In this document: positions 1-48,578 of the stretch, piece by piece
Layout: each line of letters opens with the position of its first letter
How positions within the stretch are numbered: position 1 is the stretch's first letter
Notes under the pieces: generated by a model
Databases searched by the model: none
Told to the model about the DNA's origin: nothing
The model's input: only the letters and a program-made list of their open reading frames with translations
DNA from: Acidobacteria bacterium AH-259-O06
GTDB taxonomy: Bacteria > Acidobacteriota > UBA6911 > RPQK01 > JADFOI01
Direction: 5' to 3'
Assembly: GCA_027717865.1 (NCBI GenBank)
Contig: JALLOM010000001.1
Coordinates: forward strand, 1-48,578
Length of the DNA: 48,578 nt
Made by a program: the position numbers and the translations under genes

Positions 1-104
1 TCGATCCATCTCCCCTTCGGCAAAGGGTTTCACCAGCAGCTCAGTCACGCAAATTGTGGAGAGTGCCGCAGTAACGGATCCTGCAGCTATTGCGGCGAAG
101 GGGT

Positions 105-181
105 GCTCCTGGCTCCTGGCTCCTGGCTCCTGCCTCCTGCCTCCTGCCTCCTGCCTCCTGCCTCCTGGCTCCTGCCTCCTG
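105..181. repeat. Tandem heptamer array, 11 units (GCTCCTG x4, CCTCCTG x5, GCTCCTG, CCTCCTG)
   Basis: Counted directly, with perfect 7-bp periodicity. It lies 8 nt beyond the fadN stop codon (189-191); on the minus strand that stop is followed 8 nt later by 11 GCAGGAG/CCAGGAG units. Confidence 0.95.
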
Positions 182-188
182 CCCCTTG

Positions 189-2540
189 TCAGTTCCTTAG
201 TGGTTTGCCGGTCTTGAGAGTATGCTGGATCCGCTGCAGTGTCTTTCTCTCTCCACACAGTGTTAGGAAAGCTTCTCGCTCGAGGTCAAGCAGGTACTGT
301 TCAGAAACGTTGGTTCGATGGTTAAGATCGCCGCCCGTGAGGATATAGGCGAGCTTTTCCCCGATCAAAGCGTCATGCTCTGAGATGTATTCAGCTTGTT
401 TCATCAGGTGGATCCCCACCTTTAAGACTGCCAGACCGGAATTTCCCAAGACGGGAATATTCTCATGCGGCTCCGGTTCAATATATCCCGCCTCTACCAA
501 CCTGAGCACCTCCTGCTTGGCGCTGGAAAGAAGGCGGTCAGGATGGATCTCAATGAGGTCATCCGGGCGCAGGAATCGCAGCCGCTTTGCATCTTCGCCG
601 CTTCGGCTGACCTCAGCCCTGCCGATCGTTTCAAAGGCTTTTCTGACTCCAGGGAGTAAATCCACACCGGGAAGTGATTGGGCTTCACCGATATGGCGGA
701 TGAGCATTTCCTTGGTTCCCCCTCCGGCCGGGACCAGTCCGACGCCTACCTCCACCAATCCAATGTAAGTTTCCGCAGACGCCACCACCGCGTCACATGC
801 CAAACAGACCTCGGCTCCTCCTCCCAACGCTCGTTGAAAGGGGGCAGCCACTACCGGCTTGGCCGAATACCGAAAAGAGGCGTTCACATTCTGGAAGGCC
901 CGCACCATTTGATCGATCTCCTCCCAGTTTCCTTCCTGGGCCTCCAATAGCAGGAGCATTAAATTGGCACCTACCGAAAAATCTTTTCCCTGATTGCCGA
1001 TCACAAGACCCAGAAAGTTTTTCTTCACTTCGCGGACAACCCAGCGCGCTAGTCCAACGATGTCAACTCCGATGGCGTTCATCTTAGAGTGAAATTCAAG
1101 GCAGGCTACTCCGTCACCAAGATCCACCAGGCTCGCTCCGGCGTTTGAGCGAATGACTCTGTCTGGTTGCTTTAAAATCGTGAGCTGGATCTTATTTGGA
1201 TCCTGGCTCAACACCTGATATTCCCGGCTGGCCAAATCGAAGAAAAGTTGATGATCGGCTCCCATCGCATAAAAACCATTTGGCGGCTCATTGAACAGCT
1301 CATCCACCCACTCGGGGAGCTCCTTTTCGTCTTGCCGGATTCGTTCCGCAATTTCCTTCGTACCGAGCGCCTGCCACAGTTCAAAGGGCCCAAGCTCCCA
1401 ATTGAAGCCCCATCTCATGGCCCGGTCGATTTGATAATACTCCTCGGTGATCTCTGGGACCCGCTCGGCGGAGTAGACGAAGATGTCGCGAAAAAAAGAC
1501 CAGAGAAAGGCGCCAGCCTTGTCTTGCGACTTCAAAAGATTCTGGATCCGCTTTGCCGTGTCTGTCTCGTTGCGAACCATCTCCACAGAGGGGAGATTCG
1601 GTTTCCTGCGGCTTCGGTACTCGAGAGTCTTGGGGTCCACAACAAGAATCTCCTCCCCCTCTTTCTTGTAAAATCCCTGTCCAGTCTTCCGCCCCTTCCA
1701 GTCGCGCTGGACGAGTTGCATCATAAGAGAAGAAGGGCGAAAGCTCTCTCTCCATGGGTCCTCCGGCACGTTTTCATAAAGATTTTCCGCCACGTCGAGC
1801 ATGATATCGATGCCAACCAGATCAGCTAAGCGAAAAGTTGCGGTCTTGGCAAACCCAATCACCGGACCTGTCAGCGCGTCGACTTCCTCAATCGTCAAGT
1901 CCAATTCCTGCATGAGTTCCATCGCTCGCATCGCTACAAAAGAACCAACCCGATTGGCCACAAAATTAGGCCGATCTTTGGCAATCACGATTCCCTTCCC
2001 TAAGAACCGGTCTGCCACGAAGGCCACCGTCTCCACCACGGAAGGTAATGTGCTGGATCCTGGAATCAACTCCAACAGCTTCATGTATCGTGGAGGGTTG
2101 AAAAAGTGAGTACCCAACCAATGTTTCTGAAAATCTTCGGACCGCCCTTCAGCGATCTTTTCCACCGGCAACCCGCTGGTATTGGTGGAGACCATTGTGC
2201 CGGGTCGTCGGTGGGCCTCCACCCTTTCCCACAGCTGACGCTTCACGTCAAGTTTTTCGACCACACATTCGATGATCCAATCGTAGGAAGAAAGTCTTGG
2301 CAGGTCATCTTCAAAGTTACCCACCTCGATAAAACGCACTTTTTCAGGGGAATAGAGAGGCGCGGGCTTGGTTGAGGAAAGTCGCCCCACGGCGCGCCGT
2401 GCAAGGGCACTGCGATCCGATCCTTCAGAAGGGAGATCTAAGAGCAGCGTCTTAATTGCAACGTTGGCAAAATGGGCGGCAATTTGCGCGCCCATGGTGC
2501 CGGCACCGAGAACGGCCACTCGATTCAATGTGTGGGTCAT
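189..2540 (-). CDS. fadN: Bifunctional 3-hydroxyacyl-CoA dehydrogenase / enoyl-CoA hydratase (dehydrogenase domain N-terminal, FadN/FadB type)
   Basis: 783-aa ORF. N-terminal Rossmann motif VAVLGAGTMGAQIA and an HFFNPP segment typical of 3-hydroxyacyl-CoA dehydrogenases. C-terminal crotonase-like segment GGGAEVCLACD. Confidence 0.85.
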   Translation of the reverse strand: MTHTLNRVAVLGAGTMGAQIAAHFANVAIKTLLLDLPSEGSDRSALARRAVGRLSSTKPAPLYSPEKVRFIEVGNFEDDLPRLSSYDWIIECVVEKLDVKRQLWERVEAHRRPGTMVSTNTSGLPVEKIAEGRSEDFQKHWLGTHFFNPPRYMKLLELIPGSSTLPSVVETVAFVADRFLGKGIVIAKDRPNFVANRVGSFVAMRAMELMQELDLTIEEVDALTGPVIGFAKTATFRLADLVGIDIMLDVAENLYENVPEDPWRESFRPSSLMMQLVQRDWKGRKTGQGFYKKEGEEILVVDPKTLEYRSRRKPNLPSVEMVRNETDTAKRIQNLLKSQDKAGAFLWSFFRDIFVYSAERVPEITEEYYQIDRAMRWGFNWELGPFELWQALGTKEIAERIRQDEKELPEWVDELFNEPPNGFYAMGADHQLFFDLASREYQVLSQDPNKIQLTILKQPDRVIRSNAGASLVDLGDGVACLEFHSKMNAIGVDIVGLARWVVREVKKNFLGLVIGNQGKDFSVGANLMLLLLEAQEGNWEEIDQMVRAFQNVNASFRYSAKPVVAAPFQRALGGGAEVCLACDAVVASAETYIGLVEVGVGLVPAGGGTKEMLIRHIGEAQSLPGVDLLPGVRKAFETIGRAEVSRSGEDAKRLRFLRPDDLIEIHPDRLLSSAKQEVLRLVEAGYIEPEPHENIPVLGNSGLAVLKVGIHLMKQAEYISEHDALIGEKLAYILTGGDLNHRTNVSEQYLLDLEREAFLTLCGERKTLQRIQHTLKTGKPLRN

Positions 2541-2590
2541 GCCTAAAAGGTGCCGGATCTGGAGGAAGGTTGCAAGAAGAAAATTTTTGG

Positions 2591-2663
2591 GTGCTCTTGT
2601 GCTGTGGTGCTGCCGTGCTGGTGCAATTTTGTACTGATGCCCTCACCACAGCACGAAAGCACT
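2591..2663 (-). terminator. GTGCT-repeat hairpin (candidate terminator after korB), CACGAAAGCAC family
   Basis: GTGCTGTGGTG (2599-2609) pairs perfectly with CACCACAGCAC (2644-2654), and the flanking GTGCTCTTGTGC / GCACGAAAGCAC extend the stem imperfectly. On the minus strand it lies 10 nt after the korB stop and is followed by CCAAAAATTTTC. Confidence 0.45.
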
Positions 2664-2672
2664 AAACTCGTG

Positions 2673-3743
2673 TCACATCAACCCCTGCATGGCTTCCTCC
2701 AGGGCCTCTCGCCCAGGTCGAAGCTTCTCTTGAGGAAGAGCGGCCAAGGCCGTGTCAGGCAAATTTAGCAGGTCTAAAAAGTTCTCCGCCACCGGATTCA
2801 CATAGATCAAGCCCGTCAAAAACTCACCTGAATCCCGGGTCTCATTGAGCATCCGCAAAGCGGCATCTCTATCTGTTGGATTGTAATCTCGATCTACCTT
2901 TCGCAGCCGAATGCGGGAGCCGTCGTGCATCTCGACTTCTCTTAATTCTCCTTCCTCATACACCACCGTTTCAATCGGCTCGAAATGCGGAACAAAGTCG
3001 ATCTGGTGAAGGAGTTCCTCGTGCTCTTTAGCCCACCTGTAGCTCTTGGTGGAACCCTGGTGGTTATTAAAGGTAACACAGGGGCTAAGGACATCCAGCA
3101 TGCTCGTTCCACTGTGACTGAGGGCTCCTTGCAGCAGAGGAACTAGTTGTTTTGGATCCCCGGCATAGGAGCGGGCCACGTAGCTGCATCCCATTTCAAT
3201 GGCCAGGGTACAGCAATCGATCGGCGGTAAGTCATTGACCACCCCGGTTTTTAGTTTGGAACCGGGATCTGCAGTAGCCGAAAACTGTCCTTTCGTCAGT
3301 CCGTAAACACCGTTGTTCTCAATGATATAGATCATGGGGACGTTTCTTCTCAGAAGATGGCAGAACTGTCCCAACCCGATGGATACGGTATCCCCGTCCC
3401 CACTGACTCCGATGCAGACCAATTTCCGATTGGCCAGCACGGCTCCAGTCGCAAGGGAGGGCATACGGCCGTGAACCCCATTGAAAGCATGAGAGTTGCT
3501 GAGAAAATAGGCTGGAGTCTTGCTGGAACAGCCTATTCCGCTCATCTTAGCTACCCGATGGGGGTTTACTCCCATCTCATAAAAGGACTTCATGATCTGG
3601 CTCGATATGGCGTCGTGACCGCAACCAGAGCAAAGTGTAGAGGGTTCTCCCCGGTAGTCGATCATCGTGAGGCCAAGTCGGTTGACTCTTTTAGGTTTCG
3701 GTGCGCTTACCGACATGATGACTCCATTTCTCCTTTCTCGCAC
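2673..3743 (-). CDS. korB: 2-oxoacid:ferredoxin oxidoreductase, beta (TPP-binding) subunit
   Basis: 356-aa ORF with a TPP-binding region GVSGDGDTVSIGLGQF...IIENNGVYGLTKGQ. Lies immediately downstream of the alpha subunit. The true start is probably the ATG at 3716 (MSVSAPKPK), giving a 10-nt overlap with korA. Confidence 0.85.
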   Translation of the reverse strand: MRERRNGVIMSVSAPKPKRVNRLGLTMIDYRGEPSTLCSGCGHDAISSQIMKSFYEMGVNPHRVAKMSGIGCSSKTPAYFLSNSHAFNGVHGRMPSLATGAVLANRKLVCIGVSGDGDTVSIGLGQFCHLLRRNVPMIYIIENNGVYGLTKGQFSATADPGSKLKTGVVNDLPPIDCCTLAIEMGCSYVARSYAGDPKQLVPLLQGALSHSGTSMLDVLSPCVTFNNHQGSTKSYRWAKEHEELLHQIDFVPHFEPIETVVYEEGELREVEMHDGSRIRLRKVDRDYNPTDRDAALRMLNETRDSGEFLTGLIYVNPVAENFLDLLNLPDTALAALPQEKLRPGREALEEAMQGLM

Positions 3744-5566
3744 GCCACCACCTGATCGGTGATAAATCTGGCGTCGATGGGGATTCCTTTATAGTGAAGG
3801 ACTTTTCGGATCTTTCCTTGATCGTTTTCTACCTCAAGCTTGATCAGATCACCGATTTGCCCATCCCGGTTTTGTTCCACGACGTAGGCACACTTGCAGC
3901 GACTGACAAACTCTTTCACGTCTTCGGCAAGGGGCAGCGCTCGAATTCTCAGGTAGTTGATCGCAATTCCGTACTCGTTGCGAAGCTGCTCCTGACACTC
4001 TCGCATGGCAACATCGGTTGACCCGTAAGCAATGACCCCAATTTCAGCCCCATCAGTGTATTGGATGACGGATTGAGGCACGAGTTTCTTAGCCGTTTCG
4101 CACTTTTTGGCCAGGCGGTCCATAAGCTTCTCATAGTCCTCGGGCCGCTCTGAATATTCCGCCTGCTCATCGTGCCCGCTGCCACGCGTAAAATAGGCGG
4201 CCAGGGGATGATCAGTCCCCGGCAGAGTCCGGTACGGAATGCCGTCACCGTCTACGTCTTTGTAACGGGCAAACTCACCCAAGCGCTCAAGGTCTTCGGC
4301 CGAGAGCACTTTACCTCGATCAAGAGGTTTTTCGGGATAATCGAAGGGATCCGTCATCCAGTTGTTCATGCCCAGATCCAGGTCCGAAGCCACAAAAACC
4401 GGCTGTTGTAGCCGCTCCGCCAAATCGAAGGCGTGTATGGACAATTCAAAGCACTCCGTCACGCTTGCTGGAAAAAGGACAACATGCTTGGTGTCCCCGT
4501 GAGAGAGATAGTGCAGAGAGAAGATATCTCCTTGAGAAGTTCTGGTGGGCAACCCCGTACTTGGGCCGATTCGCTGGACATTAAAGATGACAACGGGAAC
4601 TTCCGTGAAGTAGGCTAATCCGACAAATTCCGCCATCAAAGATATACCGGGTCCCGACGTAGCCGTCATGGCCCTGGCACCCGCCCATCCAGCACCAATG
4701 GCCATTCCCAACGCTGCCAGCTCATCTTCTGCTTGCACGATCGCAAACGTGGCCTTTCCTGTTTCGGGATCAATCCGATAACGTCCCATGTAATCAGCGA
4801 GCGCCTCACCCAGGCTGCTGGCCGGCGTGATCGGATACCAGGTCATCACGCTGACGCCGGCAAACATGCTTCCCAACGCGCAGGCGGAATTTCCATCTAT
4901 AATCATCTTACCCTTGGTCTTGTCCATGCGCTGAACTCGGAAAGGATCTCGCTTGGTGAGGTTGTCGCGAATATATTGTGCGCCCAGGTGAGCAGCTTGA
5001 ATGTTCAGATCAATGGCTTTCTGCTTTCCCTTGAACCACTTTGCAATCGCCAATTCGACTTCGGCCATTTCAATCCCGAGCAGTTCTGCTGCGCTTCCCA
5101 CGTAAACAATGTTAGCGATCAGCTTCTTTAACCGCGCATCTTGAACAACTTCACCTGCCAAGTTGGAAAACGGGATCGGGTAGTAAACCAGATCATCCCT
5201 GATCTTTGAAAGGTTTAACTTCTCATTGTAGATCACTACCCGGCCCGGTTCCAGATTCTCGACATCTTCTCGTGCCGTTTCAGGATTCATGGCAATTAAG
5301 ATGTCGATCTCTTTTTTGCGTGCCATGTACCCATCCTTGGAGGCTCGAATCGTGAACCATGTCGGCAACCCAGCGATATTGGATGGGAAGAGGTTTTTTC
5401 CACTGATGGGAATCCCCATTTGGAAAATGGCCCTCATCAACACATTGTTGGAAGACTGACTTCCCGACCCATTCACAGTTGCCACTTCAATGCTGAAGTC
5501 GTTTACAATCTCACCGTCCGGTTTCTTTGGTGAGAGATCTTCTTGCGGCCGAGTTTGAACACTCAC
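3707..5566 (-). CDS. korA: 2-oxoacid:ferredoxin oxidoreductase, alpha subunit
   Basis: 619-aa ORF with a typical KorA/OorA-like N-terminus (EVATVNGSGSQSSNNVL) and a pyrimidine-binding domain (ATSGPGISLMAEF). Paired with the beta subunit. Confidence 0.85.
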   Translation of the reverse strand: MSVQTRPQEDLSPKKPDGEIVNDFSIEVATVNGSGSQSSNNVLMRAIFQMGIPISGKNLFPSNIAGLPTWFTIRASKDGYMARKKEIDILIAMNPETAREDVENLEPGRVVIYNEKLNLSKIRDDLVYYPIPFSNLAGEVVQDARLKKLIANIVYVGSAAELLGIEMAEVELAIAKWFKGKQKAIDLNIQAAHLGAQYIRDNLTKRDPFRVQRMDKTKGKMIIDGNSACALGSMFAGVSVMTWYPITPASSLGEALADYMGRYRIDPETGKATFAIVQAEDELAALGMAIGAGWAGARAMTATSGPGISLMAEFVGLAYFTEVPVVIFNVQRIGPSTGLPTRTSQGDIFSLHYLSHGDTKHVVLFPASVTECFELSIHAFDLAERLQQPVFVASDLDLGMNNWMTDPFDYPEKPLDRGKVLSAEDLERLGEFARYKDVDGDGIPYRTLPGTDHPLAAYFTRGSGHDEQAEYSERPEDYEKLMDRLAKKCETAKKLVPQSVIQYTDGAEIGVIAYGSTDVAMRECQEQLRNEYGIAINYLRIRALPLAEDVKEFVSRCKCAYVVEQNRDGQIGDLIKLEVENDQGKIRKVLHYKGIPIDARFITDQVVACEKGEMESSCR

Positions 5567-5650
5567 GCTTTTTCTCCTCTTGCGCGCTCGAGTCCTCTAT
5601 TTCTGAGCATATAGATTTTAACAGAGAGCCGCGATCCTTTTCCATTGGAT

Positions 5651-5877
5651 GCCAGGAGCCAGGAGCCAGGAGTCAGAAGCCAGGAGCCAGGAGCACAGGA
5701 GCCAGGAGCACACGAGACAGAATTCAGAATGCAGAAGATTCATTAACAGGTCCAAGCCACATCAGAGCTGAGAAGCTCAAAAGCTCAATAGCTCGAAAGC
5801 TCAATAGCATGAAACCTGGAACCTTCAACCTTCAACTTTCAACCATTCTGGCTCCTGACTCCTGGCTCCTGGCTCCT
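5651..5877. repeat. Mosaic repeat locus: (GCCAGGA)n left arm, (AGCTCAAN)4, (AACCTTC)3, (TGGCTCC)4 right arm
   Basis: Left arm 5651-5736 has about 12 units that decay into CAGAA-type units. An 8-bp-period AGCTCA block is at 5774-5805. ACCTTCA units are at 5821-5841. The right arm at 5849-5876 is complementary to the left arm. Confidence 0.9.
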
Positions 5878-5883
5878 TGACCG

Positions 5884-7443
5884 CTAGTTCACCTTCTCGG
5901 AGATCGACTTGGCCTGGGTGAACAAAAGTAGATAGTCACGACCCCCAGCTTTTGAGTCGGTACCACTCATGTTGAAACCACCGAAAGGATGCACTCCCAC
6001 GAGAGCACCCGTGCATTTGCGATTGATGTACAAATTTCCCACGTGGAATTCTCTTTTGGCTTTTTCGATCTTGGATTTGTTTTGAGTGTACACAGATCCG
6101 GTCAACCCATATTCAGTCTGGTTGGCAATCTCTATTGCCTCATCGTAGTCGCGTGCCCTGATGACCGCCAAAACCGGCCCAAAGACCTCCTCCTGAGCGA
6201 TTGACGCTTTGGGATCTACATCTGAGATGACGGTTGGGCGGACGAAGTATCCTTCAGAACTCCCTGCTTTTCCACCCATCAGCAACTGTCCTTCCGTCCG
6301 TCCGATTTCGATATAACGCAGAATAGAGTCTTGTGCCTTCTGATTGACAACGGCACCAAAATTCACCTCAGGACGCTCCACGTCGCCCTCCTGGATCATG
6401 GTGCACGTTTTCTGCTGAAGCTTCTGCAAGAACTCATCACAAACGGAATCCACAACAATGGCGCGCGAGCAAGCCGAGCATTTCTGGCCCTGATAGCCGA
6501 AGGCCGAAACCACGACAGCCGCGGCAGCCTCATCCAGATTTGATTCATCATCGACCACAATGGCATCTTTCCCACCCATCTCGGCGATGACCCTTTTGAT
6601 CCACATCTGACCCGGCTGGTGCTTGGCTGCCAGTTCGTTGATTCGCAACCCTACTTGCTTGGAGCCGGTGAAGGCAATAAAACGGGTTCTGGGATGTTCC
6701 ACCAGAGCGTCGCCAATTTCTTCTCCACTGCCGGTCAAGAAATTCACCACACCGGGTGGAAATCCCACCTCTTCGACGATCTGCATCAACTGCGCTGCGA
6801 TTGTCGGCGAATCACTGGAAGGCTTCACGATCACAGTGTTTCCGCTAACCAGTGCTGCAAAGGTCATTCCCGAGAGAATGGCCAGAGGGAAATTCCAAGG
6901 TGAAATAATGACACCCACTCCTAAGGGAATATATTCAAGGGCGTTGTCCTCCGACTCGAGTTTGACCAGCGGCTGGGGACCTGCCAGCCGAAGCATCTCC
7001 CCAGAATAAAACTCACAGAAATCGATGGTCTCCGCCACGTCGGCATCCGCTTCCACCCAAGACTTTCCAACCTCCACCACCATCCATGCCGCCAGCTCGA
7101 GCCGGCGCTCTTTCATAATCTGAGAGACCCGCATCACGTATTCGACCCGTTTTGGGGCCGGGACCTGGCTCCAATGTTGAAAGGCTTCTCCTGCAGCCGA
7201 GATGGCCCGCTCAACGAATTCGCGAGTTCCCTTGGGGAAGACCCCCACGACCTCTCCTTTGCGCGAGGGATTTAAGGACTGGAATTGGCTCTCACACCGG
7301 ACTGGTTTTCCTCCGATGATGATGTTGTATTCCCTTCCCAGTTGGCTTCGCACCTTGGCGATGGCGTTTGACATTGCCTGGCGATTCTCCAAGTCTGAAA
7401 AGTCAGTCAAAGGCTGGTTTTTGAATTCACCTAGATTCATCAT
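5884..7443 (-). CDS. pruA: L-glutamate gamma-semialdehyde (1-pyrroline-5-carboxylate) dehydrogenase, aldehyde dehydrogenase family
   Basis: 519-aa ORF. ALDH catalytic motifs EMGGKD and GQKCSACSR. Size and N-terminus match RocA/PruA-type P5C dehydrogenases. Confidence 0.8.
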   Translation of the reverse strand: MMNLGEFKNQPLTDFSDLENRQAMSNAIAKVRSQLGREYNIIIGGKPVRCESQFQSLNPSRKGEVVGVFPKGTREFVERAISAAGEAFQHWSQVPAPKRVEYVMRVSQIMKERRLELAAWMVVEVGKSWVEADADVAETIDFCEFYSGEMLRLAGPQPLVKLESEDNALEYIPLGVGVIISPWNFPLAILSGMTFAALVSGNTVIVKPSSDSPTIAAQLMQIVEEVGFPPGVVNFLTGSGEEIGDALVEHPRTRFIAFTGSKQVGLRINELAAKHQPGQMWIKRVIAEMGGKDAIVVDDESNLDEAAAAVVVSAFGYQGQKCSACSRAIVVDSVCDEFLQKLQQKTCTMIQEGDVERPEVNFGAVVNQKAQDSILRYIEIGRTEGQLLMGGKAGSSEGYFVRPTVISDVDPKASIAQEEVFGPVLAVIRARDYDEAIEIANQTEYGLTGSVYTQNKSKIEKAKREFHVGNLYINRKCTGALVGVHPFGGFNMSGTDSKAGGRDYLLLFTQAKSISEKVN

Positions 7444-7493
7444 TCGTTCTCCGTCGTTTCAATCTTGACGAAGCTCTTGAGCTATGAGCTAGG

Positions 7494-7591
7494 GTAGGGG
7501 CGAGCCGGTGGCTCGCCCGAACAGTTCTCCCTAGATGATAAGCTTATCATCTAGGGAGAACTGTTCGGGCGAGCCACCGGCTCCCCCCTAC
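7494..7591. repeat. REPIN-like 98-bp palindrome: two inverted GTAG-headed REP-like units
   Basis: GTAGGGGCGAGCCGGTGGCTCGCCCGAACAGTTCTCCCTAGATGATAAG and its reverse complement are centred on AAGCTT (one mismatch). Each arm holds its own 9-bp hairpin GGGCGAGCC/GGCTCGCCC. Flanked by TGAGCTA units (7471-7493) and CCTGGCT heptamers (7592-7616). Confidence 0.9.
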
Positions 7592-8918
7592 CCTGGCCCC
7601 TGGCTCCTGGCTCCTGTAAGTCGGGAATCCGCCGGATCACGTCCATAAAGGAGGAAACCGAGAAAACCGCATTTCCAATACCGGGCTTTCCATACCCGGG
7701 TGGCGCATCAAGTTCATACTTTTCATGTGTCTCTCTCCAGGCACGGAGAAGACGAACGTGATACTCGAGAGGAGCCCCTTCTGGATTGAGTTTCCCTAGA
7801 ATACTCAGAGGTTCCGGGCACCACGTTGTGAAGCGAGGAGTAATGCCCTGAGACATGAAAAAGTCCAATCCTTCAGAGGTGGAAGCGACGGCCTCATCTA
7901 CGGTTTCAAAACCGCAGGGCCGAGCCATTTCGATTCCGGCCACGAAATTAGGAATAACACAAGAAGGACCAAGGACTTCCGCGGCATCCAGAATGCGGCG
8001 AATCCACTCGTCACGACCGATGCAACGGTTCTTCCCCGCGCAGATAATTTCAAAGAGCCGCCGGTCCCAGACTTCATAGTTTGGATGGTAGATCTGCACA
8101 CCCACATCCCTGAATCGACACACTTCTTCCCTAGGCAAGGCCTGGACCACCACCTTTGCTATCCACCGACCCGGGAATCGCTTCTCAATCGCTTCCGGGT
8201 ACTGAACATAAAAATCAATCTCACGCATTCCGTTGAGTTGGGAGGTAATGCTTCCTCCTGTCACGGTGTAAGCCTGGCTCTCGGAATCAGCATCGTTGAC
8301 GACTTCCAGGGCTTCCAGGATTTCCTCAACCGTCTTGATGCCAGTGTAAGACCGCCCAGTCTTCTTCTGTTGACGATAGTTCTCATTGATATCGCAGAAT
8401 TGGCACTCTTGTTGATGACCGAAGTACTGGCAAATTCTGAAGACGGTCAAATAGAGTAGATATCCCCACTCGATAGTTGGTGCAATATCCATGATCGGTT
8501 TCCCACTGGCCAGAGTTCGTTGATAATATTCCGGAGTTTTCTCAAACTGGATCCCTGAGAGCTCTTCCTTTTCCAATGTGAGGACCAAATCTGCTTGATC
8601 GGAAATATCGACCCGATAAGGAGAACGCGGATTCAATCGGACAGAAACGATGGTGCGACGAAAATTTCTCGGCCCACCGACTAGGCAGATCTCCTCGGGC
8701 GCCCGCAGGTTCTCCTGCCTCTGCATGTGAGCAATGGGGACCAAATCAAAAGAAAAGATAAAGTACGCTTTGGGCTTGAAGCCGGAAGCTACGCGCAGCG
8801 CATCCTCTGAAAAGGAGATCCCCGTTCGAAGTAGATCTTCCTTAAAGATTGCCTCCGGAGGCAAATCCGAATACTTCTCTATCAACGCGTCAACGAGCTG
8901 TAATCTCTGTACCATCAA
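7551..8918 (-). CDS. Hypothetical protein, radical-SAM-like TIM-barrel with a non-canonical Cys triad; the C-terminal ~23 aa are encoded by repeat DNA
   Basis: 455-aa ORF. Cys cluster CQYFGHQQECQFC (CX8CX2C instead of CX3CX2C), followed by TGGS and NYEVWD..LF..ICAGK...NFVAGIE segments reminiscent of BioB/HydE-type radical SAM cores. The stop codon TAG sits inside the 7494-7591 palindrome. Confidence 0.45.
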   Translation of the reverse strand: MMVQRLQLVDALIEKYSDLPPEAIFKEDLLRTGISFSEDALRVASGFKPKAYFIFSFDLVPIAHMQRQENLRAPEEICLVGGPRNFRRTIVSVRLNPRSPYRVDISDQADLVLTLEKEELSGIQFEKTPEYYQRTLASGKPIMDIAPTIEWGYLLYLTVFRICQYFGHQQECQFCDINENYRQQKKTGRSYTGIKTVEEILEALEVVNDADSESQAYTVTGGSITSQLNGMREIDFYVQYPEAIEKRFPGRWIAKVVVQALPREEVCRFRDVGVQIYHPNYEVWDRRLFEIICAGKNRCIGRDEWIRRILDAAEVLGPSCVIPNFVAGIEMARPCGFETVDEAVASTSEGLDFFMSQGITPRFTTWCPEPLSILGKLNPEGAPLEYHVRLLRAWRETHEKYELDAPPGYGKPGIGNAVFSVSSFMDVIRRIPDLQEPGARGQGRGEPVARPNSSP

Positions 8919-8938
8919 CGCTACAGCCTAACACATTG

Positions 8939-9018
8939 GGTCAGGTAGGGGCCGTGTCTTTAAAATTTAAATTTTGAGGTCAAAATTCAAATTTTAAAGA
9001 CACGGCCCCTACCTGACC
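8939..9018. repeat. 80-bp near-perfect palindrome with GGTCAGGTAGGGG termini
   Basis: 39-nt arms GGTCAGGTAGGGGCCGTGTCTTTAAAATTTAAATTTTGA with a 2-nt centre and one mismatch. Lies between the divergent starts of the 7551-8918 ORF and the TPR gene. Confidence 0.92.
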
Positions 9019-9102
9019 TCGGGCCTCAACTTGACTCCTCTACATCCCATCTTATAATACTTCGTCTTCTGGCTGATCCTAATACAATCACGGGAGGACT
9101 TT

Positions 9103-9762
9103 ATGCCGGCCAAAAGAAGCAAGAAGCAAAAGAGCAAACAGACTAAGAAGAAACCAGCTAAGAAGAAACCGAGTAGCAAAAAACAAGTAAGGAAGAGACC
9201 AACCGGGAAAACACGAGCTGGGAAAAAACAAGTTGGGAAAAAACGAGCTCAAAAACGGGGCAGATCTGAGAAGAAAAGATCTGCCGAGGAGGTTTACCGG
9301 CTTTACAAAGAGGCACTGGCCCTTTTACACCAGAAGAAATATAAGAAAGCCCGCAAACAACTCACTCAGGTGGTGAAAAAGTTTTCTCATGAAATCGAGG
9401 TGGTCGCCCGAGCCAAATCCTTTCTCAGAGTCTGCGACAGAAACCTTCAAGCGAAAGAAGAACCTCCACGGACAGCTGAAGAGATTTTCCATCAAGGCGT
9501 CCTTTACCATAATGCTGGGCAATACGAAAAAGCGCTGCATTGTTATTCTCGTGCTTTGAAGCTTTCGAAAAAGAAGAACGACCACATTTACTACGCCTTG
9601 TCGGCAACTGAGCTTTCCACTGGCAATATCGATAATGCGCTCAAATATCTCAAGAAGGCCATTGAAATCAAAGAGGAGAATCGGTTCTTTGCTCACAACG
9701 ACCCAGATTTCGAGCTCCTCGCTACAAACCAGAAATTCCGGGAACTGATCCATCCAGAGTAA
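9103..9762 (+). CDS. TPR-repeat protein with a histone-H1-like Lys-rich N-terminal domain
   Basis: 219-aa ORF with an SD (GGGAGGA) upstream. The first ~60 aa are about 50% K/R (KKQKSKQTKKKPAKKKPSSKK...). The C-terminal part has TPR-like helices (YHNAGQYEKALHCYSRALKL; GNIDNALKYLKKAIEI). Confidence 0.7.
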   Translation: MPAKRSKKQKSKQTKKKPAKKKPSSKKQVRKRPTGKTRAGKKQVGKKRAQKRGRSEKKRSAEEVYRLYKEALALLHQKKYKKARKQLTQVVKKFSHEIEVVARAKSFLRVCDRNLQAKEEPPRTAEEIFHQGVLYHNAGQYEKALHCYSRALKLSKKKNDHIYYALSATELSTGNIDNALKYLKKAIEIKEENRFFAHNDPDFELLATNQKFRELIHPE

Positions 9763-9861
9763 GCGAGAACAGAATGCATCCTGGGGGGAAGATGAAGAGC
9801 AATGCCTCAGTCTGCGGGGAGATGGGTGATGGCTGGGAGGCCGTTTGTATAGGAGGCAAGG

Positions 9862-11313
9862 ATGGTGGCTAACAAGAATCAGTCGCTGCATCGAAACAAA
9901 CGATATGCCCTCATTCTAGCTGCGGGTCAAAGTATCCGGTTCAAGTCTCTCAAGCCCAAAGTACTGCACCCCCTTTGCGGCAAATCTCTAATCTGCCACG
10001 TCTTGGACAAGCTCAAAGGTTTGAACATCGAGCGAACCTTCGTGGTTATCGGTCCTGATGGTGATGAGGTGAAAAGTGCACTTGGGGGATACCCTGTGAA
10101 TTTTGTTTCCCAAAGCGAGCAATTGGGGACAGGTCACGCGGTAATGGCGGCCGCTCCTCAACTGAGAGATCTCAGGGGAAGCCTTCTCGTGCTCTATGCG
10201 GACACGCCGCTCATTCGAACACAGACGCTGCGGCGACTTCTGAAAACTCGAGAAAAGCATAAGGCCGATCAGGTCTTGTTAACCACTGATTATGAGAATC
10301 CCTCTGGGTACGGCAGAATCATTCGCAATGAAAAGGGCGAGGCGATGGACATCGTTGAAGAAAAGGATGCCAGCGCTGAACAAAAAGCCATTCGCGAAGT
10401 CAACGCCGGCCTTAACTGCTTTAGGATTCCCTCGCTGCTGGAGGCTCTATCACAATTGTCCCCAGCAAACGCTGCCCAAGAGTACTACCTAACAGACATA
10501 CTTCGCATCCTGCGAAACGGCGGAAAGAAAGTCGTAACCATCTCGACTGACCTCCCCAATGAAGCACGGGGAGTTAACAACCGAGAGGAACTCTCACTGG
10601 TTGAGATCAATTTGAGGGCTCAGATTGCTCGAAGATGGATGCTTGAAGGAGTAACCATTCTGAATCCTTCCTCCGTTTACATCGACGAATCTGTCGAACT
10701 CTCTCCAGATGCGATCATTTATCCCGGTGTTCTTCTGGAAGGAAAAACCAAAGTCGGCGCCGGCTGCGTGATCCACAGCTTCTGCCACCTGAAAGACACC
10801 GTTCTCGACCAAGAAGTCATGGTTGACCAGTGCTCTGTGATACGCAACAGCAGCATTGGAAAAAACACCCGGGTAGGCCCTTTTGCTCATTTGCGAGATA
10901 ACACCGTTATCGGGCCTGAAGCCCGCATCGGAAGCTTCGTGGAGGTCAAGAAGTCGCGAATTGGAAAAAGGACCACAGCTGCCCACCTGAGCTACCTGGG
11001 AGACGCTGAAATTGGAAGTCAAGTCAATGTGGGCGCCGGCACGATCACCTGCAACTATGACGGCATCCGGAAGCATAAAACCGTAATCGAGGACCAGGTT
11101 TTTATTGGCAGCGACAGCCAGTTGGTCGCTCCGGTCACGCTCCACCAGGGCTCCTATGTGGCGGCCGGTTCCTCAATTACGGAAGATGTACCTGAGTACG
11201 CCCTAGGAATCGCCCGTGCCAGACAGATCAACAAGGAAGGATGGACGAGACGAAGGGCTGGAGAACAAAAGAAAAAAGAAAAAAGAAAAAAGAAAGAACA
11301 GCAAAAGAGCTGA
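9862..11313 (+). CDS. glmU: Bifunctional UDP-N-acetylglucosamine pyrophosphorylase / glucosamine-1-phosphate N-acetyltransferase
   Basis: 483-aa ORF. N-terminal nucleotidyltransferase motif LILAAGQSIRFKS, GTGHAV, and C-terminal left-handed beta-helix hexapeptide repeats. Extra Lys-rich tail QKKKEKRKKKEQQKS. Confidence 0.9.
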   Translation: MVANKNQSLHRNKRYALILAAGQSIRFKSLKPKVLHPLCGKSLICHVLDKLKGLNIERTFVVIGPDGDEVKSALGGYPVNFVSQSEQLGTGHAVMAAAPQLRDLRGSLLVLYADTPLIRTQTLRRLLKTREKHKADQVLLTTDYENPSGYGRIIRNEKGEAMDIVEEKDASAEQKAIREVNAGLNCFRIPSLLEALSQLSPANAAQEYYLTDILRILRNGGKKVVTISTDLPNEARGVNNREELSLVEINLRAQIARRWMLEGVTILNPSSVYIDESVELSPDAIIYPGVLLEGKTKVGAGCVIHSFCHLKDTVLDQEVMVDQCSVIRNSSIGKNTRVGPFAHLRDNTVIGPEARIGSFVEVKKSRIGKRTTAAHLSYLGDAEIGSQVNVGAGTITCNYDGIRKHKTVIEDQVFIGSDSQLVAPVTLHQGSYVAAGSSITEDVPEYALGIARARQINKEGWTRRRAGEQKKKEKRKKKEQQKS

Positions 11314-11564
11314 CCACAGACCAGGAGACAGAAGACAGGAGTCAGGAGACAGAAGTCAGGAGTCAGGAGTCAGAATCCAGAATTCAGAATAACTAACTTG
11401 AATTTCATGAGCTGTCCCAACCGTTCCCAGCGTCGAATGGGATGATGAGGAAAAAACTTAACTTAACTTCATGTTTTGACCAAACAATCTTCTCCTGTGC
11501 GTTCATATTCTGATCCTGTCTCCTGACTCCTGACTCCTGTCTTCTGTCTCCTGGTCTGTGGTCA
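11311..11564. repeat. Inverted heptamer arms (38 bp perfect, about 60-80 bp imperfect) enclosing a ~115-nt core; the termini include both convergent stop codons
   Basis: Left arm TGACCACAGACCAGGAGACAGAAGACAGGAGTCAGGAG... at 11311-11390. The reverse complement of 11507-11564 begins with the identical 38 nt. TGA of glmU (11311-11313) and TGA of carB (11564-11562) are the first 3 nt of each arm. Confidence 0.92.
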
Positions 11565-14500
11565 GTGCTGTGCGGCTGGTTGCCTCTCAAGCGCATGGTA
11601 TTCCTGCAAACTTTTGACGCTGATCTCTTCTCGCTGCAGCGCGCGGATTGCATTGACAGCGGCAGCAGCGGCTGAAAGGGTGGTTATACAGGGTGTACCG
11701 TACTGCGTACAAGCCCTACGAATGGCTTTTTCATCAAAAAAGGACTCCCGTCCTAAAGGAGTATTGACCACCAAATCGATTCTTTTGCTTTTAATGAGAT
11801 CAACGACATTTGGACGACCTTCGTTGACCTTGTAAACCGTTTCTGTTTCAAGGTCTGATTCACGCAACACTTTGGCCGTTCCGCGGGTAGCCACAATCTG
11901 AAAGCCAAGTTCCTGGAAATCTCTGGTGATATTGGAAATGAAACGTTTGTCCCTCTGGTTCACACTGATAAAAACGACGCCTCCTTGCGGGAGATGCACG
12001 CCGGCGCTGATCTGAGCTTTGGCATAAGCGTACCCGAAGCTTTCTGAAGCGCCCATCACCTCGCCGGTCGACTTCATTTCGGGCCCCAGGATGGTGTCGA
12101 CTCCTGGGAACTTATTGAAAGGAAAGACAGGAGTTTTGATAAAACAATAGCGAACTTGCAGATCCTGGGTAAGACTCAGCTCTTGGAGCTTTTGACCAAT
12201 CATCAGCTGGGCGGCCACCTTCGCCAAGGGCACCCCAGTGGCTTTGCTTACAAATGGAACAGTTCGACTGGCCCGTGGATTAACCTCCAAAACGTACACT
12301 TTATCGCCAACCACGGCAAACTGGACGTTCATCAGCCCGACTACACCCAGTGTCTGCCCCAGTTTGCGCGTATATTCTCGCATGGTTTCCAGGTGTTCTT
12401 CCTGGATCACAATGGGAGGCAAGACTGAAGTACTATCGCCGGAGTGGATACCTGCCTCTTCAATGTGCTCCATGATGCCGCCAATCACGACCCTGCTTCC
12501 ATCAGCCAGTGCATCAACATCGTATTCGCGGGCATCCTCGAGAAACTTGTCGATCAGAACAGGATGTTCCGGAGACACGTCCACGGCGGAACTGACGTAC
12601 TTGTCGAGTGACTTTTCATCAAAAATGATGGCCATCGCCCGGCCCCCCAACACATAGGATGGTCTCACCAAAACGGGATAACCGATTTTTTGGCCGATTT
12701 CCCTGGCTTCCTCCACCGACATGGCGGTGCCGTTGTCAGGCTGGGGGATGTTGAGGTCACGCAGCAGCTGCCCGAATCTCTTGCGATCCTCCGCCAGGTC
12801 AATCGACTCGGGAGAAGTTCCAATGATGGGCACGCCGGCGTCAAAAAGCTTTAAGGCCAGCTTGAGAGGAGTTTGTCCACCAAACTGGACGATAACCCCA
12901 TCCGGTTTTTCTTTCTCTACAATGGCCATCACATCCTCAAAACTCAGTGGCTCAAAGTAGAGTCGATCCGAGGTGTCATAGTCTGTGGACACCGTCTCCG
13001 GATTGCAGTTGACCATAATGGTCTCAAATCCCGCCTCTTTCAAAGCGAAGGCGGCGTGGCAACAGCAATAGTCAAACTCAATTCCCTGGCCGATGCGATT
13101 AGGCCCGCTTCCCAGAATAATGATCTTCCGGCGCTCGGAAGGTTCTGTCTCATCCTCTCGTTCATAAGTGGAGTAAAGGTAAGGCGTATAGGACTCAAAT
13201 TCTGCTGCACAGGTGTCAACACATTTAAAGACCGGCAGGATGCCGTGCCCTTTCCGATAATTCCACAAATCCAACTCAGTCAGTGAGGGACCGAGAATCT
13301 GGGCTAGGCGAAGGTCCGAAAAACCCTCTCGCTTTGCCTGGCGTACCAACTCGGGGTCGATGGTCTCCAGATCCTCTTTGCCCAAGCTCTGGCCAAACCT
13401 GATGATCTGGAAAATCTGGTTGAGGAACCAGCGATCGATCTTCGTCAACTCGTGAATCTCATCGAGACTGTAACCCTCCAAAAAGGCCAAGCGAATGTAA
13501 GCTAATCGCTGAGGTGTGGGCTGAATTAGATTTTCCCGAATCCGCTCTTTCGAAACTTTTTCACTGGCCAAAGTCTTTCCCGTTTCCTGAGAGCGCAAAC
13601 TTTTGAGCAGGGCTTCACGGAAAGTTCGGCCGATGGCCATCACTTCCCCTACCGATTTCATCTGAGTACCCAGAATGGTGCTGGCTTCCGGAAATTTCTC
13701 GAAATTCCACTTGGGCATTTTCACCACCACGTAATCCAGAGTAGGCTCGAAACAGGCAGGGGTCTTCAGAGTGATGTCGTTAGGAATCTCGTCCAATGTA
13801 TAACCGACGGCCAATTTGGCAGCGATCTTGGCAATAGGAAAACCAGTGGCTTTTGAGGCAAGTGCCGAGCTTCTGCTCACTCGCGGATTCATCTCGATAA
13901 CGACCATCCTTCCCGTTTCTGGATGAACGGCGAACTGAATGTTCGCTCCACCCGTCTCCACGCCCACTTTGCGGATGATGGCAATGGCGGCATCACGCAT
14001 AAGCTGGTACTCTTTGTCAGACAGAGTTTGGGCGGGGGCGACGGTAATGGAATCGCCCGTGTGCACTCCCATGGCGTCAAAATTCTCAATGGAGCAGATG
14101 ATCACGACATTGTCATTCAGGTCGCGCATGACTTCGAGCTCAAATTCCTTCCAGCCGATGATCGATTCCTCGACCAGGATTTCGTGAATGGGAGAGAGCT
14201 GAAGTCCGCGGCTGGCAATTTCTTCAAACTCTTCGCTGTTGAAAGCGATTCCACCTCCAGTTCCCCCAAGAGTGTAGGAGGGACGAATCACGGCAGGAAG
14301 TCCAATCTTGTCGACAATTCCGGCAGCCTCTTTAAGGCTGTTGGCAAATCCAGATCGAGGTACTTCCAGGCTGACCTCTTCAATAGCAGTCCTGAAAAGG
14401 CGACGATCCTCGGCCACCCTGATTGCATTCAATTTAGCGCCGATCATTTCGACGCCAAATTGATCCAGAATCCCCTCTTCACACAGTTCGACCGAAACAT

Positions 14501-14789
14501 TCAGTCCAGTCTGGCCACCCACAGTGGGTAGCAAAGCATCCGGACGCTCGCGCTTGATAATTTCCCCCACATACTCGCTGGTGAGAGGCTCAATGTAGGT
14601 CCGTGTGGCAAACTCCGGATCTGTCATGATGGTGGCCGGATTGGAGTTGACCAGCACTACCTGAAAACCGTCGCTCAGGAGAGCTTTGCAGGCTTGAGTT
14701 CCTGAGTAATCAAACTCGCAGGCTTGGCCGATGATAATCGGGCCCGATCCCACGATGAGGATTTTGCTGATATCGGTTCTTTTAGGCAT
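11562..14789 (-). CDS. carB: Carbamoyl-phosphate synthase large subunit
   Basis: 1075-aa ORF with a duplicated ATP-grasp architecture. N-terminus [30 protein letters not shown] is characteristic of CarB. Confidence 0.97.
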
Positions 14790-14796
14790 CGATTTT

Positions 14797-14918
14797 TAAG
14801 CTATTAAGCTTTTGAGCTAGAGTAGGGGCGAGCCGGTGGCTCGCCCGAACAGTTCTCGCTAGATGATTAGTTCGGGCGAGCCACCGGCTCGCCCCTATCC
14901 TGGCTCCTGACTCCTGAC
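14797..14918. repeat. Second, truncated copy of the GTAG-REPIN module with the same flanks
   Basis: TAAGCTA/TTGAGCTA units are followed by GTAGGGGCGAGCCGGTGGCTCGCCCGAACAGTTCTCGCTAGATGATTAG (from 14822). Next come a shortened inverted arm TTCGGGCGAGCCACCGGCTCGCCCCTAT (to 14898) and then TCCTGGC/TCCTGAC heptamers. Confidence 0.9.
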
Positions 14919-14923
14919 CCCCA

Positions 14924-16021
14924 TCACGCATCAGCGCCTTCTTTCATTAGGCGAATGAAATCGTCAAACAAATAGAACGAATCGTGTGGTCCCGGAGAGG
15001 CTTCGGGATGGTACTGAACCGAAAAAACGGGAAGATAGCGATGCCGAAACCCTTCAAGCGTCTGGTCGTTCAGGTTCATGTGAGTGATTTGAATCTCCGT
15101 GTTCTTGAGTGAGTCAGGATCAACTGCAAAACCGTGGTTGTGGGTGGTAATCTCCACTTTACTATTGATCAGGTTTTTCACCGGTTGGTTACCTCCCCGG
15201 TGTCCAAATTTCAGTTTGTAGGTTTTCCCTCCCAAGGCCAACGCCAGCAATTGGTGTCCCAAACAGATTCCGAAGATCGGTTTTTTGCCTATCAATTTTC
15301 TGAAATTCTCCACGATGTACTGCAGCGGTTCGGGGTCCCCGGGGCCGTTGGAAAGGAAAATGCCATCCGGATCCAATGCCAGTACGTCCTCAGCACTGGT
15401 CACGGCCGGAACAACAGTGAGATCACACCCTCGGCCAGCCAAGCAGCGCAATATATTCGTCTTAATGCCAAAATCATAGGCAACGACACGGAACCGAGGA
15501 TTTTCGGCAGGCCAAGTGTAGGTCTCAGTCACAGTGACGGAGCGTACATAGTCGCTTCCTTCCATAGGAGGATGCTCGTGTACTTTCCGTCCTAACGACT
15601 GCAGATCGAAATCATCCCTGGAGATAATACCGCGCATGGCTCCCCCCTCACGAATGTGGCGAACCAGGGCACGCGTATCGATCTCGGCAATACCCGGAAT
15701 GGAATTTTCTCTGAGGTAGTCATCCAAGGTTTTCTCCCCTCTCCAGTTGCTAAAAATCGGGCTGCACTGGCGCACGACAAAGCCTTCCACAAAGGGCTTT
15801 CGCGACTCGTCGTCCTCTGAATTGATCCCATAGTTCCCAATCTCCGGCTGAGTCATCACCACAACTTGGCCGGCATAGGAAGGGTCGGTCAAAACCTCCT
15901 GGTAGCCTGTCATGGAAGTGTTGAAGACCACTTCCCCCAGGCACTCCCCTTCCACCCCAAACCCAAGGCCTTCAAACAACGTTCCATCTTCCAGATAAAG
16001 AAGTGCTTTTTGCGTTTTCAT
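14924..16021 (-). CDS. carA: Carbamoyl-phosphate synthase small (glutamine amidotransferase) subunit
   Basis: 365-aa ORF with the GATase active-site region GICLGHQLL and the QYHPEA motif. Adjacent to carB. Confidence 0.95.
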
Positions 16022-16026
16022 ATGAC

Positions 16027-16214
16027 TAGAATCTAGAATCCAGAATCCAGAATCCAGAAGTCAGAATTCAGAAGCCAGAATGCTGACCACCTGACCGCCT
16101 GACCTAATGTTGTCTCTTGCTCGTTGGTCAGCCGGTCAGCCTTTCGCTTGTCCGCAGACTTATGAGTTTTCCATCTCGCCTTCTGAATTCTGGATTCTGG
16201 ATTCTGGATTCTGT
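16027..16214. repeat. Nested inverted arrays: outer (CCAGAAT)8 / (ATTCTGG)4-5, inner (CTGACC)3 / (GGTCAG)2
   Basis: Left CTAGAAT/CCAGAAT/TCAGAAT units at 16027-16082, then GCTGACCACCTGACCGCCTGACC. Complementary TTGGTCAGCCGGTCAGCC is at about 16125-16142. The right arm CTTCTGAATTCTGGATTCTGGATTCTGGATTCTG is at about 16181-16214. Confidence 0.9.
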
Positions 16215-16219
16215 TCCCC

Positions 16220-16813
16220 TCAGTGAATCAATCCTAGCTTTGACAAAGGCCAGTAACGAAAGATGGCTTCACCGAAGATGTTCTCTTTTGGAACACAGCC
16301 CCAGTTTCGACTATCGTTACTGGAGCTTCGGTGGTCTCCCAGCACAAAGAAATAATTGGGAGGCACAACCTCGGGGGGATAAGATTCATAGTCGAAATAT
16401 TCCGGTGGAATGTAAGTCTCCGCTAACCTTTCCCCATTGATATAAACAACTCCCGACCGGATCTCAACCGTTTCACCCGGAAGACCAATCACTCGCTTGA
16501 TGAAGGACTTTGTCAGGTCCCTCGGAGGCCAGAAAACAACAATGTCTCCTCGTTCGATGTTTGAAAAATGATAGACGAATTTGTTTACAAAGATTCGGTC
16601 CTGTGCTCGGAGTTTAGGCTCCATGCTGGTGCCTTCCACTTTCACCGGCTGCACAATGAAAATCACTATCAAAACCGCGGTCAGCGCCGCAAAAAAGATG
16701 TCTCTCACCCAACCTTGAAGCTCTCGAAAGAGAGACAAAGGATCCTCTGTAGTCCCTTTTTTTTCGCTGGACTCAACTGTCCGACCAGGAAATAAATCCC
16801 GCTGCACCGACAT
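16220..16813 (-). CDS. lepB: Signal peptidase I
   Basis: 197-aa ORF with an N-terminal TM helix, the catalytic Ser box GTSMEP, the KRVIGLPGE box and the GDHRSSSNDSR box. Confidence 0.9.
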   Translation of the reverse strand: MSVQRDLFPGRTVESSEKKGTTEDPLSLFRELQGWVRDIFFAALTAVLIVIFIVQPVKVEGTSMEPKLRAQDRIFVNKFVYHFSNIERGDIVVFWPPRDLTKSFIKRVIGLPGETVEIRSGVVYINGERLAETYIPPEYFDYESYPPEVVPPNYFFVLGDHRSSSNDSRNWGCVPKENIFGEAIFRYWPLSKLGLIH

Positions 16814-16840
16814 CGTGCGCTACTCCTGTCCTCTCTAAAT

Positions 16841-16994
16841 CGGAGTTAACTCCGAAACGGATAACAGTCTTTCCTGCTTTCGTGCTGTCGTGCTTTCGTG
16901 CTGTCGGTCGCCTGAGGAGGACGCCACGACAGCACGAAGGCACGAAGGCACGAAAACACGAAAGCACGAAGTCTGTCACGCATTTCGGAGTTAC
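16841..16994. repeat. CACGAAG-family inverted heptamer arms, plus the CGGAGTTAACTCCG palindrome
   Basis: Left arm CTGCTTTCGTGCTGTCGTGCTTTCGTGCTGTCG (about 16875-16907). Right arm CGACAGCACGAAGGCACGAAGGCACGAAAACACGAAAGCACGAAG (about 16927-16971). A 14-bp perfect palindrome is at 16841-16854, and TCGGAGTTA recurs at about 16985. Confidence 0.9.
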
Positions 16995-17216
16995 GTGTGC
17001 AACCAAGCATTGTAGATAACATATTTGGAAAACCGAAAACAACCGTTTTGTCCGCTTTTATCCGCTGTTCGTACTACCTTCGTCTTGTTACACTCCCGGG
17101 GTTTATGACTCTTGCAGCCCGAAAAAAGTTGCAATAGGCAGAAAAAGTTTGATTCATCTTTTGCAGAAATTTCCCTTGTGGACGGTCGGACTGTTGAGCC
17201 AGAATCAGTGAGGACT

Positions 17217-17240
17217 GATTACTGAAACCATTCAGTAATC
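17217..17240 (+). promoter_or_regulatory. Perfect 10-bp stem / 4-nt loop hairpin in the pdaD leader
   Basis: GATTACTGAA-ACCA-TTCAGTAATC ends 4 nt before the GGAGGAG Shine-Dalgarno and 17 nt before the TTG start. Confidence 0.5.
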
Positions 17241-17257
17241 ATGCGGAGGAGTGAGCA

Positions 17258-17815
17258 TTGGCACTGTTCATTGCAAAGGAAGTCTTTTTGACGAAGGGTG
17301 TAGGCAAGCACCAGGAAAAGCTAACCAGTTTCGAGATGGCTTTGCAAAATGCCGGTATCGCTGCTTTTAACATCGTTCGGGTTTCCAGTATCTTTCCGCC
17401 TCACTGCAAGTTAATCTCGAAAAAACAAGGATTGAAAAAGCTCAAACCGGGTCAAATCGTCTTTTGTGTCATGAGCGACGCGGCCACCGACGAGCCAAAC
17501 CGTCTCATTGCGGCAGCTGTCGGTATCGCCATGCCCAAGGATGCCAACCAGTATGGCTACCTCAGTGAACATCATAGTTACGGACAAACAGAAAGGGTTG
17601 CTGGAGATTACTCTGAAGATATCGCCGCCGAGATGCTGGCGATAACCTTGGGAGTCGATTTTGACCCTTCTCAAAGTTGGGACGAGAAAAGAGAGCTCTG
17701 GCGAATCTCAGGTCAAATTGTCAGAACCAGAAACATCACCCAATCGGCGATAGGTGACAAAGACAGATTGTGGTCCACGGTTGTAGCCTCAGCCGTCTTT
17801 GTCCCCGGAGAATAG
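17258..17815 (+). CDS. pdaD: Pyruvoyl-dependent arginine decarboxylase
   Basis: 185-aa ORF with a TTG start 6 nt after GGAGGAG. Self-cleavage site region NIVRVSSIFPP matches the PdaD family signature (N.IR.SSI.PP). Confidence 0.85.
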   Translation: MALFIAKEVFLTKGVGKHQEKLTSFEMALQNAGIAAFNIVRVSSIFPPHCKLISKKQGLKKLKPGQIVFCVMSDAATDEPNRLIAAAVGIAMPKDANQYGYLSEHHSYGQTERVAGDYSEDIAAEMLAITLGVDFDPSQSWDEKRELWRISGQIVRTRNITQSAIGDKDRLWSTVVASAVFVPGE

Positions 17816-17821
17816 CCACCC

Positions 17822-18379
17822 TCAAACCTCGATAATTTCCTTTTCCTTTTGATCTGCCAACACGTCAATCTCTTTGATGTGCTCGTCGGTAATTTTCTGC
17901 ACTTCACCTAGAGCATGGTATTCCATGTCTTCGGAAATTTCTTTCTCTCTGAGTAACCTTTTGAGCTTCTCGTTGGCATCTCGACGAATGTTGCGGATGG
18001 CGGTACGGTGATCCTCGGCAACTTTTCCCACCTGTCTCGCCAAAGATTCTCGCCTTTCTTGAGTCAGTGCAGGAATCGGAATACGAATGATCCGACCGTC
18101 ACTAGAAGGATTCAGGCCAAGATCGGAAGCCAGGATGGCCTTTTCAATGTTATGAATCTGGGAAGTATCCCAGGGCTGAACGGTGATTAGGCTGGGTTCC
18201 GGAACATGCAGGGTAGCAAGCTGGTTGATGGGAGTTCGGCTACCATAATAGTCCACACTAACGTGGTCCAGAAGATGAACTGAGGCTCGTCCTGTGCGAA
18301 TTCCCGCCAGCTCCCTGGTTAGGTCTTCCAAGGTTTTTTGCATTCGCTGCTTTGTCTCTGAAAGGATCTCTTTGATCAT
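17822..18379 (-). CDS. frr: Ribosome recycling factor
   Basis: MIKEILSETKQRMQKTLEDLTRELAGIRTGRAS is a canonical Frr N-terminus. The ORF-track start at 18436 (TTG) lies inside the 18388-18452 palindrome and is rejected. Confidence 0.92.
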   Translation of the reverse strand: MIKEILSETKQRMQKTLEDLTRELAGIRTGRASVHLLDHVSVDYYGSRTPINQLATLHVPEPSLITVQPWDTSQIHNIEKAILASDLGLNPSSDGRIIRIPIPALTQERRESLARQVGKVAEDHRTAIRNIRRDANEKLKRLLREKEISEDMEYHALGEVQKITDEHIKEIDVLADQKEKEIIEV

Positions 18380-18387
18380 AGGTAGGG

Positions 18388-18452
18388 GGTCAGGTATGGG
18401 ATTTTGGCATTTCGCCACTTTTGGGCGAAATGCCAAAATCCCATACCTGACC
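18388..18452. repeat. 65-bp perfect hairpin palindrome with GGTCAGGTATGGG termini
   Basis: 29-nt arms GGTCAGGTATGGGATTTTGGCATTTCGCC with a 7-nt loop. It shares its terminal 13 nt (one substitution) with the 8939-9018 element but has a different core. Lies between the pyrH stop and the frr start. Confidence 0.92.
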
Positions 18453-18468
18453 CCGAATCCCCCCGGGG

Positions 18469-19239
18469 CTAGCTGGCGATGATTGATCCCACATCTCGCC
18501 CCATCACCGCCTCTTTGATATTTCCTTCACGGCGCAAGTTGAAAACGATGATGGGAAGCCCATTGTCCATGCACAAGGAAATGGCGGTGGTATCCATTAC
18601 CCTCAGACCTTTCTCCAATACTTGCAAATAGGTTAGCTTCTTAAAAAGCTTGGCCTTCTGGTTCTCTGACGGGTTGGAGTCGTACACCCCATCCACCTTC
18701 GTGGCCTTTAAAATCACCTCTGCTTTGATCTCCATGGCTCTCAAAGCGGCGGCTGTGTCGGTGGAAAAGTAAGGGTTACCGGTCCCTGCCGCCAAGATGA
18801 CCACCCTCTTTTTTTCCAGGTGACGAATTGCTCTCCTTCGGATGAAAGGCTCTGCCACCTCAGCCATTTGGATGGCACTTAGTACCCGAGTATAAATGCC
18901 ATTCTTCTCCAGAGTACCTTGCAGAGCGAGGGCGTTAATCACAGTGGCCAGCATACCCATGTAATCCCCGGTAGCTCGATCAAAGCCGGCTTCGCTGACC
19001 TTGACACCACGTATGATATTTCCTCCCCCAACAACAATGGCAATTTCAACGCCGAGTTCATAGACTTCTTTGATCTCGCGGGCGATGTTCTGCATCATCG
19101 ACGGGTCCGCCCGGGATTCTTGAAAACCCATGAGGGCCTCCCCGCTGAGTTTGATGAGGACTCTCTTGTATCGAGGCTTTTCGATTTCGACAGGTTCCAT
19201 GACCACGGTTTGCTTTTCCCCCACCGCTCCTCCTGTCAT
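18469..19239 (-). CDS. pyrH: UMP kinase
   Basis: [12 protein letters not shown] and GGGNIIRG motifs. Start set to the ATG at 19239 (SD-like GGAAAAAGG upstream), because the track start at 19338 overlaps tsf by 62 nt. Confidence 0.92.
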
Positions 19240-19276
19240 ACTACCTTTTTCCTGCAGTAAAAAGTGTGAAGGCTTC

Positions 19277-19870
19277 TTATTCCCCGACCTTAAAGCGAGC
19301 GAACCGTCTCGTTGAGATATTCTCTTTGAAGGTCGCAATCTTGGACTTTATCAATTCCTCAACGGTCAGCTCGGGACCCTTAATAAACGGCTGCTCGTAC
19401 AGGCAGACTTCAGAATAATATTTATTGAGCTTTCCTTCAACTATTCTGTCCACAACTTTTTCAGGTTTTCCTGCAGCGAGCGCCTGCTTACGGTAGATCT
19501 CTCGTTCTTTTTCCACTTCTTCCTGGCTAACATCTTCGCGCCGGACATAGGAGGGATTTGCAGCGGCGATTTGCATGGCAATATCGCGGACCAATTCTTG
19601 AAATTCCTCAGTACGTGCGACAAAGTCCGTTTCGCAGTTCACTTCCACCAGAACTCCTAACTTTCCTCCGGCGTGGATATATTGACCGATAATCCCTTCC
19701 CGAGTTTCCCGAGCTGCTCTTTTCTCCGCAGCCGCCAGACCTCGCTCTCGAAGAATGGTGATGGCTTTCTCGAAATCGCCTTGTGCCTGGGCAAGGGCCT
19801 TTTTACATTCCATCATTCCAGCACCAGTCTGATCTCGTAGTTCTTTTACCTGTTGCGCGGTAATAGCCAT
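19277..19870 (-). CDS. tsf: Translation elongation factor Ts (short form)
   Basis: 197-aa ORF. N-terminal UBA-like motif [19 protein letters not shown]. Conserved rpsB-tsf-pyrH-frr synteny. Confidence 0.95.
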
Positions 19871-19906
19871 GAATTTCCTCCCTGTGCGCGGTAAGATGGC
19901 GGGATT

Positions 19907-21169
19907 TTAAGATTTGGCCTTGACCTTCGCTGCGTCCTTTTCAGGCTCAGGCGAAGCGCCGGCACCGGCAGATGACTTTTTAGAAGCGCTCTTTTTACTG
20001 CCTTCCGACTTGGCCTGGCGCTTACTGGTCTTGGTCTTTGGGGGAGTGCTCTTTTTCTTTTTGGTTGCTGTCTTCTGGGACTTTGCCTTAGATTTCTCTT
20101 TTTTGGCCCCTTTAGCCGCTTTTGTCTTTTTCGTCTCCCCTTTGGATTTTTTCGCCTGTGCCTTCCTTCTGGGTTTCCTGGCTTTTTTCTCTTCTTCCTT
20201 CTCTTTTTTCATCTCCTGGACCGGGGCGGGTTCCTCCTCTTTTTCTTCTTCACCAGAGTCGACGGATTCGGCGGCTTTAAGGGCCACGGACTTCTCCCCC
20301 ACCTCGGCTTCCTTTTCTTCCTCAGCGGCAATCTTCTTTTCAGCAGGCACTGCTGATGTCGCTTCAGCTTTCACTTCAACAGCCCTCTTGGCAGCCTCCT
20401 TCGCTTCCCTGGCTGCTTCGCGCTGAGCTGCCTCCTTTGCAGCTCTCTCCCGAGCGTCTTTCGTTTCAGCTTCCACACGAGCTTCGTATATGGCCTTTCC
20501 TGCCAGGATGGCGTCGGCAATAGTTTGGGCAAACAATTTCACGGCTCTCAGGGCATCATCGTTGCCCGGAATAACGTAGTCGATTAAATCTGGATCACTG
20601 TTGGTATCGACAACGGCAATGATGGGGATCTTGAGCTTGGAAGCCTCTTTGACAGCAATATCCTCTTGATTTGAGTCCACCACAAACAGAGCATCGGGAC
20701 ACCGATTCATTTCTTTGATGCCCCGCAAATTCTTCTCCAATCGTTTCCTTTCACGTTCCAATCGCGCCACTTCTTTCTTTGACAGCTTTTCGTAAAAGCC
20801 GTTGTCCCTCATGGACTCGAGTTCCTGATAGCGTTTGATGCTGTTCTGAACAGTGGAAAAATTAGTGAGAAGTCCGCCTAACCACCGATTGTTCACGAAG
20901 TACATGCCACAGCGACAGGCTTCCTCCTCGATCGTCTCCTGAGCCTGACTTTTTGTCCCAACGAAAAGAACCGTTTTGCCCTGGGCCGCTAAATGGGTAA
21001 CAAAGTTGACCGCTTCCTTAAAGAGCCTGAGTGTTTTTTGCAAGTCAATGATGTGAACACCATTGCGCTGCCCGAAGATATAAGGTTTCATTTTTGGGTT
21101 CCAGCGACCAGTCTGATGCCCAAAATGAACCCCAGCCTCCAGCAATTGTTTGATCGAGATTGCTGCCAA
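19907..21169 (-). CDS. rpsB: 30S ribosomal protein S2 with a ~190-aa low-complexity K/A/E-rich C-terminal extension
   Basis: N-terminal 225 aa are canonical S2 ([19 protein letters not shown]...). The remainder is charged low complexity, first acidic (EEEKEEE) and then Lys-rich. Confidence 0.95.
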
Positions 21170-21184
21170 ACAGTGCCTCCTGAA

Positions 21185-21577
21185 TTATCTCTTAGAAAAT
21201 TGAAATCGCTTTCTGGCGCCCGGCTGACCGTACTTCTTCCTCTCCTTCATTCTTGGATCGCGAGTCAGAAAACCAGCCTTCTTCAACTTCTGACGCGACT
21301 CGGCGTCAAACTGCAATAACGCACGGGAAATACCGAGCTGGACCGCTCCCGCCTGTCCCGAATAACCTCCGCCGCTGACATTGACGTACACATCAAACTT
21401 CTCCAGACTATCCGTAAGAACAAGCGGCTGCGTAACGATCATGCGTTGTGTTTTGTTTTTGAAGTACTCTTGAAAATCGGTGTGGTTCACCACAATCTGA
21501 CCGGTGCCCGGCATCAAGAAAACTCTAGCCGTGGAGGTCTTCCTTTTACCGGTTCCGTAGTATTGAACTTTATCCAA
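21185..21577 (-). CDS. rpsI: 30S ribosomal protein S9
   Basis: 130-aa ORF with [10 protein letters not shown] and a C-terminal ...[11 protein letters not shown] signature. Confidence 0.97.
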
Positions 21578-21589
21578 CGGTTTCTCTCC

Positions 21590-22018
21590 TCAAAATGTCA
21601 GGGGCTCAGGTTTCTGCGCTCGATGTGGATGCTCACTTCCAGCGTAGACCTTGAGTTTCTTCAACGTTCTTCGCCCCAATTTATTCTTGGGAAGCATCCC
21701 TTTGACGGCCAGTTTCACCAGCCTCTCAGGATGCTTGTCTCGCAGTTCTTTGGCCGTGATTTGCTTGAGGCCACCCGGATAGCCGCTGTGGGAATAATAA
21801 TTCTTCTTTTCCCACTTCTTCCCAGTGAGCTTGACCTTGTCTGCGTTGACGACGATGATGAAATCGCCCGTCTCTAGAAAATCAGTATACCATGGCTTCC
21901 CCTTGCCCATTAGAATGGAGGCAATGCGAGAAGCCAAGCGCCCTAAGACTTGCCCTTCTGCGTCAACTACATACCACTTCCTTTCGATTTCGTCCACCTT
22001 GGGTAAGTATGTTTTCAT
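21590..22018 (-). CDS. rplM: 50S ribosomal protein L13
   Basis: [30 protein letters not shown] is a canonical L13 N-terminus. The 49 codons upstream in the ORF track read through heptamer-repeat DNA and are rejected. Confidence 0.95.
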
Positions 22019-22130
22019 AAACAATTGCCCTGCACTCTTACTGCGCACAACAAAAAAGCAAACGCAAAAAATACAAGAAGCACCGAGCAGTGTCAAGGTT
22101 CCAGACCTCGGAAACTCCGGGACCCGAAGA

Positions 22131-22215
22131 GCCACAGACCACAACTGAAAACTGACAACTGACAACTGACAGCTGACAACTCAACTGACAGCTGACAACT
22201 GACAGCTGTCAGCAG
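22131..22215. repeat. CTGACAR heptamer array (about 10 units) ending in the GACAGCTGTC palindrome
   Basis: GCCACAGACCACAACTGAAAACTGACAACTGACAACTGACAGCTGACAACTCAACTGACAGCTGACAACTGACAGCTGTCAGC. Lies in the divergent rplM / pilM upstream region. The leading CCACAGACC also heads the 11311 array. Confidence 0.9.
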
Positions 22216-22388
22216 TCCGCTTGTTGACAAGGTCGCCACAAATGCAGGATCATTCAAGGAGGGTTGTGTAGTGGAAAACCTGTTAGAAAATTGTGGAAAA
22301 TATCGACTGAGCTGTGCAAAAGTGTCACACCACAAGGGTATGGTAAGCGAGGTTCGGCGCTCGGGCGAGTCTTATAGGGCTTAGGCTT

Positions 22389-23462
22389 ATGGGGCTTAGT
22401 GTATTGTTTAGGCGAAAAGCAGAAAATCTAGTAGGGGTGGATATTGGTTCCTCCGCCGTCAAGATCGCCCAGGTCAAGCAAAAGCGCAGAAATTCCTACC
22501 AGCTGGAGGCCCTCGGTTTACAGCCTCTGCCGGAGGGAACGATTGTCGACGGGCTCATTGTTTCCAAAGATCCGGTCGTCGACGCCATCCAGCGGATCTT
22601 CGAATCGCAGAACATTCAACAAGATCAAGTAGCAACCGCCATCTCGGGTCAGTCGGTGATCGTCAAAAGAGTAACGCTTCCGGTTGAAAGTGACAAGGAG
22701 ATTGGTGAATCCATTCAATGGGAGGTGGAGCAGTATATCCCCTTTGATACTTCACAGGTTAACCTGGATTACCACACACTGGGCCCGACTTCCGAGGGTA
22801 ACCAGACAGAAGTCATCCTAGTTGCCGCCAGGAGAGACAAAATTGAGGATCAGGCCGGCGTCATTTCCATGGCCGGCAAAACTCCTATGGTCGTGGATGT
22901 GGATGCCTTTGCAATTCAAAACGTCTATGAGGTGAACTACCAACCCGAACCAGAGACCGTCGTAGCCCTCTTAAACATCGGCGCCTCTGTTCTCAATGTC
23001 GGCATTGTCAGAGGAACTGAATTCGTTTTCACACGTGACATCGGGATCGGCGGTTATCAATACACTGAGGCCCTAAGAAAAGAGTTAGGTTTCTCCTATG
23101 AGGAGGCTGAAAAATACAAAAGAGGCGAAGTATTCTTGGACGAGCTCAAAGAGACGGCCGGAACCATCGTACAGTCCGTTTCCGAAATCCTGGCTCTGGA
23201 AGTGCAGAAAACTTTTGACTATTTTAGATCTACAACTCGATATGAGAACATACAGAGAATTTACATCAGTGGTGGCGCCAGTCAAACAGAAGGCTTGCGG
23301 GCCTACTTGGAAGAAACTTTTCAGTTACCCGTCGAGTTCCTCGACCCGTTTAAGCACATTCGTGCCGACGAAAGTGCTTTGGCGTCCGGACTTTTCAATG
23401 AACGCGCCACAGACTTCGCAGTGGCGGTTGGTTTAGCTTTGAGGGCCCCTAAAGACCGATGA
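22389..23462 (+). CDS. pilM: Type IV pilus assembly ATPase-fold protein PilM
   Basis: 357-aa actin-like fold protein (VGVDIGSSAVKIAQV) at the head of a pilMNOPQ-ordered cluster. Confidence 0.9.
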   Translation: MGLSVLFRRKAENLVGVDIGSSAVKIAQVKQKRRNSYQLEALGLQPLPEGTIVDGLIVSKDPVVDAIQRIFESQNIQQDQVATAISGQSVIVKRVTLPVESDKEIGESIQWEVEQYIPFDTSQVNLDYHTLGPTSEGNQTEVILVAARRDKIEDQAGVISMAGKTPMVVDVDAFAIQNVYEVNYQPEPETVVALLNIGASVLNVGIVRGTEFVFTRDIGIGGYQYTEALRKELGFSYEEAEKYKRGEVFLDELKETAGTIVQSVSEILALEVQKTFDYFRSTTRYENIQRIYISGGASQTEGLRAYLEETFQLPVEFLDPFKHIRADESALASGLFNERATDFAVAVGLALRAPKDR

Positions 23463-24007
23463 TAAGAATCAACCTCCTGCCCACACTTGAGGCTTTTGAA
23501 AAAATCCCGATTCAGATTTACGCCGGCCTGGCAGTGATCGCTCTGGGTTCAGTAGTTCTGGGTGGCTGGTACTGGCAGTCGTACACTAACATAACGGAGA
23601 AAGAACAGGTGGAGAGCCAGCTGACGCAGGAAAGCCTACGACTGGATGCAATCCTAGTTCTAGTTAAGGTCAGTGAGTTTGAGGCAAGGAAAAAGTCGCT
23701 GCAAGACCGGATTTCGGCCATCGACTTCCTGCGGGAAAACCAAAAAGGGCCGGTGGAGCTGATGAACACCGTCATTGCCAGCATACCGGACAATCCTCCC
23801 GGATTGTGGCTGTCAAGCCTGGTGCAGAGAGGAAACAATATCAGCCTTGAAGGACGGGCTTTTGACGTACCCTTTATTGCCGACTTTATAGCGACTTTAA
23901 ACGACAGTCCGACCTTCAAATTCGTCGAACTCCAGTTTTGGGAGCAGGAGGAGGCGGGAAATATTAGATTTCAACTGAATTGTCAGACTGAGGTGGAGAC
24001 CGAATGA
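23459..24007 (+). CDS. pilN: Type IV pilus assembly protein PilN
   Basis: 182 aa with the N-terminal INLLP motif, a single TM helix and a coiled coil. 4-nt overlap with pilM. Confidence 0.85.
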   Translation: MIRINLLPTLEAFEKIPIQIYAGLAVIALGSVVLGGWYWQSYTNITEKEQVESQLTQESLRLDAILVLVKVSEFEARKKSLQDRISAIDFLRENQKGPVELMNTVIASIPDNPPGLWLSSLVQRGNNISLEGRAFDVPFIADFIATLNDSPTFKFVELQFWEQEEAGNIRFQLNCQTEVETE

Positions 24008-24582
24008 TTCGGAAGATTGCCCAATTACCCCAGCAGCAGCAAATCCTGGTTGCCGTCTTGGCCGCGGGCGCACTCTTTGCCGTCTGGTACTACGTTGTCC
24101 AGCCCATGGGTGGGCGAGTCGAAGAGTTGGAAGCTGACATTAAGGAATTAACCGTCAAAGTTGAAAAGGGACAGGAGATAGAAGCTCAACTTCCTCAATT
24201 CCAACAGGAAGTTCAGGAGCTAGAGCAAAGGCTGGCCCAGCGGAAGCAGGCCTTACCTGACCAAAAGGAAACGGCTGAAATCGTCCGTCGGGTTGAGGAG
24301 TTAGCCGTGGAGTCCAATCTCGACATCAGGAGCTTTACGCCCCAGGCGACAGTCAACAAGGATTTTTACGAAGACTGGCCAATTCGAATCTCACTGGAAG
24401 GAAACTACAATAACCTGGGACTTTTCTTCCAAAAAGTGGCTCAATTCGAGCGAATCATCAATGTCGACGACATTCAAATCAGAGCGCTTACCAACACCAC
24501 GAGCCGAGATCGAACCATCTCGGCAACCTGTACGGCCACCACTTTCGTGTTTCTCGAAGAAGAAGAAGAAGAGGCAGGCTAA
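24004..24582 (+). CDS. pilO: Type IV pilus assembly protein PilO
   Basis: 192 aa with one TM helix, a coiled coil and a ferredoxin-like C-terminal part. Position and overlap with pilN support the call. Confidence 0.8.
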   Translation: MIRKIAQLPQQQQILVAVLAAGALFAVWYYVVQPMGGRVEELEADIKELTVKVEKGQEIEAQLPQFQQEVQELEQRLAQRKQALPDQKETAEIVRRVEELAVESNLDIRSFTPQATVNKDFYEDWPIRISLEGNYNNLGLFFQKVAQFERIINVDDIQIRALTNTTSRDRTISATCTATTFVFLEEEEEEAG

Positions 24583-24587
24583 TAGGG

Positions 24588-25022
24588 ATGGAAAGAGCAC
24601 AGAAATTGCTCCTCATTTGGGCTTTTTGTACTATGGCTCTGCAATTGCAGCTTCAGGCTCAAGCCTATGATTCCAGAGGAAAGCTAGATCCCTTTATCGA
24701 CCTGAATCAGCTGCTTAGTCAAGACCAGCCCCAAGTCTTGAGCGAACTTCCTCCTCTTAGTCAGAGGCCTCCAGGCTTGGCCGGATTGGCGATTTCTGAG
24801 GTCATCGTCACCGGGATGGCAATCGGCAAAGAGTCTAAAGTCGTCCTCCTGAGGGGCATTGACAATTTCACTTATTTGGCCCGCGAGGGTAATAAGCTAT
24901 TTAATGGCTATGTGTCGAACATTTCCGAGGAAGGCGTGGTCTTCATCCAGGAACTTGTCGACACACGAGGAAATAAGGAAACCACCAAGATCGTCAAACG
25001 ACTGTATACAGAAGAAGATTAG
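24588..25022 (+). CDS. pilP: PilP-like pilus assembly lipoprotein/periplasmic protein
   Basis: 144 aa with a signal peptide and a GKLDPF motif near the N-terminus. Sits between pilO and pilQ. Confidence 0.65.
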   Translation: MERAQKLLLIWAFCTMALQLQLQAQAYDSRGKLDPFIDLNQLLSQDQPQVLSELPPLSQRPPGLAGLAISEVIVTGMAIGKESKVVLLRGIDNFTYLAREGNKLFNGYVSNISEEGVVFIQELVDTRGNKETTKIVKRLYTEED

Positions 25023-25024
25023 GA

Positions 25025-26401
25025 GTGAGCATGAGCAGTAGAAAAAACCCTTTCTTAAAGAAAGGCCTATCTCCATTATTGTGCCTTATCATCGGTTGCT
25101 CTTCTTCACTTTACGCGGCAAGCTTAAGTCCCGAAACAAGCGCTCCGGTCAAATCACCGGTGGCACAGGAGAGTCCATTCGAGGGTGAGCCCGTCTCATT
25201 GAAAGTGGTCGGGATTTCCGTCGTCGATTTCTTCAGAACCATCTCCGAGTTGAGCGGCTTGAACTTTTTGATCGACCCTGATGTCTCCGGATCACTCACA
25301 CTCAATGTCGAACAGGTGCCTTGGGACCAGCTCTTTGACGCGGTTCTCCAGAGTCAGGGACTAGCCAAAAAGATCGAGGGCAATCTGGTGCGCATCTCCA
25401 CCCGAGGGAAGTTAAAACAGGAACAACAAGAAGAACAGGAAATGAAACAGGCCCGGCTTGAGGTAGTAGACACAGTTACGCTCAGTAGGCGTCTTAATTA
25501 CGCCACCGGCTCCGAGATCATGCCCACTTTGCAGCCGCACCTGAGCGGTCGCGGCGCGATGAATGTCGATAGCCGCACCAACACCCTGATCATTACCGAC
25601 GTTCCAAGTGGCCTTGAAAAGGTTACCGGGTTGCTTGAAATCCTGGACGTCGCCGAAAAACAAGTCGAAATTGAGGCTCGCATCATCGAGGCTTCGACGA
25701 ACTTCGCCCGTGCACTTGGCGCTCAACTGGGCTTCGGAGTGGGGGCAAGGTCCTTCGACCAGCTCGTCGACCCTCCGGAAATCCTGAGCGAGGTGGGACC
25801 GGGCGCTCGGCGGTTGGGAGGGTTTCTCGGGTCCATGGTTAACAACCCGGCGCCCGGAGGGACCACCATCGCCGGGATATCAATGGGATCATTGCTTGAC
25901 ACCGTTCGCCTGGATGCCATCGTCACAGCAGGAGAAAGGGAAGGCGAAGCGCGAATTTTATCCAAGCCGCGTGTCACCGCACAGAACAACGCTGAAGCCA
26001 TCATCGTTCAGGGTTCCCGGATCCCTGTTCCAGTGCAGCAGAATTTTACCACCACCGTGCAGTTTCAAACGGCAGCCTTGCAGCTTACCGTCACACCTCG
26101 AGTGACAAACGTCCAAACCATCTTGTTGAACATCCGCGTAGAAAACAACATACCTGACTTTAGTAGGACCGTCCTGGGGATCCCTGCCATTCAGACCAGT
26201 GAATCTGCAACCCAAGTCCTGGTTCCAGACGGGGGAACGACAGTGATTGGTGGCATCTTCATAGAGTCCAAGACCGAACAAGAGGACCGGGTTCCCGGTC
26301 TCGGAAAGATCCCCGTTCTTGGACACCTCTTCAAGACCCAGAGCCGGTCTAGAGACACCCGGGAAATCATTTTTTTCATTACCGCCCGCATCAAACAGTG
26401 A
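25025..26401 (+). CDS. pilQ: Type IV pilus secretin PilQ (short form)
   Basis: 458 aa with a signal peptide, secretin N-domains and the C-terminal secretin signature VPGLGKIPVLGHLFK...REIIFFITARI. Confidence 0.88.
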   Translation: MSMSSRKNPFLKKGLSPLLCLIIGCSSSLYAASLSPETSAPVKSPVAQESPFEGEPVSLKVVGISVVDFFRTISELSGLNFLIDPDVSGSLTLNVEQVPWDQLFDAVLQSQGLAKKIEGNLVRISTRGKLKQEQQEEQEMKQARLEVVDTVTLSRRLNYATGSEIMPTLQPHLSGRGAMNVDSRTNTLIITDVPSGLEKVTGLLEILDVAEKQVEIEARIIEASTNFARALGAQLGFGVGARSFDQLVDPPEILSEVGPGARRLGGFLGSMVNNPAPGGTTIAGISMGSLLDTVRLDAIVTAGEREGEARILSKPRVTAQNNAEAIIVQGSRIPVPVQQNFTTTVQFQTAALQLTVTPRVTNVQTILLNIRVENNIPDFSRTVLGIPAIQTSESATQVLVPDGGTTVIGGIFIESKTEQEDRVPGLGKIPVLGHLFKTQSRSRDTREIIFFITARIKQ

Positions 26402-26402
26402 C

Positions 26403-27473
26403 TTGCTCGACTTTGACACTCGATACAGGCGCTGGCTTCGCCGCTTTGAAACTCATCGCCTGGATGGTTTTTTAGTTACTCATCCGCCGAATCTATCCTA
26501 CCTCTTCAACTTTACGGGTTCGACCGGCTTGGCTTGCTGCCTGTCTGAGGAGAGCTACCTTATTGTTGATTCCCGCTACATCGAGCAAGCGTCCTCCCAA
26601 TGCATCAACTGCCATCCGATGCTGGCCGAGAAATCTTTGGAGGACGCTCTTAGAGCTTTTCTTCGCAGCCGCGACCGATTCAATGGCCACAAAACGAGAA
26701 TCGGTATTGAAGCCAAACGTGTGTCCTACGATTTCATGCTTCGGATCCAATCCTGGGAGACACAGATTGAGTGGATCCCCACCAGAGATCTCATTGAGGA
26801 GATTCGAATGATCAAAGACACTGCAGAAACACAGATCATCGAGCAGGCTTTTCAGATTGCTCAGCATGCCTATGGACGATTGGTGGACAAAATCCGCTCC
26901 GGGATGCAGGAAATCGAAGTGGCCGGCATCCTCGAATTCGAGCTCCGTAAAGCAGGAGGTGAAGGACCTTCCTTTGAAACCATTGTTGCCTCAGGCCCAC
27001 GGTCTTCGCTTCCTCACGGCTCGGCTACAGCGAAAAGGATTGAATCAGACGAGCTGGTACTAATCGACTTTGGCGTGAAGTACCATGGCTATTGCAGTGA
27101 CCTCACGCGTATTTATCTATCGTCGAATGCGAAGCGGCCGGAGATCTATCAAGTGGTTAAAGAGGCCCAGAACAAGGCTCTTTCCCTGATTAAACCTGGA
27201 GTCCTTTCATCAGAGATCAATGCCGCGGCTCGAAAGGTGATCGGAGATCAGGGCTATGGAGATTATTTCGGCCACAGCACCGGTCACGGTCTTGGTCTGG
27301 AGGTGCACGAGCTACCAACCATATCGGCGCATCGGCCTCGCGAGATCCGAGAGGGGATGGTTTTCACTGTGGAGCCTGGAATCTACTTGCCCCGCCAATA
27401 CGGTGTCCGTCTTGAAGACGCCGTCCTGGTTACTAACAACGGTTGTCGCTTACTGTCTGACCGAGATACCTAA
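26403..27473 (+). CDS. M24-family Xaa-Pro peptidase (aminopeptidase P / prolidase-like)
   Basis: Creatinase-like N-domain plus metal-ligand motifs DFG..YHGYCSD, HSTGHGLGLEVHE and VEPGIY. Start placed at the in-frame TTG at 26403, just after the pilQ stop; the track ATG at 26319 would overlap pilQ by 83 nt. Confidence 0.85.
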   Translation: MLDFDTRYRRWLRRFETHRLDGFLVTHPPNLSYLFNFTGSTGLACCLSEESYLIVDSRYIEQASSQCINCHPMLAEKSLEDALRAFLRSRDRFNGHKTRIGIEAKRVSYDFMLRIQSWETQIEWIPTRDLIEEIRMIKDTAETQIIEQAFQIAQHAYGRLVDKIRSGMQEIEVAGILEFELRKAGGEGPSFETIVASGPRSSLPHGSATAKRIESDELVLIDFGVKYHGYCSDLTRIYLSSNAKRPEIYQVVKEAQNKALSLIKPGVLSSEINAAARKVIGDQGYGDYFGHSTGHGLGLEVHELPTISAHRPREIREGMVFTVEPGIYLPRQYGVRLEDAVLVTNNGCRLLSDRDT

Positions 27474-27482
27474 CAGAAGGGG

Positions 27483-27698
27483 GTGAGAATTCAGAATTCA
27501 GAAGTCAGAATTCAGAAGTCAGAATTCAGAATTCAGAATTCAGAAGTGAGAACCCAGAAGCTCTCAGGAGTCACGGTGCAAACAAGGGAAGCCATGTGTA
27601 AAGCTCCGATCCAGTGCCAGATCGCACAGTAAGTTCGACATGCAATGTTAAGTCTTCTGGATTCTGGATTCTGGATTCTGGATTCTGACTTCTGGATT
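27483..27698. repeat. Inverted heptamer arms, (TTCAGAA/GTCAGAA)11 and (ATTCTGG)6, around a ~95-nt unique core
   Basis: Left arm 27483-27559, right arm 27654-27698. Located between the M24 peptidase stop and accB. Confidence 0.92.
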
Positions 27699-27787
27699 GA
27701 CTAATCAGCGCCGAGCAACCACAATGAGCCCTGCGTTCTTCCAAATATACGCTTGCTGTAACCGTTGAAGAAGATCAGGGAGAATCG

Positions 27788-28237
27788 ATGAACATCAAAG
27801 AGATCAGAGAACTGATCGAGTTGATCGAAGGATCAGCTATTGAAGAATTCGAGATGGAGAGATCCGGCGTACGAATACGCATCAGGAAAACGCTCCCCGC
27901 TCCAAGAGCAGGAATTGTGGAATCGGCACAGCAAACTTCAACTGACACCTCAGAGAAGACCCCTACCGAGGAGCCACCGAAGAAAGACGAAGAAAACTAC
28001 CTCTTTAAGGCCCCCATCGTGGGAACCTTCTATATTACCCCTAAACCGGATGCCCAACCCTATGTCAAAGTGGGAGATCATGTTACCAAGGGTACTGTCT
28101 TATGCACTATTGAAGCTATGAAAATTTTCAACCAAATTGAATGCGATATAGAAGGAGAAATCATCAAAATCCTGGTCGAGAATGGGCAACCCGTCGAGTA
28201 TGGCCAACCTTTGTGTGAAATCCGGCTGACAAGCTGA
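27788..28237 (+). CDS. accB: Acetyl-CoA carboxylase biotin carboxyl carrier protein
   Basis: 149 aa with the biotinylation motif IEAMKIFN. Followed by accC. Confidence 0.93.
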
Positions 28238-28241
28238 ACCC

Positions 28242-29579
28242 ATGTTCAGAAAAGTTCTTATTGCGAATCGTGGTGAGATCGCTCTGCGCATCATCTGTGC
28301 CTGCAAGGAATTGCAGGTACGGACAGTAGCGGTCTACTCGGAAGCAGACCGCCACTGTGTTCACGTCCGCTTTTCTGACGAAGCCGTTTGCATTGGACCC
28401 GCCAAGAGTTACGAAAGCTATCTGAACATCCCTAGTATCATCAGCGCAGCGGAAATAACTAACGTGGATGCCATCCATCCAGGATATGGCTACCTGGCTG
28501 AAAGCTCCTATTTTGCGGAGGTGTGTGAAACATGTGGCATCAAATTCATCGGCCCTCCTCCAGCCGTGATCGAACTCATGGGAGATAAGGTACTCGCTAA
28601 AAAGAAAATGTGCGAAGCAGGTCTACCCATCATTCCCGGCACCGGCATTATCAAGGACACAGGTGCGGAACTGGAGGGGATTGCCGAAGAGGTGGGTTAT
28701 CCCCTGATCATCAAAGCGGTCGCAGGAGGAGGAGGACGAGGAATGCGAGTGGTGACCAAATCCGAGCAGCTGCGTAATGCCCTGGCAACCGCCCAATCAG
28801 AGGCTGAGAGCGCGTTTGGCAGCTCCGATGTCTACATCGAGCGCTATCTGGACAACCCTCGCCATATTGAGTTTCAGATTCTGGGGGACCAGCACGGTAA
28901 TGTTGTTCACTTGGGAGAACGTGAATGCTCCATTCAACGCCGGCACCAAAAGCTGATCGAAGAATCTCCAAGCCCCATTGTCTCCGAGGAACTCCGACAG
29001 GACTTGGGCCAGAGGGTGGTTCAAGCAATGAAAGCGATCAACTATCAAAATACTGGGACGGTAGAATTTCTTTTTGACCAAGAAGATCACTACTACTTCA
29101 TAGAAATGAACACTCGAGTTCAAGTGGAGCATCCAGTCACGGAGATGGTTACAGGATTGGACATCGTCAAGGAACAATTGCGCATTGCAGCTGGGGAGAA
29201 GCTGGGCTTTGCCCAGCAGGATGTCCTTTTCCGTGGACACAGTCTAGAATGCCGGATCAATGCGGAGTGCCCGGAAACCTTTGCACCCTCTCCCGGCAAG
29301 ATCACTGCCTACCATCCGCCGGGCGGTCCCGGCATTCGAATCGATTCTGCTGCTTACACTGACTATGTGGTTTCCCCCCACTACGATTCCTTGATCGCCA
29401 AGCTGATTGCATATGGCGTCAACCGACAAGAAGCTCTGGCCCGCTTGAATCGAGCTTTAGATTTGTTCGTCATAGAAGGTATTGAAACCAGCATTCCGCT
29501 GCATAAGAAAATCATCAACCATCCCGATTTCATCAAAGGCCAATTTGGCACTTCGTTCTTAGGTCAACTGCGTTCTTAA
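28242..29579 (+). CDS. accC: Acetyl-CoA carboxylase biotin carboxylase subunit
   Basis: 445 aa. [19 protein letters not shown]-terminus, ATP-grasp, [13 protein letters not shown]. Confidence 0.96.
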
Positions 29580-29589
29580 ACTCGGGCTC

Positions 29590-30960
29590 ATGAGAGAAAA
29601 TCGTTCCAACCGAGGTGTTTGGGGATCAAAAATTGGATTCACCTTGGCGGCGGCAGGATCTGCCATCGGCTTGGGAAATATTTGGCTATTTCCGACAGTA
29701 GCGGGACAGAACGGCGGGGCTGCCTTCGTTTTAATTTATGTGGGTTGTGTGCTTCTAATTGGTGTTCCAGTTATGATCGCGGAGCTTTCTCTGGGTCGGA
29801 GAGCGCAAAGTGATCCGGTGGGTACCTTTAAATCGCTTGCCCCAAAAACATGGTGGAAAGCCGTGGGCGCCCTCGGAGTTTTTACCGGGTTCATGATCCT
29901 CAGTGCCTATACCGTAGTGGCGGGATGGACCGTGAAATATATTCTAATTACCGTTAGTGGCCAATTTGCCGGGGCCAATCCGGAAAGCATTGGGAGGATC
30001 TTTACAGAGTTTGTGGGAGATGGTTTCGCTGTCCTTTTGTATCACTTCGTCTTCATGGCGCTGACTGTCTGGATCGTCATTGGCGGTATTGAAAAAGGGA
30101 TCGAAAAAGCCACCAAGATCCTTATGCCGCTCCTGTTTGGTCTTCTCCTCCTTTTAGTTCTTCGTTCCGTCACGCTTCAGGGAGCCGTAGAGGGTGTGAC
30201 TTTTTATCTGTACCCGGATTTCAGCAAGGTCACTTTCGGCGTCATCATGGCTGCTCTGGGTCAGGCTTTTTTCTCCCTCAGTCTGGGGATGGGAGCCATG
30301 ATTACCTATGGAAGTTACCTTTCCAGAAATGACAATTTGGTCTCCAGTGCACTTTACGTCAGCCTTGCCGACACCCTGATTGCTTTCTTGGCCGGATTTG
30401 CCATCTTTCCGGCCCTTTTTTCGGTTTCCGGCCTCTCGCCGACAGAGGGCGCTTCGCTAATTTTTCTCGTCCTCCCCAACATCTTCAATGCGATCCCCCT
30501 GGGACAGCTGTTCGGGGCTGCTTTTTTCTTCCTCTTGGCCATTGCTGCTTTGACTTCAACCATTTCCCTTCTTGAAGTGGTAGTGGCCTATTTGATTGAC
30601 CAGCTGCAATGGCAGAGAAAGCTGGCGGCTTTACTGGTGGGCTCTTCCGCTTTCCTGTTGGGAATCCCCAGTGCACTGAGCAATGGCTCAGTCAGCTTCC
30701 TTTCCCAATTGTGGAAGTCCAGCCAAGAGACACTCTCATTGATGGACCTGGTCTTTCTTTACTTTGGGAAGATTTCTCTGGCAGTCGGAGCCCTTTTAAT
30801 CTGCCTTTTTGTGGGCTGGAAGTGGGGTATTCGCAGTGCCCTGAAAGAGATTCGCTCCGGTTATCCCTCCTTTGCACTGGCACCGCTCTGGACCTTTTTA
30901 GTTCGCTATGCGTGTCCGGTTGCTATCGCCATCATCCTAGCCAGCTATTTTAGATCTTGA
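29590..30960 (+). CDS. Sodium-dependent transporter, neurotransmitter:sodium symporter (NSS/SNF) family
   Basis: 456 aa with about 11-12 TM helices. N-terminal NSS signature AAGSAIGLGNIWLFP. Confidence 0.88.
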   Translation: MRENRSNRGVWGSKIGFTLAAAGSAIGLGNIWLFPTVAGQNGGAAFVLIYVGCVLLIGVPVMIAELSLGRRAQSDPVGTFKSLAPKTWWKAVGALGVFTGFMILSAYTVVAGWTVKYILITVSGQFAGANPESIGRIFTEFVGDGFAVLLYHFVFMALTVWIVIGGIEKGIEKATKILMPLLFGLLLLLVLRSVTLQGAVEGVTFYLYPDFSKVTFGVIMAALGQAFFSLSLGMGAMITYGSYLSRNDNLVSSALYVSLADTLIAFLAGFAIFPALFSVSGLSPTEGASLIFLVLPNIFNAIPLGQLFGAAFFFLLAIAALTSTISLLEVVVAYLIDQLQWQRKLAALLVGSSAFLLGIPSALSNGSVSFLSQLWKSSQETLSLMDLVFLYFGKISLAVGALLICLFVGWKWGIRSALKEIRSGYPSFALAPLWTFLVRYACPVAIAIILASYFRS

Positions 30961-31598
30961 TGCAACACCTCCAGCTGGGAAAGCTATATCCCATTACCGA
31001 TTCCAAGAACCTCAATGGTCTCAGTCATACCGAGTTGGCCAGTCATTTTCTTCACGCAGGCGTGCGTTTTTTCCAGGTGCGTGAAAAGAGCCTTTCCGAT
31101 TCCCTACTGTACGAACAACTCCTCAAGATCAAAACTCTGTGTGAGCCTCTGGGAGCTCAATTTCTGATCAATGATCGGGTGGATCTCGCTTTAGCTGTAG
31201 GAGCAAACGGGGTTCATCTGGGCCAAGACGATCTACCGGTCAAAGTGGCACGCAGGTTGTTAGGAAAGGATGCCATCATCGGCCTTTCCACGCACAATCG
31301 CCGCCAATTTCTACAAGCTCAGTCCCAAGATATCGACTACGTCGCCATCGGGCCCGTTTTCTCCACCTCCACAAAACAGACGAAAGATCCACCCTTTGGG
31401 GTCGATGCTCTCCGGGGGCTGATCCCGGAGAGTCAGCACCCAGTGGTGGCGATCGGAGGAATCTCTTTGCAAAAGGCTCCTGAGGTGTGGGCAACAGGTG
31501 CGTATTCAGTGGCAGTGATTTCCGATATTTTGAATTGCCCCCATCCAGCGGGTCGGCTGTCCCAGTATCTAGCCTTAGCCAAGGAGAGTAACGAGTGA
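30960..31598 (+). CDS. thiE: Thiamine-phosphate synthase
   Basis: LYPITD, FQVREK and INDRVDLALAVGANGVHLGQDDL motifs. The ATG at 30960 overlaps the upstream TGA (TGATG). The thiE stop overlaps the next GTG start (GTGA). Confidence 0.9.
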   Translation: MQHLQLGKLYPITDSKNLNGLSHTELASHFLHAGVRFFQVREKSLSDSLLYEQLLKIKTLCEPLGAQFLINDRVDLALAVGANGVHLGQDDLPVKVARRLLGKDAIIGLSTHNRRQFLQAQSQDIDYVAIGPVFSTSTKQTKDPPFGVDALRGLIPESQHPVVAIGGISLQKAPEVWATGAYSVAVISDILNCPHPAGRLSQYLALAKESNE

Positions 31599-33052
31599 GC
31601 GCCAAGGAGCAATTTACCTCTCGCTGGGGGTTGATTATTTCGGTGATTGGTATTGCCGTCGGCACAGGAAACATCTGGAGGTTTCCCCGTATTGCTGCTG
31701 CCAATGGAGGAGGGGCTTTCCTGTTACCTTGGATAATCTTCCTCTTTCTTTGGAGCATCCCCTTGATCATGACTGAGTTTGCCATGGGCAAACTGACCCG
31801 TTACGGCACTATTGGCTCTTTCGCAGTGGTCATGGGGAAAAGATTTGCCTGGATGGGGTCCTTTGTCGGTTTCGTCGCCACCGCGATCATGTTCTACTAT
31901 TCGGTTGTCGCGGGATGGTGTATTCGTTATCTTTTCCTGGCGGGCACCGGGCAGCTGCTGCAGGCGACCGACCACGAGATCACCTGGACTACCTTTGTCG
32001 AATCAGGCTGGCAGCCCATTCTTTTCCACTTCATCGCCATCTCGATTGGAGCGTTTGTTGTTCAACGGGGTGTGGTCAATGGAATTGAAAAGGCAAATCG
32101 CTTTCTGATTCCTGTTTTGTTAGGTGTGATCATCGTTTCGGCCATTCGTGCTGTCACTTTACCTGGCGCGTCCCAAGGTTTGGCTTACCTCTTTACCCCC
32201 GATTTCAATGCTCTACTGGACTACAGAGTCTGGCTGCAGGCGTTGACCCAAAACGCCTGGGACACTGGTGCGGGCTGGGGATTGATTCTGACTTATTCAG
32301 TTTACATGCGGGAAAGAGAGGATGTGCCGCTCAATGCGGCGCTGATCGGATTGGGCAATAATTCTGTCTCGCTACTGGCTGCCATCACAGTTTTCTCAAC
32401 AGCTTTTGCCATGATTCCCGATCAGGCGGCGGAAGTAATTAGCAGGCCGGGTCCCGCCAACACCGGCCTGACCTTCATCTGGATTCCACGGCTCTTCGCC
32501 CAAATGCCAGGTGGCACCTTGTTCTCCGCCTTCTTCTTCCTGGCGCTGACATTTGCCGCCTTGAGTTCATTGATCTCTATGATCGAGCTTTCCACCCGCA
32601 TACTGATGGACATGAAAATGGCCCGCCGTTCTGCTCTGCTGACCGTCTATGCGACGACCTTAGTACTTGGTATCCCCTCGGCACTGAGTCTGGATTTCTT
32701 TCTCAATCAGGATTGGACATGGGGAATTGCACTAATGGTCAGTGGCGCCTTCATTGCAATCGCCGTCCTGAAGTTTGGCGTCGAACGCTTTCGAACCACG
32801 CAGATCAATTCCTCGGGCAGTGATATCCAAATCGGAAGGTGGTACAATCACGTGATCCGCTACGCCATTCCCGCACAAGTGATTATTTTGATCACCTGGT
32901 GGTTTACCCAGGTGATTCAGGCTGATCCCGACAAATGGTGGAAATTCTTTGCCACAGAATCGGTGGGGACATGTCTCCTTCAATGGACCCTTGCCATCTT
33001 GGTGTTTGTGACCTTCAATCATATTATCGCGGAAAGGACACTTCAGAAGTGA
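31595..33052 (+). CDS. Sodium-dependent transporter, NSS/SNF family (second paralogue, MetP-like context)
   Basis: 485 aa, polytopic, with the NSS signature GIAVGTGNIWRFPRIAA. Followed by an overlapping micro-ORF typical of two-component NSS importers. Confidence 0.88.
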   Translation: MSAKEQFTSRWGLIISVIGIAVGTGNIWRFPRIAAANGGGAFLLPWIIFLFLWSIPLIMTEFAMGKLTRYGTIGSFAVVMGKRFAWMGSFVGFVATAIMFYYSVVAGWCIRYLFLAGTGQLLQATDHEITWTTFVESGWQPILFHFIAISIGAFVVQRGVVNGIEKANRFLIPVLLGVIIVSAIRAVTLPGASQGLAYLFTPDFNALLDYRVWLQALTQNAWDTGAGWGLILTYSVYMREREDVPLNAALIGLGNNSVSLLAAITVFSTAFAMIPDQAAEVISRPGPANTGLTFIWIPRLFAQMPGGTLFSAFFFLALTFAALSSLISMIELSTRILMDMKMARRSALLTVYATTLVLGIPSALSLDFFLNQDWTWGIALMVSGAFIAIAVLKFGVERFRTTQINSSGSDIQIGRWYNHVIRYAIPAQVIILITWWFTQVIQADPDKWWKFFATESVGTCLLQWTLAILVFVTFNHIIAERTLQK

Positions 33053-33159
33053 ACACCCTGACAATCCTGGTTATGATCCTTGTCATGAGTATCCTCTGGG
33101 GAGGATTCCTTTTCTGCCTTATCACCGCGCTTCGCAAGGAGAAGCAGAAGCAGCGATAG
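33049..33159 (+). CDS. 36-aa single-TM micro-protein, candidate MetS-like small subunit of the NSS transporter
   Basis: The GTG start overlaps the transporter stop (GTGA). Sequence VNTLTILVMILVMSILWGGFLFCLITALRKEKQKQR is a hydrophobic helix with a WGG motif followed by a basic tail. Not a separate entry in the ORF track; it is the C-terminal part of the 32935..33159 ORF. Confidence 0.55.
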   Translation: MNTLTILVMILVMSILWGGFLFCLITALRKEKQKQR

Positions 33160-33170
33160 AGCACTCCCCC

Positions 33171-33761
33171 ATGAACCTGCTGTTGTTTCAAACCCGCCGC
33201 GGACATGCTTACCCCGTGATCGAAACACCTCCACGTTCCAGCACAAGTGCTGCGGAAGACTCGGGAAGATTGAGCCAGATCAAAAAAGGAGTCTACCAGG
33301 CTTACCGGAATCTCAGGAATAAACTCGATTACCAGGAAAGACTTTGCTCTCAACTGCGACGCGCTGTTAACTTACGAGTTTACCATCCTTCCACTATGGA
33401 CACAGTTGAGGCACAAAAAAAGCTTCGCGATTTCCTCAGGTTTCGTTACAGTAAACATAGCCGTTGGCTTTGGATTGACGCTGTTTTGGCCTTCCTGGGG
33501 ATTTTTTTCACGCCAGTTCCTGGTCCGAACATCTTCTTTTTTTACCCGGCGGCTCGCACTCTCGGACACTATTTTGCCCGAGAAGGCGCTAAACACATTC
33601 TGAGCCTTGATACACTATGCTTTCAAAGTGATTCCCTGATGGATGAAATTCAAAATAACCTGGAGAGGCTTGAAAATGTGTCAGATGTACTTGGCAAATT
33701 GGAAGAGTGTTACAACCTGCAAAACCTTGAAGCATTCCTGACCCGTCTCAAAGAAAGATGA
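33171..33761 (+). CDS. Hypothetical protein with a central membrane hairpin
   Basis: 196-aa ORF tightly packed between neighbours (ATGA overlap with the downstream regulator). Hydrophobic segment WLWIDAVLAFLGIFFTPVPGPNIFFFYPAA. No family confidently recognised. Confidence 0.5.
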   Translation: MNLLLFQTRRGHAYPVIETPPRSSTSAAEDSGRLSQIKKGVYQAYRNLRNKLDYQERLCSQLRRAVNLRVYHPSTMDTVEAQKKLRDFLRFRYSKHSRWLWIDAVLAFLGIFFTPVPGPNIFFFYPAARTLGHYFAREGAKHILSLDTLCFQSDSLMDEIQNNLERLENVSDVLGKLEECYNLQNLEAFLTRLKER

Positions 33762-34444
33762 AAAACAACCAAGATTTCCTCAGACAGGTCGCCATTTTTG
33801 CTCCTCTTGCCGATGCGGAAATGGAATCGGTAGCCCAAATGTTCAAGGAACGCCGTTATAAGAGGAATGAGATCATATTCGTTGAGGAAGATACGGGCAA
33901 ATACATGTATGTTGTTAAGGAAGGACGCGTGAAGGTTTCCCGAATACTGCCTAATGGAAGGGAAACCATTTTGACCTTCCACGAGGCCGGCGACTATTTT
34001 GGCGAAATGTCTCTTATTGACGGAGAAACCGCTCCCGCCACCGTGACAGCCGTTGTCCCTACCACTATCCTCTTTATCACCCACCGCGACTTTTCACTTC
34101 TGCTCGAGAACCCGAAGGTCAATCGTACACTCCTGGAAATGCTGTGCAAACGCTGTCGCGACGCCTGGGTCCAGATCTCGGTTCTGACTTTTCACCATGC
34201 CGATGCCAGGATTCGCGCCGTGCTCTATCATCTGTGCCAAAAGCACGGCAGGAAGACCAATCGTGGGACCAGGATTAACCTTCATCTCACCCATCGTGAA
34301 TTGTCTGAGATGGCCGGTATATCCCGCGAAACGGCAACCAGGGTGCTGGGACAATTACAAAGTGAAGAGGTTGTAGCCGTCGAGGAAGGTCATTTCCTGA
34401 TCTCAGATCCTGAGAAACTTGTACAACCTCTCCTCTTCGAGTGA
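33758..34444 (+). CDS. Crp/Fnr-family transcriptional regulator (cNMP-binding domain plus C-terminal HTH)
   Basis: 228 aa. Cyclic-nucleotide-binding fold (FGEMSLIDGETAPATVTA) and HTH (LTHRELSEMAGISRETATRVLGQL). No N-terminal Fnr-type Cys cluster. Confidence 0.88.
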   Translation: MKNNQDFLRQVAIFAPLADAEMESVAQMFKERRYKRNEIIFVEEDTGKYMYVVKEGRVKVSRILPNGRETILTFHEAGDYFGEMSLIDGETAPATVTAVVPTTILFITHRDFSLLLENPKVNRTLLEMLCKRCRDAWVQISVLTFHHADARIRAVLYHLCQKHGRKTNRGTRINLHLTHRELSEMAGISRETATRVLGQLQSEEVVAVEEGHFLISDPEKLVQPLLFE

Positions 34445-34494
34445 AGAAAACCTCTTCAGTCACTCCTTGGCAACCTTCAATTCTTCTGCCTTTG

Positions 34495-34510
34495 TGTGAT
34501 GGTCGTCACC
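34495..34510. promoter_or_regulatory. CRP-like operator candidate TGTGA-N6-TCACC
   Basis: TGTGATGGTCGTCACC matches 9 of 10 positions of the TGTGA-N6-TCACA consensus. Lies 50 nt downstream of the Crp/Fnr-family gene and 170 nt upstream of the 34681 ORF and minor-pilin string. Confidence 0.35.
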
Positions 34511-34680
34511 ACAGGGCTTTTTTCAGTCCCTGTAGAATGGTGACGTGAAGGCAACAAAACCAAGCCGGAACACCTGTTTAAGGCACGGATGAAAAAACCA
34601 TTTCTGACAACAAGACAATGGATCTTTCTTCATGTCTATAAAGATCCTGCAAAAAGTAGCCGATAGGTAGCCACACTCTT

Positions 34681-35235
34681 ATGCTAAGTAAATACTCGAA
34701 TCCGCGGCTGATGAGCTTTACGTTTTGGAGGAAACATCCCCGTCTCAACAGGCGGCGGTATCAGTTCATCGACAGAAAGCAGCAAATTCGCTTTGCTGTC
34801 GAGCTTGGGCTTCACGCGTTGCTCTTTCCTATGCTTTTTCTGATTCTGACGCTAGCATCCCCCCTCGCCACCGTGTTGGTTGGTGAGGACGCGGAACATG
34901 CGCAACCTCTGCTGCAGCTGTTTGTTGGATTCTGTCTGGAGCACTGGTGGGTAGTGCTTCTTGCTCTTGGCTTTGTCTCGTATGTCAGTGTTTTGTTCAG
35001 CCACCGGATTTTTGGTCCTATGCGTCGCTTTGAGAATGCTCTCCTGCAGAAGAAAAACAATCCCCTGGAACCGGTGCGTTGCAGCTTGCGGCAGGGCGAT
35101 TATTTCCACAAGTTTTCCAAGCTTTTTGAAGAGGTCTTGAACGGATCCCAGGCGGTTGAAGCTCCCGGGCAGATCGTGAAAAAAAAACACACCGGAGCCG
35201 AGGAGGTTCACCCCGGGGCCTCCGATGCAACTTGA
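34681..35235 (+). CDS. Two-TM membrane protein with a HAMP-like juxtamembrane segment and no output domain
   Basis: 184 aa with two hydrophobic helices. SHRIFGPMRRFENAL after TM2 resembles the HAMP/linker motif seen in sensor proteins. Confidence 0.5.
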   Translation: MLSKYSNPRLMSFTFWRKHPRLNRRRYQFIDRKQQIRFAVELGLHALLFPMLFLILTLASPLATVLVGEDAEHAQPLLQLFVGFCLEHWWVVLLALGFVSYVSVLFSHRIFGPMRRFENALLQKKNNPLEPVRCSLRQGDYFHKFSKLFEEVLNGSQAVEAPGQIVKKKHTGAEEVHPGASDAT

Positions 35236-35304
35236 AAGAACCTCTTTATTACTTTCTGTTCGGAGGGAAAAGGGGAGAGATCACGCTTGGAGGATTGGAG
35301 GGTT

Positions 35305-35775
35305 ATGAAACTCCAGTCTAACGGGGGATTTACTCTATTGGAACTGACGATAGTGGTTACCGTTGTGGTGGTTGTAGCGGCCATGGGGGTTCCATCGCTC
35401 CGACAGTCCTTAGCTGCCTATCGGCTCAGTGCTTCCGCCAACCTCGTGGCTGCGGAATTGAATGCTGCCCGGACCCTGGCTGTGTCAAGAGCCGGTGAGT
35501 GCCAAGTCACTCTGATCGACAACAACACGATACAAATCACCGATCCCAACACTACCCCCCCCAACAACCTCGATAAAGCTCCTCGAACAGCAAAAGACCT
35601 GGACTCACAAATTACCTTTACGGATAACACTGTCACGACTCTGGCTAACCCTAGCTCGGCAATTCACTTTTATGGTCGTGGACTTACCCGAGCGGGGGAA
35701 ATCGTACTTCAAAACGAATTTCTTGAGACCACCAAGATTACCGTGACGGCGGGGGGCAGGGTCAGGATTGAGTAA
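35305..35775 (+). CDS. GspH/FimT-family minor (pseudo)pilin
   Basis: Prepilin leader plus methylation motif MKLQSNG/GFTLLELTIV. Start moved to the ATG at 35305, preceded by GGAGGATTGGAGGG. AAELNAARTLAVSR is typical of the FimT/GspH fold. Confidence 0.8.
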   Translation: MKLQSNGGFTLLELTIVVTVVVVVAAMGVPSLRQSLAAYRLSASANLVAAELNAARTLAVSRAGECQVTLIDNNTIQITDPNTTPPNNLDKAPRTAKDLDSQITFTDNTVTTLANPSSAIHFYGRGLTRAGEIVLQNEFLETTKITVTAGGRVRIE

Positions 35776-35781
35776 AGAAAA

Positions 35782-36213
35782 ATGACAACCAAGAAGTCTT
35801 CTTCTCGAGGATTCACTCTAATCGAGAGTGTGATCGCCGTGGCTATTCTGGGGATTACAATGCTGGGGCTGATTCAGCTCTTCGCTGTTGCCATACGCCA
35901 AAACAGCTTTGTTCGCAATAACACGATGGCGGTAGTGCTAGCGCAGCAAAAGCTGGAAGAGCTCCAGACTGACTACAACAGACAGTTGGAGAACGGAACC
36001 CCGCCTGCTGCCTTGACCGGTGACTTGACGGCAGGACTGCATACGTCGGATCCCGTCACGCTGGAATCAGCCGGCGGCAACCGCCAGTTTCAGATAGAGT
36101 GGACGGCTACTCCGACCGGTTCATCCATAGAGGTCGAAGTCACAGTTTCTCCAGTAGTGGTCAATAACTTTGAAAGCAAGACTTTGAGGATGACTGCGGT
36201 CTTTTCCCCCTAG
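35782..36213 (+). CDS. pilV: PilV-like minor pilin
   Basis: 143 aa. Prepilin motif SRGFTLIESVIAVAILG followed by a conserved ...AVVLAQQKLEEL helix. Confidence 0.7.
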   Translation: MTTKKSSSRGFTLIESVIAVAILGITMLGLIQLFAVAIRQNSFVRNNTMAVVLAQQKLEELQTDYNRQLENGTPPAALTGDLTAGLHTSDPVTLESAGGNRQFQIEWTATPTGSSIEVEVTVSPVVVNNFESKTLRMTAVFSP

Positions 36214-36275
36214 GCTAAAGTCGCGAGGTGGATATTGGGAACTCCAGGCAGGATCACAATGAGGAGAGCAGAGGA

Positions 36276-36953
36276 ATGATCACCGGTGTGCAACAGAATC
36301 AAACAAATGCCCAATCCAGTCTAGAAAGCCGGGGCGTTACTCTCGTAGAAGCTTTAGTCGCCACTGTCGTACTCCTGCTCGTTGCAGGCGCGATTGTCAG
36401 CATCCTGTTTCAAAGCCAGAAATCCTATGCCGACCAGCACGATCTGATTGAGGCGAGCGAGATTGCCCGGGCTGCAATGAATCAGATCCAGTCATTTCTG
36501 CGTCAAGCGGGAAACGATCCTGAAAATATAGGATTCACTCCCATTACTCTTGACAATCCCAATCAGATCACTATCTATAGTGATGTCACTGGTTCGGTCA
36601 GCGAGGGCCCTCAGGCGAAGGGTGAACCTGACGCAAAACTGACCAGCCGGTATGAGCAAGTATCGATCCGTTACAATCCGCCCCCGAACAAACAGCTTTT
36701 CATTAACGTCAACGCCTACGACGCCACCAGCAGTGAAGAATTACTGGCGGAGAACATTGCTGATTTTGACCTGGAATACTACGACCTCCAAGGGAATACG
36801 ACTACAGATGGGAACAAGATCGCCCGGGTTCACATTAAAGTGGTAGCCGAAACCGGCAGTGCCGATCTACAAACGGGTAACGTGAAAGCGATCACTCTCG
36901 AATCGGCTGTGATGATACGAAGCCACTCCTATCAGATGTTTCAGTCACAGTAG
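36276..36953 (+). CDS. pilW: PilW-like minor pilin
   Basis: Prepilin-like motif SRGVTLVEALVATVVLLL. Start set to the ATG at 36276, preceded by GAGGA (the track start at 36228 is upstream). Confidence 0.65.
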   Translation: MITGVQQNQTNAQSSLESRGVTLVEALVATVVLLLVAGAIVSILFQSQKSYADQHDLIEASEIARAAMNQIQSFLRQAGNDPENIGFTPITLDNPNQITIYSDVTGSVSEGPQAKGEPDAKLTSRYEQVSIRYNPPPNKQLFINVNAYDATSSEELLAENIADFDLEYYDLQGNTTTDGNKIARVHIKVVAETGSADLQTGNVKAITLESAVMIRSHSYQMFQSQ

Positions 36954-37011
36954 CGGCGGAACTGAAGGTGGGACGTAAGCGCGATAGCAAGCGCGAAAAG
37001 GAGAAAGATCT

Positions 37012-38385
37012 ATGCAAGCCTTAAATGAATTGCCGAATAAGCTTTTATTTTGCGGCTCGGAAAAGGATCGGACACAAGGCCAACGCGGCGTCGCGCTTTT
37101 GATTGTAATCATCTGTTCAATCCTGTTGACACTCTTAGGCCTGTCACTGACCTTGTCCACCACCACTGCGTTTGTCATGAGCACCGAATCCGAAGCGCGG
37201 GAAAAGGCTTTGCTGATCGCCGATGCCGGCTTTAACCTGGCGAAGGACAGCCTGCGAGCGCAAGAGCTCCCCACTCTCGTCTCCACAACCCAAACTGGAA
37301 AACAGTACCTCAGTTATGTGCCCCCAACAGATCCAACGGCGCTGTCCTACTTCAATCGAAACCCGATGCCTCTAGATGAGGCAATTAACATAGACTTCGC
37401 CAGCTCGCCCGCTGGGACACCAATAGCGGTCAGCGGCCTGTTGACCCCTCCTGAGGGAGTACCCCTTGGCACGGGACGGTACTTCGCCAGGCTTTCGCCC
37501 GGCTCCGGTGATGATGAGGTGGTTCTCCGAGTGATGGGAGTTCAGCGCGTCTCTGGTGCCAACGCCGTCGCCATCATTGAGGCCACCTTAAAGCGCGAGA
37601 CGTTCCTTGAATTCAGCTCTCCCTTTACGGCTTATGGCCCCAACGTCACTGCAGACTTCAGCGGAAACAGTTTCGACATGGATGGAAACCAGCATGACCC
37701 GGATGGAAACCCGATTTCTGGTGATCCCCAGCCCGGCTTCGCCGTTGCTTACAAGGACCCTCCTGGAAACGCGACAACGGCAGCTAACTCGGTGAATAGT
37801 TCACTGAGCGGTAAGCAGGAAGACAATATCGTGGGAGCACCTGGAGATTTTGGACCCACCGGACCCTCTATTAAAGACATGACGGATTCCGTCCCGGCAA
37901 ACTTTTACGATCCGAATTGGCTGATGGACATTGTCAATGCGCTGGCCTCCATTGCCAACAATACCCTGACTCAAGAGCAATACAGCGGTATTGGTGAAGG
38001 AGCATGGGGTACCCAAGACAACCCTCAGATTACTTTCAGAGACGGCAATTTGGAAGTGACAGGAGGCGGCTCAGGAGCGGGAATCCTGGTGGTGACGGGG
38101 ACTCTCGAGATCGGCGGGGCGTTGGACTTCGATGGTTTAATCCTCTCTCTAGGCGGAGACATTTGGATGCATGGCGCCAACAAGACAATCACGGGCGGTA
38201 TTTTCACTGCCAACGTAATCTACGACGCAGTTAATGAGACATACACCTACGGGGATAATACCGTCACGATAAGTGGAAACAGCAATTTCCTTTTCAGTGG
38301 CAGCGGGCTGTCCCTGGCTTCCAACCTTCTCCCTGTGACGACGCTGTCCTGGCGGGAAGTTACTCGAGAACTCGAGCCCTACTGA
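37012..38385 (+). CDS. Large PilX-N-domain minor pilin / pilus tip-associated protein
   Basis: 457 aa. PilX-type N-terminus QRGVALLIVIICSILLTLLGLSL, D/G/N-rich middle, and a Gly-rich beta-strand repeat C-terminal part (GGGSGAGILVVTGTLEIGGALDFDGLIL). Confidence 0.65.
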   Translation: MQALNELPNKLLFCGSEKDRTQGQRGVALLIVIICSILLTLLGLSLTLSTTTAFVMSTESEAREKALLIADAGFNLAKDSLRAQELPTLVSTTQTGKQYLSYVPPTDPTALSYFNRNPMPLDEAINIDFASSPAGTPIAVSGLLTPPEGVPLGTGRYFARLSPGSGDDEVVLRVMGVQRVSGANAVAIIEATLKRETFLEFSSPFTAYGPNVTADFSGNSFDMDGNQHDPDGNPISGDPQPGFAVAYKDPPGNATTAANSVNSSLSGKQEDNIVGAPGDFGPTGPSIKDMTDSVPANFYDPNWLMDIVNALASIANNTLTQEQYSGIGEGAWGTQDNPQITFRDGNLEVTGGGSGAGILVVTGTLEIGGALDFDGLILSLGGDIWMHGANKTITGGIFTANVIYDAVNETYTYGDNTVTISGNSNFLFSGSGLSLASNLLPVTTLSWREVTRELEPY

Positions 38386-38442
38386 TAATTTCCGCATTCC
38401 AGCACACCTATCGCCTGCTACCCACGAAAGTCTACTACAGTC

Positions 38443-38841
38443 TCAATCGCGGATCTCTACTTCGGTACCCTCCTTCGGATAGTTTACATGCCAGGCATTG
38501 GGAGAGTCAGCGTGTTGAACATGCATGTGGATGTTCTTACTTCCATCGGACTCCGTTTGCAAGTCATATTTGGTAAAGCTCACACCTGGAGAAAGATTAA
38601 ACCCACTTGAGAACAGGTCGGAAGATGTCGCTGGATAGGTGCCGTTCCTGACGTGATAAAACTCAATGGAGGTTATCGCGTTTCTCAGGTCTGACTTGGA
38701 GGTGGCATCATCGGCGGCAATTCTCGATGCGGAGTAATTCGGGATGGCTAGAGCGGCCAGGACGACGATAACAGCCACCACCAACAGTAGCTCGATAAGG
38801 CTAAAGCCCTTTACTTTTATTGCCTTCTCACAAACACGCAT
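38443..38841 (-). CDS. pilA: Type IVa major pilin
   Basis: MRVCEKAIKVKG/FSLIELLLVVAVIVVLAALAIPNY is a canonical class III signal peptide plus N-terminal helix. ATG at 38841 is preceded by GAAGGGGA. The track GTG start at 38868 is less likely. Confidence 0.85.
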   Translation of the reverse strand: MRVCEKAIKVKGFSLIELLLVVAVIVVLAALAIPNYSASRIAADDATSKSDLRNAITSIEFYHVRNGTYPATSSDLFSSGFNLSPGVSFTKYDLQTESDGSKNIHMHVQHADSPNAWHVNYPKEGTEVEIRD

Positions 38842-38861
38842 GAAGGTTCCCCTTCTCGTAT

Positions 38862-38880
38862 TCGGCACTCAAAGTGCCGA
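38862..38880 (-). promoter_or_regulatory. Candidate sigma-54 (-24/-12) promoter for pilA
   Basis: The minus strand reads TCGGCACTTTGAGTGCCGA: GGCAC and TGC with the GG-to-GC spacing of the TGGCAC-N5-TTGC consensus, about 24 nt upstream of the preferred pilA ATG (38841). The sequence is also a 7-bp inverted repeat, so the match could be coincidental. Confidence 0.3.
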
Positions 38881-38927
38881 GGATGATAATAGTATATCCG
38901 ACTTCTTAGCTTGAAAACAAGACGGGG

Positions 38928-38944
38928 AGCCGCTGGGAGCGGCT
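38928..38944 (-). terminator. Candidate intrinsic terminator after ribD
   Basis: AGCCGCT-GGG-AGCGGCT is a 7-bp GC-rich stem. On the minus strand it is followed by CCCCGTCTTGTTTTC. Lies about 80 nt downstream of the ribD stop. Confidence 0.4.
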
Positions 38945-39022
38945 TTGGAGTGATGCATCTCACCTGCGGCCCGACTGCTGAAATTACTCCAGAGAATGAG
39001 CCACCATTCTTGATCAAGAGGA

Positions 39023-40096
39023 TTATTCGATGTCACCTTCTACCATAAAATCCGGAGCCAGGCGCTTGAGACGAATAGCACGCAGCTTCACCGCCCTCGC
39101 TAGTTGCTCAATGCCCAGGTCTTCAATGCTGGATCGGCCGCTGCTACCGATGATCTTGGGACCATAGAAAAAACTAATTTTCTGAACGATTCCCGCTCGA
39201 AGGGCAGAGGCCGCCACCCGAGCCCCTCCTTCGATTAGAAGACTGGTGATCTTCAGTTGACCTAACTTCCTTAAGAGATGGCTCCACTCTAAGCGGCCAT
39301 TCCGTTGGGAGACGGCAATAAGCCTGGCCCTCTCGGATAATTTCTCCACCCGCTCTTTGGAAGCTTGCCGGCCGCGGAAGATGATCACTGGATCGGACGA
39401 ATTGAAAAGCCTGGCCTGGAACGGTGTTCGCACTCTGGAGTCCAGGACCACCTTGCTGATCCGATTTCGCCGTCTCCAGCGCACATCCAGCGAGGGGTCG
39501 TCCTGAAGCACCGTTTCGACTCCTACCAAAATGGCGTCGTATTCGTAGCGCAGCCGATGAGCTTCTCTTCGTGCTTTGTTTCCGGTGATCCACTGAGATT
39601 CGCCGCTTCCCGCGGCTATTTTGCCATCAAGAGTCAGCGCTAATTTTAGCAGAACAAATGGCTTCCCGGTTTGAATGAAGTGAAAAAACTTTTCATTTAG
39701 GCGAATCCCCTTCTGCCGGCAATGACCCTCATGAACACAAACTCCCTGTTTTCGAAGCACTTCAGTCCCCTTTTCTCCCGCCAGTGGATTGGGGTCTCTG
39801 ACCGCCACAAACACCTCCCTGACACCCGCCTCAAGAATCCGATCCACACAGGGAGGCGTTCGTCCATGATGGGTACAAGGTTCTAAATTGAGATACAGAC
39901 TCGCGCCGGCGGCCTGGCGGCCTGCGCGCTCAAGCGCCACAACCTCAGCGTGGTCTTTTTTCTCGTAAAGGTGATATCCTTCACCGACGATCCGGCCATC
40001 TTTCACAACCACCGCCCCGACTAACGGATTGGGACTGACACGACCCACCCCCCGGCGCGCCAGTGCAATGGCCCGCTTCATAAATCGTTCATGCAC
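39023..40096 (-). CDS. ribD: Bifunctional riboflavin biosynthesis deaminase/reductase
   Basis: 357 aa. Deaminase zinc motifs HAEVVAL and PCTHHGRTPPC. C-terminal RibD reductase domain. Confidence 0.93.
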   Translation of the reverse strand: MHERFMKRAIALARRGVGRVSPNPLVGAVVVKDGRIVGEGYHLYEKKDHAEVVALERAGRQAAGASLYLNLEPCTHHGRTPPCVDRILEAGVREVFVAVRDPNPLAGEKGTEVLRKQGVCVHEGHCRQKGIRLNEKFFHFIQTGKPFVLLKLALTLDGKIAAGSGESQWITGNKARREAHRLRYEYDAILVGVETVLQDDPSLDVRWRRRNRISKVVLDSRVRTPFQARLFNSSDPVIIFRGRQASKERVEKLSERARLIAVSQRNGRLEWSHLLRKLGQLKITSLLIEGGARVAASALRAGIVQKISFFYGPKIIGSSGRSSIEDLGIEQLARAVKLRAIRLKRLAPDFMVEGDIE

Positions 40097-40109
40097 TGCT
40101 CCTGCTCCC

Positions 40110-40152
40110 AGGGGGCCGTGTGTTTAAAAAATTAAAACCCCCAGGGCCCCCT
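40110..40152 (-). terminator. Hairpin abutting the CNNM-gene stop; partial relative of the 8939 palindrome
   Basis: AGGGGGCC (40110-40117) pairs with GGCCCCCT (40145-40152), and the interior GTTTAAAAAATTAAAAC is itself partly palindromic. It shares GGGGCCGTGT(C/G)TTTAAAA with 8946-8967. No U-tract follows on the minus strand. Confidence 0.4.
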
Positions 40153-41472
40153 CTATTCTTTTGTTCTTTTGTTCTTTTGTTCTGCGGGCGCAGCGAGCTC
40201 CTCATCCAGCTTCTTGACTCGCATGCTTTGAATCTTTTTCCCGTCCGAGCTGAGGATCTCAATCAGCAGCCCGTCCAAAACCACAGTTTCGCCGGGTGAA
40301 GGAACTTTTCCAAGGTGAGCCACAACAAGACCTGAGACGGTCGTGACATCCGGTTCTCCGAGGTCGATATCTAAGGTCTCCTCCAGCTCCTCAACTTCCG
40401 CTCTGCCGCGGACAAGGTAGTTACTGTCCCCCTGATAGACCAAATCCACTTTCTCCAACTCGTCCTCATCACGGATTTCTCCGACAATTTCCTCGATCAC
40501 GTCCTCGATCGTCACTAATCCGGATACAGACGCATACTCGTTGATGACGATGGCCAGATGCTCCGCGTTGAGCTGCATTTCCCTTAACAATTCCGACACT
40601 TTCTTAGTCTCCGGTACAAACCAGGCTTTGTTGATCAGCGCAGTTATAGGATCGTCTCCATTCCCGTCACCGAGATAGCTCAGAAGGTTGCGAACGTACA
40701 CCACGCCGACAACTTGATCGATCCTCTCTCTGTAGACCGGGATCCGCGAGAACTTGCTGGAGACGATGAGTTCTTTCAATTCAGAAATGGTCGCATTTTC
40801 TTCAATTGCAACAATTTCCGTGCGTGGCGTCATGATTTCTCGGGCCAATGTGTCCCCGAATTCCAGAGCCGATTGAATCAACTCGCTTTCATCCTCTTCA
40901 AAAATCCCTTCCTCCTCTCCCACACCGAGGTAAGCTTGGATTTCCTCTTCACTTGCTTCCTCCTCCGGAGCGATTTGCAATTTGTTTTTTTCTTTGGAAG
41001 CCTGAGAGGCTCGCAAAAGAACCACCACAGGTGAGCTCACCCAGTACAGGACTCGATAGAAACTCTTGAAAAGTGGAAGCAGGCGGAGCAGAACTCGTTC
41101 CGGCTCCGACTGTGTGATCATTCTGGGGAACAGCTGCCGAAAAAGGGAAATGATCGCCACCATCACCACAAGGGCCCAGACAAGGGCCCAGAAAGGAGCG
41201 TAGGCCGCCCCTGAACCCAAGAACATAAGGGTGGTGAGGACCGCCAGTACCATCAGTAGCAGTTGAGATCCAAACTGAAGGGGAAGCAAAAACTGGATGC
41301 GATCCCGTGCGATGTCTTCCAAAAGACGGACTTTGGGGCTTCTCTCTCTCTCGGCCAGGACCTTCAAGGACAATCGAGAAAGCCGAGAGATCGAACTCTC
41401 GATCACCGAGATAAAAAAGAGCATAAGAACCAGGAGCGCGATCGTGAAAAATCCGAAATTAAACCAGTTCAA
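40153..41472 (-). CDS. CNNM/HlyC-CorC family protein (DUF21 membrane domain, CBS pair, CorC_HlyC)
   Basis: 439 aa with an N-terminal 4-TM DUF21, tandem CBS (IMTPRTEIVAI...), and a C-terminal transporter-associated domain. Sits at the conserved position after ybeY. Confidence 0.88.
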   Translation of the reverse strand: MNWFNFGFFTIALLVLMLFFISVIESSISRLSRLSLKVLAERERSPKVRLLEDIARDRIQFLLPLQFGSQLLLMVLAVLTTLMFLGSGAAYAPFWALVWALVVMVAIISLFRQLFPRMITQSEPERVLLRLLPLFKSFYRVLYWVSSPVVVLLRASQASKEKNKLQIAPEEEASEEEIQAYLGVGEEEGIFEEDESELIQSALEFGDTLAREIMTPRTEIVAIEENATISELKELIVSSKFSRIPVYRERIDQVVGVVYVRNLLSYLGDGNGDDPITALINKAWFVPETKKVSELLREMQLNAEHLAIVINEYASVSGLVTIEDVIEEIVGEIRDEDELEKVDLVYQGDSNYLVRGRAEVEELEETLDIDLGEPDVTTVSGLVVAHLGKVPSPGETVVLDGLLIEILSSDGKKIQSMRVKKLDEELAAPAEQKNKRTKE

Positions 41473-41897
41473 TGAAGTCGAAATTCCCTCTTTAACTTTC
41501 TTTCCAGCGCTTTCATCTCCCCTCGATCAGTCTCATGATCGTATCCGATAAGATGCAATAATCCATGCAGGGAAAGTACCTTAAGCTCCTCTAACAAAGT
41601 CTGTTTTCTTTGCCGATGTGCCGTTTCAACGGAGATGAGAATATCTCCCAAATAGGACTCTTCTTCCCACTCAGCCTCTTCATAAGGGAATGAAAGAATA
41701 TCGGTAGCTCGATCGGCGCCGCGAAATTTTTGATTGTAACTTTTCATCAGCGCATCGCTGACCAGTGCGACTGAAAAAGCAGCATGCGGAGCCACCTGGC
41801 TTGACAGCCGATAAAGAAAATCTTTCAGTGGTTTTATTTTGACAGAAATTTTTCGCTGTCTATTGAATACGTTGATTTTCGGCTCGTTTCTCTTCAA
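41469..41897 (-). CDS. ybeY: Endoribonuclease YbeY (rRNA maturation factor)
   Basis: Zinc motif HGLLHLIGYDHE. Start uncertain. The track ATG at 41960 overlaps pgpH by 101 nt. The in-frame TTG at 41897 (MKRNEPKINVFNRQ) reduces the overlap to 38 nt. Confidence 0.85.
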   Translation of the reverse strand: MKRNEPKINVFNRQRKISVKIKPLKDFLYRLSSQVAPHAAFSVALVSDALMKSYNQKFRGADRATDILSFPYEEAEWEEESYLGDILISVETAHRQRKQTLLEELKVLSLHGLLHLIGYDHETDRGEMKALERKLKREFRLH

Positions 41898-44241
41898 CCT
41901 GTTTACCGAAGTCAAAACCCGGGTACTTAATTCGGTGATGATGCATGCCGGTAATGACACGCTCGAATGCCCGAAGGATCTTATCCAGATCCTTCATGGT
42001 GATGTCACACTCGTCAAACTGTCGATCCCGGATGGTCGACTGGATTAAACGCCTGATCATACTGCGGATCTGACTCGGACTTGGATCCTGCAAGGTTCTG
42101 GAAGCAGCCTCGACCTGATCGGCCAGCATCAAAATGGCGGCTTCCTTGCTCTGAGGCTTGGGCCCGGAGTACCGGAAATCGTCTTCGTTCACTTCTCGAT
42201 CCTTTCCGGCGGTAGCGCCTTTAGCCTTCTGGTAAAAATAGGTCATCAACCTGGTCCCGTGATGCTGAGGGATCAGGTCACGCACGTTCGGAACTAGATT
42301 GATTTCCTCGGCAATCGCGAGGCCGTCCTTCACGTGGCTGGACAAGATCAGACTTGACATGCTGGGGGAGAGGTTTTCATGTTTGTTCGAAGTGTAGATT
42401 TGGTTTTCGATGTAGTACTCCGGTGTCTTCAATTTTCCGATATCGTGATAGTAAGCACCCACCCGCACCAACAAGGCATTGGCATCAATGGCTTCGGCCG
42501 CTGCTTCAGCCAACGTTCCCACGATTATGCTGTGGTGGTAGGTCCCCGGAGCCTCCACAGCCAAACGACGCAAAATCGGATTGTTCAAATTGGACAGTTC
42601 AAGCAATTTGACGTCGGTTGTGATCTCAAACAAGGATTCCAGGATTGGCAAAAACAGGGATGCTAACATGGCCGCGAAGACACCGCTTAATAATCCACTT
42701 GAGGCGCGGACCGCAAAGAGGATCCACTGAAAACTGGTTTCCGAAGCGTAGAGCTGAAGAGCGAGCACGATCAGAACATTCACAACACCGATAATGAACC
42801 CGCCTTTGATGATGGCTGCCCGTTCACGATACTGGCCCATCAAGTAAATTGCCGCCAAACTCCCCGTCAGCGAATAGATGAACATTCCGATCTCCCCTGT
42901 CAGCAGTCCCACAAAGACGCCGAATATCAGGGAATAGAGGATAGAAATGTGAACGTCGACCAGAAGGATGACGAGAATCGCGCCCACTGCCAAAGGTGCC
43001 AGAAAATAAAAATTCAGCGGATCCCGAAGGCTTTCGACCCCCCAGGGTCTTCCAGCCATTAGGTCACCCAGGAATATAAAAATTTTGGTTACCACCAAAG
43101 TCAGGGTCAACACGATTGCCACAAGCAAATAGTGATTGCGAATTTTCCTGTGTCGTTTCTGGTAAGCCAAAAAGTACTGCCAGATTGCAGACAAGAAGAA
43201 ACCAACAATCAGGAAAATGCCTATGAACTTCCCTACCACCCGGCGGGGCTGTTTCAATCGCCGCAACTGCTCTAAGAGCGCCATTTCTCTGCCCTTGACC
43301 TCGTCCCCAGCTCGAACCAGAATCCTACCTTTTTTCATCTGTATTAGAACCGGGTCAACCTCTTGAACGGCACTCTGTTCCCGAGCGCTGGTTTCTTCCT
43401 CGTTGTAGCGGACATTAGGAACGATCCAATTGTCCAGAAAAGTAATAATCTCTTTTTTGTCCTCGAGACTGACGGCAGTCAGCTCATACTCGTTCTGTCG
43501 AAGGACATCGCGCGCCTGGCTTAGATCTCGGATGGCCATCCAGTCGTTCAACTGTTCCTCTTGGGCGCGATTGGTGGACTCGCCTACCATGTACCTCCTG
43601 CGCAGAGTCATCCGCCGCTCCTGGTGGCGCAAAAGGGCATCGCGACTTAAGATCACGCCAGGAGGCTTGATCGCTTCCTGCACGAGTCCCACCATCTGAT
43701 TCTCCAACTCAGAGGAGAAGGAGTGTCCTAAACAGATCTCCAGTACACGACCCTGAGCGAATCCCGGAAGAATCTCTGCCAAGCGTGGGAGGAGTCTTTC
43801 TTGAGCTCTTCGGGAAAGCCGGCTGGACCCAGGAATACCTAATTTCTCTTTCTCTTCAGCAATCAATTGCCGCGCGTCGGTGAAAGCGATACGGAGTTCC
43901 GCTTCCACACGGTTATTTACCCACAGGTCGAGATCAAAAACCACTGGCACGTTCTTTCTGGTCTCCTCTTTTTTCTGAAGGGTCGCCTCTTGATCTACTA
44001 TGGTGAAGTCCTGCGGCGCCTCAATCCTTCGGTCGGCAATGTCGCCCAGCTGGTAGTCCGGGATTGATTGGAAATGAAATCCAACCAGGAGCCAGCTGAT
44101 GAGCAGCGCCACACCGACGCCAATGAGAACTTCCGGGACCGTCAGCTGAGCAAACCGACCCCTGCGATCCCTGGTGCGCCCAAGGAATATTTTGGCCAAC
44201 CTGCTTCTTTGATTTGATTTTCCTTTAGGTTTATCAGCCAT
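41860..44241 (-). CDS. pgpH: 7TM-receptor HD-domain phosphohydrolase (PgpH/YqfF family)
   Basis: 793 aa with an extracytoplasmic N-domain, 7 TM helices and a C-terminal HD domain with HHSIIVG...YYHDIGK. Sits upstream of ybeY, as in the Firmicutes yqfF-ybeY arrangement. Confidence 0.85.
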   Translation of the reverse strand: MADKPKGKSNQRSRLAKIFLGRTRDRRGRFAQLTVPEVLIGVGVALLISWLLVGFHFQSIPDYQLGDIADRRIEAPQDFTIVDQEATLQKKEETRKNVPVVFDLDLWVNNRVEAELRIAFTDARQLIAEEKEKLGIPGSSRLSRRAQERLLPRLAEILPGFAQGRVLEICLGHSFSSELENQMVGLVQEAIKPPGVILSRDALLRHQERRMTLRRRYMVGESTNRAQEEQLNDWMAIRDLSQARDVLRQNEYELTAVSLEDKKEIITFLDNWIVPNVRYNEEETSAREQSAVQEVDPVLIQMKKGRILVRAGDEVKGREMALLEQLRRLKQPRRVVGKFIGIFLIVGFFLSAIWQYFLAYQKRHRKIRNHYLLVAIVLTLTLVVTKIFIFLGDLMAGRPWGVESLRDPLNFYFLAPLAVGAILVILLVDVHISILYSLIFGVFVGLLTGEIGMFIYSLTGSLAAIYLMGQYRERAAIIKGGFIIGVVNVLIVLALQLYASETSFQWILFAVRASSGLLSGVFAAMLASLFLPILESLFEITTDVKLLELSNLNNPILRRLAVEAPGTYHHSIIVGTLAEAAAEAIDANALLVRVGAYYHDIGKLKTPEYYIENQIYTSNKHENLSPSMSSLILSSHVKDGLAIAEEINLVPNVRDLIPQHHGTRLMTYFYQKAKGATAGKDREVNEDDFRYSGPKPQSKEAAILMLADQVEAASRTLQDPSPSQIRSMIRRLIQSTIRDRQFDECDITMKDLDKILRAFERVITGMHHHRIKYPGFDFGKQVEEKRAENQRIQ

Positions 44242-44400
44242 TTAGATCTGATGAAGGAAAGTGCAGCACGTCACACGTACTGCCGGTTTTAGCAACAGGC
44301 AAGAAATTTGGAATTCCTGAAGAGCCGGGAGAGCAAGGACAGAATAATTATCCTCCCCACCATGAAAAGCATGAAAAGATAGTATATCACAATCTGTCCT

Positions 44401-45642
44401 CTATTCTTCGTACCTTTTCAGCAAAATACAGGCGTTGGTTCCACCGAAGCCAAATGAATTCGATAAGGCGTAGCGAATCTCTGTCTTCCGAGCCTGATCG
44501 GGCACATAATCCAGGTCACAATCTGGATCAGGATTATCCAGATTGATGGTGGGAGGGAGGATCTGATCCCGAATGGCAAGAGCGGTAATCCCCCCTTCGA
44601 GCCCCCCAGCTGCACCCAAAGAATGACCGATCATTGACTTGGTGGAACTGATCGCTAGCCTGTCAGCATGTTTTCCAAAGACGGTCTTAATGGCCTGTGT
44701 TTCGATGCGATCATTTGGTGGAGTGCTGGTCCCGTGGGCATTAATGTAATCGACTTCCGTCGGATCGACACCGGCATCCTGAAGGGTGGCTTTCATCACG
44801 CGCACTGCTCCTGAACCATCCTCGGGCGGAGCGGTCATATGGTAAGCGTCACCGCTCATTCCGTAACCCACGATCTCGGCGAAAATAGGGGCGCCTCGCC
44901 TACGCGCGTGTTCCAATTCCTCTAATATGATAATCCCTGCACCCTCCCCGATCACAAAACCGTCACGATCACGGTCAAAGGGCCGGCTGGCCCTCTCCGG
45001 TTCGTCGTTGCGTGTGGAAAGTGCTCTCATCGCAGCAAACCCTCCAACTCCCATGGGGGTAATGGCCGCTTCAGCACCTCCCGCGATCATGGCGTCAGCA
45101 GCGTCGCGTTCAATAATCTTGAAAGAGTCTCCGATGGCGTGACATCCCGCCGAACACGCGGTGCAAGTGGCGGAGTTGGGGCCCGCAGTACCGAATCGAA
45201 TAGAAACCTGCCCCGCAGCCAGGTTGGCGATGCTGCCCGGGATAAAGAAAGGAGAGATCTTGCGGGGACCTTTGTTCAGGAAAGTTGCATGTTCTGCTTC
45301 GATCGTTCCGAATCCACCGATACCCGAACCTATATAGACTCCTATCCGCGCCGCATTTTTTTTGTTGACCTTTAGGCAGGCGCTGCGGACAGCACATTGG
45401 GCAGCCACGATGGCGTAGAGGATAAAAAGATCCATCTTACGTGCGCTCTTAACATCAACGTAGGCCAACGGATCAAAGTTTTTTACTTCGGCCCCGATCC
45501 GGCTCGAAAAACTGCCGGCATCAAAATGAGTGATCGGGCCAACTCCACTTTTCCCCTGCAGTAGGCCCTTCCAGGTGCTTTCGGTGTCCAAACCAAGGGC
45601 CGAAACCAACCCTATACCCGTCACCACGACCCTTCTTTTCAA
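44401..45642 (-). CDS. fabF: 3-oxoacyl-ACP synthase II
   Basis: 413 aa. Active-site Cys region TACSAG, HGTSTPPND and GHSLGAAG motifs. Follows acpP. Confidence 0.95.
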   Translation of the reverse strand: MKRRVVVTGIGLVSALGLDTESTWKGLLQGKSGVGPITHFDAGSFSSRIGAEVKNFDPLAYVDVKSARKMDLFILYAIVAAQCAVRSACLKVNKKNAARIGVYIGSGIGGFGTIEAEHATFLNKGPRKISPFFIPGSIANLAAGQVSIRFGTAGPNSATCTACSAGCHAIGDSFKIIERDAADAMIAGGAEAAITPMGVGGFAAMRALSTRNDEPERASRPFDRDRDGFVIGEGAGIIILEELEHARRRGAPIFAEIVGYGMSGDAYHMTAPPEDGSGAVRVMKATLQDAGVDPTEVDYINAHGTSTPPNDRIETQAIKTVFGKHADRLAISSTKSMIGHSLGAAGGLEGGITALAIRDQILPPTINLDNPDPDCDLDYVPDQARKTEIRYALSNSFGFGGTNACILLKRYEE

Positions 45643-45657
45643 GATGGACTCCAGAAG

Positions 45658-45894
45658 TTATTTCTGATGATCTTTAATATAGTCGATGGCGTCCCGTACG
45701 GTGAGAATCTTCTCGGCGTCCTCGTCGGGAATCTCCATATCAAAGTCCTCTTCAAGTTTCATCACCAGTTCAACGGTATCCAGAGAGTCTGCACCGAGAT
45801 CATCGACAAAATGAGCATCCAATGTCGCCTCTCCTTCATTTACTCCCAATTGATCCACGATGATCGTTTTCACTTTTTCCTCTACCGATGCCAT
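45658..45894 (-). CDS. acpP: Acyl carrier protein
   Basis: 78 aa with the phosphopantetheine attachment motif [13 protein letters not shown]. Confidence 0.97.
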
Positions 45895-45919
45895 TTTCCC
45901 TCCTTCACTCTTCCGGGTG

Positions 45920-46663
45920 CTACATATACATTCCGCCGTTTATATTTAGCACATGCCCTGTTATATATCCAGCCTCTTTTGAGGCCAGGAAAAGCACACC
46001 GTAGGCCACATCCTCAACAGTACCAAACCTTGCCAGGGGAATGCTGTTTTGCAGTTCATCTCTTGCTTTGTGTCCGAGCTCAGCCGTCATGTCGGTTTCG
46101 ATGAAGCCCGGGGCAATCGCGTTGACCGTGATGTTTCGGGAAGCAACCTCACGCGCCAGTGCCTTTGTGAACCCAATGATTCCCGCCTTGCTGGCCACAT
46201 AATTCACCTGGCCGGGATTCCCCATTTGGGCCACCACCGAAGTGATGTTAATCACCCGTCCATAGCGCTGGCGAACCATCTCTGCGATGATCTCGCGAGT
46301 GACACAATAGACTCCATCCAGATTTGTTGTCAGGACTTGGCGCCAATCCTTCTCTTGCATCCGAAGCAGAAGACTGTCACGGGCAATACCCGCATTGTTC
46401 ACCAGTATGTCAACCTTCTCAAAATGCTCACCTCTGCGAGAGAGTGCGCTTTTGACCTGATCAAGCCGGCCCACATCCATCTGCACCGCCAGGGCTTCTC
46501 CACCTCTTGTGCGAATCTCCGCCGCCAAAGCTTCAATATCTGCTTGAGATCGGCTTGCCAATACCACACGGGCCCCGTGCGAGGCCAACTCTTCGGCCAC
46601 CTTTCGGCCGATCCCTCGTGAAGCCCCGGTCACCAGCGCCACTTGATTAGAAAAGTCATACAT
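45920..46663 (-). CDS. fabG: 3-oxoacyl-ACP reductase
   Basis: [23 protein letters not shown] and YVASKAG (Y-x3-K). The ATG at 46663 overlaps the fabD stop by 8 nt. The 46 upstream codons in the track are rejected. Confidence 0.93.
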
Positions 46664-47570
46664 AGGTTTCCAATTGTTCTCGATTCTCAATATTGGTGAT
46701 CTGAACAGAGGGAGCGACCCTCCGAATGAGGCCACCCAGCACTTTACCAGGCCCCACTTCGACAAAAGTCGAGACACCGGCTCGGAGCAACCGGCGCACA
46801 CAGTCGCCCCAGAGCACGGCCGATGAAACTTGTCTCACCAAGCCCTCGCGTGCTTCCTCCCCCCCGGTAACAATCTGAGCTTCGACATTATTAATGAGGG
46901 GAATCTTAAGGTCATAAAAAGGAATCTCGCCAATCACTTCTGACAGACGGGCCTCGGCCGGCTTCATCAGGTCACAGTGAAAGGGAGCACTGACGGAAAG
47001 GGGGAGGACTCTTCGTGCTCCCCTTTCTTTCGCGAGATTGACGGCTCGTTCCACTGCCCGACTGTGGCCGGCGATGACGATTTGATCTGGAGAGTTGACG
47101 TTTGCAGGGGAAACCACCTCACCCTGGGCTGCCTCCTGGCAGATTTCCTCTACTTCAGGCAGCTTCAAACCCAGAACTGCGGCCATCGCTCCCTCTCCGA
47201 GCGGAACTGCTTCCTGCATAAAACGGCCTCTCTGACGAACCAGTCGGACGGCATCCTGGAAACCGAGCCCGCCAGCAGCCACCAACGCGGAATACTCGCC
47301 AAGGCTGTGTCCAGCCACGAAATCGGCCAATCTCCCTTGGTTCTCCAGGATTCTAAAGAGGGCAATAGAAGTCGTCAGTATCGCAGGCTGAGTGTTCTCC
47401 GTCAGCAGAAGCTCCTCCTCCGAACCTTCAAAGCAGAGCCGGCTCAGCGGAAAACCGAGAGCCTTATCGGCCTCCTCGAACACCTCACGAGCCTCTGCAA
47501 ACTCCTCTGCCACATCGCGACCCATTCCACAATACTGAGCGCCCTGTCCCGGGAAGACGAATGCCCGCAT
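46656..47570 (-). CDS. fabD: Malonyl-CoA:ACP transacylase
   Basis: MRAFVFPGQGAQ N-terminus and GHSLGEYSA nucleophile elbow. The track GTG start at 47609 would encode a perfect 8-bp hairpin (47589-47607), so the ATG at 47570 is preferred, though no strong SD precedes it. Confidence 0.9.
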   Translation of the reverse strand: MRAFVFPGQGAQYCGMGRDVAEEFAEAREVFEEADKALGFPLSRLCFEGSEEELLLTENTQPAILTTSIALFRILENQGRLADFVAGHSLGEYSALVAAGGLGFQDAVRLVRQRGRFMQEAVPLGEGAMAAVLGLKLPEVEEICQEAAQGEVVSPANVNSPDQIVIAGHSRAVERAVNLAKERGARRVLPLSVSAPFHCDLMKPAEARLSEVIGEIPFYDLKIPLINNVEAQIVTGGEEAREGLVRQVSSAVLWGDCVRRLLRAGVSTFVEVGPGKVLGGLIRRVAPSVQITNIENREQLETYV

Positions 47571-47637
47571 GCTGTTGAGCTGTGTAGCGTCCGCTCTGAG
47601 AGCGGACACTACAGCCCCCTGACTCCTGGCTCCTAAC

Positions 47638-47823
47638 TCACGACATTTCCTCTACTTCAATCACTTGCCTACCCTTGTAATAACCGCAGTTTGGGCAGAC
47701 TCGATGTGGGAGAACCGGGGACCCGCAGTTGCTGCAAGTCGAGAGATTGGGAGCAGTCAAGAAATCGTGAGCTCGGCGCTTTCCTCTGCGTGATTTCGAA
47801 TGTCTTCTCTTTGGATTAGGCAC
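47638..47823 (-). CDS. rpmF: 50S ribosomal protein L32
   Basis: 61 aa. [20 protein letters not shown]-terminus and a CxxC...CxxC zinc ribbon. Confidence 0.95.
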
Positions 47824-47836
47824 CTTAATTCCTGTT

Positions 47837-47869
47837 GAGGGGTCTAGGGGTCAGACCCCTAAACCCCTC
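47837..47869. repeat. 33-nt imperfect palindrome overlapping the yceD stop codon
   Basis: GAGGGGTCTAGGGGTCAGACCCCTAAACCCCTC: outer 7-bp and inner 6-8-bp stems with a TAGGGG/CCCCTA core. Lies 13 nt upstream of the rpmF start on the minus strand. Confidence 0.85.
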
Positions 47870-48410
47870 ATTTCTCCTTGCTGAGCCTTTTCTTCACATC
47901 TAAGAGAACCGCTAATCGCGGGTCAACACTCCGACGTTGACAATTGCAATTACCCTCGTTCAAATCAGCACCACACTGATCGCATAAGCCCTTACAAGCT
48001 TCCTGGCAGACGGGTTTCATCGGCATTTCCAAAACGATTTGTTCGGAGATCACTGCACTCACATCCAGTCGGTCTTTCCGATAAAAGCCGATCACTAGGT
48101 CCGTGTAAGTCAAGCCAAATTCCTCCCCCTCAGCTTCCAGCGCAGGATCAGGCCAATACTCTACTTCAAATCCTTTTCGAATCCTGTGCGGGAAGGGTTT
48201 TAAGCAGCGACAGCACACTACCTGGAGATCAGCCTGCACTTCCCCAACAACCAGCACTTGACCCCCTGAAAGTGAAACTCTCAATTCGGAGCGAACAGGT
48301 CGCTGCAAGGCCATGATATGGCTACGCAGCTTGAGCTCCTGGTCACCAAAATCTGTTTCGATAAAAAGCGGCTCATTCCGCTCTCTGAGTTCCTTGATAT
48401 CGACAAGCAC
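47868..48410 (-). CDS. yceD: YceD/DUF177 family protein (23S rRNA accumulation protein)
   Basis: 180 aa with a Cys-rich C-terminal part (CKGLCDQCGADLNEGNCNC). Conserved position directly upstream of rpmF. Confidence 0.85.
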   Translation of the reverse strand: MLVDIKELRERNEPLFIETDFGDQELKLRSHIMALQRPVRSELRVSLSGGQVLVVGEVQADLQVVCCRCLKPFPHRIRKGFEVEYWPDPALEAEGEEFGLTYTDLVIGFYRKDRLDVSAVISEQIVLEMPMKPVCQEACKGLCDQCGADLNEGNCNCQRRSVDPRLAVLLDVKKRLSKEK

Positions 48411-48483
48411 TGGTAACCACCTTCTCTGTGGAGTACTTTTCTCAAACTAAACCGTTTATCGGGCCCCAATGGGGACTGCCCTG

Positions 48484-48549
48484 GTGCCTTCGTGCTGTCG
48501 TGCCTTCGTGGCCTCGTGCGTGCTGTCAGTTACGTCACGAAAGCACGAA
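48484..48549. repeat. CTTCGTG-family heptamer array with a partial complementary arm
   Basis: GTGCCTTCGTGCTGTCGTGCCTTCGTGGCCTCGTGCGTGCTGTC followed by CACGAAAGCACGAA. The same units occur at 16875-16971 and 2644-2663. Confidence 0.88.
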
Positions 48550-48578
48550 TTCTATCTTACCTTAATTTTCGTTCTCAA

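Follow-up and report, generated by a model that had tools for sequence, protein, structure and literature searches.

An excess of heptamer SSRs has been documented across bacteria. In the 2007 survey of Mrazek and co-workers, as related in PMC4692102 and PMC4679880, heptanucleotide SSRs were over-represented in many phyla, and slippage of a polymerase whose footprint spans about 7 nt has been proposed as their origin in prokaryotes. Inverted pairs close to stop codons were described in Xanthomonas by Rehm et al. 2015 (PMC4692102): each genome carries 70–75 convergent GGGAATC heptamer pairs, with a strong bias towards positions ≤50 bp from a stop codon or overlapping it. Array length varies between Xcc and Xac, with the type (singleton or pair) retained, and GGGAATC/GGGGAYT heptamers are mostly intergenic and transcribed (PMC4692102). 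Further described systems are the STRR, three tandem heptanucleotides of Calothrix PCC 7601 (cited in PMC4692102), and the TAACTGA direct repeats of marine Beggiatoaceae, cyanobacteria and Bacteroidetes (MacGregor 2015, PMC4679880). Acidobacteria are not listed in the survey of GTAG REPs by Di Nocera et al. 2013 (PMC3733652).

Here, we analyzed a 48,578-nt stretch of DNA (the window) from Acidobacteria bacterium AH-259-O06 (GCA_027717865.1 JALLOM010000001.1:1-48578), in which the gaps between housekeeping genes are packed with fast-changing 7- and 8-base arrays, many of them forming mirrored arms around a short core. In agreement with a preliminary description of the sequence, the host, an uncultured member of the Acidobacteriota, is not a cyanobacterium. 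The same description took the inverted-arm, stop-codon-hugging design to lie outside what is described for the cyanobacterial STRR; the Xanthomonas pairs already have it (PMC4692102), and we also observed it in other phyla among the loci examined outside the window.

As in the Mrazek survey, so far as PMC4679880 and PMC4692102 relate it, 7-nt tandem units dominate and are phylogenetically scattered, and, since the unit length is not divisible by 3, the repeats keep to non-coding DNA. The window differs from that account in a density 5–8 times that of control loci, in an 8-nt class that accompanies the 7-nt one and in arrays that are often mirrored arms around multicopy cores; in the literature we found, whole-module turnover between 97–99% identical strains also appears to lie outside it. 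With the Xanthomonas GGGAATC and Nostoc GGGGAYT repeats, the window heptamers share a mostly intergenic location, inverted pairs, proximity to stop codons and variable length. However, those repeats form one G-rich, G-quadruplex-capable family with four units preferred (PMC4692102), whereas the window units are without G3 tracts, belong to several unrelated families and reach 11 units, and their cores appear to move between loci. The CAACTGA/CAGCTGA family of the window and its relatives is one base off TAACTGA (PMC4679880) and resembles it in lying between a stop and the next start (a few nt short of the ATG in the relatives L086 and L203) and in supplying TGA in all three frames. It is the only window family to do so, and inverted sets, a single one among 170 in MacGregor's repeats (PMC4679880), are common in the window. 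The GTAG REP/REPIN elements (PMC3733652) find a counterpart in window dimers of a 25-nt GTAG-tagged stem-loop (9-bp stem, 3-nt loop) downstream of genes. More broadly, the heptamer-armed modules resemble REP/REPIN, BIME, ERIC and Correia-type MITEs in location, multicopy nature, strain variability and predicted RNA hairpin. Unlike such elements, modules A–D have arms of variable-length tandem SSRs in place of a fixed terminal inverted repeat, and neither a transposase or RAYT nor a target-site duplication turned up among the window genes and the strain junctions compared. The cyanobacterial STRR, as far as the citing paper describes them, are likewise tandem heptamers, highly repeated and intergenic, but differ in unit sequence and host phylum. 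The STRR units are CCCCAGT, TTGGTCA and CAACAGT, none of which occurs in tandem in the window.

Tandem arrays, mirrored modules and palindromes of the window

TRF called 18 period-7 and 10 period-8 arrays in the window, compared with means of 0.93 (maximum 3) and 0.80 (maximum 2) in thirty dinucleotide-preserving shuffles, and the density of period-7 arrays was 37 per 100 kb versus 4.9–7.3 per 100 kb in control loci totalling 2.1 Mb. On our gene map, 15 of the 18 period-7 and 8 of the 10 period-8 arrays were intergenic, with intergenic DNA making up 8.9% of the window. Essentially all arrays listed in the preliminary description were recovered where it had placed them. Its impression that they fill most spacers was too broad: many spacers bear arrays, but the share is closer to half (about 11–12 of 23 spacers ≥50 bp), and none of the nine spacers between 28 and 47 kb has any. 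At least six unit families are present (NCAGRAK, CARCTGA, AACCTTC/TTGAAGG, AAGCTCAA, CACGAARG and CTGACCNN), every one with a period of 7–8 nt, which points to a length-dependent process and not to one sequence-specific site; the longer periods that TRF also called (14, 16, 21 and 24 nt) fit multi-unit slippage.

Four spacers contain arm–core–arm modules, whose transcripts are predicted to fold into 30–50-bp stems (z −5 to −12). The complementarity of opposite arms, which like the long stems had been anticipated earlier, was confirmed by an inverted-repeat search. Module D (11310..11565, no strand assigned) lies between the convergent glmU and carB, with arms at 11310-11390 and 11507-11565 (TRF arrays 11322-11390 and 11510-11553) and a core at 11391-11506. 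Its inverted repeat begins at CTGACCACAGACCAGGAG on either side, so that both TGA stops (11311-11313 and 11562-11564) fall inside it; the 52-nt arms (11310-11361 / 11514-11565) are 94% complementary, the order of unit variants is mirrored, and the predicted RNA fold reaches −137.1 kcal/mol (z −12.3). Mirrored variant order is likewise kept in module C (5651..5877, minus strand), which lies between a pruA-like stop (5884) and the korA promoter/start (5566). Within its arm at 5651-5736 (TRF 5651-5709 and 5718-5736), outer CCAGGAG units grade into inner CAGAAT units, bearing out the earlier remark that unit families drift; the facing arm occupies 5848-5877, and the inverted pairs are 27–30 nt long and 89–97% complementary. 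The core (5737-5847) contains a AAGCTCAA 8-mer array (5773-5808) and an AACCTTC 7-mer array (5820-5844), and the predicted fold is −134.5 kcal/mol (z −4.9).

Module B (16028..16213, minus strand) takes up the entire lepB-carA spacer, from 6 nt past the lepB stop to 6 nt short of the carA ATG. Its CAGAATY arms, called by TRF at 16028-16081 and 16181-16213, pair over 32–34 nt (94–97% complementary) around core B (16082-16180), which holds a nested 8-mer arm pair, CTGACCNN (16083-16104) and GGTCAGCC (16126-16141); the predicted fold is −95 kcal/mol (z −8.7). Module A (27483..27698, plus strand) lies between the aminopeptidase P stop (27471-27473) and an accB promoter-like site (27697-27725). Here, TCAGAAT/TCAGAAG units (27483-27559; TRF 27486-27559) face ATTCTGG units (27655-27698, as in TRF) across core A (27560-27654), with inverted pairs of 44 nt (84–86% complementary) and a predicted fold of −91.3 kcal/mol (z −5.9). 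In six of seven co-directional modules of the lineage, the sense strand out-folds the antisense strand by 5–24 kcal/mol, with more G·U pairs. This bias runs the opposite way in three modules from other phyla and could stem from transcription-associated C-to-T mutation.

The long palindromes noted earlier do exist, but two of them, 7479-7606 and 14814-14906, stand outside the heptamer phenomenon and, judged by the criteria of PMC3733652, are REPIN-like, head-to-head dimers of GTAG-tagged REPs. At 7479..7616 (minus strand), the 128-nt palindrome (7479-7606; 64-nt arms, 92% complementary), with the REP unit GTAG GGGCGAGCC GGT GGCTCGCCC, adjoins CTGGCTC heptamers (7591-7616, also the TRF call) and GAGCTA 8-mer remnants; a radical-SAM ORF runs through the heptamers into the palindrome and ends in ...QEPGARGQGRGEPVARPNSSP before its stop. 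The copy at 14785-14925 shows 85% mean column identity and an identical REP unit. This composite in the carA-carB spacer (14796..14918, minus strand) joins 8-mers (14796-14819), the second dimer (14814-14906; 37-nt arms, 92% complementary) and TCCTGAC heptamers (TRF 14898-14918) that begin directly past the carA stop (14924-14926). Two more palindromes, neither with an assigned strand, share one common GGTCAGGTA family: GGTCAGGTAGGGGCC... at 8939..9018 (near-perfect, 39-nt arms, 97% complementary), in the divergent radical-SAM/TPR spacer and followed by an 11/12 promoter-like site (9031-9058), and GGGGTCAGGTATGGGATTTTGGCATTTCGCC at 18386..18454 (31-nt arms, 100% complementary), in the pyrH-frr spacer. 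A related GGTCAGGTGTGGGATTTT sequence occurs in the lepB-carA spacer of L204, an 81% relative.

Single arrays include 11 CTCCTGS heptamers at 106-183 (minus strand; TRF 11.1 copies, 95% matches), which read GCAGGAG/CCAGGAG on the fadN-like mRNA strand, 5 nt past the fadN-like stop (189-191). Ten CAACTGA/CAGCTGA units lie at 22141..22215 (plus strand; TRF 22141-22208) in the divergent rplM/pilM region, with a TTGACA promoter-like site beyond them at 22224; in the 80–81% relatives L086 and L203, this family occupies the spacers carA-carB and lepB-carA. Upstream of lepB, TRF (16869-16906 / 16925-16971) and the inverted-repeat search both found an 8-mer palindrome at 16869..16971 (no strand assigned), in which CTTTCGTG/CTGTCGTG (4.8 copies) stands opposite CACGAAAG/CACGAAGG (5 copies), nested in a further 25-nt inverted repeat (16847-16871 / 16969-16993). 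Weaker calls are an 8-mer quasi-palindrome at 2590..2663 in the fadN-korB spacer (GGTGCTGT, 3.9 copies, then CACAGCACGAAAGCAC; TRF 2590-2620, score 34, 78% matches) and a degenerate one at 48477..48550 (GTGCCTTC, 4.5 copies, then CACGAAAGCACGAA; TRF 48477-48519, 75–77% matches), both without an assigned strand, as well as about three CTCCTGR units at 47611..47639 (minus strand; TRF 47618-47639, 3 units, score 30) directly upstream of the start of ORF 46656-47609. Two arrays occupy coding ends. AGAAAAA heptamers at 11262..11295 (plus strand; TRF 4.7 copies, 96% matches) form the final codons of glmU and translate to a K/E-rich C-terminal tail, ...EQKKKEKRKKKEQQKS, the protein having 483 aa in the window genome versus 467–468 aa in relatives; a perfect TTCTTTTG 8-mer array (3.5 copies, 100% matches) at 40156..40183 (minus strand) lies within the final CNNM/CorC codons (...AEQKNKRTKE).

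Turnover between closely related strains

We compared the window with the sister strains L081 and L082 (coding DNA 97–99% identical), whose metagenome-derived assemblies are independent and come from different samples than the window (ENA ERZ23498356 and NCBI GCA_046759565.1). Both assemblies carry arrays of the same families in the same spacers, with unique junctions, and the arrays are therefore no assembly artefact, a concern raised when they were first noticed. Unit numbers, whose variation among strains had been envisaged, unit families and even whole modules vary among these 97–99% identical strains. At the palindrome 16869..16971, for example, the window has 5+5 units, whereas L082 has about 4+1 and L081 about 1+1. 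In the pruA-korA spacer of L081, the entire module C segment is replaced from the last pruA sense codon on, which changes the pruA stop codon from TAG to TGA, and the carA-carB spacer holds three unrelated fillings in three strains; the flanks are conserved in both cases.

The module cores, initially regarded as unique, have copies in other spacers within the set formed by the window and the two sister strains. A core B copy, 81% identical, sits in the pruA-korA spacer of L081, whose genes are 99% identical, indicating a dispersed family. A core A copy, 88% identical over 191 bp and with the core inverted, was found in the lepB-carA spacer of L082. L081 has 100-N scaffold gaps in or beside its array-bearing spacers, and a core could end up at the wrong locus if shared arms were mis-joined; for core A in L082 this danger is real, since 88% identity is also compatible with an orthologous neutral spacer. 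Mis-joining leaves unexplained the different stop codon and junction of L081 and the 81% divergence of its core B. Relatives at 77–81% carA identity keep the synteny, but their spacers are compact, being 22–48 bp long or free of arrays, and any arrays in them are small. The expansion is thus recent, and the modules are insertions or expansions.

Origin and possible role of the repeats

With moderate confidence, we interpret these repeats as intergenic DNA of two kinds, both selfish or near-neutral, that underwent a recent expansion in a single Acidobacteriota lineage and gives rise to REP-like hairpins. The first kind would be hypermutable tandem arrays of 7-/8-nt units in at least six unrelated families, which may grow and shrink through replication slippage in a 7/8-nt register, although pure slippage alone does not explain the preference for 7–8 nt. 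Such arrays would be tolerated solely where a frameshifting repeat is harmless, from a stop codon as far as the promoter, ribosome-binding site or start that follows, with the stop codon often part of the first unit and an occasional extension into the last few codons. The second kind would be multicopy palindromic modules, comprising the array-armed arm–core–arm units and the GTAG-REP dimers, whose wholesale replacement between near-identical strains may proceed via transposition or recombination through shared repetitive arms. The mirrored variant order suggests that the arms were copied from each other, perhaps by hairpin-templated template switching or inverted duplication, or that selection for pairing has kept them together. 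On transcription, a module would place a 30–50-bp stem immediately behind the stop codon. By analogy with REP, BIME and ERIC elements, this stem most likely acts as a stem-loop at a 3′ end or between cistrons, where it would shield the mRNA upstream of it, dampen read-through or serve as an RNase III cleavage site, and changes in expression would be a side effect, not a design.

That the modules are selected regulatory devices seems rather unlikely to us. The hairpins would then be tunable intercistronic or 3′-UTR elements (U-tract-less terminators, RNase III sites or translation insulators with stops in all frames), and unit gain or loss would lengthen or shorten the stem and thereby tune how neighbouring housekeeping genes are expressed, as in contingency loci. 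The exact placement of modules, with a stop codon on one side and the following promoter-like site or start codon on the other, fits this proposal, as do the very stable predicted stems and the G·U pairs that favour the sense strand in six of seven lineage modules despite the core A inversion in L082. TGA-containing units are also common (CARCTGA, CTGACC, TCCTGAC), CTGA (13/53) and GTCA (12/53) are the top tetramers in the heptamer arrays of other loci, L085 (a 77% relative) has the same architecture with unrelated units at the same convergent spacer, and a preprint reports modest heptamer-repeat effects on recF and recO expression in Nostoc. However, close relatives have no modules at the same operon junctions (22–48 bp), and the unrelated content of a given spacer among 97–99% identical strains speaks of turnover, not conservation. 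Half of the spacers, and every one at 28–47 kb, have none, and no U-tract terminators coincide with arrays in the regions scanned. Module B, which deprives the essential carA of any space for a promoter or ribosome-binding site in front of it, looks tolerated, not designed.

Somewhat more doubtful still is growth of arrays and arms in place, by local slippage without mobility from a pre-existing short hairpin or stop-codon region, with the cross-locus core matches being assembly chimeras. Short-read assemblies do struggle at these loci (N gaps in L081), units common to the arms of different loci invite mis-joins, and the small arrays in L086 and L203 begin within the stop codon, fitting in-place duplication. 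Yet core B of L081, 81% identical between 99% identical flanks, is a second, diverged copy wherever it is truly located; in addition, the pruA junction and stop codon differ between strains, and the composite of heptamers, REP dimer and 8-mers is present twice in the window.

We consider it improbable that the arrays are kept because their 7–8-nt register phases the cooperative binding of an abundant protein, for example a cold-shock-domain protein, which would bind RNA or ssDNA, or a DNA-bound nucleoid protein. Strict periodicity across unrelated unit sequences would suit such binding, which for CspB involves one protein per heptamer and weak sequence specificity (MacGregor 2015, PMC4679880), and distant phyla have units much like one another (a Nitrospirota MAG, L036, has GAAGTCA/GAATCCA; CAACTGA in the window compares with TAACTGA in Beggiatoaceae). 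On the other hand, at least six unrelated unit families share one genome, the duplex of paired arms would hide the sites, the arrays are not conserved between strains, and no candidate protein was identified. Finally, an assembly or chimera artefact of the window is scarcely credible: such repeats do break short-read assemblies, as the N gaps in L081 illustrate, but ERZ23498356 and GCA_046759565.1 have the same-family arrays at the same spacers, and analogous structures exist in many unrelated genomes, closed chromosomes included.

Overall, the window shows a known bacterial repeat phenomenon in strongly expanded form.

Density and placement of the arrays

TRF returned 61 rows for the window, 18 of them with period 7 and 10 with period 8, and each of these two periods was far commoner than periods 5, 6, 9 or 10. 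Averages of only 0.93 period-7 and 0.80 period-8 arrays were expected from 30 dinucleotide-preserving shuffles. The period-7 density of the window, 37 per 100 kb, compares with 7.3 per 100 kb around carB in 80 other species (1.5 Mb) and 4.9 per 100 kb in random metagenome contigs (0.64 Mb). According to our gene map (ORF list plus NCBIfam and Pfam matches), the genes of the window are all housekeeping genes (fadN-like, korAB, pruA-like, radical SAM, glmU, carAB, lepB, pdaD, frr, pyrH, tsf, rpsB, rpsI, rplM, pilMNOQ, pepP, accBC and others). The intergenic fraction, which makes up 8.9% of the window, holds 15 of the 18 period-7 and 8 of the 10 period-8 arrays, and the remaining three period-7 arrays are confined to the opening or closing codons of an ORF. 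The enrichment in spacers on which the preliminary description of this sequence had staked its reading is thus present, and its array positions agreed with TRF, although three of its arrays were weak (2590-2620, 47618-47639 and 48477-48519). It had also assigned repeats to most spacers; the arrays are real, but among spacers of 50 bp or more only about half contain any, and the nine spacers between 28 and 47 kb contain none. As a special hotspot, the carA–carB spacer was rejected: about 5 of the 109 control-locus arrays fell there, roughly the share of one spacer in twenty.

Array spacers also give rise to spurious ORFs and C-terminal extensions. AGAAAAA units (x4.7, 11262-11295) form the last codons of glmU and thereby a K/E-rich GlmU tail that is ∼15 aa longer than in relatives, and the 8-mer CAAAAGAA (x3.5, 40156-40183) forms the C-terminus of a CNNM/CorC protein. 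The radical-SAM ORF, which meets no stop codon ahead of the repeat, continues across a heptamer array into a REP dimer (7551-7616 (-)) and ends at the palindrome centre with the tail QEPGARGQGRGEPVARPNSSP before its stop. Ribosomal protein S2 (19907-21169, - strand) has 420 aa, with the S2 domain at residues 9-224 and a highly charged C-terminal extension of ∼190 aa that is rich in K, E and A; since the S2 proteins of relatives are long as well (364-443 aa), we regard this extension as a feature of the lineage and not as an artefact.

Paired modules and REP dimers

Arrays in the window belong to at least six unit families. NCAGRAK comprises the members CCAGGAG, TCAGGAG, ACAGAAG and YCAGAAT; CARCTGA and AACCTTC are further heptamer families, and the 8-mer families are AAGCTCAA, CACGAARG and CTGACCNN. 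In four spacers, inverted arrays flank a central core, giving the arm–core–arm modules C (5651-5877), D (11310-11565), B (16028-16213) and A (27483-27698). In modules C and D, CAGGAG-like units lie outside and CAGAAT-like units beside the core. The order of unit variants is mirrored between the two arms (in module D, for example, over 52 nt with 94% complementarity), which implies that the arms were copied from each other or are kept paired. Core B contains a nested pair of 8-mer arms, and core C single arrays from two additional families. The predicted RNA folds of the four modules range from -91 to -137 kcal/mol, with z-scores against shuffles of -4.9 (C), -8.7 (B), -5.9 (A) and -12.3 (D).

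Arrays start 0-6 nt past the stops of the fadN-like and pruA-like genes, glmU, carB, carA and lepB, and the first full CAGAAT unit lies ∼15 nt beyond the pepP stop. In module D, where glmU and carB converge, the TGA stop of each gene falls within the inverted repeat, while module B occupies the lepB–carA spacer from stop +6 to ATG -6. This inverted-arm, stop-hugging design had been thought undescribed, but it was already reported in Xanthomonas, where GGGAATC repeats form 70-75 convergent pairs per genome with a strong bias to positions at most 50 bp from a stop codon or overlapping it (Rehm 2015, PMC4692102). Between Xcc and Xac, the lengths of these repeats differ and the singleton-or-pair type is preserved; most of the repeats are transcribed (PMC4692102). 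The window resembles Xanthomonas in its four convergent paired modules and their proximity to stop codons. However, the G4 repeats of Xanthomonas and Nostoc are recognized by a G3 or longer tract in each unit and at least four units, whereas the units found here (CCAGGAG, CAGAATY, CARCTGA etc.) lack GGG, and only 3 G4 motifs occur in the 48.6 kb. TAACTGA arrays have been described that end just upstream of start codons (MacGregor 2015, PMC4679880). We dropped the rule that the purine-rich arm always follows the stop (6 of 6), because an inverted pair X...rcX reads identically on both strands, which makes the polarity automatic in paired modules; among the remaining three single arrays it was not significant.

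Two of the long palindromes that the preliminary description had counted among the array structures are of a separate, known kind. The sequences at 7479-7606 and 14814-14906 are two copies of one element (alignment A1), a head-to-head dimer of the 25-nt stem-loop GTAG-GGGCGAGCC-GGT-GGCTCGCCC, with units at 7498-7522 and, inverted, at 7565-7589 in the first dimer and at 14821-14845 and 14875-14899 in the second. Both dimers, the two counted in the window, carry their GTAG ends outermost. GTAG REPs are defined by an unpaired GTAG tail, a stem of 5-13 bp and a loop of 2-20 nt, with head-to-head dimers predominant (PMC3733652); since the two palindromes agree with this definition, we consider them REPIN-like. 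Acidobacteria are absent from the host phyla listed for GTAG REPs in that 2013 GTAG/CGTC survey (PMC3733652). REPs and arrays are physically linked, since each dimer is bordered by CTGGCTC heptamers at one end and by AAGCT-type 8-mers at the other. Among the genes of the window there is no transposase, RAYT (IS200/IS605-type Y1 transposase), reverse transcriptase or further candidate enzyme, and Rfam and tRNA scans of it gave no matches. A second palindrome family (GGTCAGGTAKGGG...) is present at 8939-9018 and 18386-18454; it opens with GGTCAGGTA(G/T)GGG and has perfect or near-perfect arms of 31-39 nt. A related sequence, GGTCAGGTGTGGGATTTT, lies in the lepB–carA spacer of an 81% relative (L204, about 1040-1075), and the motif GGTCAGGT is also the inner 8-mer arm of core B.

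Turnover between strains and occurrence in other lineages

The closest CarB and CarA relatives are found in Acidobacteriota MAGs, which bears out the earlier judgement that the host is not cyanobacterial. Aminopeptidase P is 99% identical to that of a SAG annotated 'Acidobacteria bacterium AH-259-A15' (P0121), whose contig ends within this gene and hence does not cover the module A locus. The STRR repeats, with the units CCCCAGT, TTGGTCA and CAACAGT, belong to heterocystous cyanobacteria, whereas the present host is an acidobacterium; tandem dimers of these three units were not found in the window.

Two near-identical strains allowed a direct comparison: L081, an ENA metagenome scaffold (ERZ23498356) with genes 98-99.6% identical to those of the window, and L082 (NCBI GCA_046759565.1), with genes 96-97% identical. 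An assembly artefact, one of four rival explanations and the one that the preliminary description had itself raised, is contradicted by these two independent assemblies, in which the same spacers contain arrays belonging to the same families. In L081, four 100-N gaps (2130-2229, 3577-3676, 6855-6954 and 10630-10729) lie at or adjoin the array spacers lepB–carA, carA–carB (junction with the carB start), carB–glmU and radical SAM–pruA, which indicates that arrays break short-read assemblies. Near the second gap, part of the carB start seems to be present twice, suggesting local mis-scaffolding.

The arrays show all the marks of heptanucleotide long SSRs, namely excess over chance, intergenic enrichment and copy-number polymorphism, the last at four loci between the window and L081 and L082; the unit-number variation for which a comparison of orthologous spacers had been proposed is therefore present. 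Upstream of lepB, for instance, the 8-mer palindrome of the window consists of 5+5 units, compared with about 4+1 for L082 and about 1+1 for L081. Other spacers differ more deeply. The carA–carB spacer holds three unrelated fillings in the three strains: heptamers, a REP dimer and 8-mers in the window, inverted TTGAGCTW/AGCTCAAW 8-mer arms around a core in L082, and TTGAAGG-type heptamer arms in L081. Between pruA and korA, the window and L081 are conserved up to the last sense codon and again from the korA promoter region, and the intervening sequence is entirely different: in the window, a TAG stop precedes module C, and in L081, a TGA stop precedes a CAGAAT-armed module whose core is 81% identical to core B of the window (187 bp). 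Because the flanking genes are 99% identical, this core is a diverged paralogous copy, which makes core B part of a dispersed family. The lepB–carA spacer of L082 retains CAGAATY arms around an inverted, 88%-identical copy of core A (191 bp, arms included). Thus, cores A and B, which had been described as unique, each have a second copy in another spacer of L082 or L081. Short-read assembly may have misplaced core A in L082 by joining sequences wrongly across shared arms; such an error cannot account for L081, where both the stop codon and the junction differ. Between the strains, array-free spacers show normal alignments (91-98%).

The CarA relatives at 77-81% have the same gene order with compact junctions: in L086, lepB–carA and carA–carB are each 22-23 bp long; in L203, lepB–carA measures 48 bp and carA–carB 34 bp, and carB and glmU overlap. 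In L083, no intergenic spacer contains a period-7/8 array by TRF, the sole weak match (1263-1286) being inside the secretin gene. In both L086 and L203, CAACTGA/CAGCTGA heptamers extend from within the carA stop codon to the ribosome-binding site of carB. Arms of the 8-mer AACGTCTG lie close against both stops in the convergent carB–glmU spacer of L085 (4.7-Mb contig), which repeats the architecture of module D with unrelated units. To judge from these sequences, the array expansion is recent and lineage-specific, on an older background. At the lepB–carA junction, which carries module B in the window, a 77% relative has an IS with a DDE_Tnp_1 transposase of 461 aa (L084/L085, 8364-9749).

Inverted heptamer-array pairs around short cores also occur in several groups of our survey of 80 carB loci across bacteria. 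A Verrucomicrobiota MAG (L072) has three such pairs within 13 kb (6469-6588, 15569-15669 and 18989-19058), and others were found in further Acidobacteriota (L010, L040) and in Desulfuromonadales and other 'delta' MAGs (L041, L044). A Nitrospirota (Thermodesulfovibrionales) MAG (L036) carries a GAAGTCA/GAATCCA array at 9110-9202, of a unit family also seen in the window. The commonest units in the surveyed heptamer arrays contain CTGA (13 of 53) or TGAC (12 of 53).

Origin and possible role of the modules

Heptamer SSR arrays with inverted pairs close to stops form a class that is known but unexplained; the window offers a strongly expanded Acidobacteriota instance of it, intertwined with REPIN-like elements. 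New with respect to earlier descriptions are the host phylum, the many coexisting unit families including 8-mers, the nested arms, and the fact that whole modules and cores are exchanged between loci among near-identical strains. The observation behind the preliminary description holds, and its interpretation does so in part.

We think it somewhat probable that two layers explain the data, 7/8-nt slippage arrays on the one hand and multicopy, replaceable palindromic modules on the other. In the first, length-dependent slippage in a 7/8-nt register would build and erode arrays at any site where a repeat that shifts the frame does no harm. Prokaryotic SSRs were surveyed in 2007; as summarized in PMC4679880 and PMC4692102, the survey found that heptanucleotides outnumber the other long-SSR classes in most genomes and proposed that ∼7 nt is the DNA stretch held by the polymerase, favouring slippage. 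Such slippage would account for the restriction to spacers, the gene-end tails, the unit-number polymorphism and the higher-order periods of 14, 16, 21 and 24 nt. Arrays beginning inside a stop codon would also fit, because duplicating a stop-containing segment is neutral. In the second layer, palindromic modules (SSR-armed cassettes and REP dimers) are multicopy and replaced between strains, which would happen either by transposition or by recombination using the repetitive arms as portable homology. Modules A-D resemble MITEs in that inverted repeats flank a short non-coding core, but their 'TIRs' are SSR arrays of variable length. Inspection of the A, B and D junctions, and of those of the copies in L081 and L082, revealed no direct repeat that would mark a target-site duplication. 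With respect to MITE-type dispersal, two copies each of cores A and B were found, and no related IS. A metagenome scan with a core A 16-mer gave 112 matches, all by chance and without extended similarity, and a protein-database search for other copies of a 49-aa ORF across an arm and core A gave no match.

At the RNA level, by analogy, the modules would most likely behave, like REPs, as stem-loops downstream of the stop codon. In 6 of 7 co-directional modules from this lineage, folding of the sense strand is 5-24 kcal/mol more favourable than that of the antisense strand, and three modules from other phyla show the opposite; the bias is consistent with a REP-like RNA role without proving it, and transcription-associated C-to-T changes could be its source instead. 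Sigma-70-like -35/-10 matches (consensus matches only) at 5644-5615 (-), 9031-9058 (+), 22224-22253 (+) and 27697-27725 (+) directly follow a repeat element in four spacers, suggesting that the elements may occupy a slot between the upstream stop codon and a downstream promoter-like site. The -35 boxes are likewise compatible with a REP-like RNA role and no proof of it. We rejected the arrays as intrinsic terminators, which have a GC-rich stem, a short loop and a U-tract behind it: terminator-like matches were not enriched (23 versus 23.6 expected, 1-20 kb), overlapping matches were short sub-stems and not array arms, and the module loops measure 70-150 nt.

Of the other three rivals, selected tuning devices would make the arrays functional in expression; a Nostoc preprint reports modest, unexplained effects on recF and recO expression, and beside these stand the unrelated fillings of one and the same spacer in near-identical strains. 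Purely local slippage would change unit numbers in place and would have to be reconciled with the core copies at other loci. For protein-binding arrays, cold-shock proteins have been mentioned as possible heptamer-register binders (MacGregor 2015, PMC4679880), but the several coexisting unit families argue against a single sequence-specific binder.

A bolder reading, which we consider unlikely, is that SSR-armed hairpin cassettes form a distinct, unnamed class of mobile or recombining intergenic element found in many phyla. In such an element, complementary arrays of 7-8-nt units around a core would provide the stop codon of the host gene and, through hairpin-templated copying, lengthen in register in both arms; as portable homology, they would let the element jump or be swapped from spacer to spacer. 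If true, near-identical strains would acquire completely different intergenic landscapes, and the long-standing heptamer excess in bacterial genomes would be explained. Bacterial heptamer repeats were noticed decades ago, initially in cyanobacteria and subsequently as a genome-wide excess in many phyla, yet neither their origin nor their role is agreed upon. The lineage studied here is unusually favourable, with dense arrays, several coexisting unit families, and three assemblies of 97-99% gene identity that show unit-number change, arm drift, module replacement including stop codons, and the same core at different loci. Array spacers would serve as very fast strain-typing markers, and the density, family coexistence and strain differences together make it experimentally approachable whether slippage or mobility, the DNA or the RNA level, and neutral or regulatory effects underlie these repeats.

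Follow-up and report, generated by a model that had tools for sequence, protein, structure and literature searches.

Two inverted REPs that are joined by a short spacer and fold into one long hairpin make up the REPINs of Pseudomonas fluorescens SBW25 and E. coli, where the whole unit recurs in many contexts and the transposase gene, at another place in the genome, has these REPs on its flanks (Bertels & Rainey 2011, PMC3116915). The HH dimers of the GTAG-tagged REP superfamily (Di Nocera et al. 2013, PMC3733652) are built alike: a GTAG tag accompanies a stem of 5-13 bp with a loop of 2-20 nt, dimers with GTAG outside predominate, partners lie 20-100 bp apart, copies are occasionally intragenic or code for C-termini, and there is an association with tyrosine transposases. 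That survey dealt with Proteobacteria, Cyanobacteria, Chloroflexi and PVC; for Acidobacteria it gives only TIR-associated tyrosine transposases. In the E. coli REP/BIME system, which has alternating REP types, GTAG and hairpin are recognised as single-stranded DNA by a Y1 HUH enzyme, TnpA-REP (4ER8; PMC3479197). Finally, the REPs of RAYT subclass 2.4 (Quentin), or group 4 (Bertels), have a 5' GT[AG]G foot and a long canonical hairpin whose bottom three pairs are G-C, inverted copies of them flank the tnpA-REP gene, and they are scattered over many phyla (PMC6006769, PMC5581495); subclass 2.4 is also described as having stems that end in GGG/CCC at the bottom, 'double foot' forms, and REPs within the tnpA gene (PMC6006769).

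The structural features just listed, together with the transposase association and the scatter over phyla, recur in a family of elements that we describe here from a 48.6-kb stretch of Acidobacteriota DNA (the window), recognition as single-stranded DNA being a result from E. coli. Two doublets lie in the window, 7.3 kb apart. We put the probability at about 85% that both are REP inverted doublets (REPIN-like, 'head-head', with GTAG outside) of a GTAG/GTAC-tagged family with a cognate RAYT (TnpA-REP, Y1 HUH). In this sense the doublet is a real mobile palindrome of miniature size, though an unremarkable one.

The first doublet (copy 1, 7494-7591) differs from its own reverse complement at one pair only, 7501(C)/7584(C), and an earlier note on this DNA was right to call it a 98-bp palindrome with one mismatch, as it was in describing the arms as GTAG plus a hairpin with a 9-bp stem. 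Each arm consists of GTAG followed by GGGCGAGCC-GGT-GGCTCGCCC, with a loop of 3 nt: the left REP unit occupies 7494-7518 on the plus strand, and the same 25-mer is found in many genomes, while the right unit, inverted, occupies 7567-7591 on the minus strand and carries the mismatch, at 7584, in its stem. Outward of the palindrome, imperfect complementarity reaches 7479-7606 (64-nt arms, 92%). The spacer (7519-7566) is composed of GAACAGTTCTCCCTAGATGATAAG and then its own reverse complement; comparison with the second doublet reveals that the left half matches the spacer there, and that the right half is a mirror image of the left. The first doublet has become palindromised, probably through template switching or repair templated by the hairpin.

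The second doublet (copy 2, 14822-14898, 77 nt) lies inside the interval 14797-14918 to which a further copy had been assigned, and is real. A mismatch search with the 21-mer hairpin places its left REP unit at 14822-14846 (plus strand) and its right unit at 14874-14898 (minus strand), with a non-palindromic spacer of 27 nt (GAAC...GTTC) between them; the left arm is the same as that of copy 1 through GAACAGTTCTC. The feet of the two doublets read GTAG at 7494 and 14822 and CTAC at 7588, the fourth having degenerated to CTAT at 14895. With up to three mismatches allowed, the 21-mer gives seven strand-matches at four sites in the window and none in 100 shuffles, so its recurrence there is not due to chance. 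A single REP unit folded as DNA has a predicted energy of -12.1 kcal/mol (z = -5.0), with the 9-bp stem and 3-nt loop, and thereby combines the G+C-rich stem (within 5-13 bp) and single-stranded stability that characterise REPs; each of the doublets folds, on either strand, into one long hairpin (z from -12 to -20), the form that two inverted REPs with a short spacer take in REPINs.

Among GTDB genomes, at least 118 stretches contain the exact 21-mer hairpin. Its hosts include Chloroflexota MAGs (with many copies per genome), Acidobacteriota, Bacteroidota/Ignavibacteria, FCPU426, Patescibacteria and others, and in a single record, OZ242001.1, more than 20 separate 8-kb stretches carry it. Polarity is consistent: of 141 occurrences outside the window, almost every one has GTAG or GTAC 5' on the strand with the GGT loop. 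The longer 29-mer of the type seen in the window (GTAG...GAAC) occurs in 61 metagenome stretches with unrelated flanks, mostly within doublets of about 110 nt ending in CTAC, and an inverted partner lies 76-112 nt away for about two-thirds or more of its 63 occurrences in metagenome contigs. Elsewhere, the form of the family met most often pairs unlike hairpins, GGGCGAGCC with GGGTCAGCC, across a conserved spacer of about 60 nt, in which it departs both from the REPINs of SBW25 and E. coli and from the window doublets, where the arms are identical; we therefore regard the window copies as lineage-specific derivatives in which both arms carry one hairpin type. Across the sampled loci, about 45 different perfect or near-perfect stems retain their pairing behind GTAG or GTAC, which points to selection on the structure. 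In Chloroflexota many hairpin copies look like singlets, and some lie inside a longer conserved repeat. At one locus (L045) copies at 64-nt spacing are CRISPR-like at first sight; these are tandem REP-bearing repeats, with no varied spacers.

With just two doublets in the window, and these only a few kilobases apart, one could think of a purely local duplication outside any dispersed family. The exact 21-mer and 29-mer are found in hundreds of unrelated places, however, and the doublet is also present in a second Acidobacteria genome (SAG AH-259-G07), so that this account can in practice be dismissed. At the level of the family, the earlier note's preference for a dispersed family over local duplication is accordingly borne out.

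The link to a transposase comes from other genomes. In three Chloroflexota genomes (loci L007, L120 and L121) the exact 21-mer lies upstream, and an inverted copy downstream, of a gene encoding 166-170 aa that matches NCBIfam NF047646, 'REP-associated tyrosine transposase' (E 8.5e-15 to 1.3e-18). On a metagenome contig (L166) an exact 29-mer doublet lies immediately upstream of a RAYT homolog (E 2e-16), with the stem variant GGGTCGGCC/GGCCGACCC downstream, and three more RAYT homologs sit between inverted GTAG hairpins with different stem tops. When eight homologs are aligned, all of them keep the motifs NH[LFIV]H, W[QK]RNYY and YIxxNP, as expected of Y1 HUH enzymes. NF047646 is the only family matched by the RAYT-like genes (E 8.5e-15 to 4.8e-23), apart from a weak match to Pfam Y1_Tnp; its 80-bit equivalog cut-off is passed only by P0116 (81.7 bits), the rest scoring 55-67 bits. 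Some members of the protein clusters are labelled 'REP element-mobilizing transposase RayT' by JGI. The RAYT clade tied to this hairpin comprises about 2,000 clusters at E <= 1e-10, mostly unannotated by Pfam.

The hairpin-ended architecture and the weak Y1_Tnp matches of the associated genes would also suit a non-autonomous element of IS200/IS605 type (PATE/MITE), moved not by a domesticated RAYT but by a TnpA-IS200 present in many copies, whether or not TnpB accompanies it, and the Chloroflexota copies embedded in a longer conserved repeat could be read in the same way. Several observations make this very improbable. It is the RAYT model NF047646, and not IS200, that the associated genes match; no TnpB was called beside the sampled RAYT-like genes, a tblastn search with an IS200 TnpA sequence gave zero matches in the loci, and a 5' GTAG foot is the signature of REPs (PMC6006769). 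In the sampled loci, no hairpin ends were found to be shared with a multi-copy TnpA-IS200/TnpB element, as would be the case for a PATE.

A RAYT gene is absent from the window itself, in keeping with what the earlier note had stated: a tblastn search with 120 RAYT-family proteins returned only two insignificant matches, one (46020-46268) opposite an SDR gene and the other (35089-35217) within a 184-aa ORF that has neither a Pfam match nor HUH/Y motifs. A third candidate, at 30957-31598, appeared in tblastn with an E. coli RayT sequence (E 7e-4); the RAYT-family proteins give no match there and the candidate was rejected on that ground. Judged by eye, the ORF at this position is presumably thiamine-phosphate-synthase-like.

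Each REP unit thus consists of a G+C-rich hairpin of 9 bp, with GGG/CCC at its bottom and the 5' GTAG 'guide' at its foot. If the family behaves as E. coli TnpA-REP and IS200/IS605 do, the RAYT would bind the hairpin folded in single-stranded DNA, with the replication fork as the probable place, and read the GTAG; by the same analogy it would cleave and rejoin DNA via a tyrosine-DNA intermediate, so that a doublet bounded by two hairpins might be excised or copied and then placed in other intergenic DNA. The RAYT of this Acidobacteriota genome, if still present, would be encoded outside the window. Mobilisation of a REP/REPIN-type element in trans by a RAYT, as proposed earlier, gains support from the dispersed family, from the members flanking RAYT genes elsewhere and from the lack of one copy in a close relative of the window's host (see below).

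Judged on published trait descriptions, the family appears closest to the REPs of RAYT subclass 2.4 or group 4. Three traits given for subclass 2.4 (PMC6006769) are seen here: GGG/CCC throughout, double-foot forms (GTAG...CTAC), and a REP located inside a RAYT gene (P0116). The protein motifs NHLH, W[QK] and YIxxNP compare with NH[IFV]H, WQ and YIxNNP as published for subclass 2.4. The foot is not always as described, in that many Chloroflexota copies, including those that flank the RAYT gene in the three loci above, have GTAC, which is outside the GT[AG]G consensus of that subclass. The RAYT group differs from that of the SBW25 and E. coli REPINs, and unlike E. coli REPs the hairpin here has a perfect 9-bp stem without the typical bulges; likewise the match of a RAYT-like protein to E. 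coli TnpA-REP in the PDB is marginal (E 0.012). The host also sets the window apart, GTAG REPs being unreported for Acidobacteriota in the papers cited above. With the window, this phylum joins the hosts of GTAG-type REP/REPIN elements, and a single exact hairpin is linked to an extensive RAYT clade that has received little study.

The identity of the hairpin across phyla merits separate comment. The same 21 nt, with the GTAG/GTAC polarity kept, are multi-copy under at least five phylum labels (Chloroflexota, Acidobacteriota, FCPU426, Bacteroidota/Ignavibacteria and Patescibacteria) and occur under about a dozen in all, and this differs from REPINs of groups 2 and 3, which are described as lineage-specific and vertically inherited. 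The RAYTs flanked by the 21-mer are, moreover, only 43-68% identical to one another. A hairpin that is letter-for-letter the same beside proteins so diverged would follow if the RAYT-REP system spreads horizontally across phyla together with its REP, or if its DNA target has stayed unchanged while the hosts diverged very deeply. We offer this tentatively and would not put it at even odds. If true, either case conflicts with a picture of REPIN and RAYT as strictly vertical, lineage-specific partners. Hairpin identity across phyla provides a simple, testable handle on horizontal movement of RAYT-REP systems. Along with the palindromised copy and an ORF extension discussed below, this identity is a modest addition to what is known; apart from the points on hosts, RAYT clade, annotation and transfer, the element is the expected kind of bacterial repeat.

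Both doublets are bordered by short tandem arrays. Beside copy 1, AGCTCAAW-type units (7471-7493) lie toward the start of the downstream gene and a heptamer array, (CCTGGCY)n with period 7, lies on the other side (about 7591-7616); copy 2 has an octamer array at 14796-14821 (TRF period 8 at 14796-14819) and a heptamer array, again of period 7, at about 14898-14918. The earlier note had described a bracket of TGAGCTA units on one side and CTCCTGG heptamers on the other. Repeats do lie on both sides, and the second are indeed of period 7; the TGAGCTA side is really of AGCTCAAW type with a period of 7 or 8. The further point, that such a bracket sets the element apart from classical REPINs, does not hold, and the bracket is no part of the family. 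The window contains 23 short arrays of these heptamer and octamer kinds, and REPs elsewhere are mostly array-free: only 6 of 141 hairpins in genome loci and none of 63 in metagenome loci lie within 40 nt of an array, the share for positions drawn at random from these loci being about 1.3-1.5%, and on these distances we find no link between arrays and REP family. The arrays are a separate, genome-wide feature of the intergenic DNA of this lineage, resident at both sites and outside the REP family. They recall the STRR heptamer repeats that Mazel et al. reportedly described from cyanobacteria in 1990, in that tandem heptamers fill intergenic DNA and a few sequence types are reused genome-wide, and differ from them in the acidobacterial host and in the nesting of heptamers and octamers as inverted arrays around a core.

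Comparison with relatives shows that the doublets turn over. An Acidobacteriota MAG (L123) is 95% identical to the window over 9.7 kb, and the alignment breaks exactly at 14820-14943, in the spacer between carA and carB, where the MAG has no REP; members of one species-level cluster thus differ in whether this site carries the doublet. In a more distant syntenic genome (L124; carB protein 86% identical) REPs are missing at both sites. The difference in the carA-carB spacer is one of 124 nt against 217 nt in the MAG, which has a different core between its arrays, so that the event was a replacement and not a simple insertion. The octamer array beside copy 2 is homologous to an (AGCTCAAW)n array that precedes carB in the MAG, and thus predates the REP.

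These data allow a route other than RAYT transposition, in which the doublet, its REP still of RAYT-family origin, was copied between intergenic spacers of the genome, whether by ectopic recombination, by gene conversion or by template switching, with homology supplied by the flanking arrays. The two copies can be aligned past the REP feet, over about 22 nt toward the heptamers and about 25 nt toward the octamers, and the arrays are alike in type and in orientation relative to transcription; similarity that runs on for more than 20 nt outside GTAG and CTAC also fits recombination through tandem arrays, as does the replaced core in the MAG. A related pair of loci (L166/L167) shows in addition that the RAYT gene can be missing while REPs persist. 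Yet there are only a few types of array and these abound in the window, so that shared flanks may reflect coincidence or target preference, the array at carB is older than the REP, and the occurrence of the same element in unrelated, array-free flanks elsewhere means that the family spreads without arrays. We consider such copying rather unlikely. A weaker possibility is that REPINs move from one intergenic spacer to another by using the inverted arrays as landing pads or as substrates for recombination.

The positions of the doublets, copy 1 between co-directional radical-SAM and ALDH genes (in that order) and copy 2 between carA and carB, likewise co-directional, could suggest that they are primarily regulatory, stabilising mRNA 3' ends, attenuating transcription or binding proteins, and kept for function rather than mobility. 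The RNA hairpins predicted for the two copies are very stable (-83 to -129 kcal/mol), and functions of this kind are on record for the REPs of E. coli (PMC3733652, PMC3479197). On the other hand, the same spacers lack the elements in close and more distant relatives, and the same sequence occurs in unrelated contexts, in different phyla and around a transposase gene. Nor do the doublets resemble known signals: terminator and promoter readings gave zero matches, with no terminator-like site on either strand and no T-tract at either doublet locus, and no Rfam family matches at gathering score anywhere in the window. A primarily regulatory purpose is thus improbable, and a regulatory role is in any case compatible with mobility and no true alternative to the reading of these elements as mobile REP doublets.

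Copy 1 also affects the gene beside it. The radical-SAM-like ORF (7551-8918, minus strand) has its stop codon inside the palindrome, and at its 3' end (7551-7620) the heptamers and then the right arm of the REP doublet are translated, which gives the tail ...EPGARGQGRGEPVARPNSSP. The ortholog in the more distant relative (L124) ends ...MDVVRRPDLC, without the element-encoded tail. The doublets thereby account for two hypervariable intergenic spacers and for a spurious-looking C-terminal extension of 20 residues in the radical-SAM gene, which is of value for annotation. A further palindrome occupies 8939-9018; of all the loci sampled, only L027 contains it.

Both inverted doublets in the window belong to an already known kind of REP/REPIN element, and the interpretation offered in the earlier note is supported. 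As that note had claimed, the first doublet (copy 1, 7494-7591) is a 98-bp palindrome, equal to its own reverse complement save for a sole mismatched pair at 7501/7584, and each arm opens with GTAG followed by the hairpin GGGCGAGCC-GGT-GGCTCGCCC, with a 9-bp stem and a 3-nt loop; the description of 7471-7616 agrees with the sequence read there, and weaker complementarity extends outwards to 7479-7606. The reported second doublet is confirmed at 14822-14898 (copy 2): the leftmost 49 nt almost match copy 1, the 27-nt spacer is non-palindromic and the right foot is CTAT. Copy 1 amounts to a copy-2-like left half plus its own mirror image, the probable result of palindromisation through hairpin-templated repair or template switching. 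Only the four arms of these doublets match the 21-mer hairpin in the window when up to three mismatches are tolerated (0 in 100 shuffles). On either strand, as DNA or RNA, both copies fold into one long hairpin (z-scores -12 to -20). Co-directional minus-strand genes flank both doublets, copy 1 lying between a radical-SAM-like gene and an aldehyde dehydrogenase gene and copy 2 between carA and carB; no T-run follows either doublet, a terminator scan returned no sites, and no Rfam family matches anywhere in the window.

GTAG-tagged REPs, including GTAG-outside dimers and coding copies, were described by Di Nocera et al. (PMC3733652), and REPINs together with their RAYTs by Bertels & Rainey (PMC3116915); the REP/RAYT literature compared here holds no report of GTAG REPs in Acidobacteria. 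An exact scan for the 21-mer in one genome per GTDB species returned at least 118 genome stretches. Among the matches listed, Chloroflexota (Anaerolineae, Aggregatilineales, Phototrophicaceae) predominate, often with many per genome, while the 21-mer is likewise present in multiple copies in MAGs with the labels Acidobacteriota, FCPU426, Patescibacteria and Bacteroidota/Ignavibacteria and appears as single matches in several other phyla. With each hit turned to give GGT in the loop, the hairpin is nearly always preceded by GTAG or GTAC, and CTAC often stands behind it; this consistency indicates that the unit is polar, and in that respect REP-like. In the fetched loci the foot of the GGGCGAGCC stem is GTAG 145 times and GTAC 45 times. 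Some 45 distinct perfect or near-perfect stems (e.g. GGGTCAGCC, GGGCGACTC, GGGCGTTTC) stand behind GTAG/GTAC in these loci: the sequence varies, the pairing is conserved.

A 29-mer that is common to both copies (GTAG...GAAC, holding the hairpin) occurs in 61 metagenome stretches, mostly within complete elements of ~110 nt, GTAG-GGGCGAGCC-GGT-GGCTCGCCC-GAACAGTTAGGATGGCAAAACCGAAGCCACACTGGTAAAGAATGTGCCGCTCGTTCGGTTC-GGGTCAGCC-ACC-GGCTGACCC-CTAC, whose flanking sequences are many and different. The ~110-nt form is also found in Acidobacteria MAGs (L012, L052, L094), and the Acidobacteria SAG AH-259-G07 carries a version of 77 nt whose two arms are identical, as in the window. Copies 1 and 2 are therefore short forms of 'homo-arm' type, derived from a REPIN-like family. 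In Chloroflexota the hairpin often sits within a longer conserved repeat, ...AATCGAAAAGTTGTAC-hairpin-ACTCTTGC...CAATCAGTTTTCGCATGACTAACTTGGATTCAC (L008, L038, L063, L088, L090, L095, L103, L105, L112), and metagenome copies of Acidobacteria type have another longer repeat round the doublet, ...TAGCCCGGATTATGCATAGGTTCTTGTCACGAAGCGAC-doublet-GGGTACGTTGAGGAGGCCG... (L040, L044, L053, L054, L080, L117, L118); a composite or nested make-up is possible for these repeats.

The statement that the 48.6-kb window itself has no RAYT is confirmed, and RAYT-like genes adjoin the same REP in other genomes. In an Aggregatilineales locus (L007), a 166-aa ORF is bracketed by two inverted 21-mers, one ~35 nt ahead of it and the other ~20 nt behind it. 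Its match is to NCBIfam NF047646 'REP-associated tyrosine transposase', at E 8e-18, with a weak one to Pfam Y1_Tnp; it has ~2,000 relatives at E <= 1e-10, some named RayT by JGI. Two homologs on other Chloroflexota chromosomes, P0018 and P0042 (68% and 59% identical), are bracketed by the 21-mer in like fashion, and REP-bearing tandem arrays adjoin them. Such tandem units, beside RAYT genes and elsewhere on Chloroflexota chromosomes (L120 2010-2370; L121 1020-1340 and 2030-2400; L045 3050-3550), have periods of ~53, 39, 160 and 64 nt. The REPs flanking Chloroflexota RAYTs (L007 2872, L120 1441, L121 1453), like copies at many other Chloroflexota loci, have the foot GTAC, which is neither GTAG nor GTGG and so departs from the GT[AG]G consensus in the literature.

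In the metagenome locus L166, a RAYT homolog (E 2e-16) is closely preceded by two REP units of the window type, of which the second makes up a full doublet, and a stem variant, GTAG-GGGTCGGCC-GGT-GGCCGACCC-GAACAG, lies downstream. L166 (1320-2010) and L167 (700-800) are metagenome contigs of one locus, sharing the TPR gene upstream and the gene downstream, but where L166 has the RAYT gene between REPs, L167 has ~95 nt of unrelated sequence; the RAYT gene is therefore gained or lost while the REPs remain. Inverted GTAG hairpins also flank each of three homologs that are more distantly related, with stem tops particular to each. The motifs NHLH (HuH), W and YIxxNP (Y) are conserved in 8/8 homologs, and the closest solved structure, weakly matched, is E. 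coli TnpA-REP (4ER8).

Judged by published traits, the closest match among known groups would be RAYT subclass 2.4 (Quentin et al., PMC6006769), which equals Bertels group 4 (PMC5581495). This subclass is characterised by GGG/CCC at the stem bottom, double-foot forms, REPs within the tnpA gene and occurrence in many scattered phyla; a REP within the RAYT gene is reported to be unique to it (PMC6006769). The trait recurs at locus L122, where a REP (1786-1814) lies inside the RAYT homolog gene P0116 and codes for VGATRRVAPT. The published subclass motifs (NH[IFV]H, WQ, YIxNNP) are close to, but not identical with, those of the homologs here. The most interesting loose end is that the hairpin is identical letter for letter across phyla whereas the RAYTs are just 43-68% identical.

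Comparison with relatives points to turnover at the window's sites. For the carB product, identity is 97% with the counterpart in an Acidobacteriota-labelled MAG, GCA_046759565.1, and 87% with the one in Acidobacteria bacterium AH-259-D05. A stretch of the former (L123) aligns with the window at 95% identity across 9.7 kb and is interrupted exactly at 14820-14943; its carA-carB spacer holds 217 nt of inverted octamer arrays, (TTGAGCTN)n ... (AGCTCAAW)n, without a REP. As the alignment is continuous through the carB-side octamers, that flank is older than the REP. The more distant syntenic locus L124 (72% identical) has neither REPs nor arrays in either of the two spacers compared. Its radical-SAM protein ends ...RRPDLC*, whereas the window's ORF, at its 3' end (7551-7620, minus strand), reads on through heptamers and a REP arm to a stop inside the palindrome; the ancestral stop is lost and ~20 residues (EPGARGQGRGEPVARPNSSP) are gained.

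The conserved repeat flanks proposed earlier are real in that tandem arrays stand beside both copies, but they are not a feature of the REP family: 6/141 hairpins in genome loci and 0/63 in metagenome loci lie within 40 nt of an array, against ~1.3-1.5% of random positions in the same loci, which argues that arrays are a trait of the genome lineage. TRF finds 23 arrays of period 5-9, mostly 7-8, in the window; a few unit types are reused, and many arrays form inverted pairs round intergenic cores. Units CCAGGAG, CAGAATY, AGCTCAAW, CACGAARG and CAACTGA fill spacers at, among others, 106-183, 5651-5877, 11322-11553, 16028-16213, 16869-16971, 22141-22208, 27486-27698 and 48484-48519, often nested and inverted round a ~100-nt core, and arrays are likewise present in L123, of the same species. 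They are reminiscent of cyanobacterial STRR repeats, although the host here belongs to Acidobacteriota. Since copies 1 and 2 stay alike for over 20 nt within the arrays at either end, array-mediated recombination is a conceivable route by which the second copy arose, albeit one we consider improbable.

Besides the two REP/REPIN doublets, the window has a second long palindrome (8939-9018), in the spacer that separates the radical-SAM-like gene from a divergently oriented TPR gene, with 39-nt arms that are 97% complementary (DNA fold -41 kcal/mol, z = -13.6), feet GTAG...CTAC and an A+T-rich top, GGTCAGGTAGGGGCCGTGTCTTTAAAATTTAAATTTTGA plus its mirror. A 92% identical relative is found in SAG AH-259-G07 (L027 6479-6539), which has the REP doublet as well. 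A third GTAG-headed palindrome, GTAGGGGGTCAGGTATGGGATTTTGGCATTTCGCC ... GGCGAAATGCCAAAATCCCATACCTGACCCC (18381-18465), is absent at the orthologous site in L123 (2813-2830), indicating a further presence/absence polymorphism, and shares the motif GGTCAGGTA with the palindrome at 8939-9018.

Follow-up and report, generated by a model that had tools for sequence, protein, structure and literature searches.

A heptamer-armed hairpin element between the convergent glmU and carB genes of an acidobacterium

Among the long simple sequence repeats of prokaryotes, those built of heptanucleotide units are reported to be the most frequent (MacGregor 2015, PMC4679880, citing Mrazek et al. 2007), and neither a function nor an origin has been established for them. 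The closest published case to the element described here comes from Xanthomonas, where inverted pairs of GGGAATC heptamers lie by stop codons (Rehm 2015, PMC4692102). According to that report, Xanthomonas campestris and X. axonopodis carry 70-75 convergent inverted pairs per genome: the arrays are intergenic and lie 0-50 bp from stop codons or overlap them, are rare between divergent genes, are mostly transcribed and have lengths that are not conserved between related species; no regulatory effect was found for them (PMC4692102). The cyanobacterial STRR heptamers and the TAACTGA direct repeats, as described by MacGregor, are intergenic and scattered over phyla in a way that suggests transfer or convergence, and some overlap stops; for the most part they form lone direct arrays a short way ahead of start codons, and only one inverted case was reported in the Beggiatoaceae genome (PMC4679880).

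Here we describe an element located between the convergent genes glmU and carB of Acidobacteria bacterium AH-259-O06, in a stretch of 48,578 nucleotides (contig JALLOM010000001.1) that is referred to as the window. Tandem intergenic heptamers, inverted pairing and the sequence GAATC are common to this element and to the Xanthomonas repeats; like those repeats it has at least three near-identical 7-nt units, forms a convergent inverted pair and lies close to stops. It differs in its units – CAGGAGN, CAGAAGN and CAGAATN, which are not G-rich, have no G3 or G4 tract and cannot form G-quadruplexes – and in its acidobacterial host, the pairing of both stops within the stem, a terminal inverted repeat with 12 nt of unique sequence and a 118-nt core present in multiple copies. 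Multi-copy cores and a cross-phylum census belong to the present elements, and neither was noticed in the accessible text of Rehm 2015. A relative of the STRR and TAACTGA repeats also occurs in the window, as an (ACAACTG)n array at 22141-22208, upstream of rplM.

The REP, BIME and REPIN sequences of Proteobacteria are abundant extragenic palindromes of 3'-UTRs that often lie between convergent genes and form inverted pairs, and REP RNA hairpins block 3' exonucleases. Within ~15 nt of a stop, REPs are said (by Liang, Rudd and Deutscher in 2015) to stall terminating ribosomes. REPs are described as unique palindromes of 20-40 nt that carry a GTAG or CGTC tag and are mobilised by RAYTs (PMC3733652). 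The glmU-carB element, by contrast, has no GTAG tag and its arms are tandem heptamers, a form that sets it apart from REPs. The window does contain REP-like GTAG palindromes, at 7476-7620, 8939-9018 and 18386-18454; they make up a family distinct from the heptamer element.

MITEs, among them the neisserial Correia elements, ERIC and Nezha, are short, non-coding, multi-copy and intergenic, have terminal inverted repeats, form hairpins in transcripts and differ between strains. The present element resembles them in its terminal inverted repeats (12 nt plus arrays) and in having copies at unrelated loci (2 known). However, its terminal repeats are microsatellites of variable rather than fixed length, and its cores are seemingly exchangeable between array pairs. 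Nor was a target-site duplication found: the flanks, AAAGAG before CTGACC and TGCTGT after GGTCAG, hold no direct repeat, and none was seen at the second locus (L112, below). No cognate transposase was found among the window's ORFs of at least 150 aa, which are partly annotated.

Anatomy of the element and its copies

The region 11310-11565 is a 256-bp hairpin-forming repeat element that takes up the whole spacer between glmU and carB, and the TGA stops of both genes lie within its stem. Its features and those of its neighbours are:

9862..11313, + strand: glmU, 483 aa (ORF list and translation; homologues named GlmU, expected Pfam domains)
11262-11295, + strand: Lys-rich tail of glmU, encoded by (AGAAAAA)n
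11310..11321, + strand: left terminal inverted repeat CTGACCACAGAC, unique non-heptamer sequence with the glmU stop inside (TGACCACAGA conserved in the sister genome, L001)
11311-11313, + strand: glmU stop TGA, preceded by AGC and paired in the stem
11322..11391, + strand: left heptamer array, 10 units (Tandem Repeats Finder and unit parse)
11392..11509, no strand: 118-nt core, a dispersed repeat family with copies at L112 and L001
11510..11553, - strand: right heptamer array, 6 units after a terminal CACAGAC (Tandem Repeats Finder and unit parse)
11554..11565, - strand: right terminal inverted repeat GTCTGTGGTCAG, with the carB stop inside (all 12 nt conserved in L001)
11562-11564, - strand: carB stop TGA, after CAC (TCA on the + strand)
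11562..14789, - strand: carB, 1075 aa, convergent with glmU (CPSase domains in the L001 orthologue)

Four layers make up the element: the terminal inverted repeat of 12 nt, CAG[A/G]A[G/T]N heptamer arrays, the 118-nt core and the inverted arrays. The units of the left array are CAGGAGA, CAGAAGA, CAGGAGT, CAGGAGA, CAGAAGT, CAGGAGT, CAGGAGT, CAGAATC, CAGAATT and CAGAATA; those of the right array, read on the minus strand, are CAGGAGA, CAGAAGA, CAGGAGT, CAGGAGT, CAGGAGA and CAGGATC. Tandem Repeats Finder reports the arrays with a period of 7 (11322-11373/11371-11390 and 11510-11553), together with (AACTT)3 at 11455-11469, within the core.

The original prediction was of a 38-bp perfect inverted repeat starting at the two TGA codons, with arms that continue as heptamers in shifted register. 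The identity is exact – 11311-11348 on the plus strand is the reverse complement of 11527-11564, base 39 being the first to differ – and an inverted-repeat search recovered arms of 52 nt (11310-11361 and 11514-11565; 94% complementary, 152 nt apart) with additional registers offset by 7, 14 and 21 nt, in agreement with the shifted heptamers. What needs qualification is the nature of the repeat: the arrays begin 8 nt past each TGA, and of the sequence that covers both stops only the outer 12 nt (CTGACCACAGAC) are unique, the remainder of the 38 nt being heptamer array. The 17-mer TGACCACAGACCAGGAG was found twice when up to 3 mismatches were allowed, compared to 0.05 expected, and the match is not due to chance. 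A sequencing or assembly artefact was considered and rejected: the arms confirm one another within each of two independent assemblies, and like arrays are present in isolate genomes and in one multi-megabase contig.

The sister genome, Acidobacteria bacterium AH-259-G07 (L001), is 98-99% identical to the window in the flanking genes. It retains the termini TGACCACAGA...TCTGTGGTCA and both stops, and both of its arms consist of CAGAATC-type units: TGACCACAGA (the first 11 nt of the terminal repeat plus the preceding C) leads directly into six such units at the position of the window's left array. The locus is occupied in both strains, with differing arms, and distant relatives have no heptamer arrays there; a third member of the GlmU cluster (P0122, L123) gives no third allele of the element, its contig stopping inside the glmU Lys-tail. 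On a different AH-259-G07 contig (L112, 2430-2547) there is a copy of the core that is 96.6% identical to that of the window, in inverted orientation, with CAGAATN arrays on its flanks, between convergent ABC ATPase and hisIE genes. Identity of the window's core to this paralogue exceeds that to the orthologous L001 copy, which is 83%. The 118-nt core is a dispersed repeat, of which only two loci are known because the genome is fragmentary.

Exchange of whole elements is evident at a further locus (5651), where both cores and units differ between the two strains. Other elements have cores of their own: two copies of a different core lie 5.5 kb apart in L120, and two cores of 76 nt that are related to each other occur in a Chlamydiae MAG (L089). 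The 22-mer GACCAAACAATCTTCTCCTGTG from the window's core had 0 matches in the metagenome scan, which yielded no further alleles.

Elsewhere in the window, units of the same type occur at 5651-5877, 16028-16213, 27486-27698 and 106-183, and CTGACC-type motifs are found inside other elements of this genome, for example at 16083-16104 and in the L081 core. The sequence CCACAGACC is present in 3 copies, compared to 0.31 expected. The third, at 22132, directly precedes the (ACAACTG)n array, as had been proposed, but the site is not a gene end: it belongs to the region ahead of the divergent genes rplM and pilM. Recurrence of TGACCACAG at other gene ends, in turn, was not borne out, there being no additional copy across ~77 kb of readable sequence of this species. 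CTGACCAC was examined as a recurrent element terminus and set aside: 3 copies were found against 1.19 expected, a number reached in 13 of 100 shuffles and not significant.

Paired heptamer arrays across phyla

The glmU-carB element is a single member of a class of paired heptanucleotide repeats that is widespread and has been little studied; a literature search returned no publication on CAGAATC arrays. More than 118 stretches, from many phyla, contain (CAGAATC)3. Among the sampled genomes all 46 adjacent pairs of CAGAATC-type arrays are organized as 5'-(CAGAATC)n...(GATTCTG)n-3' (F..R) and none as R..F, and the window's element has the same polarity, the purine-rich arm coming first on either strand. 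A scan of a metagenome collection produced 4 short R..F pairs: the polarity is strong, not absolute. A viral collection scanned for the F..R and R..F patterns contained neither and is uninformative. Most co-occurring units have CAG/CTG in common. In short relatives of the class, A/T-rich runs, where present, lie inside the stem beside the loop, not outside it.

The genes that flank the pairs are convergent in 12 cases, co-directional in 18 and divergent in 3, so that divergent contexts are depleted (3 of 33, compared to ~8 expected). The outer edge of a pair lies a median of 7 nt from the facing stop, and 25 of the 41 edges lie within 8 nt of it; examples of contact with a stop are TGA-GAATCCAG (L081), CTAGAATT (L112) and TAGAATAGAATTCAG (L120), and in copies other than that at glmU-carB the stop can belong to a first unit that is degenerate (TAGAATT and TGAGAATC). 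Unpaired arrays have no stop in any frame, which made their relation to gene ends too noisy to read from crude ORF calls. A relative whose GlmU shares only 69% identity has array elements in the same two spacers (after glmU, and between the POR and aldehyde dehydrogenase genes).

General, exact concerted evolution of the arms was rejected. Unit variants are mirrored beyond chance in 0 of 43 pairs, and the arms are thus not generally held in exact register; for the symmetric change that separates the arms of the window from those of L001, exchange of the entire interior is the better explanation.

Stop codons and predicted RNA folding

A further part of the original prediction was that the structure itself provides the stop codon of both genes, native stops having perhaps been replaced. 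Relatives that lack the element speak against this. Of three (L121, L124 and L125), carB ends in TGA in all and both genes do so in two: L121 and L125, which have no heptamers and spacers of 123 nt and 9 nt, respectively, carry TGA on both genes, and in L124 the carB TGA occupies the exactly matching position, with a tail of 10 aa after EYH as in the window. Since TGA is found in element-free relatives, for carB once at the same position, the stops look native; those of both genes probably predate the element, and the carB stop, at least, is by this comparison positionally native. The protein ends are variable, GlmU Lys-rich tails differing in length in all relatives and CarB tails ranging from 6 to 11 aa. 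Since each gene ends in C-TGA and the element starts directly behind it, the inverted repeat formally extends across the two stops. Extension of the repeat beyond the array by C-TGA-C requires a coincidence, which we roughly estimate at a few percent to 10%, both genes using TGA.

Folding of the two transcripts gives predicted hairpins of -143 kcal/mol (z = -11.4) and -138 kcal/mol (z = -10.9), and whichever transcript is considered both stops fall inside the base of this very stable predicted structure. The proposal of a bidirectional terminator stands in so far as the convergent position fits a shared 3'-end structure with the stops in a stable hairpin, and a shared role as a 3'-end RNA hairpin is plausible. 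As in bidirectional intrinsic terminators, one hairpin is shared by two convergent genes, and on the carB side a U-rich run follows the stem (CUCUUUUGCUGUUCUUUCUUUUUU, the antisense of the codons of the glmU Lys-rich tail). Its form is nevertheless not that of a canonical intrinsic terminator: the stem is longer than 50 bp, the loop of 152 nt is far from the short loop of 3-8 nt, and no U-tract lies 3' of the stem on the glmU side (UCAGUGCUGUGCGG). All that a terminator scan picked up was a marginal hairpin of 6 bp on the minus strand, inside the terminal motif. Across the 18 co-directional contexts the sense strand folds better in 10 and the antisense strand in 8, a result that gives no signal of selection at the RNA level.

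Explanations for the element

We favor, with a probability of about 0.6, the explanation that 11310-11565 is a copy of a multi-copy, heptamer-armed hairpin cassette that fills the spacer between pre-existing stops and acts as a 3'-terminal RNA hairpin. The cassette consists of a short terminal inverted repeat and two inverted CAG[A/G]A[G/T]N arrays around a 118-nt core that is repeated elsewhere, and it fills the entire spacer of convergent genes in which TGA stops were probably already present. On this view its arms change rapidly, with units being added or lost and the whole interior being exchanged for that of a paralogous copy, while termini and position persist. On either transcript the long 3'-terminal hairpin would tag or shield the 3' end and curb read-through from one gene into the other, and terminating ribosomes, having to melt the base of the stem, may be slowed by it. 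Anatomy, multi-copy nature, polarity, stop proximity, strain turnover and TGA in element-free relatives are direct observations; from them we infer, for an uncultured organism, the function at the RNA level and the manner in which copies spread. Several results sit uneasily with such a function: the missing U-tract on the glmU side and the 152-nt loop, the better folding of the sense strand in only 10 of 18 co-directional contexts, the absence of exact register between the arms (0 of 43 pairs), the coincidence needed for C-TGA-C, and the 4 R..F pairs of the metagenome collection. Rehm et al., too, found no regulatory effect of the Xanthomonas repeats.

A weaker, though serious, contender is a selfish MITE-like element whose terminal inverted repeats are microsatellites and which has no function for the host. 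It would spread with the help of a trans-acting transposase, or as the ubiquitous arrays recombine with one another, and would be found by stops only since insertions are tolerated there and other spacer DNA is deleted. Multi-copy cores at unrelated loci, the replacement of whole elements between strains 98-99% identical, and a fixed polarity, which is expected of terminal inverted repeats read from their ends, are all consistent with such an element, as are the lack of strand bias in RNA folding and of covariation in the core; moreover, an ancestral spacer of 9 nt, as in L125, would place any insertion against both stops. Yet neither the glmU-carB copy nor L112 has a target-site duplication, no transposase gene was seen among the window's partly annotated ORFs of at least 150 aa, and the two strains show no empty site of the family. 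The depletion between divergent genes also counts against it, and occupation of the same intergenic positions in the relative with 69% GlmU identity suggests retention. We regard as unlikely the earlier view that an inverted duplication of one gene end, stop included, replaced the stop and 3' flank of the other gene, so that the element supplies at least one stop. In favor of such an event are C-TGA-C on both sides of the inverted repeat, the unconstrained terminal residues of both proteins, the CTGACC-type motifs within other elements (16083-16104, the L081 core) and the stops that belong to a degenerate first unit in other copies. It is opposed by the TGA codons of element-free L121 and L125, by the identical position of the carB TGA in L124, by the lack of significant enrichment of CTGACCAC and by the want of a second TGACCACAG copy in the available sequence.

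Less probable again is an action of the DNA itself, as a cruciform or slipped structure or as protein-binding sites of 7-bp periodicity for a conserved DNA-binding or replication factor, the transcripts being irrelevant. Phyla that are very far apart have the CAGAATC unit in common, CAG/CTG is found in most of the units that co-occur with it, folding shows no asymmetry between sense and antisense, and non-B DNA structures are discussed for the Xanthomonas repeats by Rehm et al.; however, nothing links the arrays to replication or nucleoid features, and the tight association with gene 3' ends, together with the divergent depletion, points to transcription or translation. Least probable of all is that the core is a small RNA gene which the arrays merely flank. 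Its 96.6% conservation between two loci would fit, but no promoter-like site was found in it, and its consensus fold is weak (-17 kcal/mol) with no covariation and no compensatory pair. A search of Rfam gave no match at the gathering threshold, only sub-threshold plant miRNA precursors (e.g. 47 against a cut-off of 135 bits) that are attributable to the long stem, and the cores of other elements are unrelated.

A broader and rather speculative proposal is that heptamer-armed cassettes form a superfamily of 3'-end elements that spans phyla and is mobile or recombines, with CAGAATC-type microsatellite termini, exchangeable core cargo, a near-invariant polarity that reflects recognition by a conserved factor (a putative transposase or recombinase, or a component of transcription or RNA decay) and homogenisation of the arms into gene ends. 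Were this so, arm homogenisation may fix or replace stops, and the element would have a hand in how housekeeping genes end, at the protein C-terminus as well as at the 3' end. To what is known of heptanucleotide repeats the locus adds the same unit and polarity over distant phyla, hairpin cassettes with multi-copy cores, arrays within a few nt of housekeeping stops, and turnover between strains 98-99% identical while position persists. Should the elements work as hairpins at 3' ends, bacteria outside Proteobacteria would have in them a functional equivalent of REPs, and they would offer a natural system for translation termination inside a strong stem. They also bear on annotation: the elements break short-read assemblies, the contigs of two relatives ending inside or beside the glmU-carB element, and, with no stop in any of the six reading frames, they can give rise to spurious ORFs.

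Layers and stop codons of the glmU/carB element

The 256-bp element between the convergent genes glmU and carB (11310-11565) is layered as follows.

9862..11313, + strand: glmU, 483 aa, ending ...AGC TGA
11562..14789, - strand: carB, 1075 aa, ending ...CAC TGA
Outermost layer: unique 12-nt terminal inverted repeat, CTGACCACAGAC / GTCTGTGGTCAG, holding both stops
Second layer: heptamer arrays of form CAG[A/G]A[G/T]N, 10 units left and 6 right
Third layer: innermost unit CAGAATA on both sides
11392-11509: central layer, a core of 118 nt
11455-11469: (AACTT)3, within the core

As originally predicted, the 38 nt beginning at the glmU TGA are identical to those beginning at the carB TGA (base 39 is the first mismatch), and the arms, which are period-7 arrays, continue as heptamers in shifted register: a repeat search returned arms of 52 nt (11310-11361 and 11514-11565; 94% complementarity, gap of 152 nt) plus alternative pairings at shifts of multiples of 7 nt. 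Because a 17-mer of the inverted repeat, with up to 3 mismatches, was found twice against 0.05 expected, a chance origin is excluded. From either transcript one long hairpin is predicted (-143 and -138 kcal/mol, z about -11). No Rfam family and no tRNA were found in the element; an Rfam search in E-value mode gave sub-threshold plant miRNA precursor models only, matches that reflect the generic long stem.

It had been proposed that the repeat supplies the stop codons of both genes, replacing the native ones. Stops were compared in three relatives in which convergent glmU/carB synteny is kept and heptamers are absent.

Stop codons and intergenic spacers in three heptamer-free relatives (contigs)
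L121: glmU TGA; carB TGA; spacer 123 nt, unrelated sequence
L125: glmU TGA; carB TGA; spacer 9 nt (TGAcaacgcaccTCA)
L124: glmU TAG; carB TGA; spacer 139 nt

Past the conserved EYH, the CarB tail measures 10 aa both in the window and in L124, against 11 aa (L121) and 8 aa (L125) in the other two. Given these tail lengths and the relatives' stops, the carB stop is native in its position, and both genes usually end in TGA in this group. The proposal is not supported: L121 and L125 carry TGA on both genes without heptamers, and in L124, too, carB ends in TGA after a 10-aa tail. C-TGA is also common in these three relatives. The simplest reading of the sequences is that the element sits exactly between two pre-existing C-TGA stops, which is why the inverted repeat formally runs through both. 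That an inverted duplication donated a stop is unlikely and is required by no observation, although the GlmU and CarB tails are both unconstrained. No further copy of TGACCACAG was found in the window, in L001, L081 or L112 (contigs of the sister genome) or in L120 (a relative with 69% identical GlmU), and enrichment of CTGACCAC was not significant.

Across GlmU homologues of the acidobacterial group (P0001-P0040) the C-terminal tail is Lys/Arg-rich and variable in length; in the window it is encoded by an (AGAAAAA)n-like repeat (11262-11295), the antisense of which is the sole U-rich run adjoining the hairpin. In L125, a long-read metagenome contig, gene calling breaks carB into three overlapping ORFs (1988-5266), probably through frameshift errors and not because the gene is genuinely split. 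In L126, a further relative's contig, synteny is not conserved: glmU is not downstream of carB, which is followed by about 4 copies of a 21-nt tandem repeat (CAGCTTGCTTCGACCGCTTGG; 1515-1600) and then by C/T-rich degenerate repeats.

Further copies and turnover between strains

While the inverted repeat is real, it is not a device peculiar to glmU/carB: copies of its class occupy other loci, including the following in the window.

106-183: half unit, cut by the window edge
5651-5877: array - core - inverted array unit
16028-16213: array - core - inverted array unit
27486-27698: array - core - inverted array unit

A GlmU search located the sister genome, Acidobacteria bacterium AH-259-G07 (GCA_027717925.1), whose contig L001 matches window 2686-20033 at 98-99% identity. 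Its contig L112 carries the glmU/carB core (96.6% identity) in inverted orientation, flanked by CAGAATN arrays, between convergent ABC ATPase and hisIE genes; the array begins 4 nt past one stop, and its last unit, CTAGAATT, contains the other. A third element, on L081, separates an rpoD-like gene from queA, with TGA-GAATCCAG on one side. In L120 a different core family is present in 2 copies within 7.6 kb, the one directly after glmU (TAG-AATAGAATTCAGAATCC...), the other at a position orthologous to the window 5651 element. Because core copies recur at the L112 and L120 loci, cores are dispersed repeats carried between heptamer arms.

The glmU/carB locus of L001 retains TGACCACAGA...TCTGTGGTCA, both stops and the core; however, both arms consist of CAGAATC-type units, compared to CAGGAGN/CAGAAGN in the window, and the core is only 83% identical to that of the window, below the L112 paralogue. 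Arm-to-arm homogenisation is not supported as the cause of this symmetric change: in a permutation test of 43 array pairs, the order of unit variants was mirrored beyond chance in none. The simpler account is that a paralogous copy replaced the entire interior, with ordinary slippage in addition. At the 5651 locus both cores and units differ between strains, and at the 16028 locus differences are limited to unit number and single bases. Window 5651-5877 and L001 2982-3168 occupy the same intergenic site with CAGGAGC and CAGAATC units, respectively, and unrelated cores, the L001 core resembling the CTGACCNC/GGTCAGCC core of another window element (16083-16141); this comparison suggests cassette exchange between array pairs.

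Polarity, gene ends and proposed function

More than 118 stretches of species-representative genomes contain (CAGAATC)3; hosts among the matches listed include Acidobacteriota, Verrucomicrobiota, Planctomycetota, Gemmatimonas, Chlamydiae, cyanobacteria, Bacteroidota, Bacillota, one Leptospira isolate and others. Polarity is strong but not absolute: all 46 pairs of adjacent arrays from these matches and the window are ordered 5'-(CAGAATC)n...(GATTCTG)n-3', while a dedicated scan of a metagenome collection found 4 short pairs of opposite order. A purely mutational origin (slippage and fold-back) predicts both polarities, unlike the pairs observed; near-invariant polarity therefore points to defined element ends or a directional function. 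Of the listed pairs, 12 lie between convergent genes, 18 between co-directional and 3 between divergent ones, and the distance from strict array edge to facing stop has a median of 7 nt (8 nt or less for 25 of 41 listed edges).

Other period-7 arrays beside the CAGAATC arrays (L002-L119, the matched contigs) have mostly CAG/CTG-containing units (CAGAATT, CAGGAGT, CAGGAGA, CAGAAGC, CAGTGGT, CAGTTGT), suggesting, in a sample biased by the query, a cross-phylum preference for the CAGNNNN class. Where the spacer of a pair is short (Gemmatimonas, Pyrinomonadaceae), it is a small palindrome with an A-rich start and T-rich end, for example AAAGCAAAACC-GG-TTTTGCTTT (L049 3859-3876, L056 995-1012, L088 5456-5480 and others); one MAG has an identical palindromic spacer in both orientations at two loci.

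Hairpin stability on both transcripts, a 3'-end location, scarcity between divergent genes and a position that persists despite sequence turnover fit a model in which the element would form a shared 3'-terminal RNA hairpin of the glmU and carB transcripts, barring read-through or exonucleases. REP elements of enterobacteria act as such a barrier. A hairpin shared by two gene ends is plausible, and to that extent the predicted bidirectional terminator is partly right; a canonical intrinsic terminator it is not, the loop being 152 nt, the glmU side lacking a U-tract, and the U-rich run on the carB side being the antisense of glmU Lys codons. In co-directional contexts among the matches listed, array pairs fold better in sense in 10 cases and in antisense in 8. 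The loop and U-tract, this split and the null effect in Xanthomonas weigh against a simple terminator. A serious rival is a selfish, MITE-like element devoid of host function, which accounts for polarity and multi-copy cores; however, target-site duplication is absent, no transposase was identified, and a close strain offered no empty site.

The closest published description, Rehm et al. 2015 (PMC4692102), is of GGGAATC heptamer arrays in Xanthomonas, with 70-75 convergent inverted pairs per genome; these are transcribed, but a regulatory effect was not found. The element shares the defining features of that type, as described there, except G-richness, and adds a non-G4 unit common to several phyla, near-invariant polarity, multi-copy cores and a unique terminal inverted repeat embedding both stops. 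Among long simple-sequence repeats, heptanucleotides are the most abundant class (Mrazek et al. 2007, as cited in MacGregor 2015, PMC4679880). The element is neither REP/REPIN nor canonical terminator, and MITE status is not proven: it is a variant within a known, poorly understood kind. The glmU/carB locus is ordinary for its class, which is widespread and, with the present comparison, testable.

Other repeats in the window

The sequence CCACAGACC, predicted also to head the array at 22131, does precede (ACAACTG)n there (copy at 22132), yet the site is no gene end but lies in the divergent region ahead of rplM and pilM. This array (22141-22208, about 10 units, preceding the rplM-rpsI operon) is closely related to the TAACTGA direct heptamers described by MacGregor 2015 (PMC4679880), which were reported ahead of ribosomal protein genes in Beggiatoaceae, cyanobacteria and Bacteroidetes.

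The array pair at 16028-16213 occupies the entire carA-lepB spacer (6 nt to the carA start codon, 6 nt to the lepB stop), so that a Shine-Dalgarno sequence would not fit ahead of carA; nested in its interior is an octamer inverted repeat, CTGACCAC x3 / GGTCAGCC x2. An octamer version of the architecture, between divergently oriented genes and with a unit number unlike that of L001, is found nearby.

16869-16971: (CTTTCGTG)n - GC-rich hairpin - (GCACGAAG)n

At 7476-7620, 14813-14916 and 18386-18464 the window carries long inserted palindromes bearing GTAG-type tags (e.g. GGTAGGGGCGAGCCGGTGGCTCGCCCGAACAG...); they are missing or heptamer-replaced at the orthologous sites of L001, the 98-99% identical strain, and look like recently moved REP/REPIN-type palindromes. 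An 80-nt near-perfect palindrome, GGGTCAGGTAGGGGCCGTGTC...GACACGGCCCCTACCTGACC, is common to both strains (window 8939-9018, L001 6086-6165), its termini being the same as those of the 18386 insertion (GGTCAGGTA.GGG). In two related assemblies contigs end inside or just before the repeat downstream of glmU (L120 7652, L123 2249): heptamer elements seem to break short-read assemblies.

Follow-up and report, generated by a model that had tools for sequence, protein, structure and literature searches.

A probable REPIN-type REP doublet in the carA-carB spacer of an acidobacterium, its sister copy and its turnover among close relatives

Introduction

The described systems closest to the element analyzed here are the REPs of RAYT subclass 2.4, whose hallmarks are three G-C pairs at the stem base, double-foot forms, REPs lying inside genes, and a patchy distribution across phyla (Quentin et al. 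2018, PMC6006769). The same study proposed that doublets can be converted into double-foot forms. REPINs of Groups 2 and 3 are mostly inherited vertically (Bertels et al. 2017, PMC5581495). Cleavage by TnpA(REP) is guided by GTAG and occurs at CT or CA dinucleotides outside the hairpin, and in S. maltophilia a mutation of the first foot position (CTAG) lowers cleavage (PMC8266576).

We analyzed a stretch of 48,578 nt (the window; contig C1) from Acidobacteria bacterium AH-259-O06, whose genome (G000) is a 3.6-Mb draft of 508 contigs with 72.6% completeness. An initial annotation had described positions 14797-14918, between carA and carB, as a second, internally truncated copy of a GTAG module at 7494, and had read the conserved orientation of both copies relative to transcription as a sign of targeted insertion or function. 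Our comparisons indicate that the element is very probably a canonical-length REP doublet of the REPIN type (14822-14898), non-autonomous and of the kind mobilized by RAYT/TnpA(REP).

Results

Anatomy of the element

The REP doublet proper spans 77 nt (14822-14898) between the carA stop (14924) and the carB start (14789). The sequence annotated at 14797-14918 is real, but that extent takes in flanks on both sides. Two mutually inverted hairpins, each consisting of GTAG plus GGGCGAGCC-NNN-GGCTCGCCC, make up the element. The left unit (14822-14846, + strand) joins a GTAG foot at 14822-14825, as expected of a GT[AG]G-footed REP, to a 9-bp stem in which GGGCGAGCC pairs with GGCTCGCCC across a GGT loop, and it equals the consensus 25-mer of the family exactly. 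It is followed by an asymmetric 27-nt spacer, GAACAGTTCTCGCTAGATGATTAGTTC (14847-14873, + strand), which fits the family pattern GAAC-N-GTTCTCGCTGCATGTTTGGTTC over its whole length and contains a variant, CTAGATGAT, common to this element and the 7494 copy only. The right unit (14874-14898, - strand) is inverted and keeps a perfect stem. Its single mismatch (ATAGGGGCGAGCCGGTGGCTCGCCC) turns the foot into ATAG rather than GTAG, which reads CCCCTAT on the + strand; most units of the family have GTAG/CTAC.

The palindrome expected of a single-stranded DNA substrate is present as a perfect 9-bp stem with a 3-nt loop, and the predicted DNA fold of the doublet reaches -42.3 kcal/mol (z -12.5). The stem starts with GGG and ends with CCC, as at the stem base of subclass 2.4, and double-foot forms coexist with it in the family. 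A 21-nt core has four sites in the window against zero in 100 shuffles. Rfam gave no family match across the window at gathering thresholds.

Both neighboring genes lie on the minus strand and were identified by Pfam: carA (14924-16021), the upstream gene, encodes the small chain of carbamoyl-phosphate synthase, and carB (11562-14789), the downstream gene, encodes the large chain. An arm of AGCT units (TTAAGCTA TTAAGCTT TTGAGCTA GA; 14790-14821) fills the space from the carB start to the element. On the other side, an arm of CTCCTGR heptamers (14899-14923) reads GGGGG TCAGGAG TCAGGAG CCAGGA on the sense strand, immediately 3' of the carA stop. Each arm is a resident feature of the spacer, found in a congener (G001) that has no REPIN there. 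Around its start (14786-14800), carB is without a recognizable Shine-Dalgarno sequence (TTAAAAATCGATG), and sister-genus genomes (among L145-L155) have AAGGAG 4-5 nt upstream. In one complete relative, carA and carB abut directly.

Copies in the genome and the family

The core hairpin has 66 candidate loci in the genome, 53 after filtering, which are single units or inverted doublets. Its stem, GGGCGAGC, is the dominant one among GTAG-footed GC-rich hairpins of the genome (49 units). Single units often have GTAG on one side and CTAC on the other, and seven singlets with both are "double-foot" forms. Units were counted with the pattern GTAGGGGCGAGCC-NNN-GGCTCGCCC, one mismatch allowed, which gave 70 in this genome (32 forward, 38 reverse) and 48 in the congener. 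The same pattern found 1-16 units in five of seven sister-genus genomes, a single match in one genome of a third genus of the family, and none in 26 genomes from other families of the order; the reversed-pattern control gave none.

Inverted REPs at fixed spacing, the arrangement that defines REPIN doublets, recur throughout the family. When all 28 doublets were aligned, 20 of the 28 measured 76-78 nt, a range that includes the present copy at 77 nt. Doublets of 82 nt (seven) form a subfamily with a different spacer, two doublets measure 67-68 nt, and the one 98-nt form is the 7494 copy.

Position relative to genes is strongly non-random. Intergenic loci account for 46 of the 53, three overlap gene ends, and four lie within called ORFs (P about 3e-33), as judged by a rough codon-usage ORF picker that called 83% of the sequence coding, so that the four loci "inside genes" may be false ORFs. 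The initial annotation had held that copies with random orientation and random position would speak against a conserved arrangement. On position the arrangement holds, but the two strands are used about equally (32 versus 38 units, no significant bias). Spacers with REP loci are co-directional in 27 cases, convergent in 10 and divergent in four, where spacer length predicts 22.8, 7.0 and 11.3 (p = 0.03, divergent spacers being mildly under-used); relative to spacer number, the difference is not significant. Where its orientation is clear in co-directional contexts, the asymmetric spacer is antisense to transcription in five cases and sense in one, which is not significant, and two of the five share one subfamily.

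Taken together, the GTAG foot, the GC-rich palindrome, the inverted doublets, the extragenic copies and the restriction to one lineage identify the anatomy as that of REPs and REPINs.

In two REP subfamilies, conservation extends over long flanks particular to each. Those of the first read ...gtcgcaaaag...ttcattttggtttcg-GTAG...CTAC-aggacttttgcgacaccc, and those of the second ...ctcggtcggcctcctcagcgtacc-GTAG...CTAC-c.ggccggcgctttcgccgcttcgtgacgag. Members of these subfamilies occur in this genome on contigs C77, C216, C284, C474, C480 and C65 (at 2637), and on C29, C75, C101, C119, C137, C148, C384 and C502. Their extended similarity suggests that the two subfamilies are larger composite elements.

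The sister copy at 7494

The second copy in the window (7494-7591) is 98 nt long and has one stem mismatch in its right arm. Its spacer, asymmetric by origin, has become a perfect palindrome: the left 21 nt of the family spacer are followed by AAGCTT and then by their own reverse complement. Its neighbors, by Pfam, are an aldehyde dehydrogenase gene (pruA-like, 5884-7443) and a radical-SAM-like ORF (7551-8918). In the whole assembly, GTTCTC[CG]CTAGATGAT occurs in the two window copies only, and this private variant makes them each other's closest relatives. Each has a private defect in the same arm: the ATAG foot in the carA-carB copy, and a C-to-G stem mismatch in the 7494 copy.

Much of what had been noted about the pair is borne out by this comparison. 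The two are copies of one module, with flank order and gene context alike at both sites. Over 46 positions from 14822 onward, the left arm and half-spacer differ from those of the 7494 copy by a single C/G change (45 identical). The right arm is without a 20-21-nt block of the 7494 copy and ends in CCCCTAT, hence its ATAG foot. One copy sits between the minus-strand carA stop and carB start, the other between the radical-SAM-like gene and the start of the pruA-like gene, and at both, AGCT-containing 7-8-mers precede the element in window coordinates and CTCCTGR heptamers come after it. The flanks align for about 25 nt on each side, giving 86% identity over 161 columns. The shared flank order cannot be counted as two independent observations, as had been implied, since the copies are sisters with a private spacer variant and homologous flanks. 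The carA-carB copy is the sister of the 7494 copy and probably its donor-like form.

Comparison with a close congener

The congener, a member of the same genus, is 65% complete and 1.6% divergent. Its contig C212 (L163) is collinear with window positions 2686-20033 (269 substitutions in 16,964 aligned bases). An exact 143-nt block of AGCT units, REPIN and CTCCTGR heptamers (7477-7619) has an empty orthologous site in the congener; it consists of TTGAGCTATGAGCTAGG, the REPIN, and CCTGGCCCCTGGCTCCTGGCTCCTGTAA. The boundaries of the insert are exact, and no target-site duplication of the kind seen in a classical MITE borders them. Sister-genus genomes are compact at the 7494 junction, with neither REPIN nor repeat arrays, and the 143-nt insert is therefore the derived state.

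The insertion point is within the final codons of the radical-SAM-like gene, and the gene's stop codon is now part of the REPIN. The encoded protein ends ...IPDELGQD* in the congener and ...IPDLQEPGARGQGRGEPVARPNSSP* here. In the window (7551-7620), the last 22 codons are made of CAGGAGC heptamers and a REPIN arm, which replace the ...ELGQD* tail. By sequence comparison, a variable C-terminal tail has here tolerated a REP insertion.

At the carA-carB site, the flanking protein ends of the two congeners are 99-100% identical and the outer spacer is the same: in G001, GGGGG-TCAGGAG-CCAGGAG follows the stop, and AGCTTAAT-AGCTCAAT-AGCTTAA precedes the ATG. About 66 nt of heptamers (AATCCAG, AACTCAG, AACTTAG) take the place of the REPIN in the middle. 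As the congener has the flanks and no REPIN, the flanks are resident and the carA-carB REPIN is a recent arrival. Neither the congener nor any of the 12 other family genomes examined has a REPIN in this spacer. Across the family its extent varies, the extremes being an overlap of 4 nt and some 200 nt of mixed heptamer arrays. Both window copies are thus absent at the orthologous congener sites, as expected of mobile elements, and on this sequence evidence they arrived after the split from the 1.6%-divergent congener.

Turnover extends beyond the window. Of about nine resolved orthologous REP sites, six are lineage-specific and three are shared. Of the shared three, the first is unchanged between the genomes, the second differs by decay of an arm, and the third is found as a doublet in G001 and as a rearranged double-foot form in G000. 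At the last (C176:1139-1190 in G000, L197:848-924 in G001), the congener has a canonical doublet, and our genome a double-foot single hairpin with a partial REP, 26 nt shorter. From an alignment of two present-day states, we read this site as a direct example of doublet-to-double-foot conversion.

Other differences between the two genomes concern whole spacers or repeats. Between genes that are 97-99% identical, an entire spacer differs (C78:5589-5811 in G000, L118:5561-5865 in G001): the congener has GAGTTTT heptamers and a double-foot REP composite, and our genome has GGTTYCA/AACCTKG arm pairs around an unrelated small palindrome. To judge from the two sequences, this is cassette-like spacer turnover. 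An 80-nt insert at 18385-18464, absent from the congener, belongs to a different palindrome family, is almost perfectly self-complementary (GGGGTCAGGTATGGGATTTTGGCATTTCGCC...GGCGAAATGCCAAAATCCCATACCTGACCCC) and is probably another miniature foldback element. Within the gene at 9103-9762 (+ strand), near 9147, the congener has an extra in-frame 39 nt of AAGAAACCAGCT-type repeats relative to G000; this repeat is length-variable and rich in lysine and proline.

RAYT genes and the same REP in other phyla

Searches with PF01797 and with the proteins of two REP-flanked RAYTs found no RAYT homologue in either G000 (72.6% complete) or G001 (65%). PF01797 misses true RAYT homologues in two Chloroflexota genomes, so that absence by Pfam alone is uninformative. 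Its sole match in our genome is a 56-aa fragment of an IS200-type transposase (C2:11042-11212; L001, 1489-1659) with no adjoining REP. A C-terminal remnant of a Y1 gene (C243:2937-3145), also without an adjoining REP, is of a type that is intact in the congener (L012) and is possibly class 3 of Quentin et al. Two further leads were rejected. Between two REPs 1.3 kb apart on C499, the gene encodes an FG-GAP-type protein rather than a RAYT, and none of the Y1_Tnp genes of family relatives detected by PF01797 (L008-L015) is flanked by a REP with the GGGCGAGCC stem.

Within the sister genus (g2), RAYT and REP occur together in four genomes and neither occurs in two near-complete genomes; the exception, G008, has 11 REP units and a weak RAYT match. 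The RAYTs of these acidobacteria are flanked by a different stem (GGGCGCAC; GTAGGGGCGCAC). REPs lie in frame inside the RAYT genes of four family relatives (L174, L175, L177, L178), as in subclass 2.4, but with the sister stem GGGCGCAC.

The exact 25-mer GTAGGGGCGAGCCGGTGGCTCGCCC is also found in MAGs and complete chromosomes of several phyla (L020-L095, G041-G045), namely Chloroflexota and MAGs labelled Patescibacteria, FCPU426, Bacteroidota, Armatimonadia and others. Five such genomes have 397, 202, 123, 65 and 43 copies, the maximum of 397 being reached in Chloroflexota. In these other phyla the 25-mer often forms BIME-like direct arrays, and the associated RAYT proteins are 30-47% identical. 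Two of the arrays (L038, L077) were considered as CRISPR-like; their interspaces are themselves repeated and their units are GTAG-footed, which identifies them as BIME-like REP arrays. Conservation of one REP core across phyla was not found in the literature on RAYT and REP examined here.

A Phototrophicaceae chromosome contains REPtrons (L171, L169), in which RAYT-like genes have inverted GTAG REPs with the exact GGGCGAGCC stem on both sides. Closely related stems flank RAYT paralogues in G041 and G045. Stems of the types GACCC, GACCT, GAGGC or GACAC accompany other paralogues, and L165, L166 and L170 have near variants of the stem. RAYT clade and stem co-vary in two well-supported pairs from different genomes. 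L137 holds a 185-aa RAYT-like protein with HUH and Y motifs, a homologue of the RAYTs at L171 and L169. Seven REPs of identical core adjoin it as an array, on the 3' side only and with GTAT/GTAA feet. Against NCBIfam REP_Tyr_transpos, the protein scores 55.6 bits, below the 80-bit cut-off.

By this linkage, the doublet would be mobilized as single-stranded DNA by a HUH-tyrosine enzyme of the RAYT/TnpA(REP) type, and we infer such movement in G000. Because the CTAG foot mutant of S. maltophilia is cleaved less, the ATAG arm would be a weakened substrate by analogy, and its foot probably makes one arm poorly suited to further mobilization.

Route of copying

Two features count against RAYT cut-and-paste in the window. 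At 7494, flank repeats are part of the insertion, whose boundaries do not fall cleanly at GTAG/CTAC; at carA-carB, the REPIN replaces other sequence instead of being cleanly inserted. The copies may therefore have been made by a different route. The pair could instead have arisen by copying a composite block (heptamer arm, REPIN and AGCT arm) through template switching or gene conversion between nearby spacers, a possibility that we regard as unlikely on balance. It would account for the 7477-7619 insert being a single 143-nt block with both arms, and for the same orientation of two copies separated by 7.3 kb on one strand. Homology continues past GTAG/CTAC for about 25 nt on each flank, and at the left junction it runs into native sequence (AAGCTC in the target, AAGCTA at carA-carB). 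The palindromized spacer of the 7494 copy is a signature of hairpin-templated strand switching, no target-site duplication is present, and whole spacers differ as cassettes between the congeners. However, the arms are fast-changing low-complexity repeats, with about 10 array indels in 17 kb, such that their similarity could have arisen after insertion. The right junction is without clear microhomology, and some flank can travel with a REP, as TnpA(REP) cleaves at CT/CA outside the hairpin (PMC8266576). Given the homology into native sequence at the left junction, we keep block copying as a serious rival for the 7494 copy.

Also rather unlikely is the idea that what turns over in this genus is a spacer "cassette" and not the bare REPIN. 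Such a cassette would be a polar heptamer foldback whose apex can hold a REPIN, with YCAGGAG-type units on the stop side and, ahead of the following start, complementary or AGCT-type ones. If so, 7477-7619 would be one cassette copied whole from a donor like the carA-carB spacer, and the 32:1 polarity of the arms would suggest a mechanism or function tied to transcription or RNA and outside current REP/RAYT models.

Heptamer arrays beside the element

The arms belong to a population of 309 period-7 tandem arrays that cover 13.9 kb genome-wide, with almost none at periods 5, 6 or 9-12. Array units are mostly CAGNNNN and intergenic, and often form inverted arm pairs. Examples in the window lie at 105-181, 5651-5877, 11311-11564, 14899-14923 and 47611-47632. 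CTCCTGR triplets are abundant in the genus (85 and 59 matches) and sporadic elsewhere.

These arrays are polar. Considering those no more than 30 nt from a gene boundary, YCAGGAG occurs after stops 32 times in sense and once in antisense orientation, and next to starts nine times in antisense and once in sense. YCAGAAK arrays have a similar polarity: both kinds are sense after stops at about 30:1-3 and have the complementary form before starts. A heptamer array lies within 60 nt at 4-5 of the 53 REP loci, compared with 10.5% of all spacers. REP loci thus have arrays at background frequency, and the transcription-linked polarity therefore belongs to the arrays and not to the REP family. The orientation relative to transcription that had been ascribed to the module is accordingly genuine as a polarity, but it is a property of the heptamer arrays. 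On these sequence counts, the AGCT units and CTCCTGR heptamers are a separate, polar heptamer-repeat system outside the REP family.

Effects at the RNA level

The sense-strand RNA of the carA-carB spacer is predicted to fold with -87.3 kcal/mol (z -9.8), with short helices formed by the spacer arms drawing the carA stop close to the carB start. For the sister copy the predicted fold reaches -135 kcal/mol. Rho-independent terminator and promoter readings were rejected for want of consensus sites: neither element has a terminator-like or promoter-like site, and no U-tract follows, the sense strand continuing CCCCUACUCUAGCUCAAAAGC. With no U-tract, no promoter-like site and a carB gene that must be expressed, we infer read-through. 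From the model fold, the element is probably not a terminator on the carA-carB transcript, and its effect would not go beyond a barrier to 3' exonucleases or an uncoupling of carA and carB translation.

In E. coli malEFG, REPs stabilize upstream mRNA. A comparable selected role in carAB RNA, with the hairpin acting as terminator, attenuator or mRNA stabilizer in an orientation fixed for that role, would fit the high predicted stability (-87.3 kcal/mol), the start of the hairpin 25 nt after the carA stop, and the missing AAGGAG Shine-Dalgarno of relatives at carB. Such a role is nevertheless improbable. The congener spacer, between proteins 99-100% identical, is without the hairpin, which is likewise missing from the 12 other family genomes examined; the stem is not followed by a U-tract; the same element occupies about 50 unrelated spacers and, once, a coding 3' end; and the orientation bias of the spacer (5:1) is not significant.

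That the carA-carB copy arose by a deletion within a longer, 98-nt module, as "internally truncated" had implied, is very improbable and contradicted by the family as a whole. Pairwise comparison with the 7494 copy is all that speaks for it: the extra block is missing in 27 of the 28 doublets of the genome, the carA-carB copy has the modal family length with a spacer that follows the family pattern in full, and the block in the 7494 copy, the unique 98-nt form, is the reverse complement of its own left half-spacer.

Discussion

We regard the carA-carB element as very probably a REPIN-type doublet on the strength of its observed anatomy, family membership and copy statistics, its presence here and absence in the congener, and the REPtron linkage of its stem elsewhere. 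Its appropriate annotation is REP doublet, as opposed to regulatory site or truncated relic. In the radical-SAM-like gene at 7551, the 3' end is an insertion artefact caused by the sister copy. New in this work are the corrected polarity of the supposed truncation and the dating of presence and absence by a congener, together with the 143-nt block in a coding 3' end at the sister copy and the attribution of polarity to heptamer arrays.

Two genomes 1.6% apart provide a clean natural experiment on the gain, loss and remodelling of REPINs. The kinds of remodelling seen include conversion of a doublet to a double-foot form, palindromization, and insertion into a coding 3' end. Several phyla have this 25-nt REP together with REPtrons. 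Less well understood are the polar heptamer arrays, which are worth separate study.

Among known systems, RAYT subclass 2.4 (PMC6006769) is closest. The likeness lies in the GTAG foot, the long perfect stem, the double-foot forms (GTAG...CTAC) and the patchy occurrence across phyla, as well as in the in-frame REPs in RAYT genes of family relatives and the REPtrons of several genomes; the assignment to this subclass was made by hallmarks and not by profile. In contrast to that system, no RAYT was found in the incomplete assemblies of this genome and its congener, and the sister-genus RAYTs carry GGGCGCAC.

The REPINs of Pseudomonas fluorescens SBW25 and the REP/BIME elements of E. coli (Bertels and Rainey 2011, cited in PMC5581495; PMC8266576) are similarly inverted doublets that form one long hairpin, are extragenic and dispersed in tens of copies, use a GTAG guide tetranucleotide, and mix vertical inheritance with recent gain or loss. 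They differ in sequence and in RAYT group, theirs being Groups 2 and 3. Relative to E. coli, the stem here is perfect and is without the bulge that the E. coli enzyme requires. An identical 25-mer across several phyla, as seen here, was not found reported for Group 2/3 REPINs.

The subterminal hairpins of IS200/IS605 share the combination of hairpin and 5' guide tetranucleotide, single-stranded DNA recognition by a Y1 HUH enzyme, and the lack of target-site duplication. Unlike those elements, the unit described here is 77 nt long and has no transposase between its hairpins.

The flanks, in turn, resemble the cyanobacterial STRR and the GGGAATC arrays of Xanthomonas and Nostoc (PMC4692102) in being tandem arrays of period 7 concentrated in intergenic DNA. 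The units differ, being here YCAGGAG, YCAGAAK, CAGGTTY, GAGCTWT and others. In this genome, such arrays also often form inverted arm pairs and keep a strict polarity to the upstream gene.
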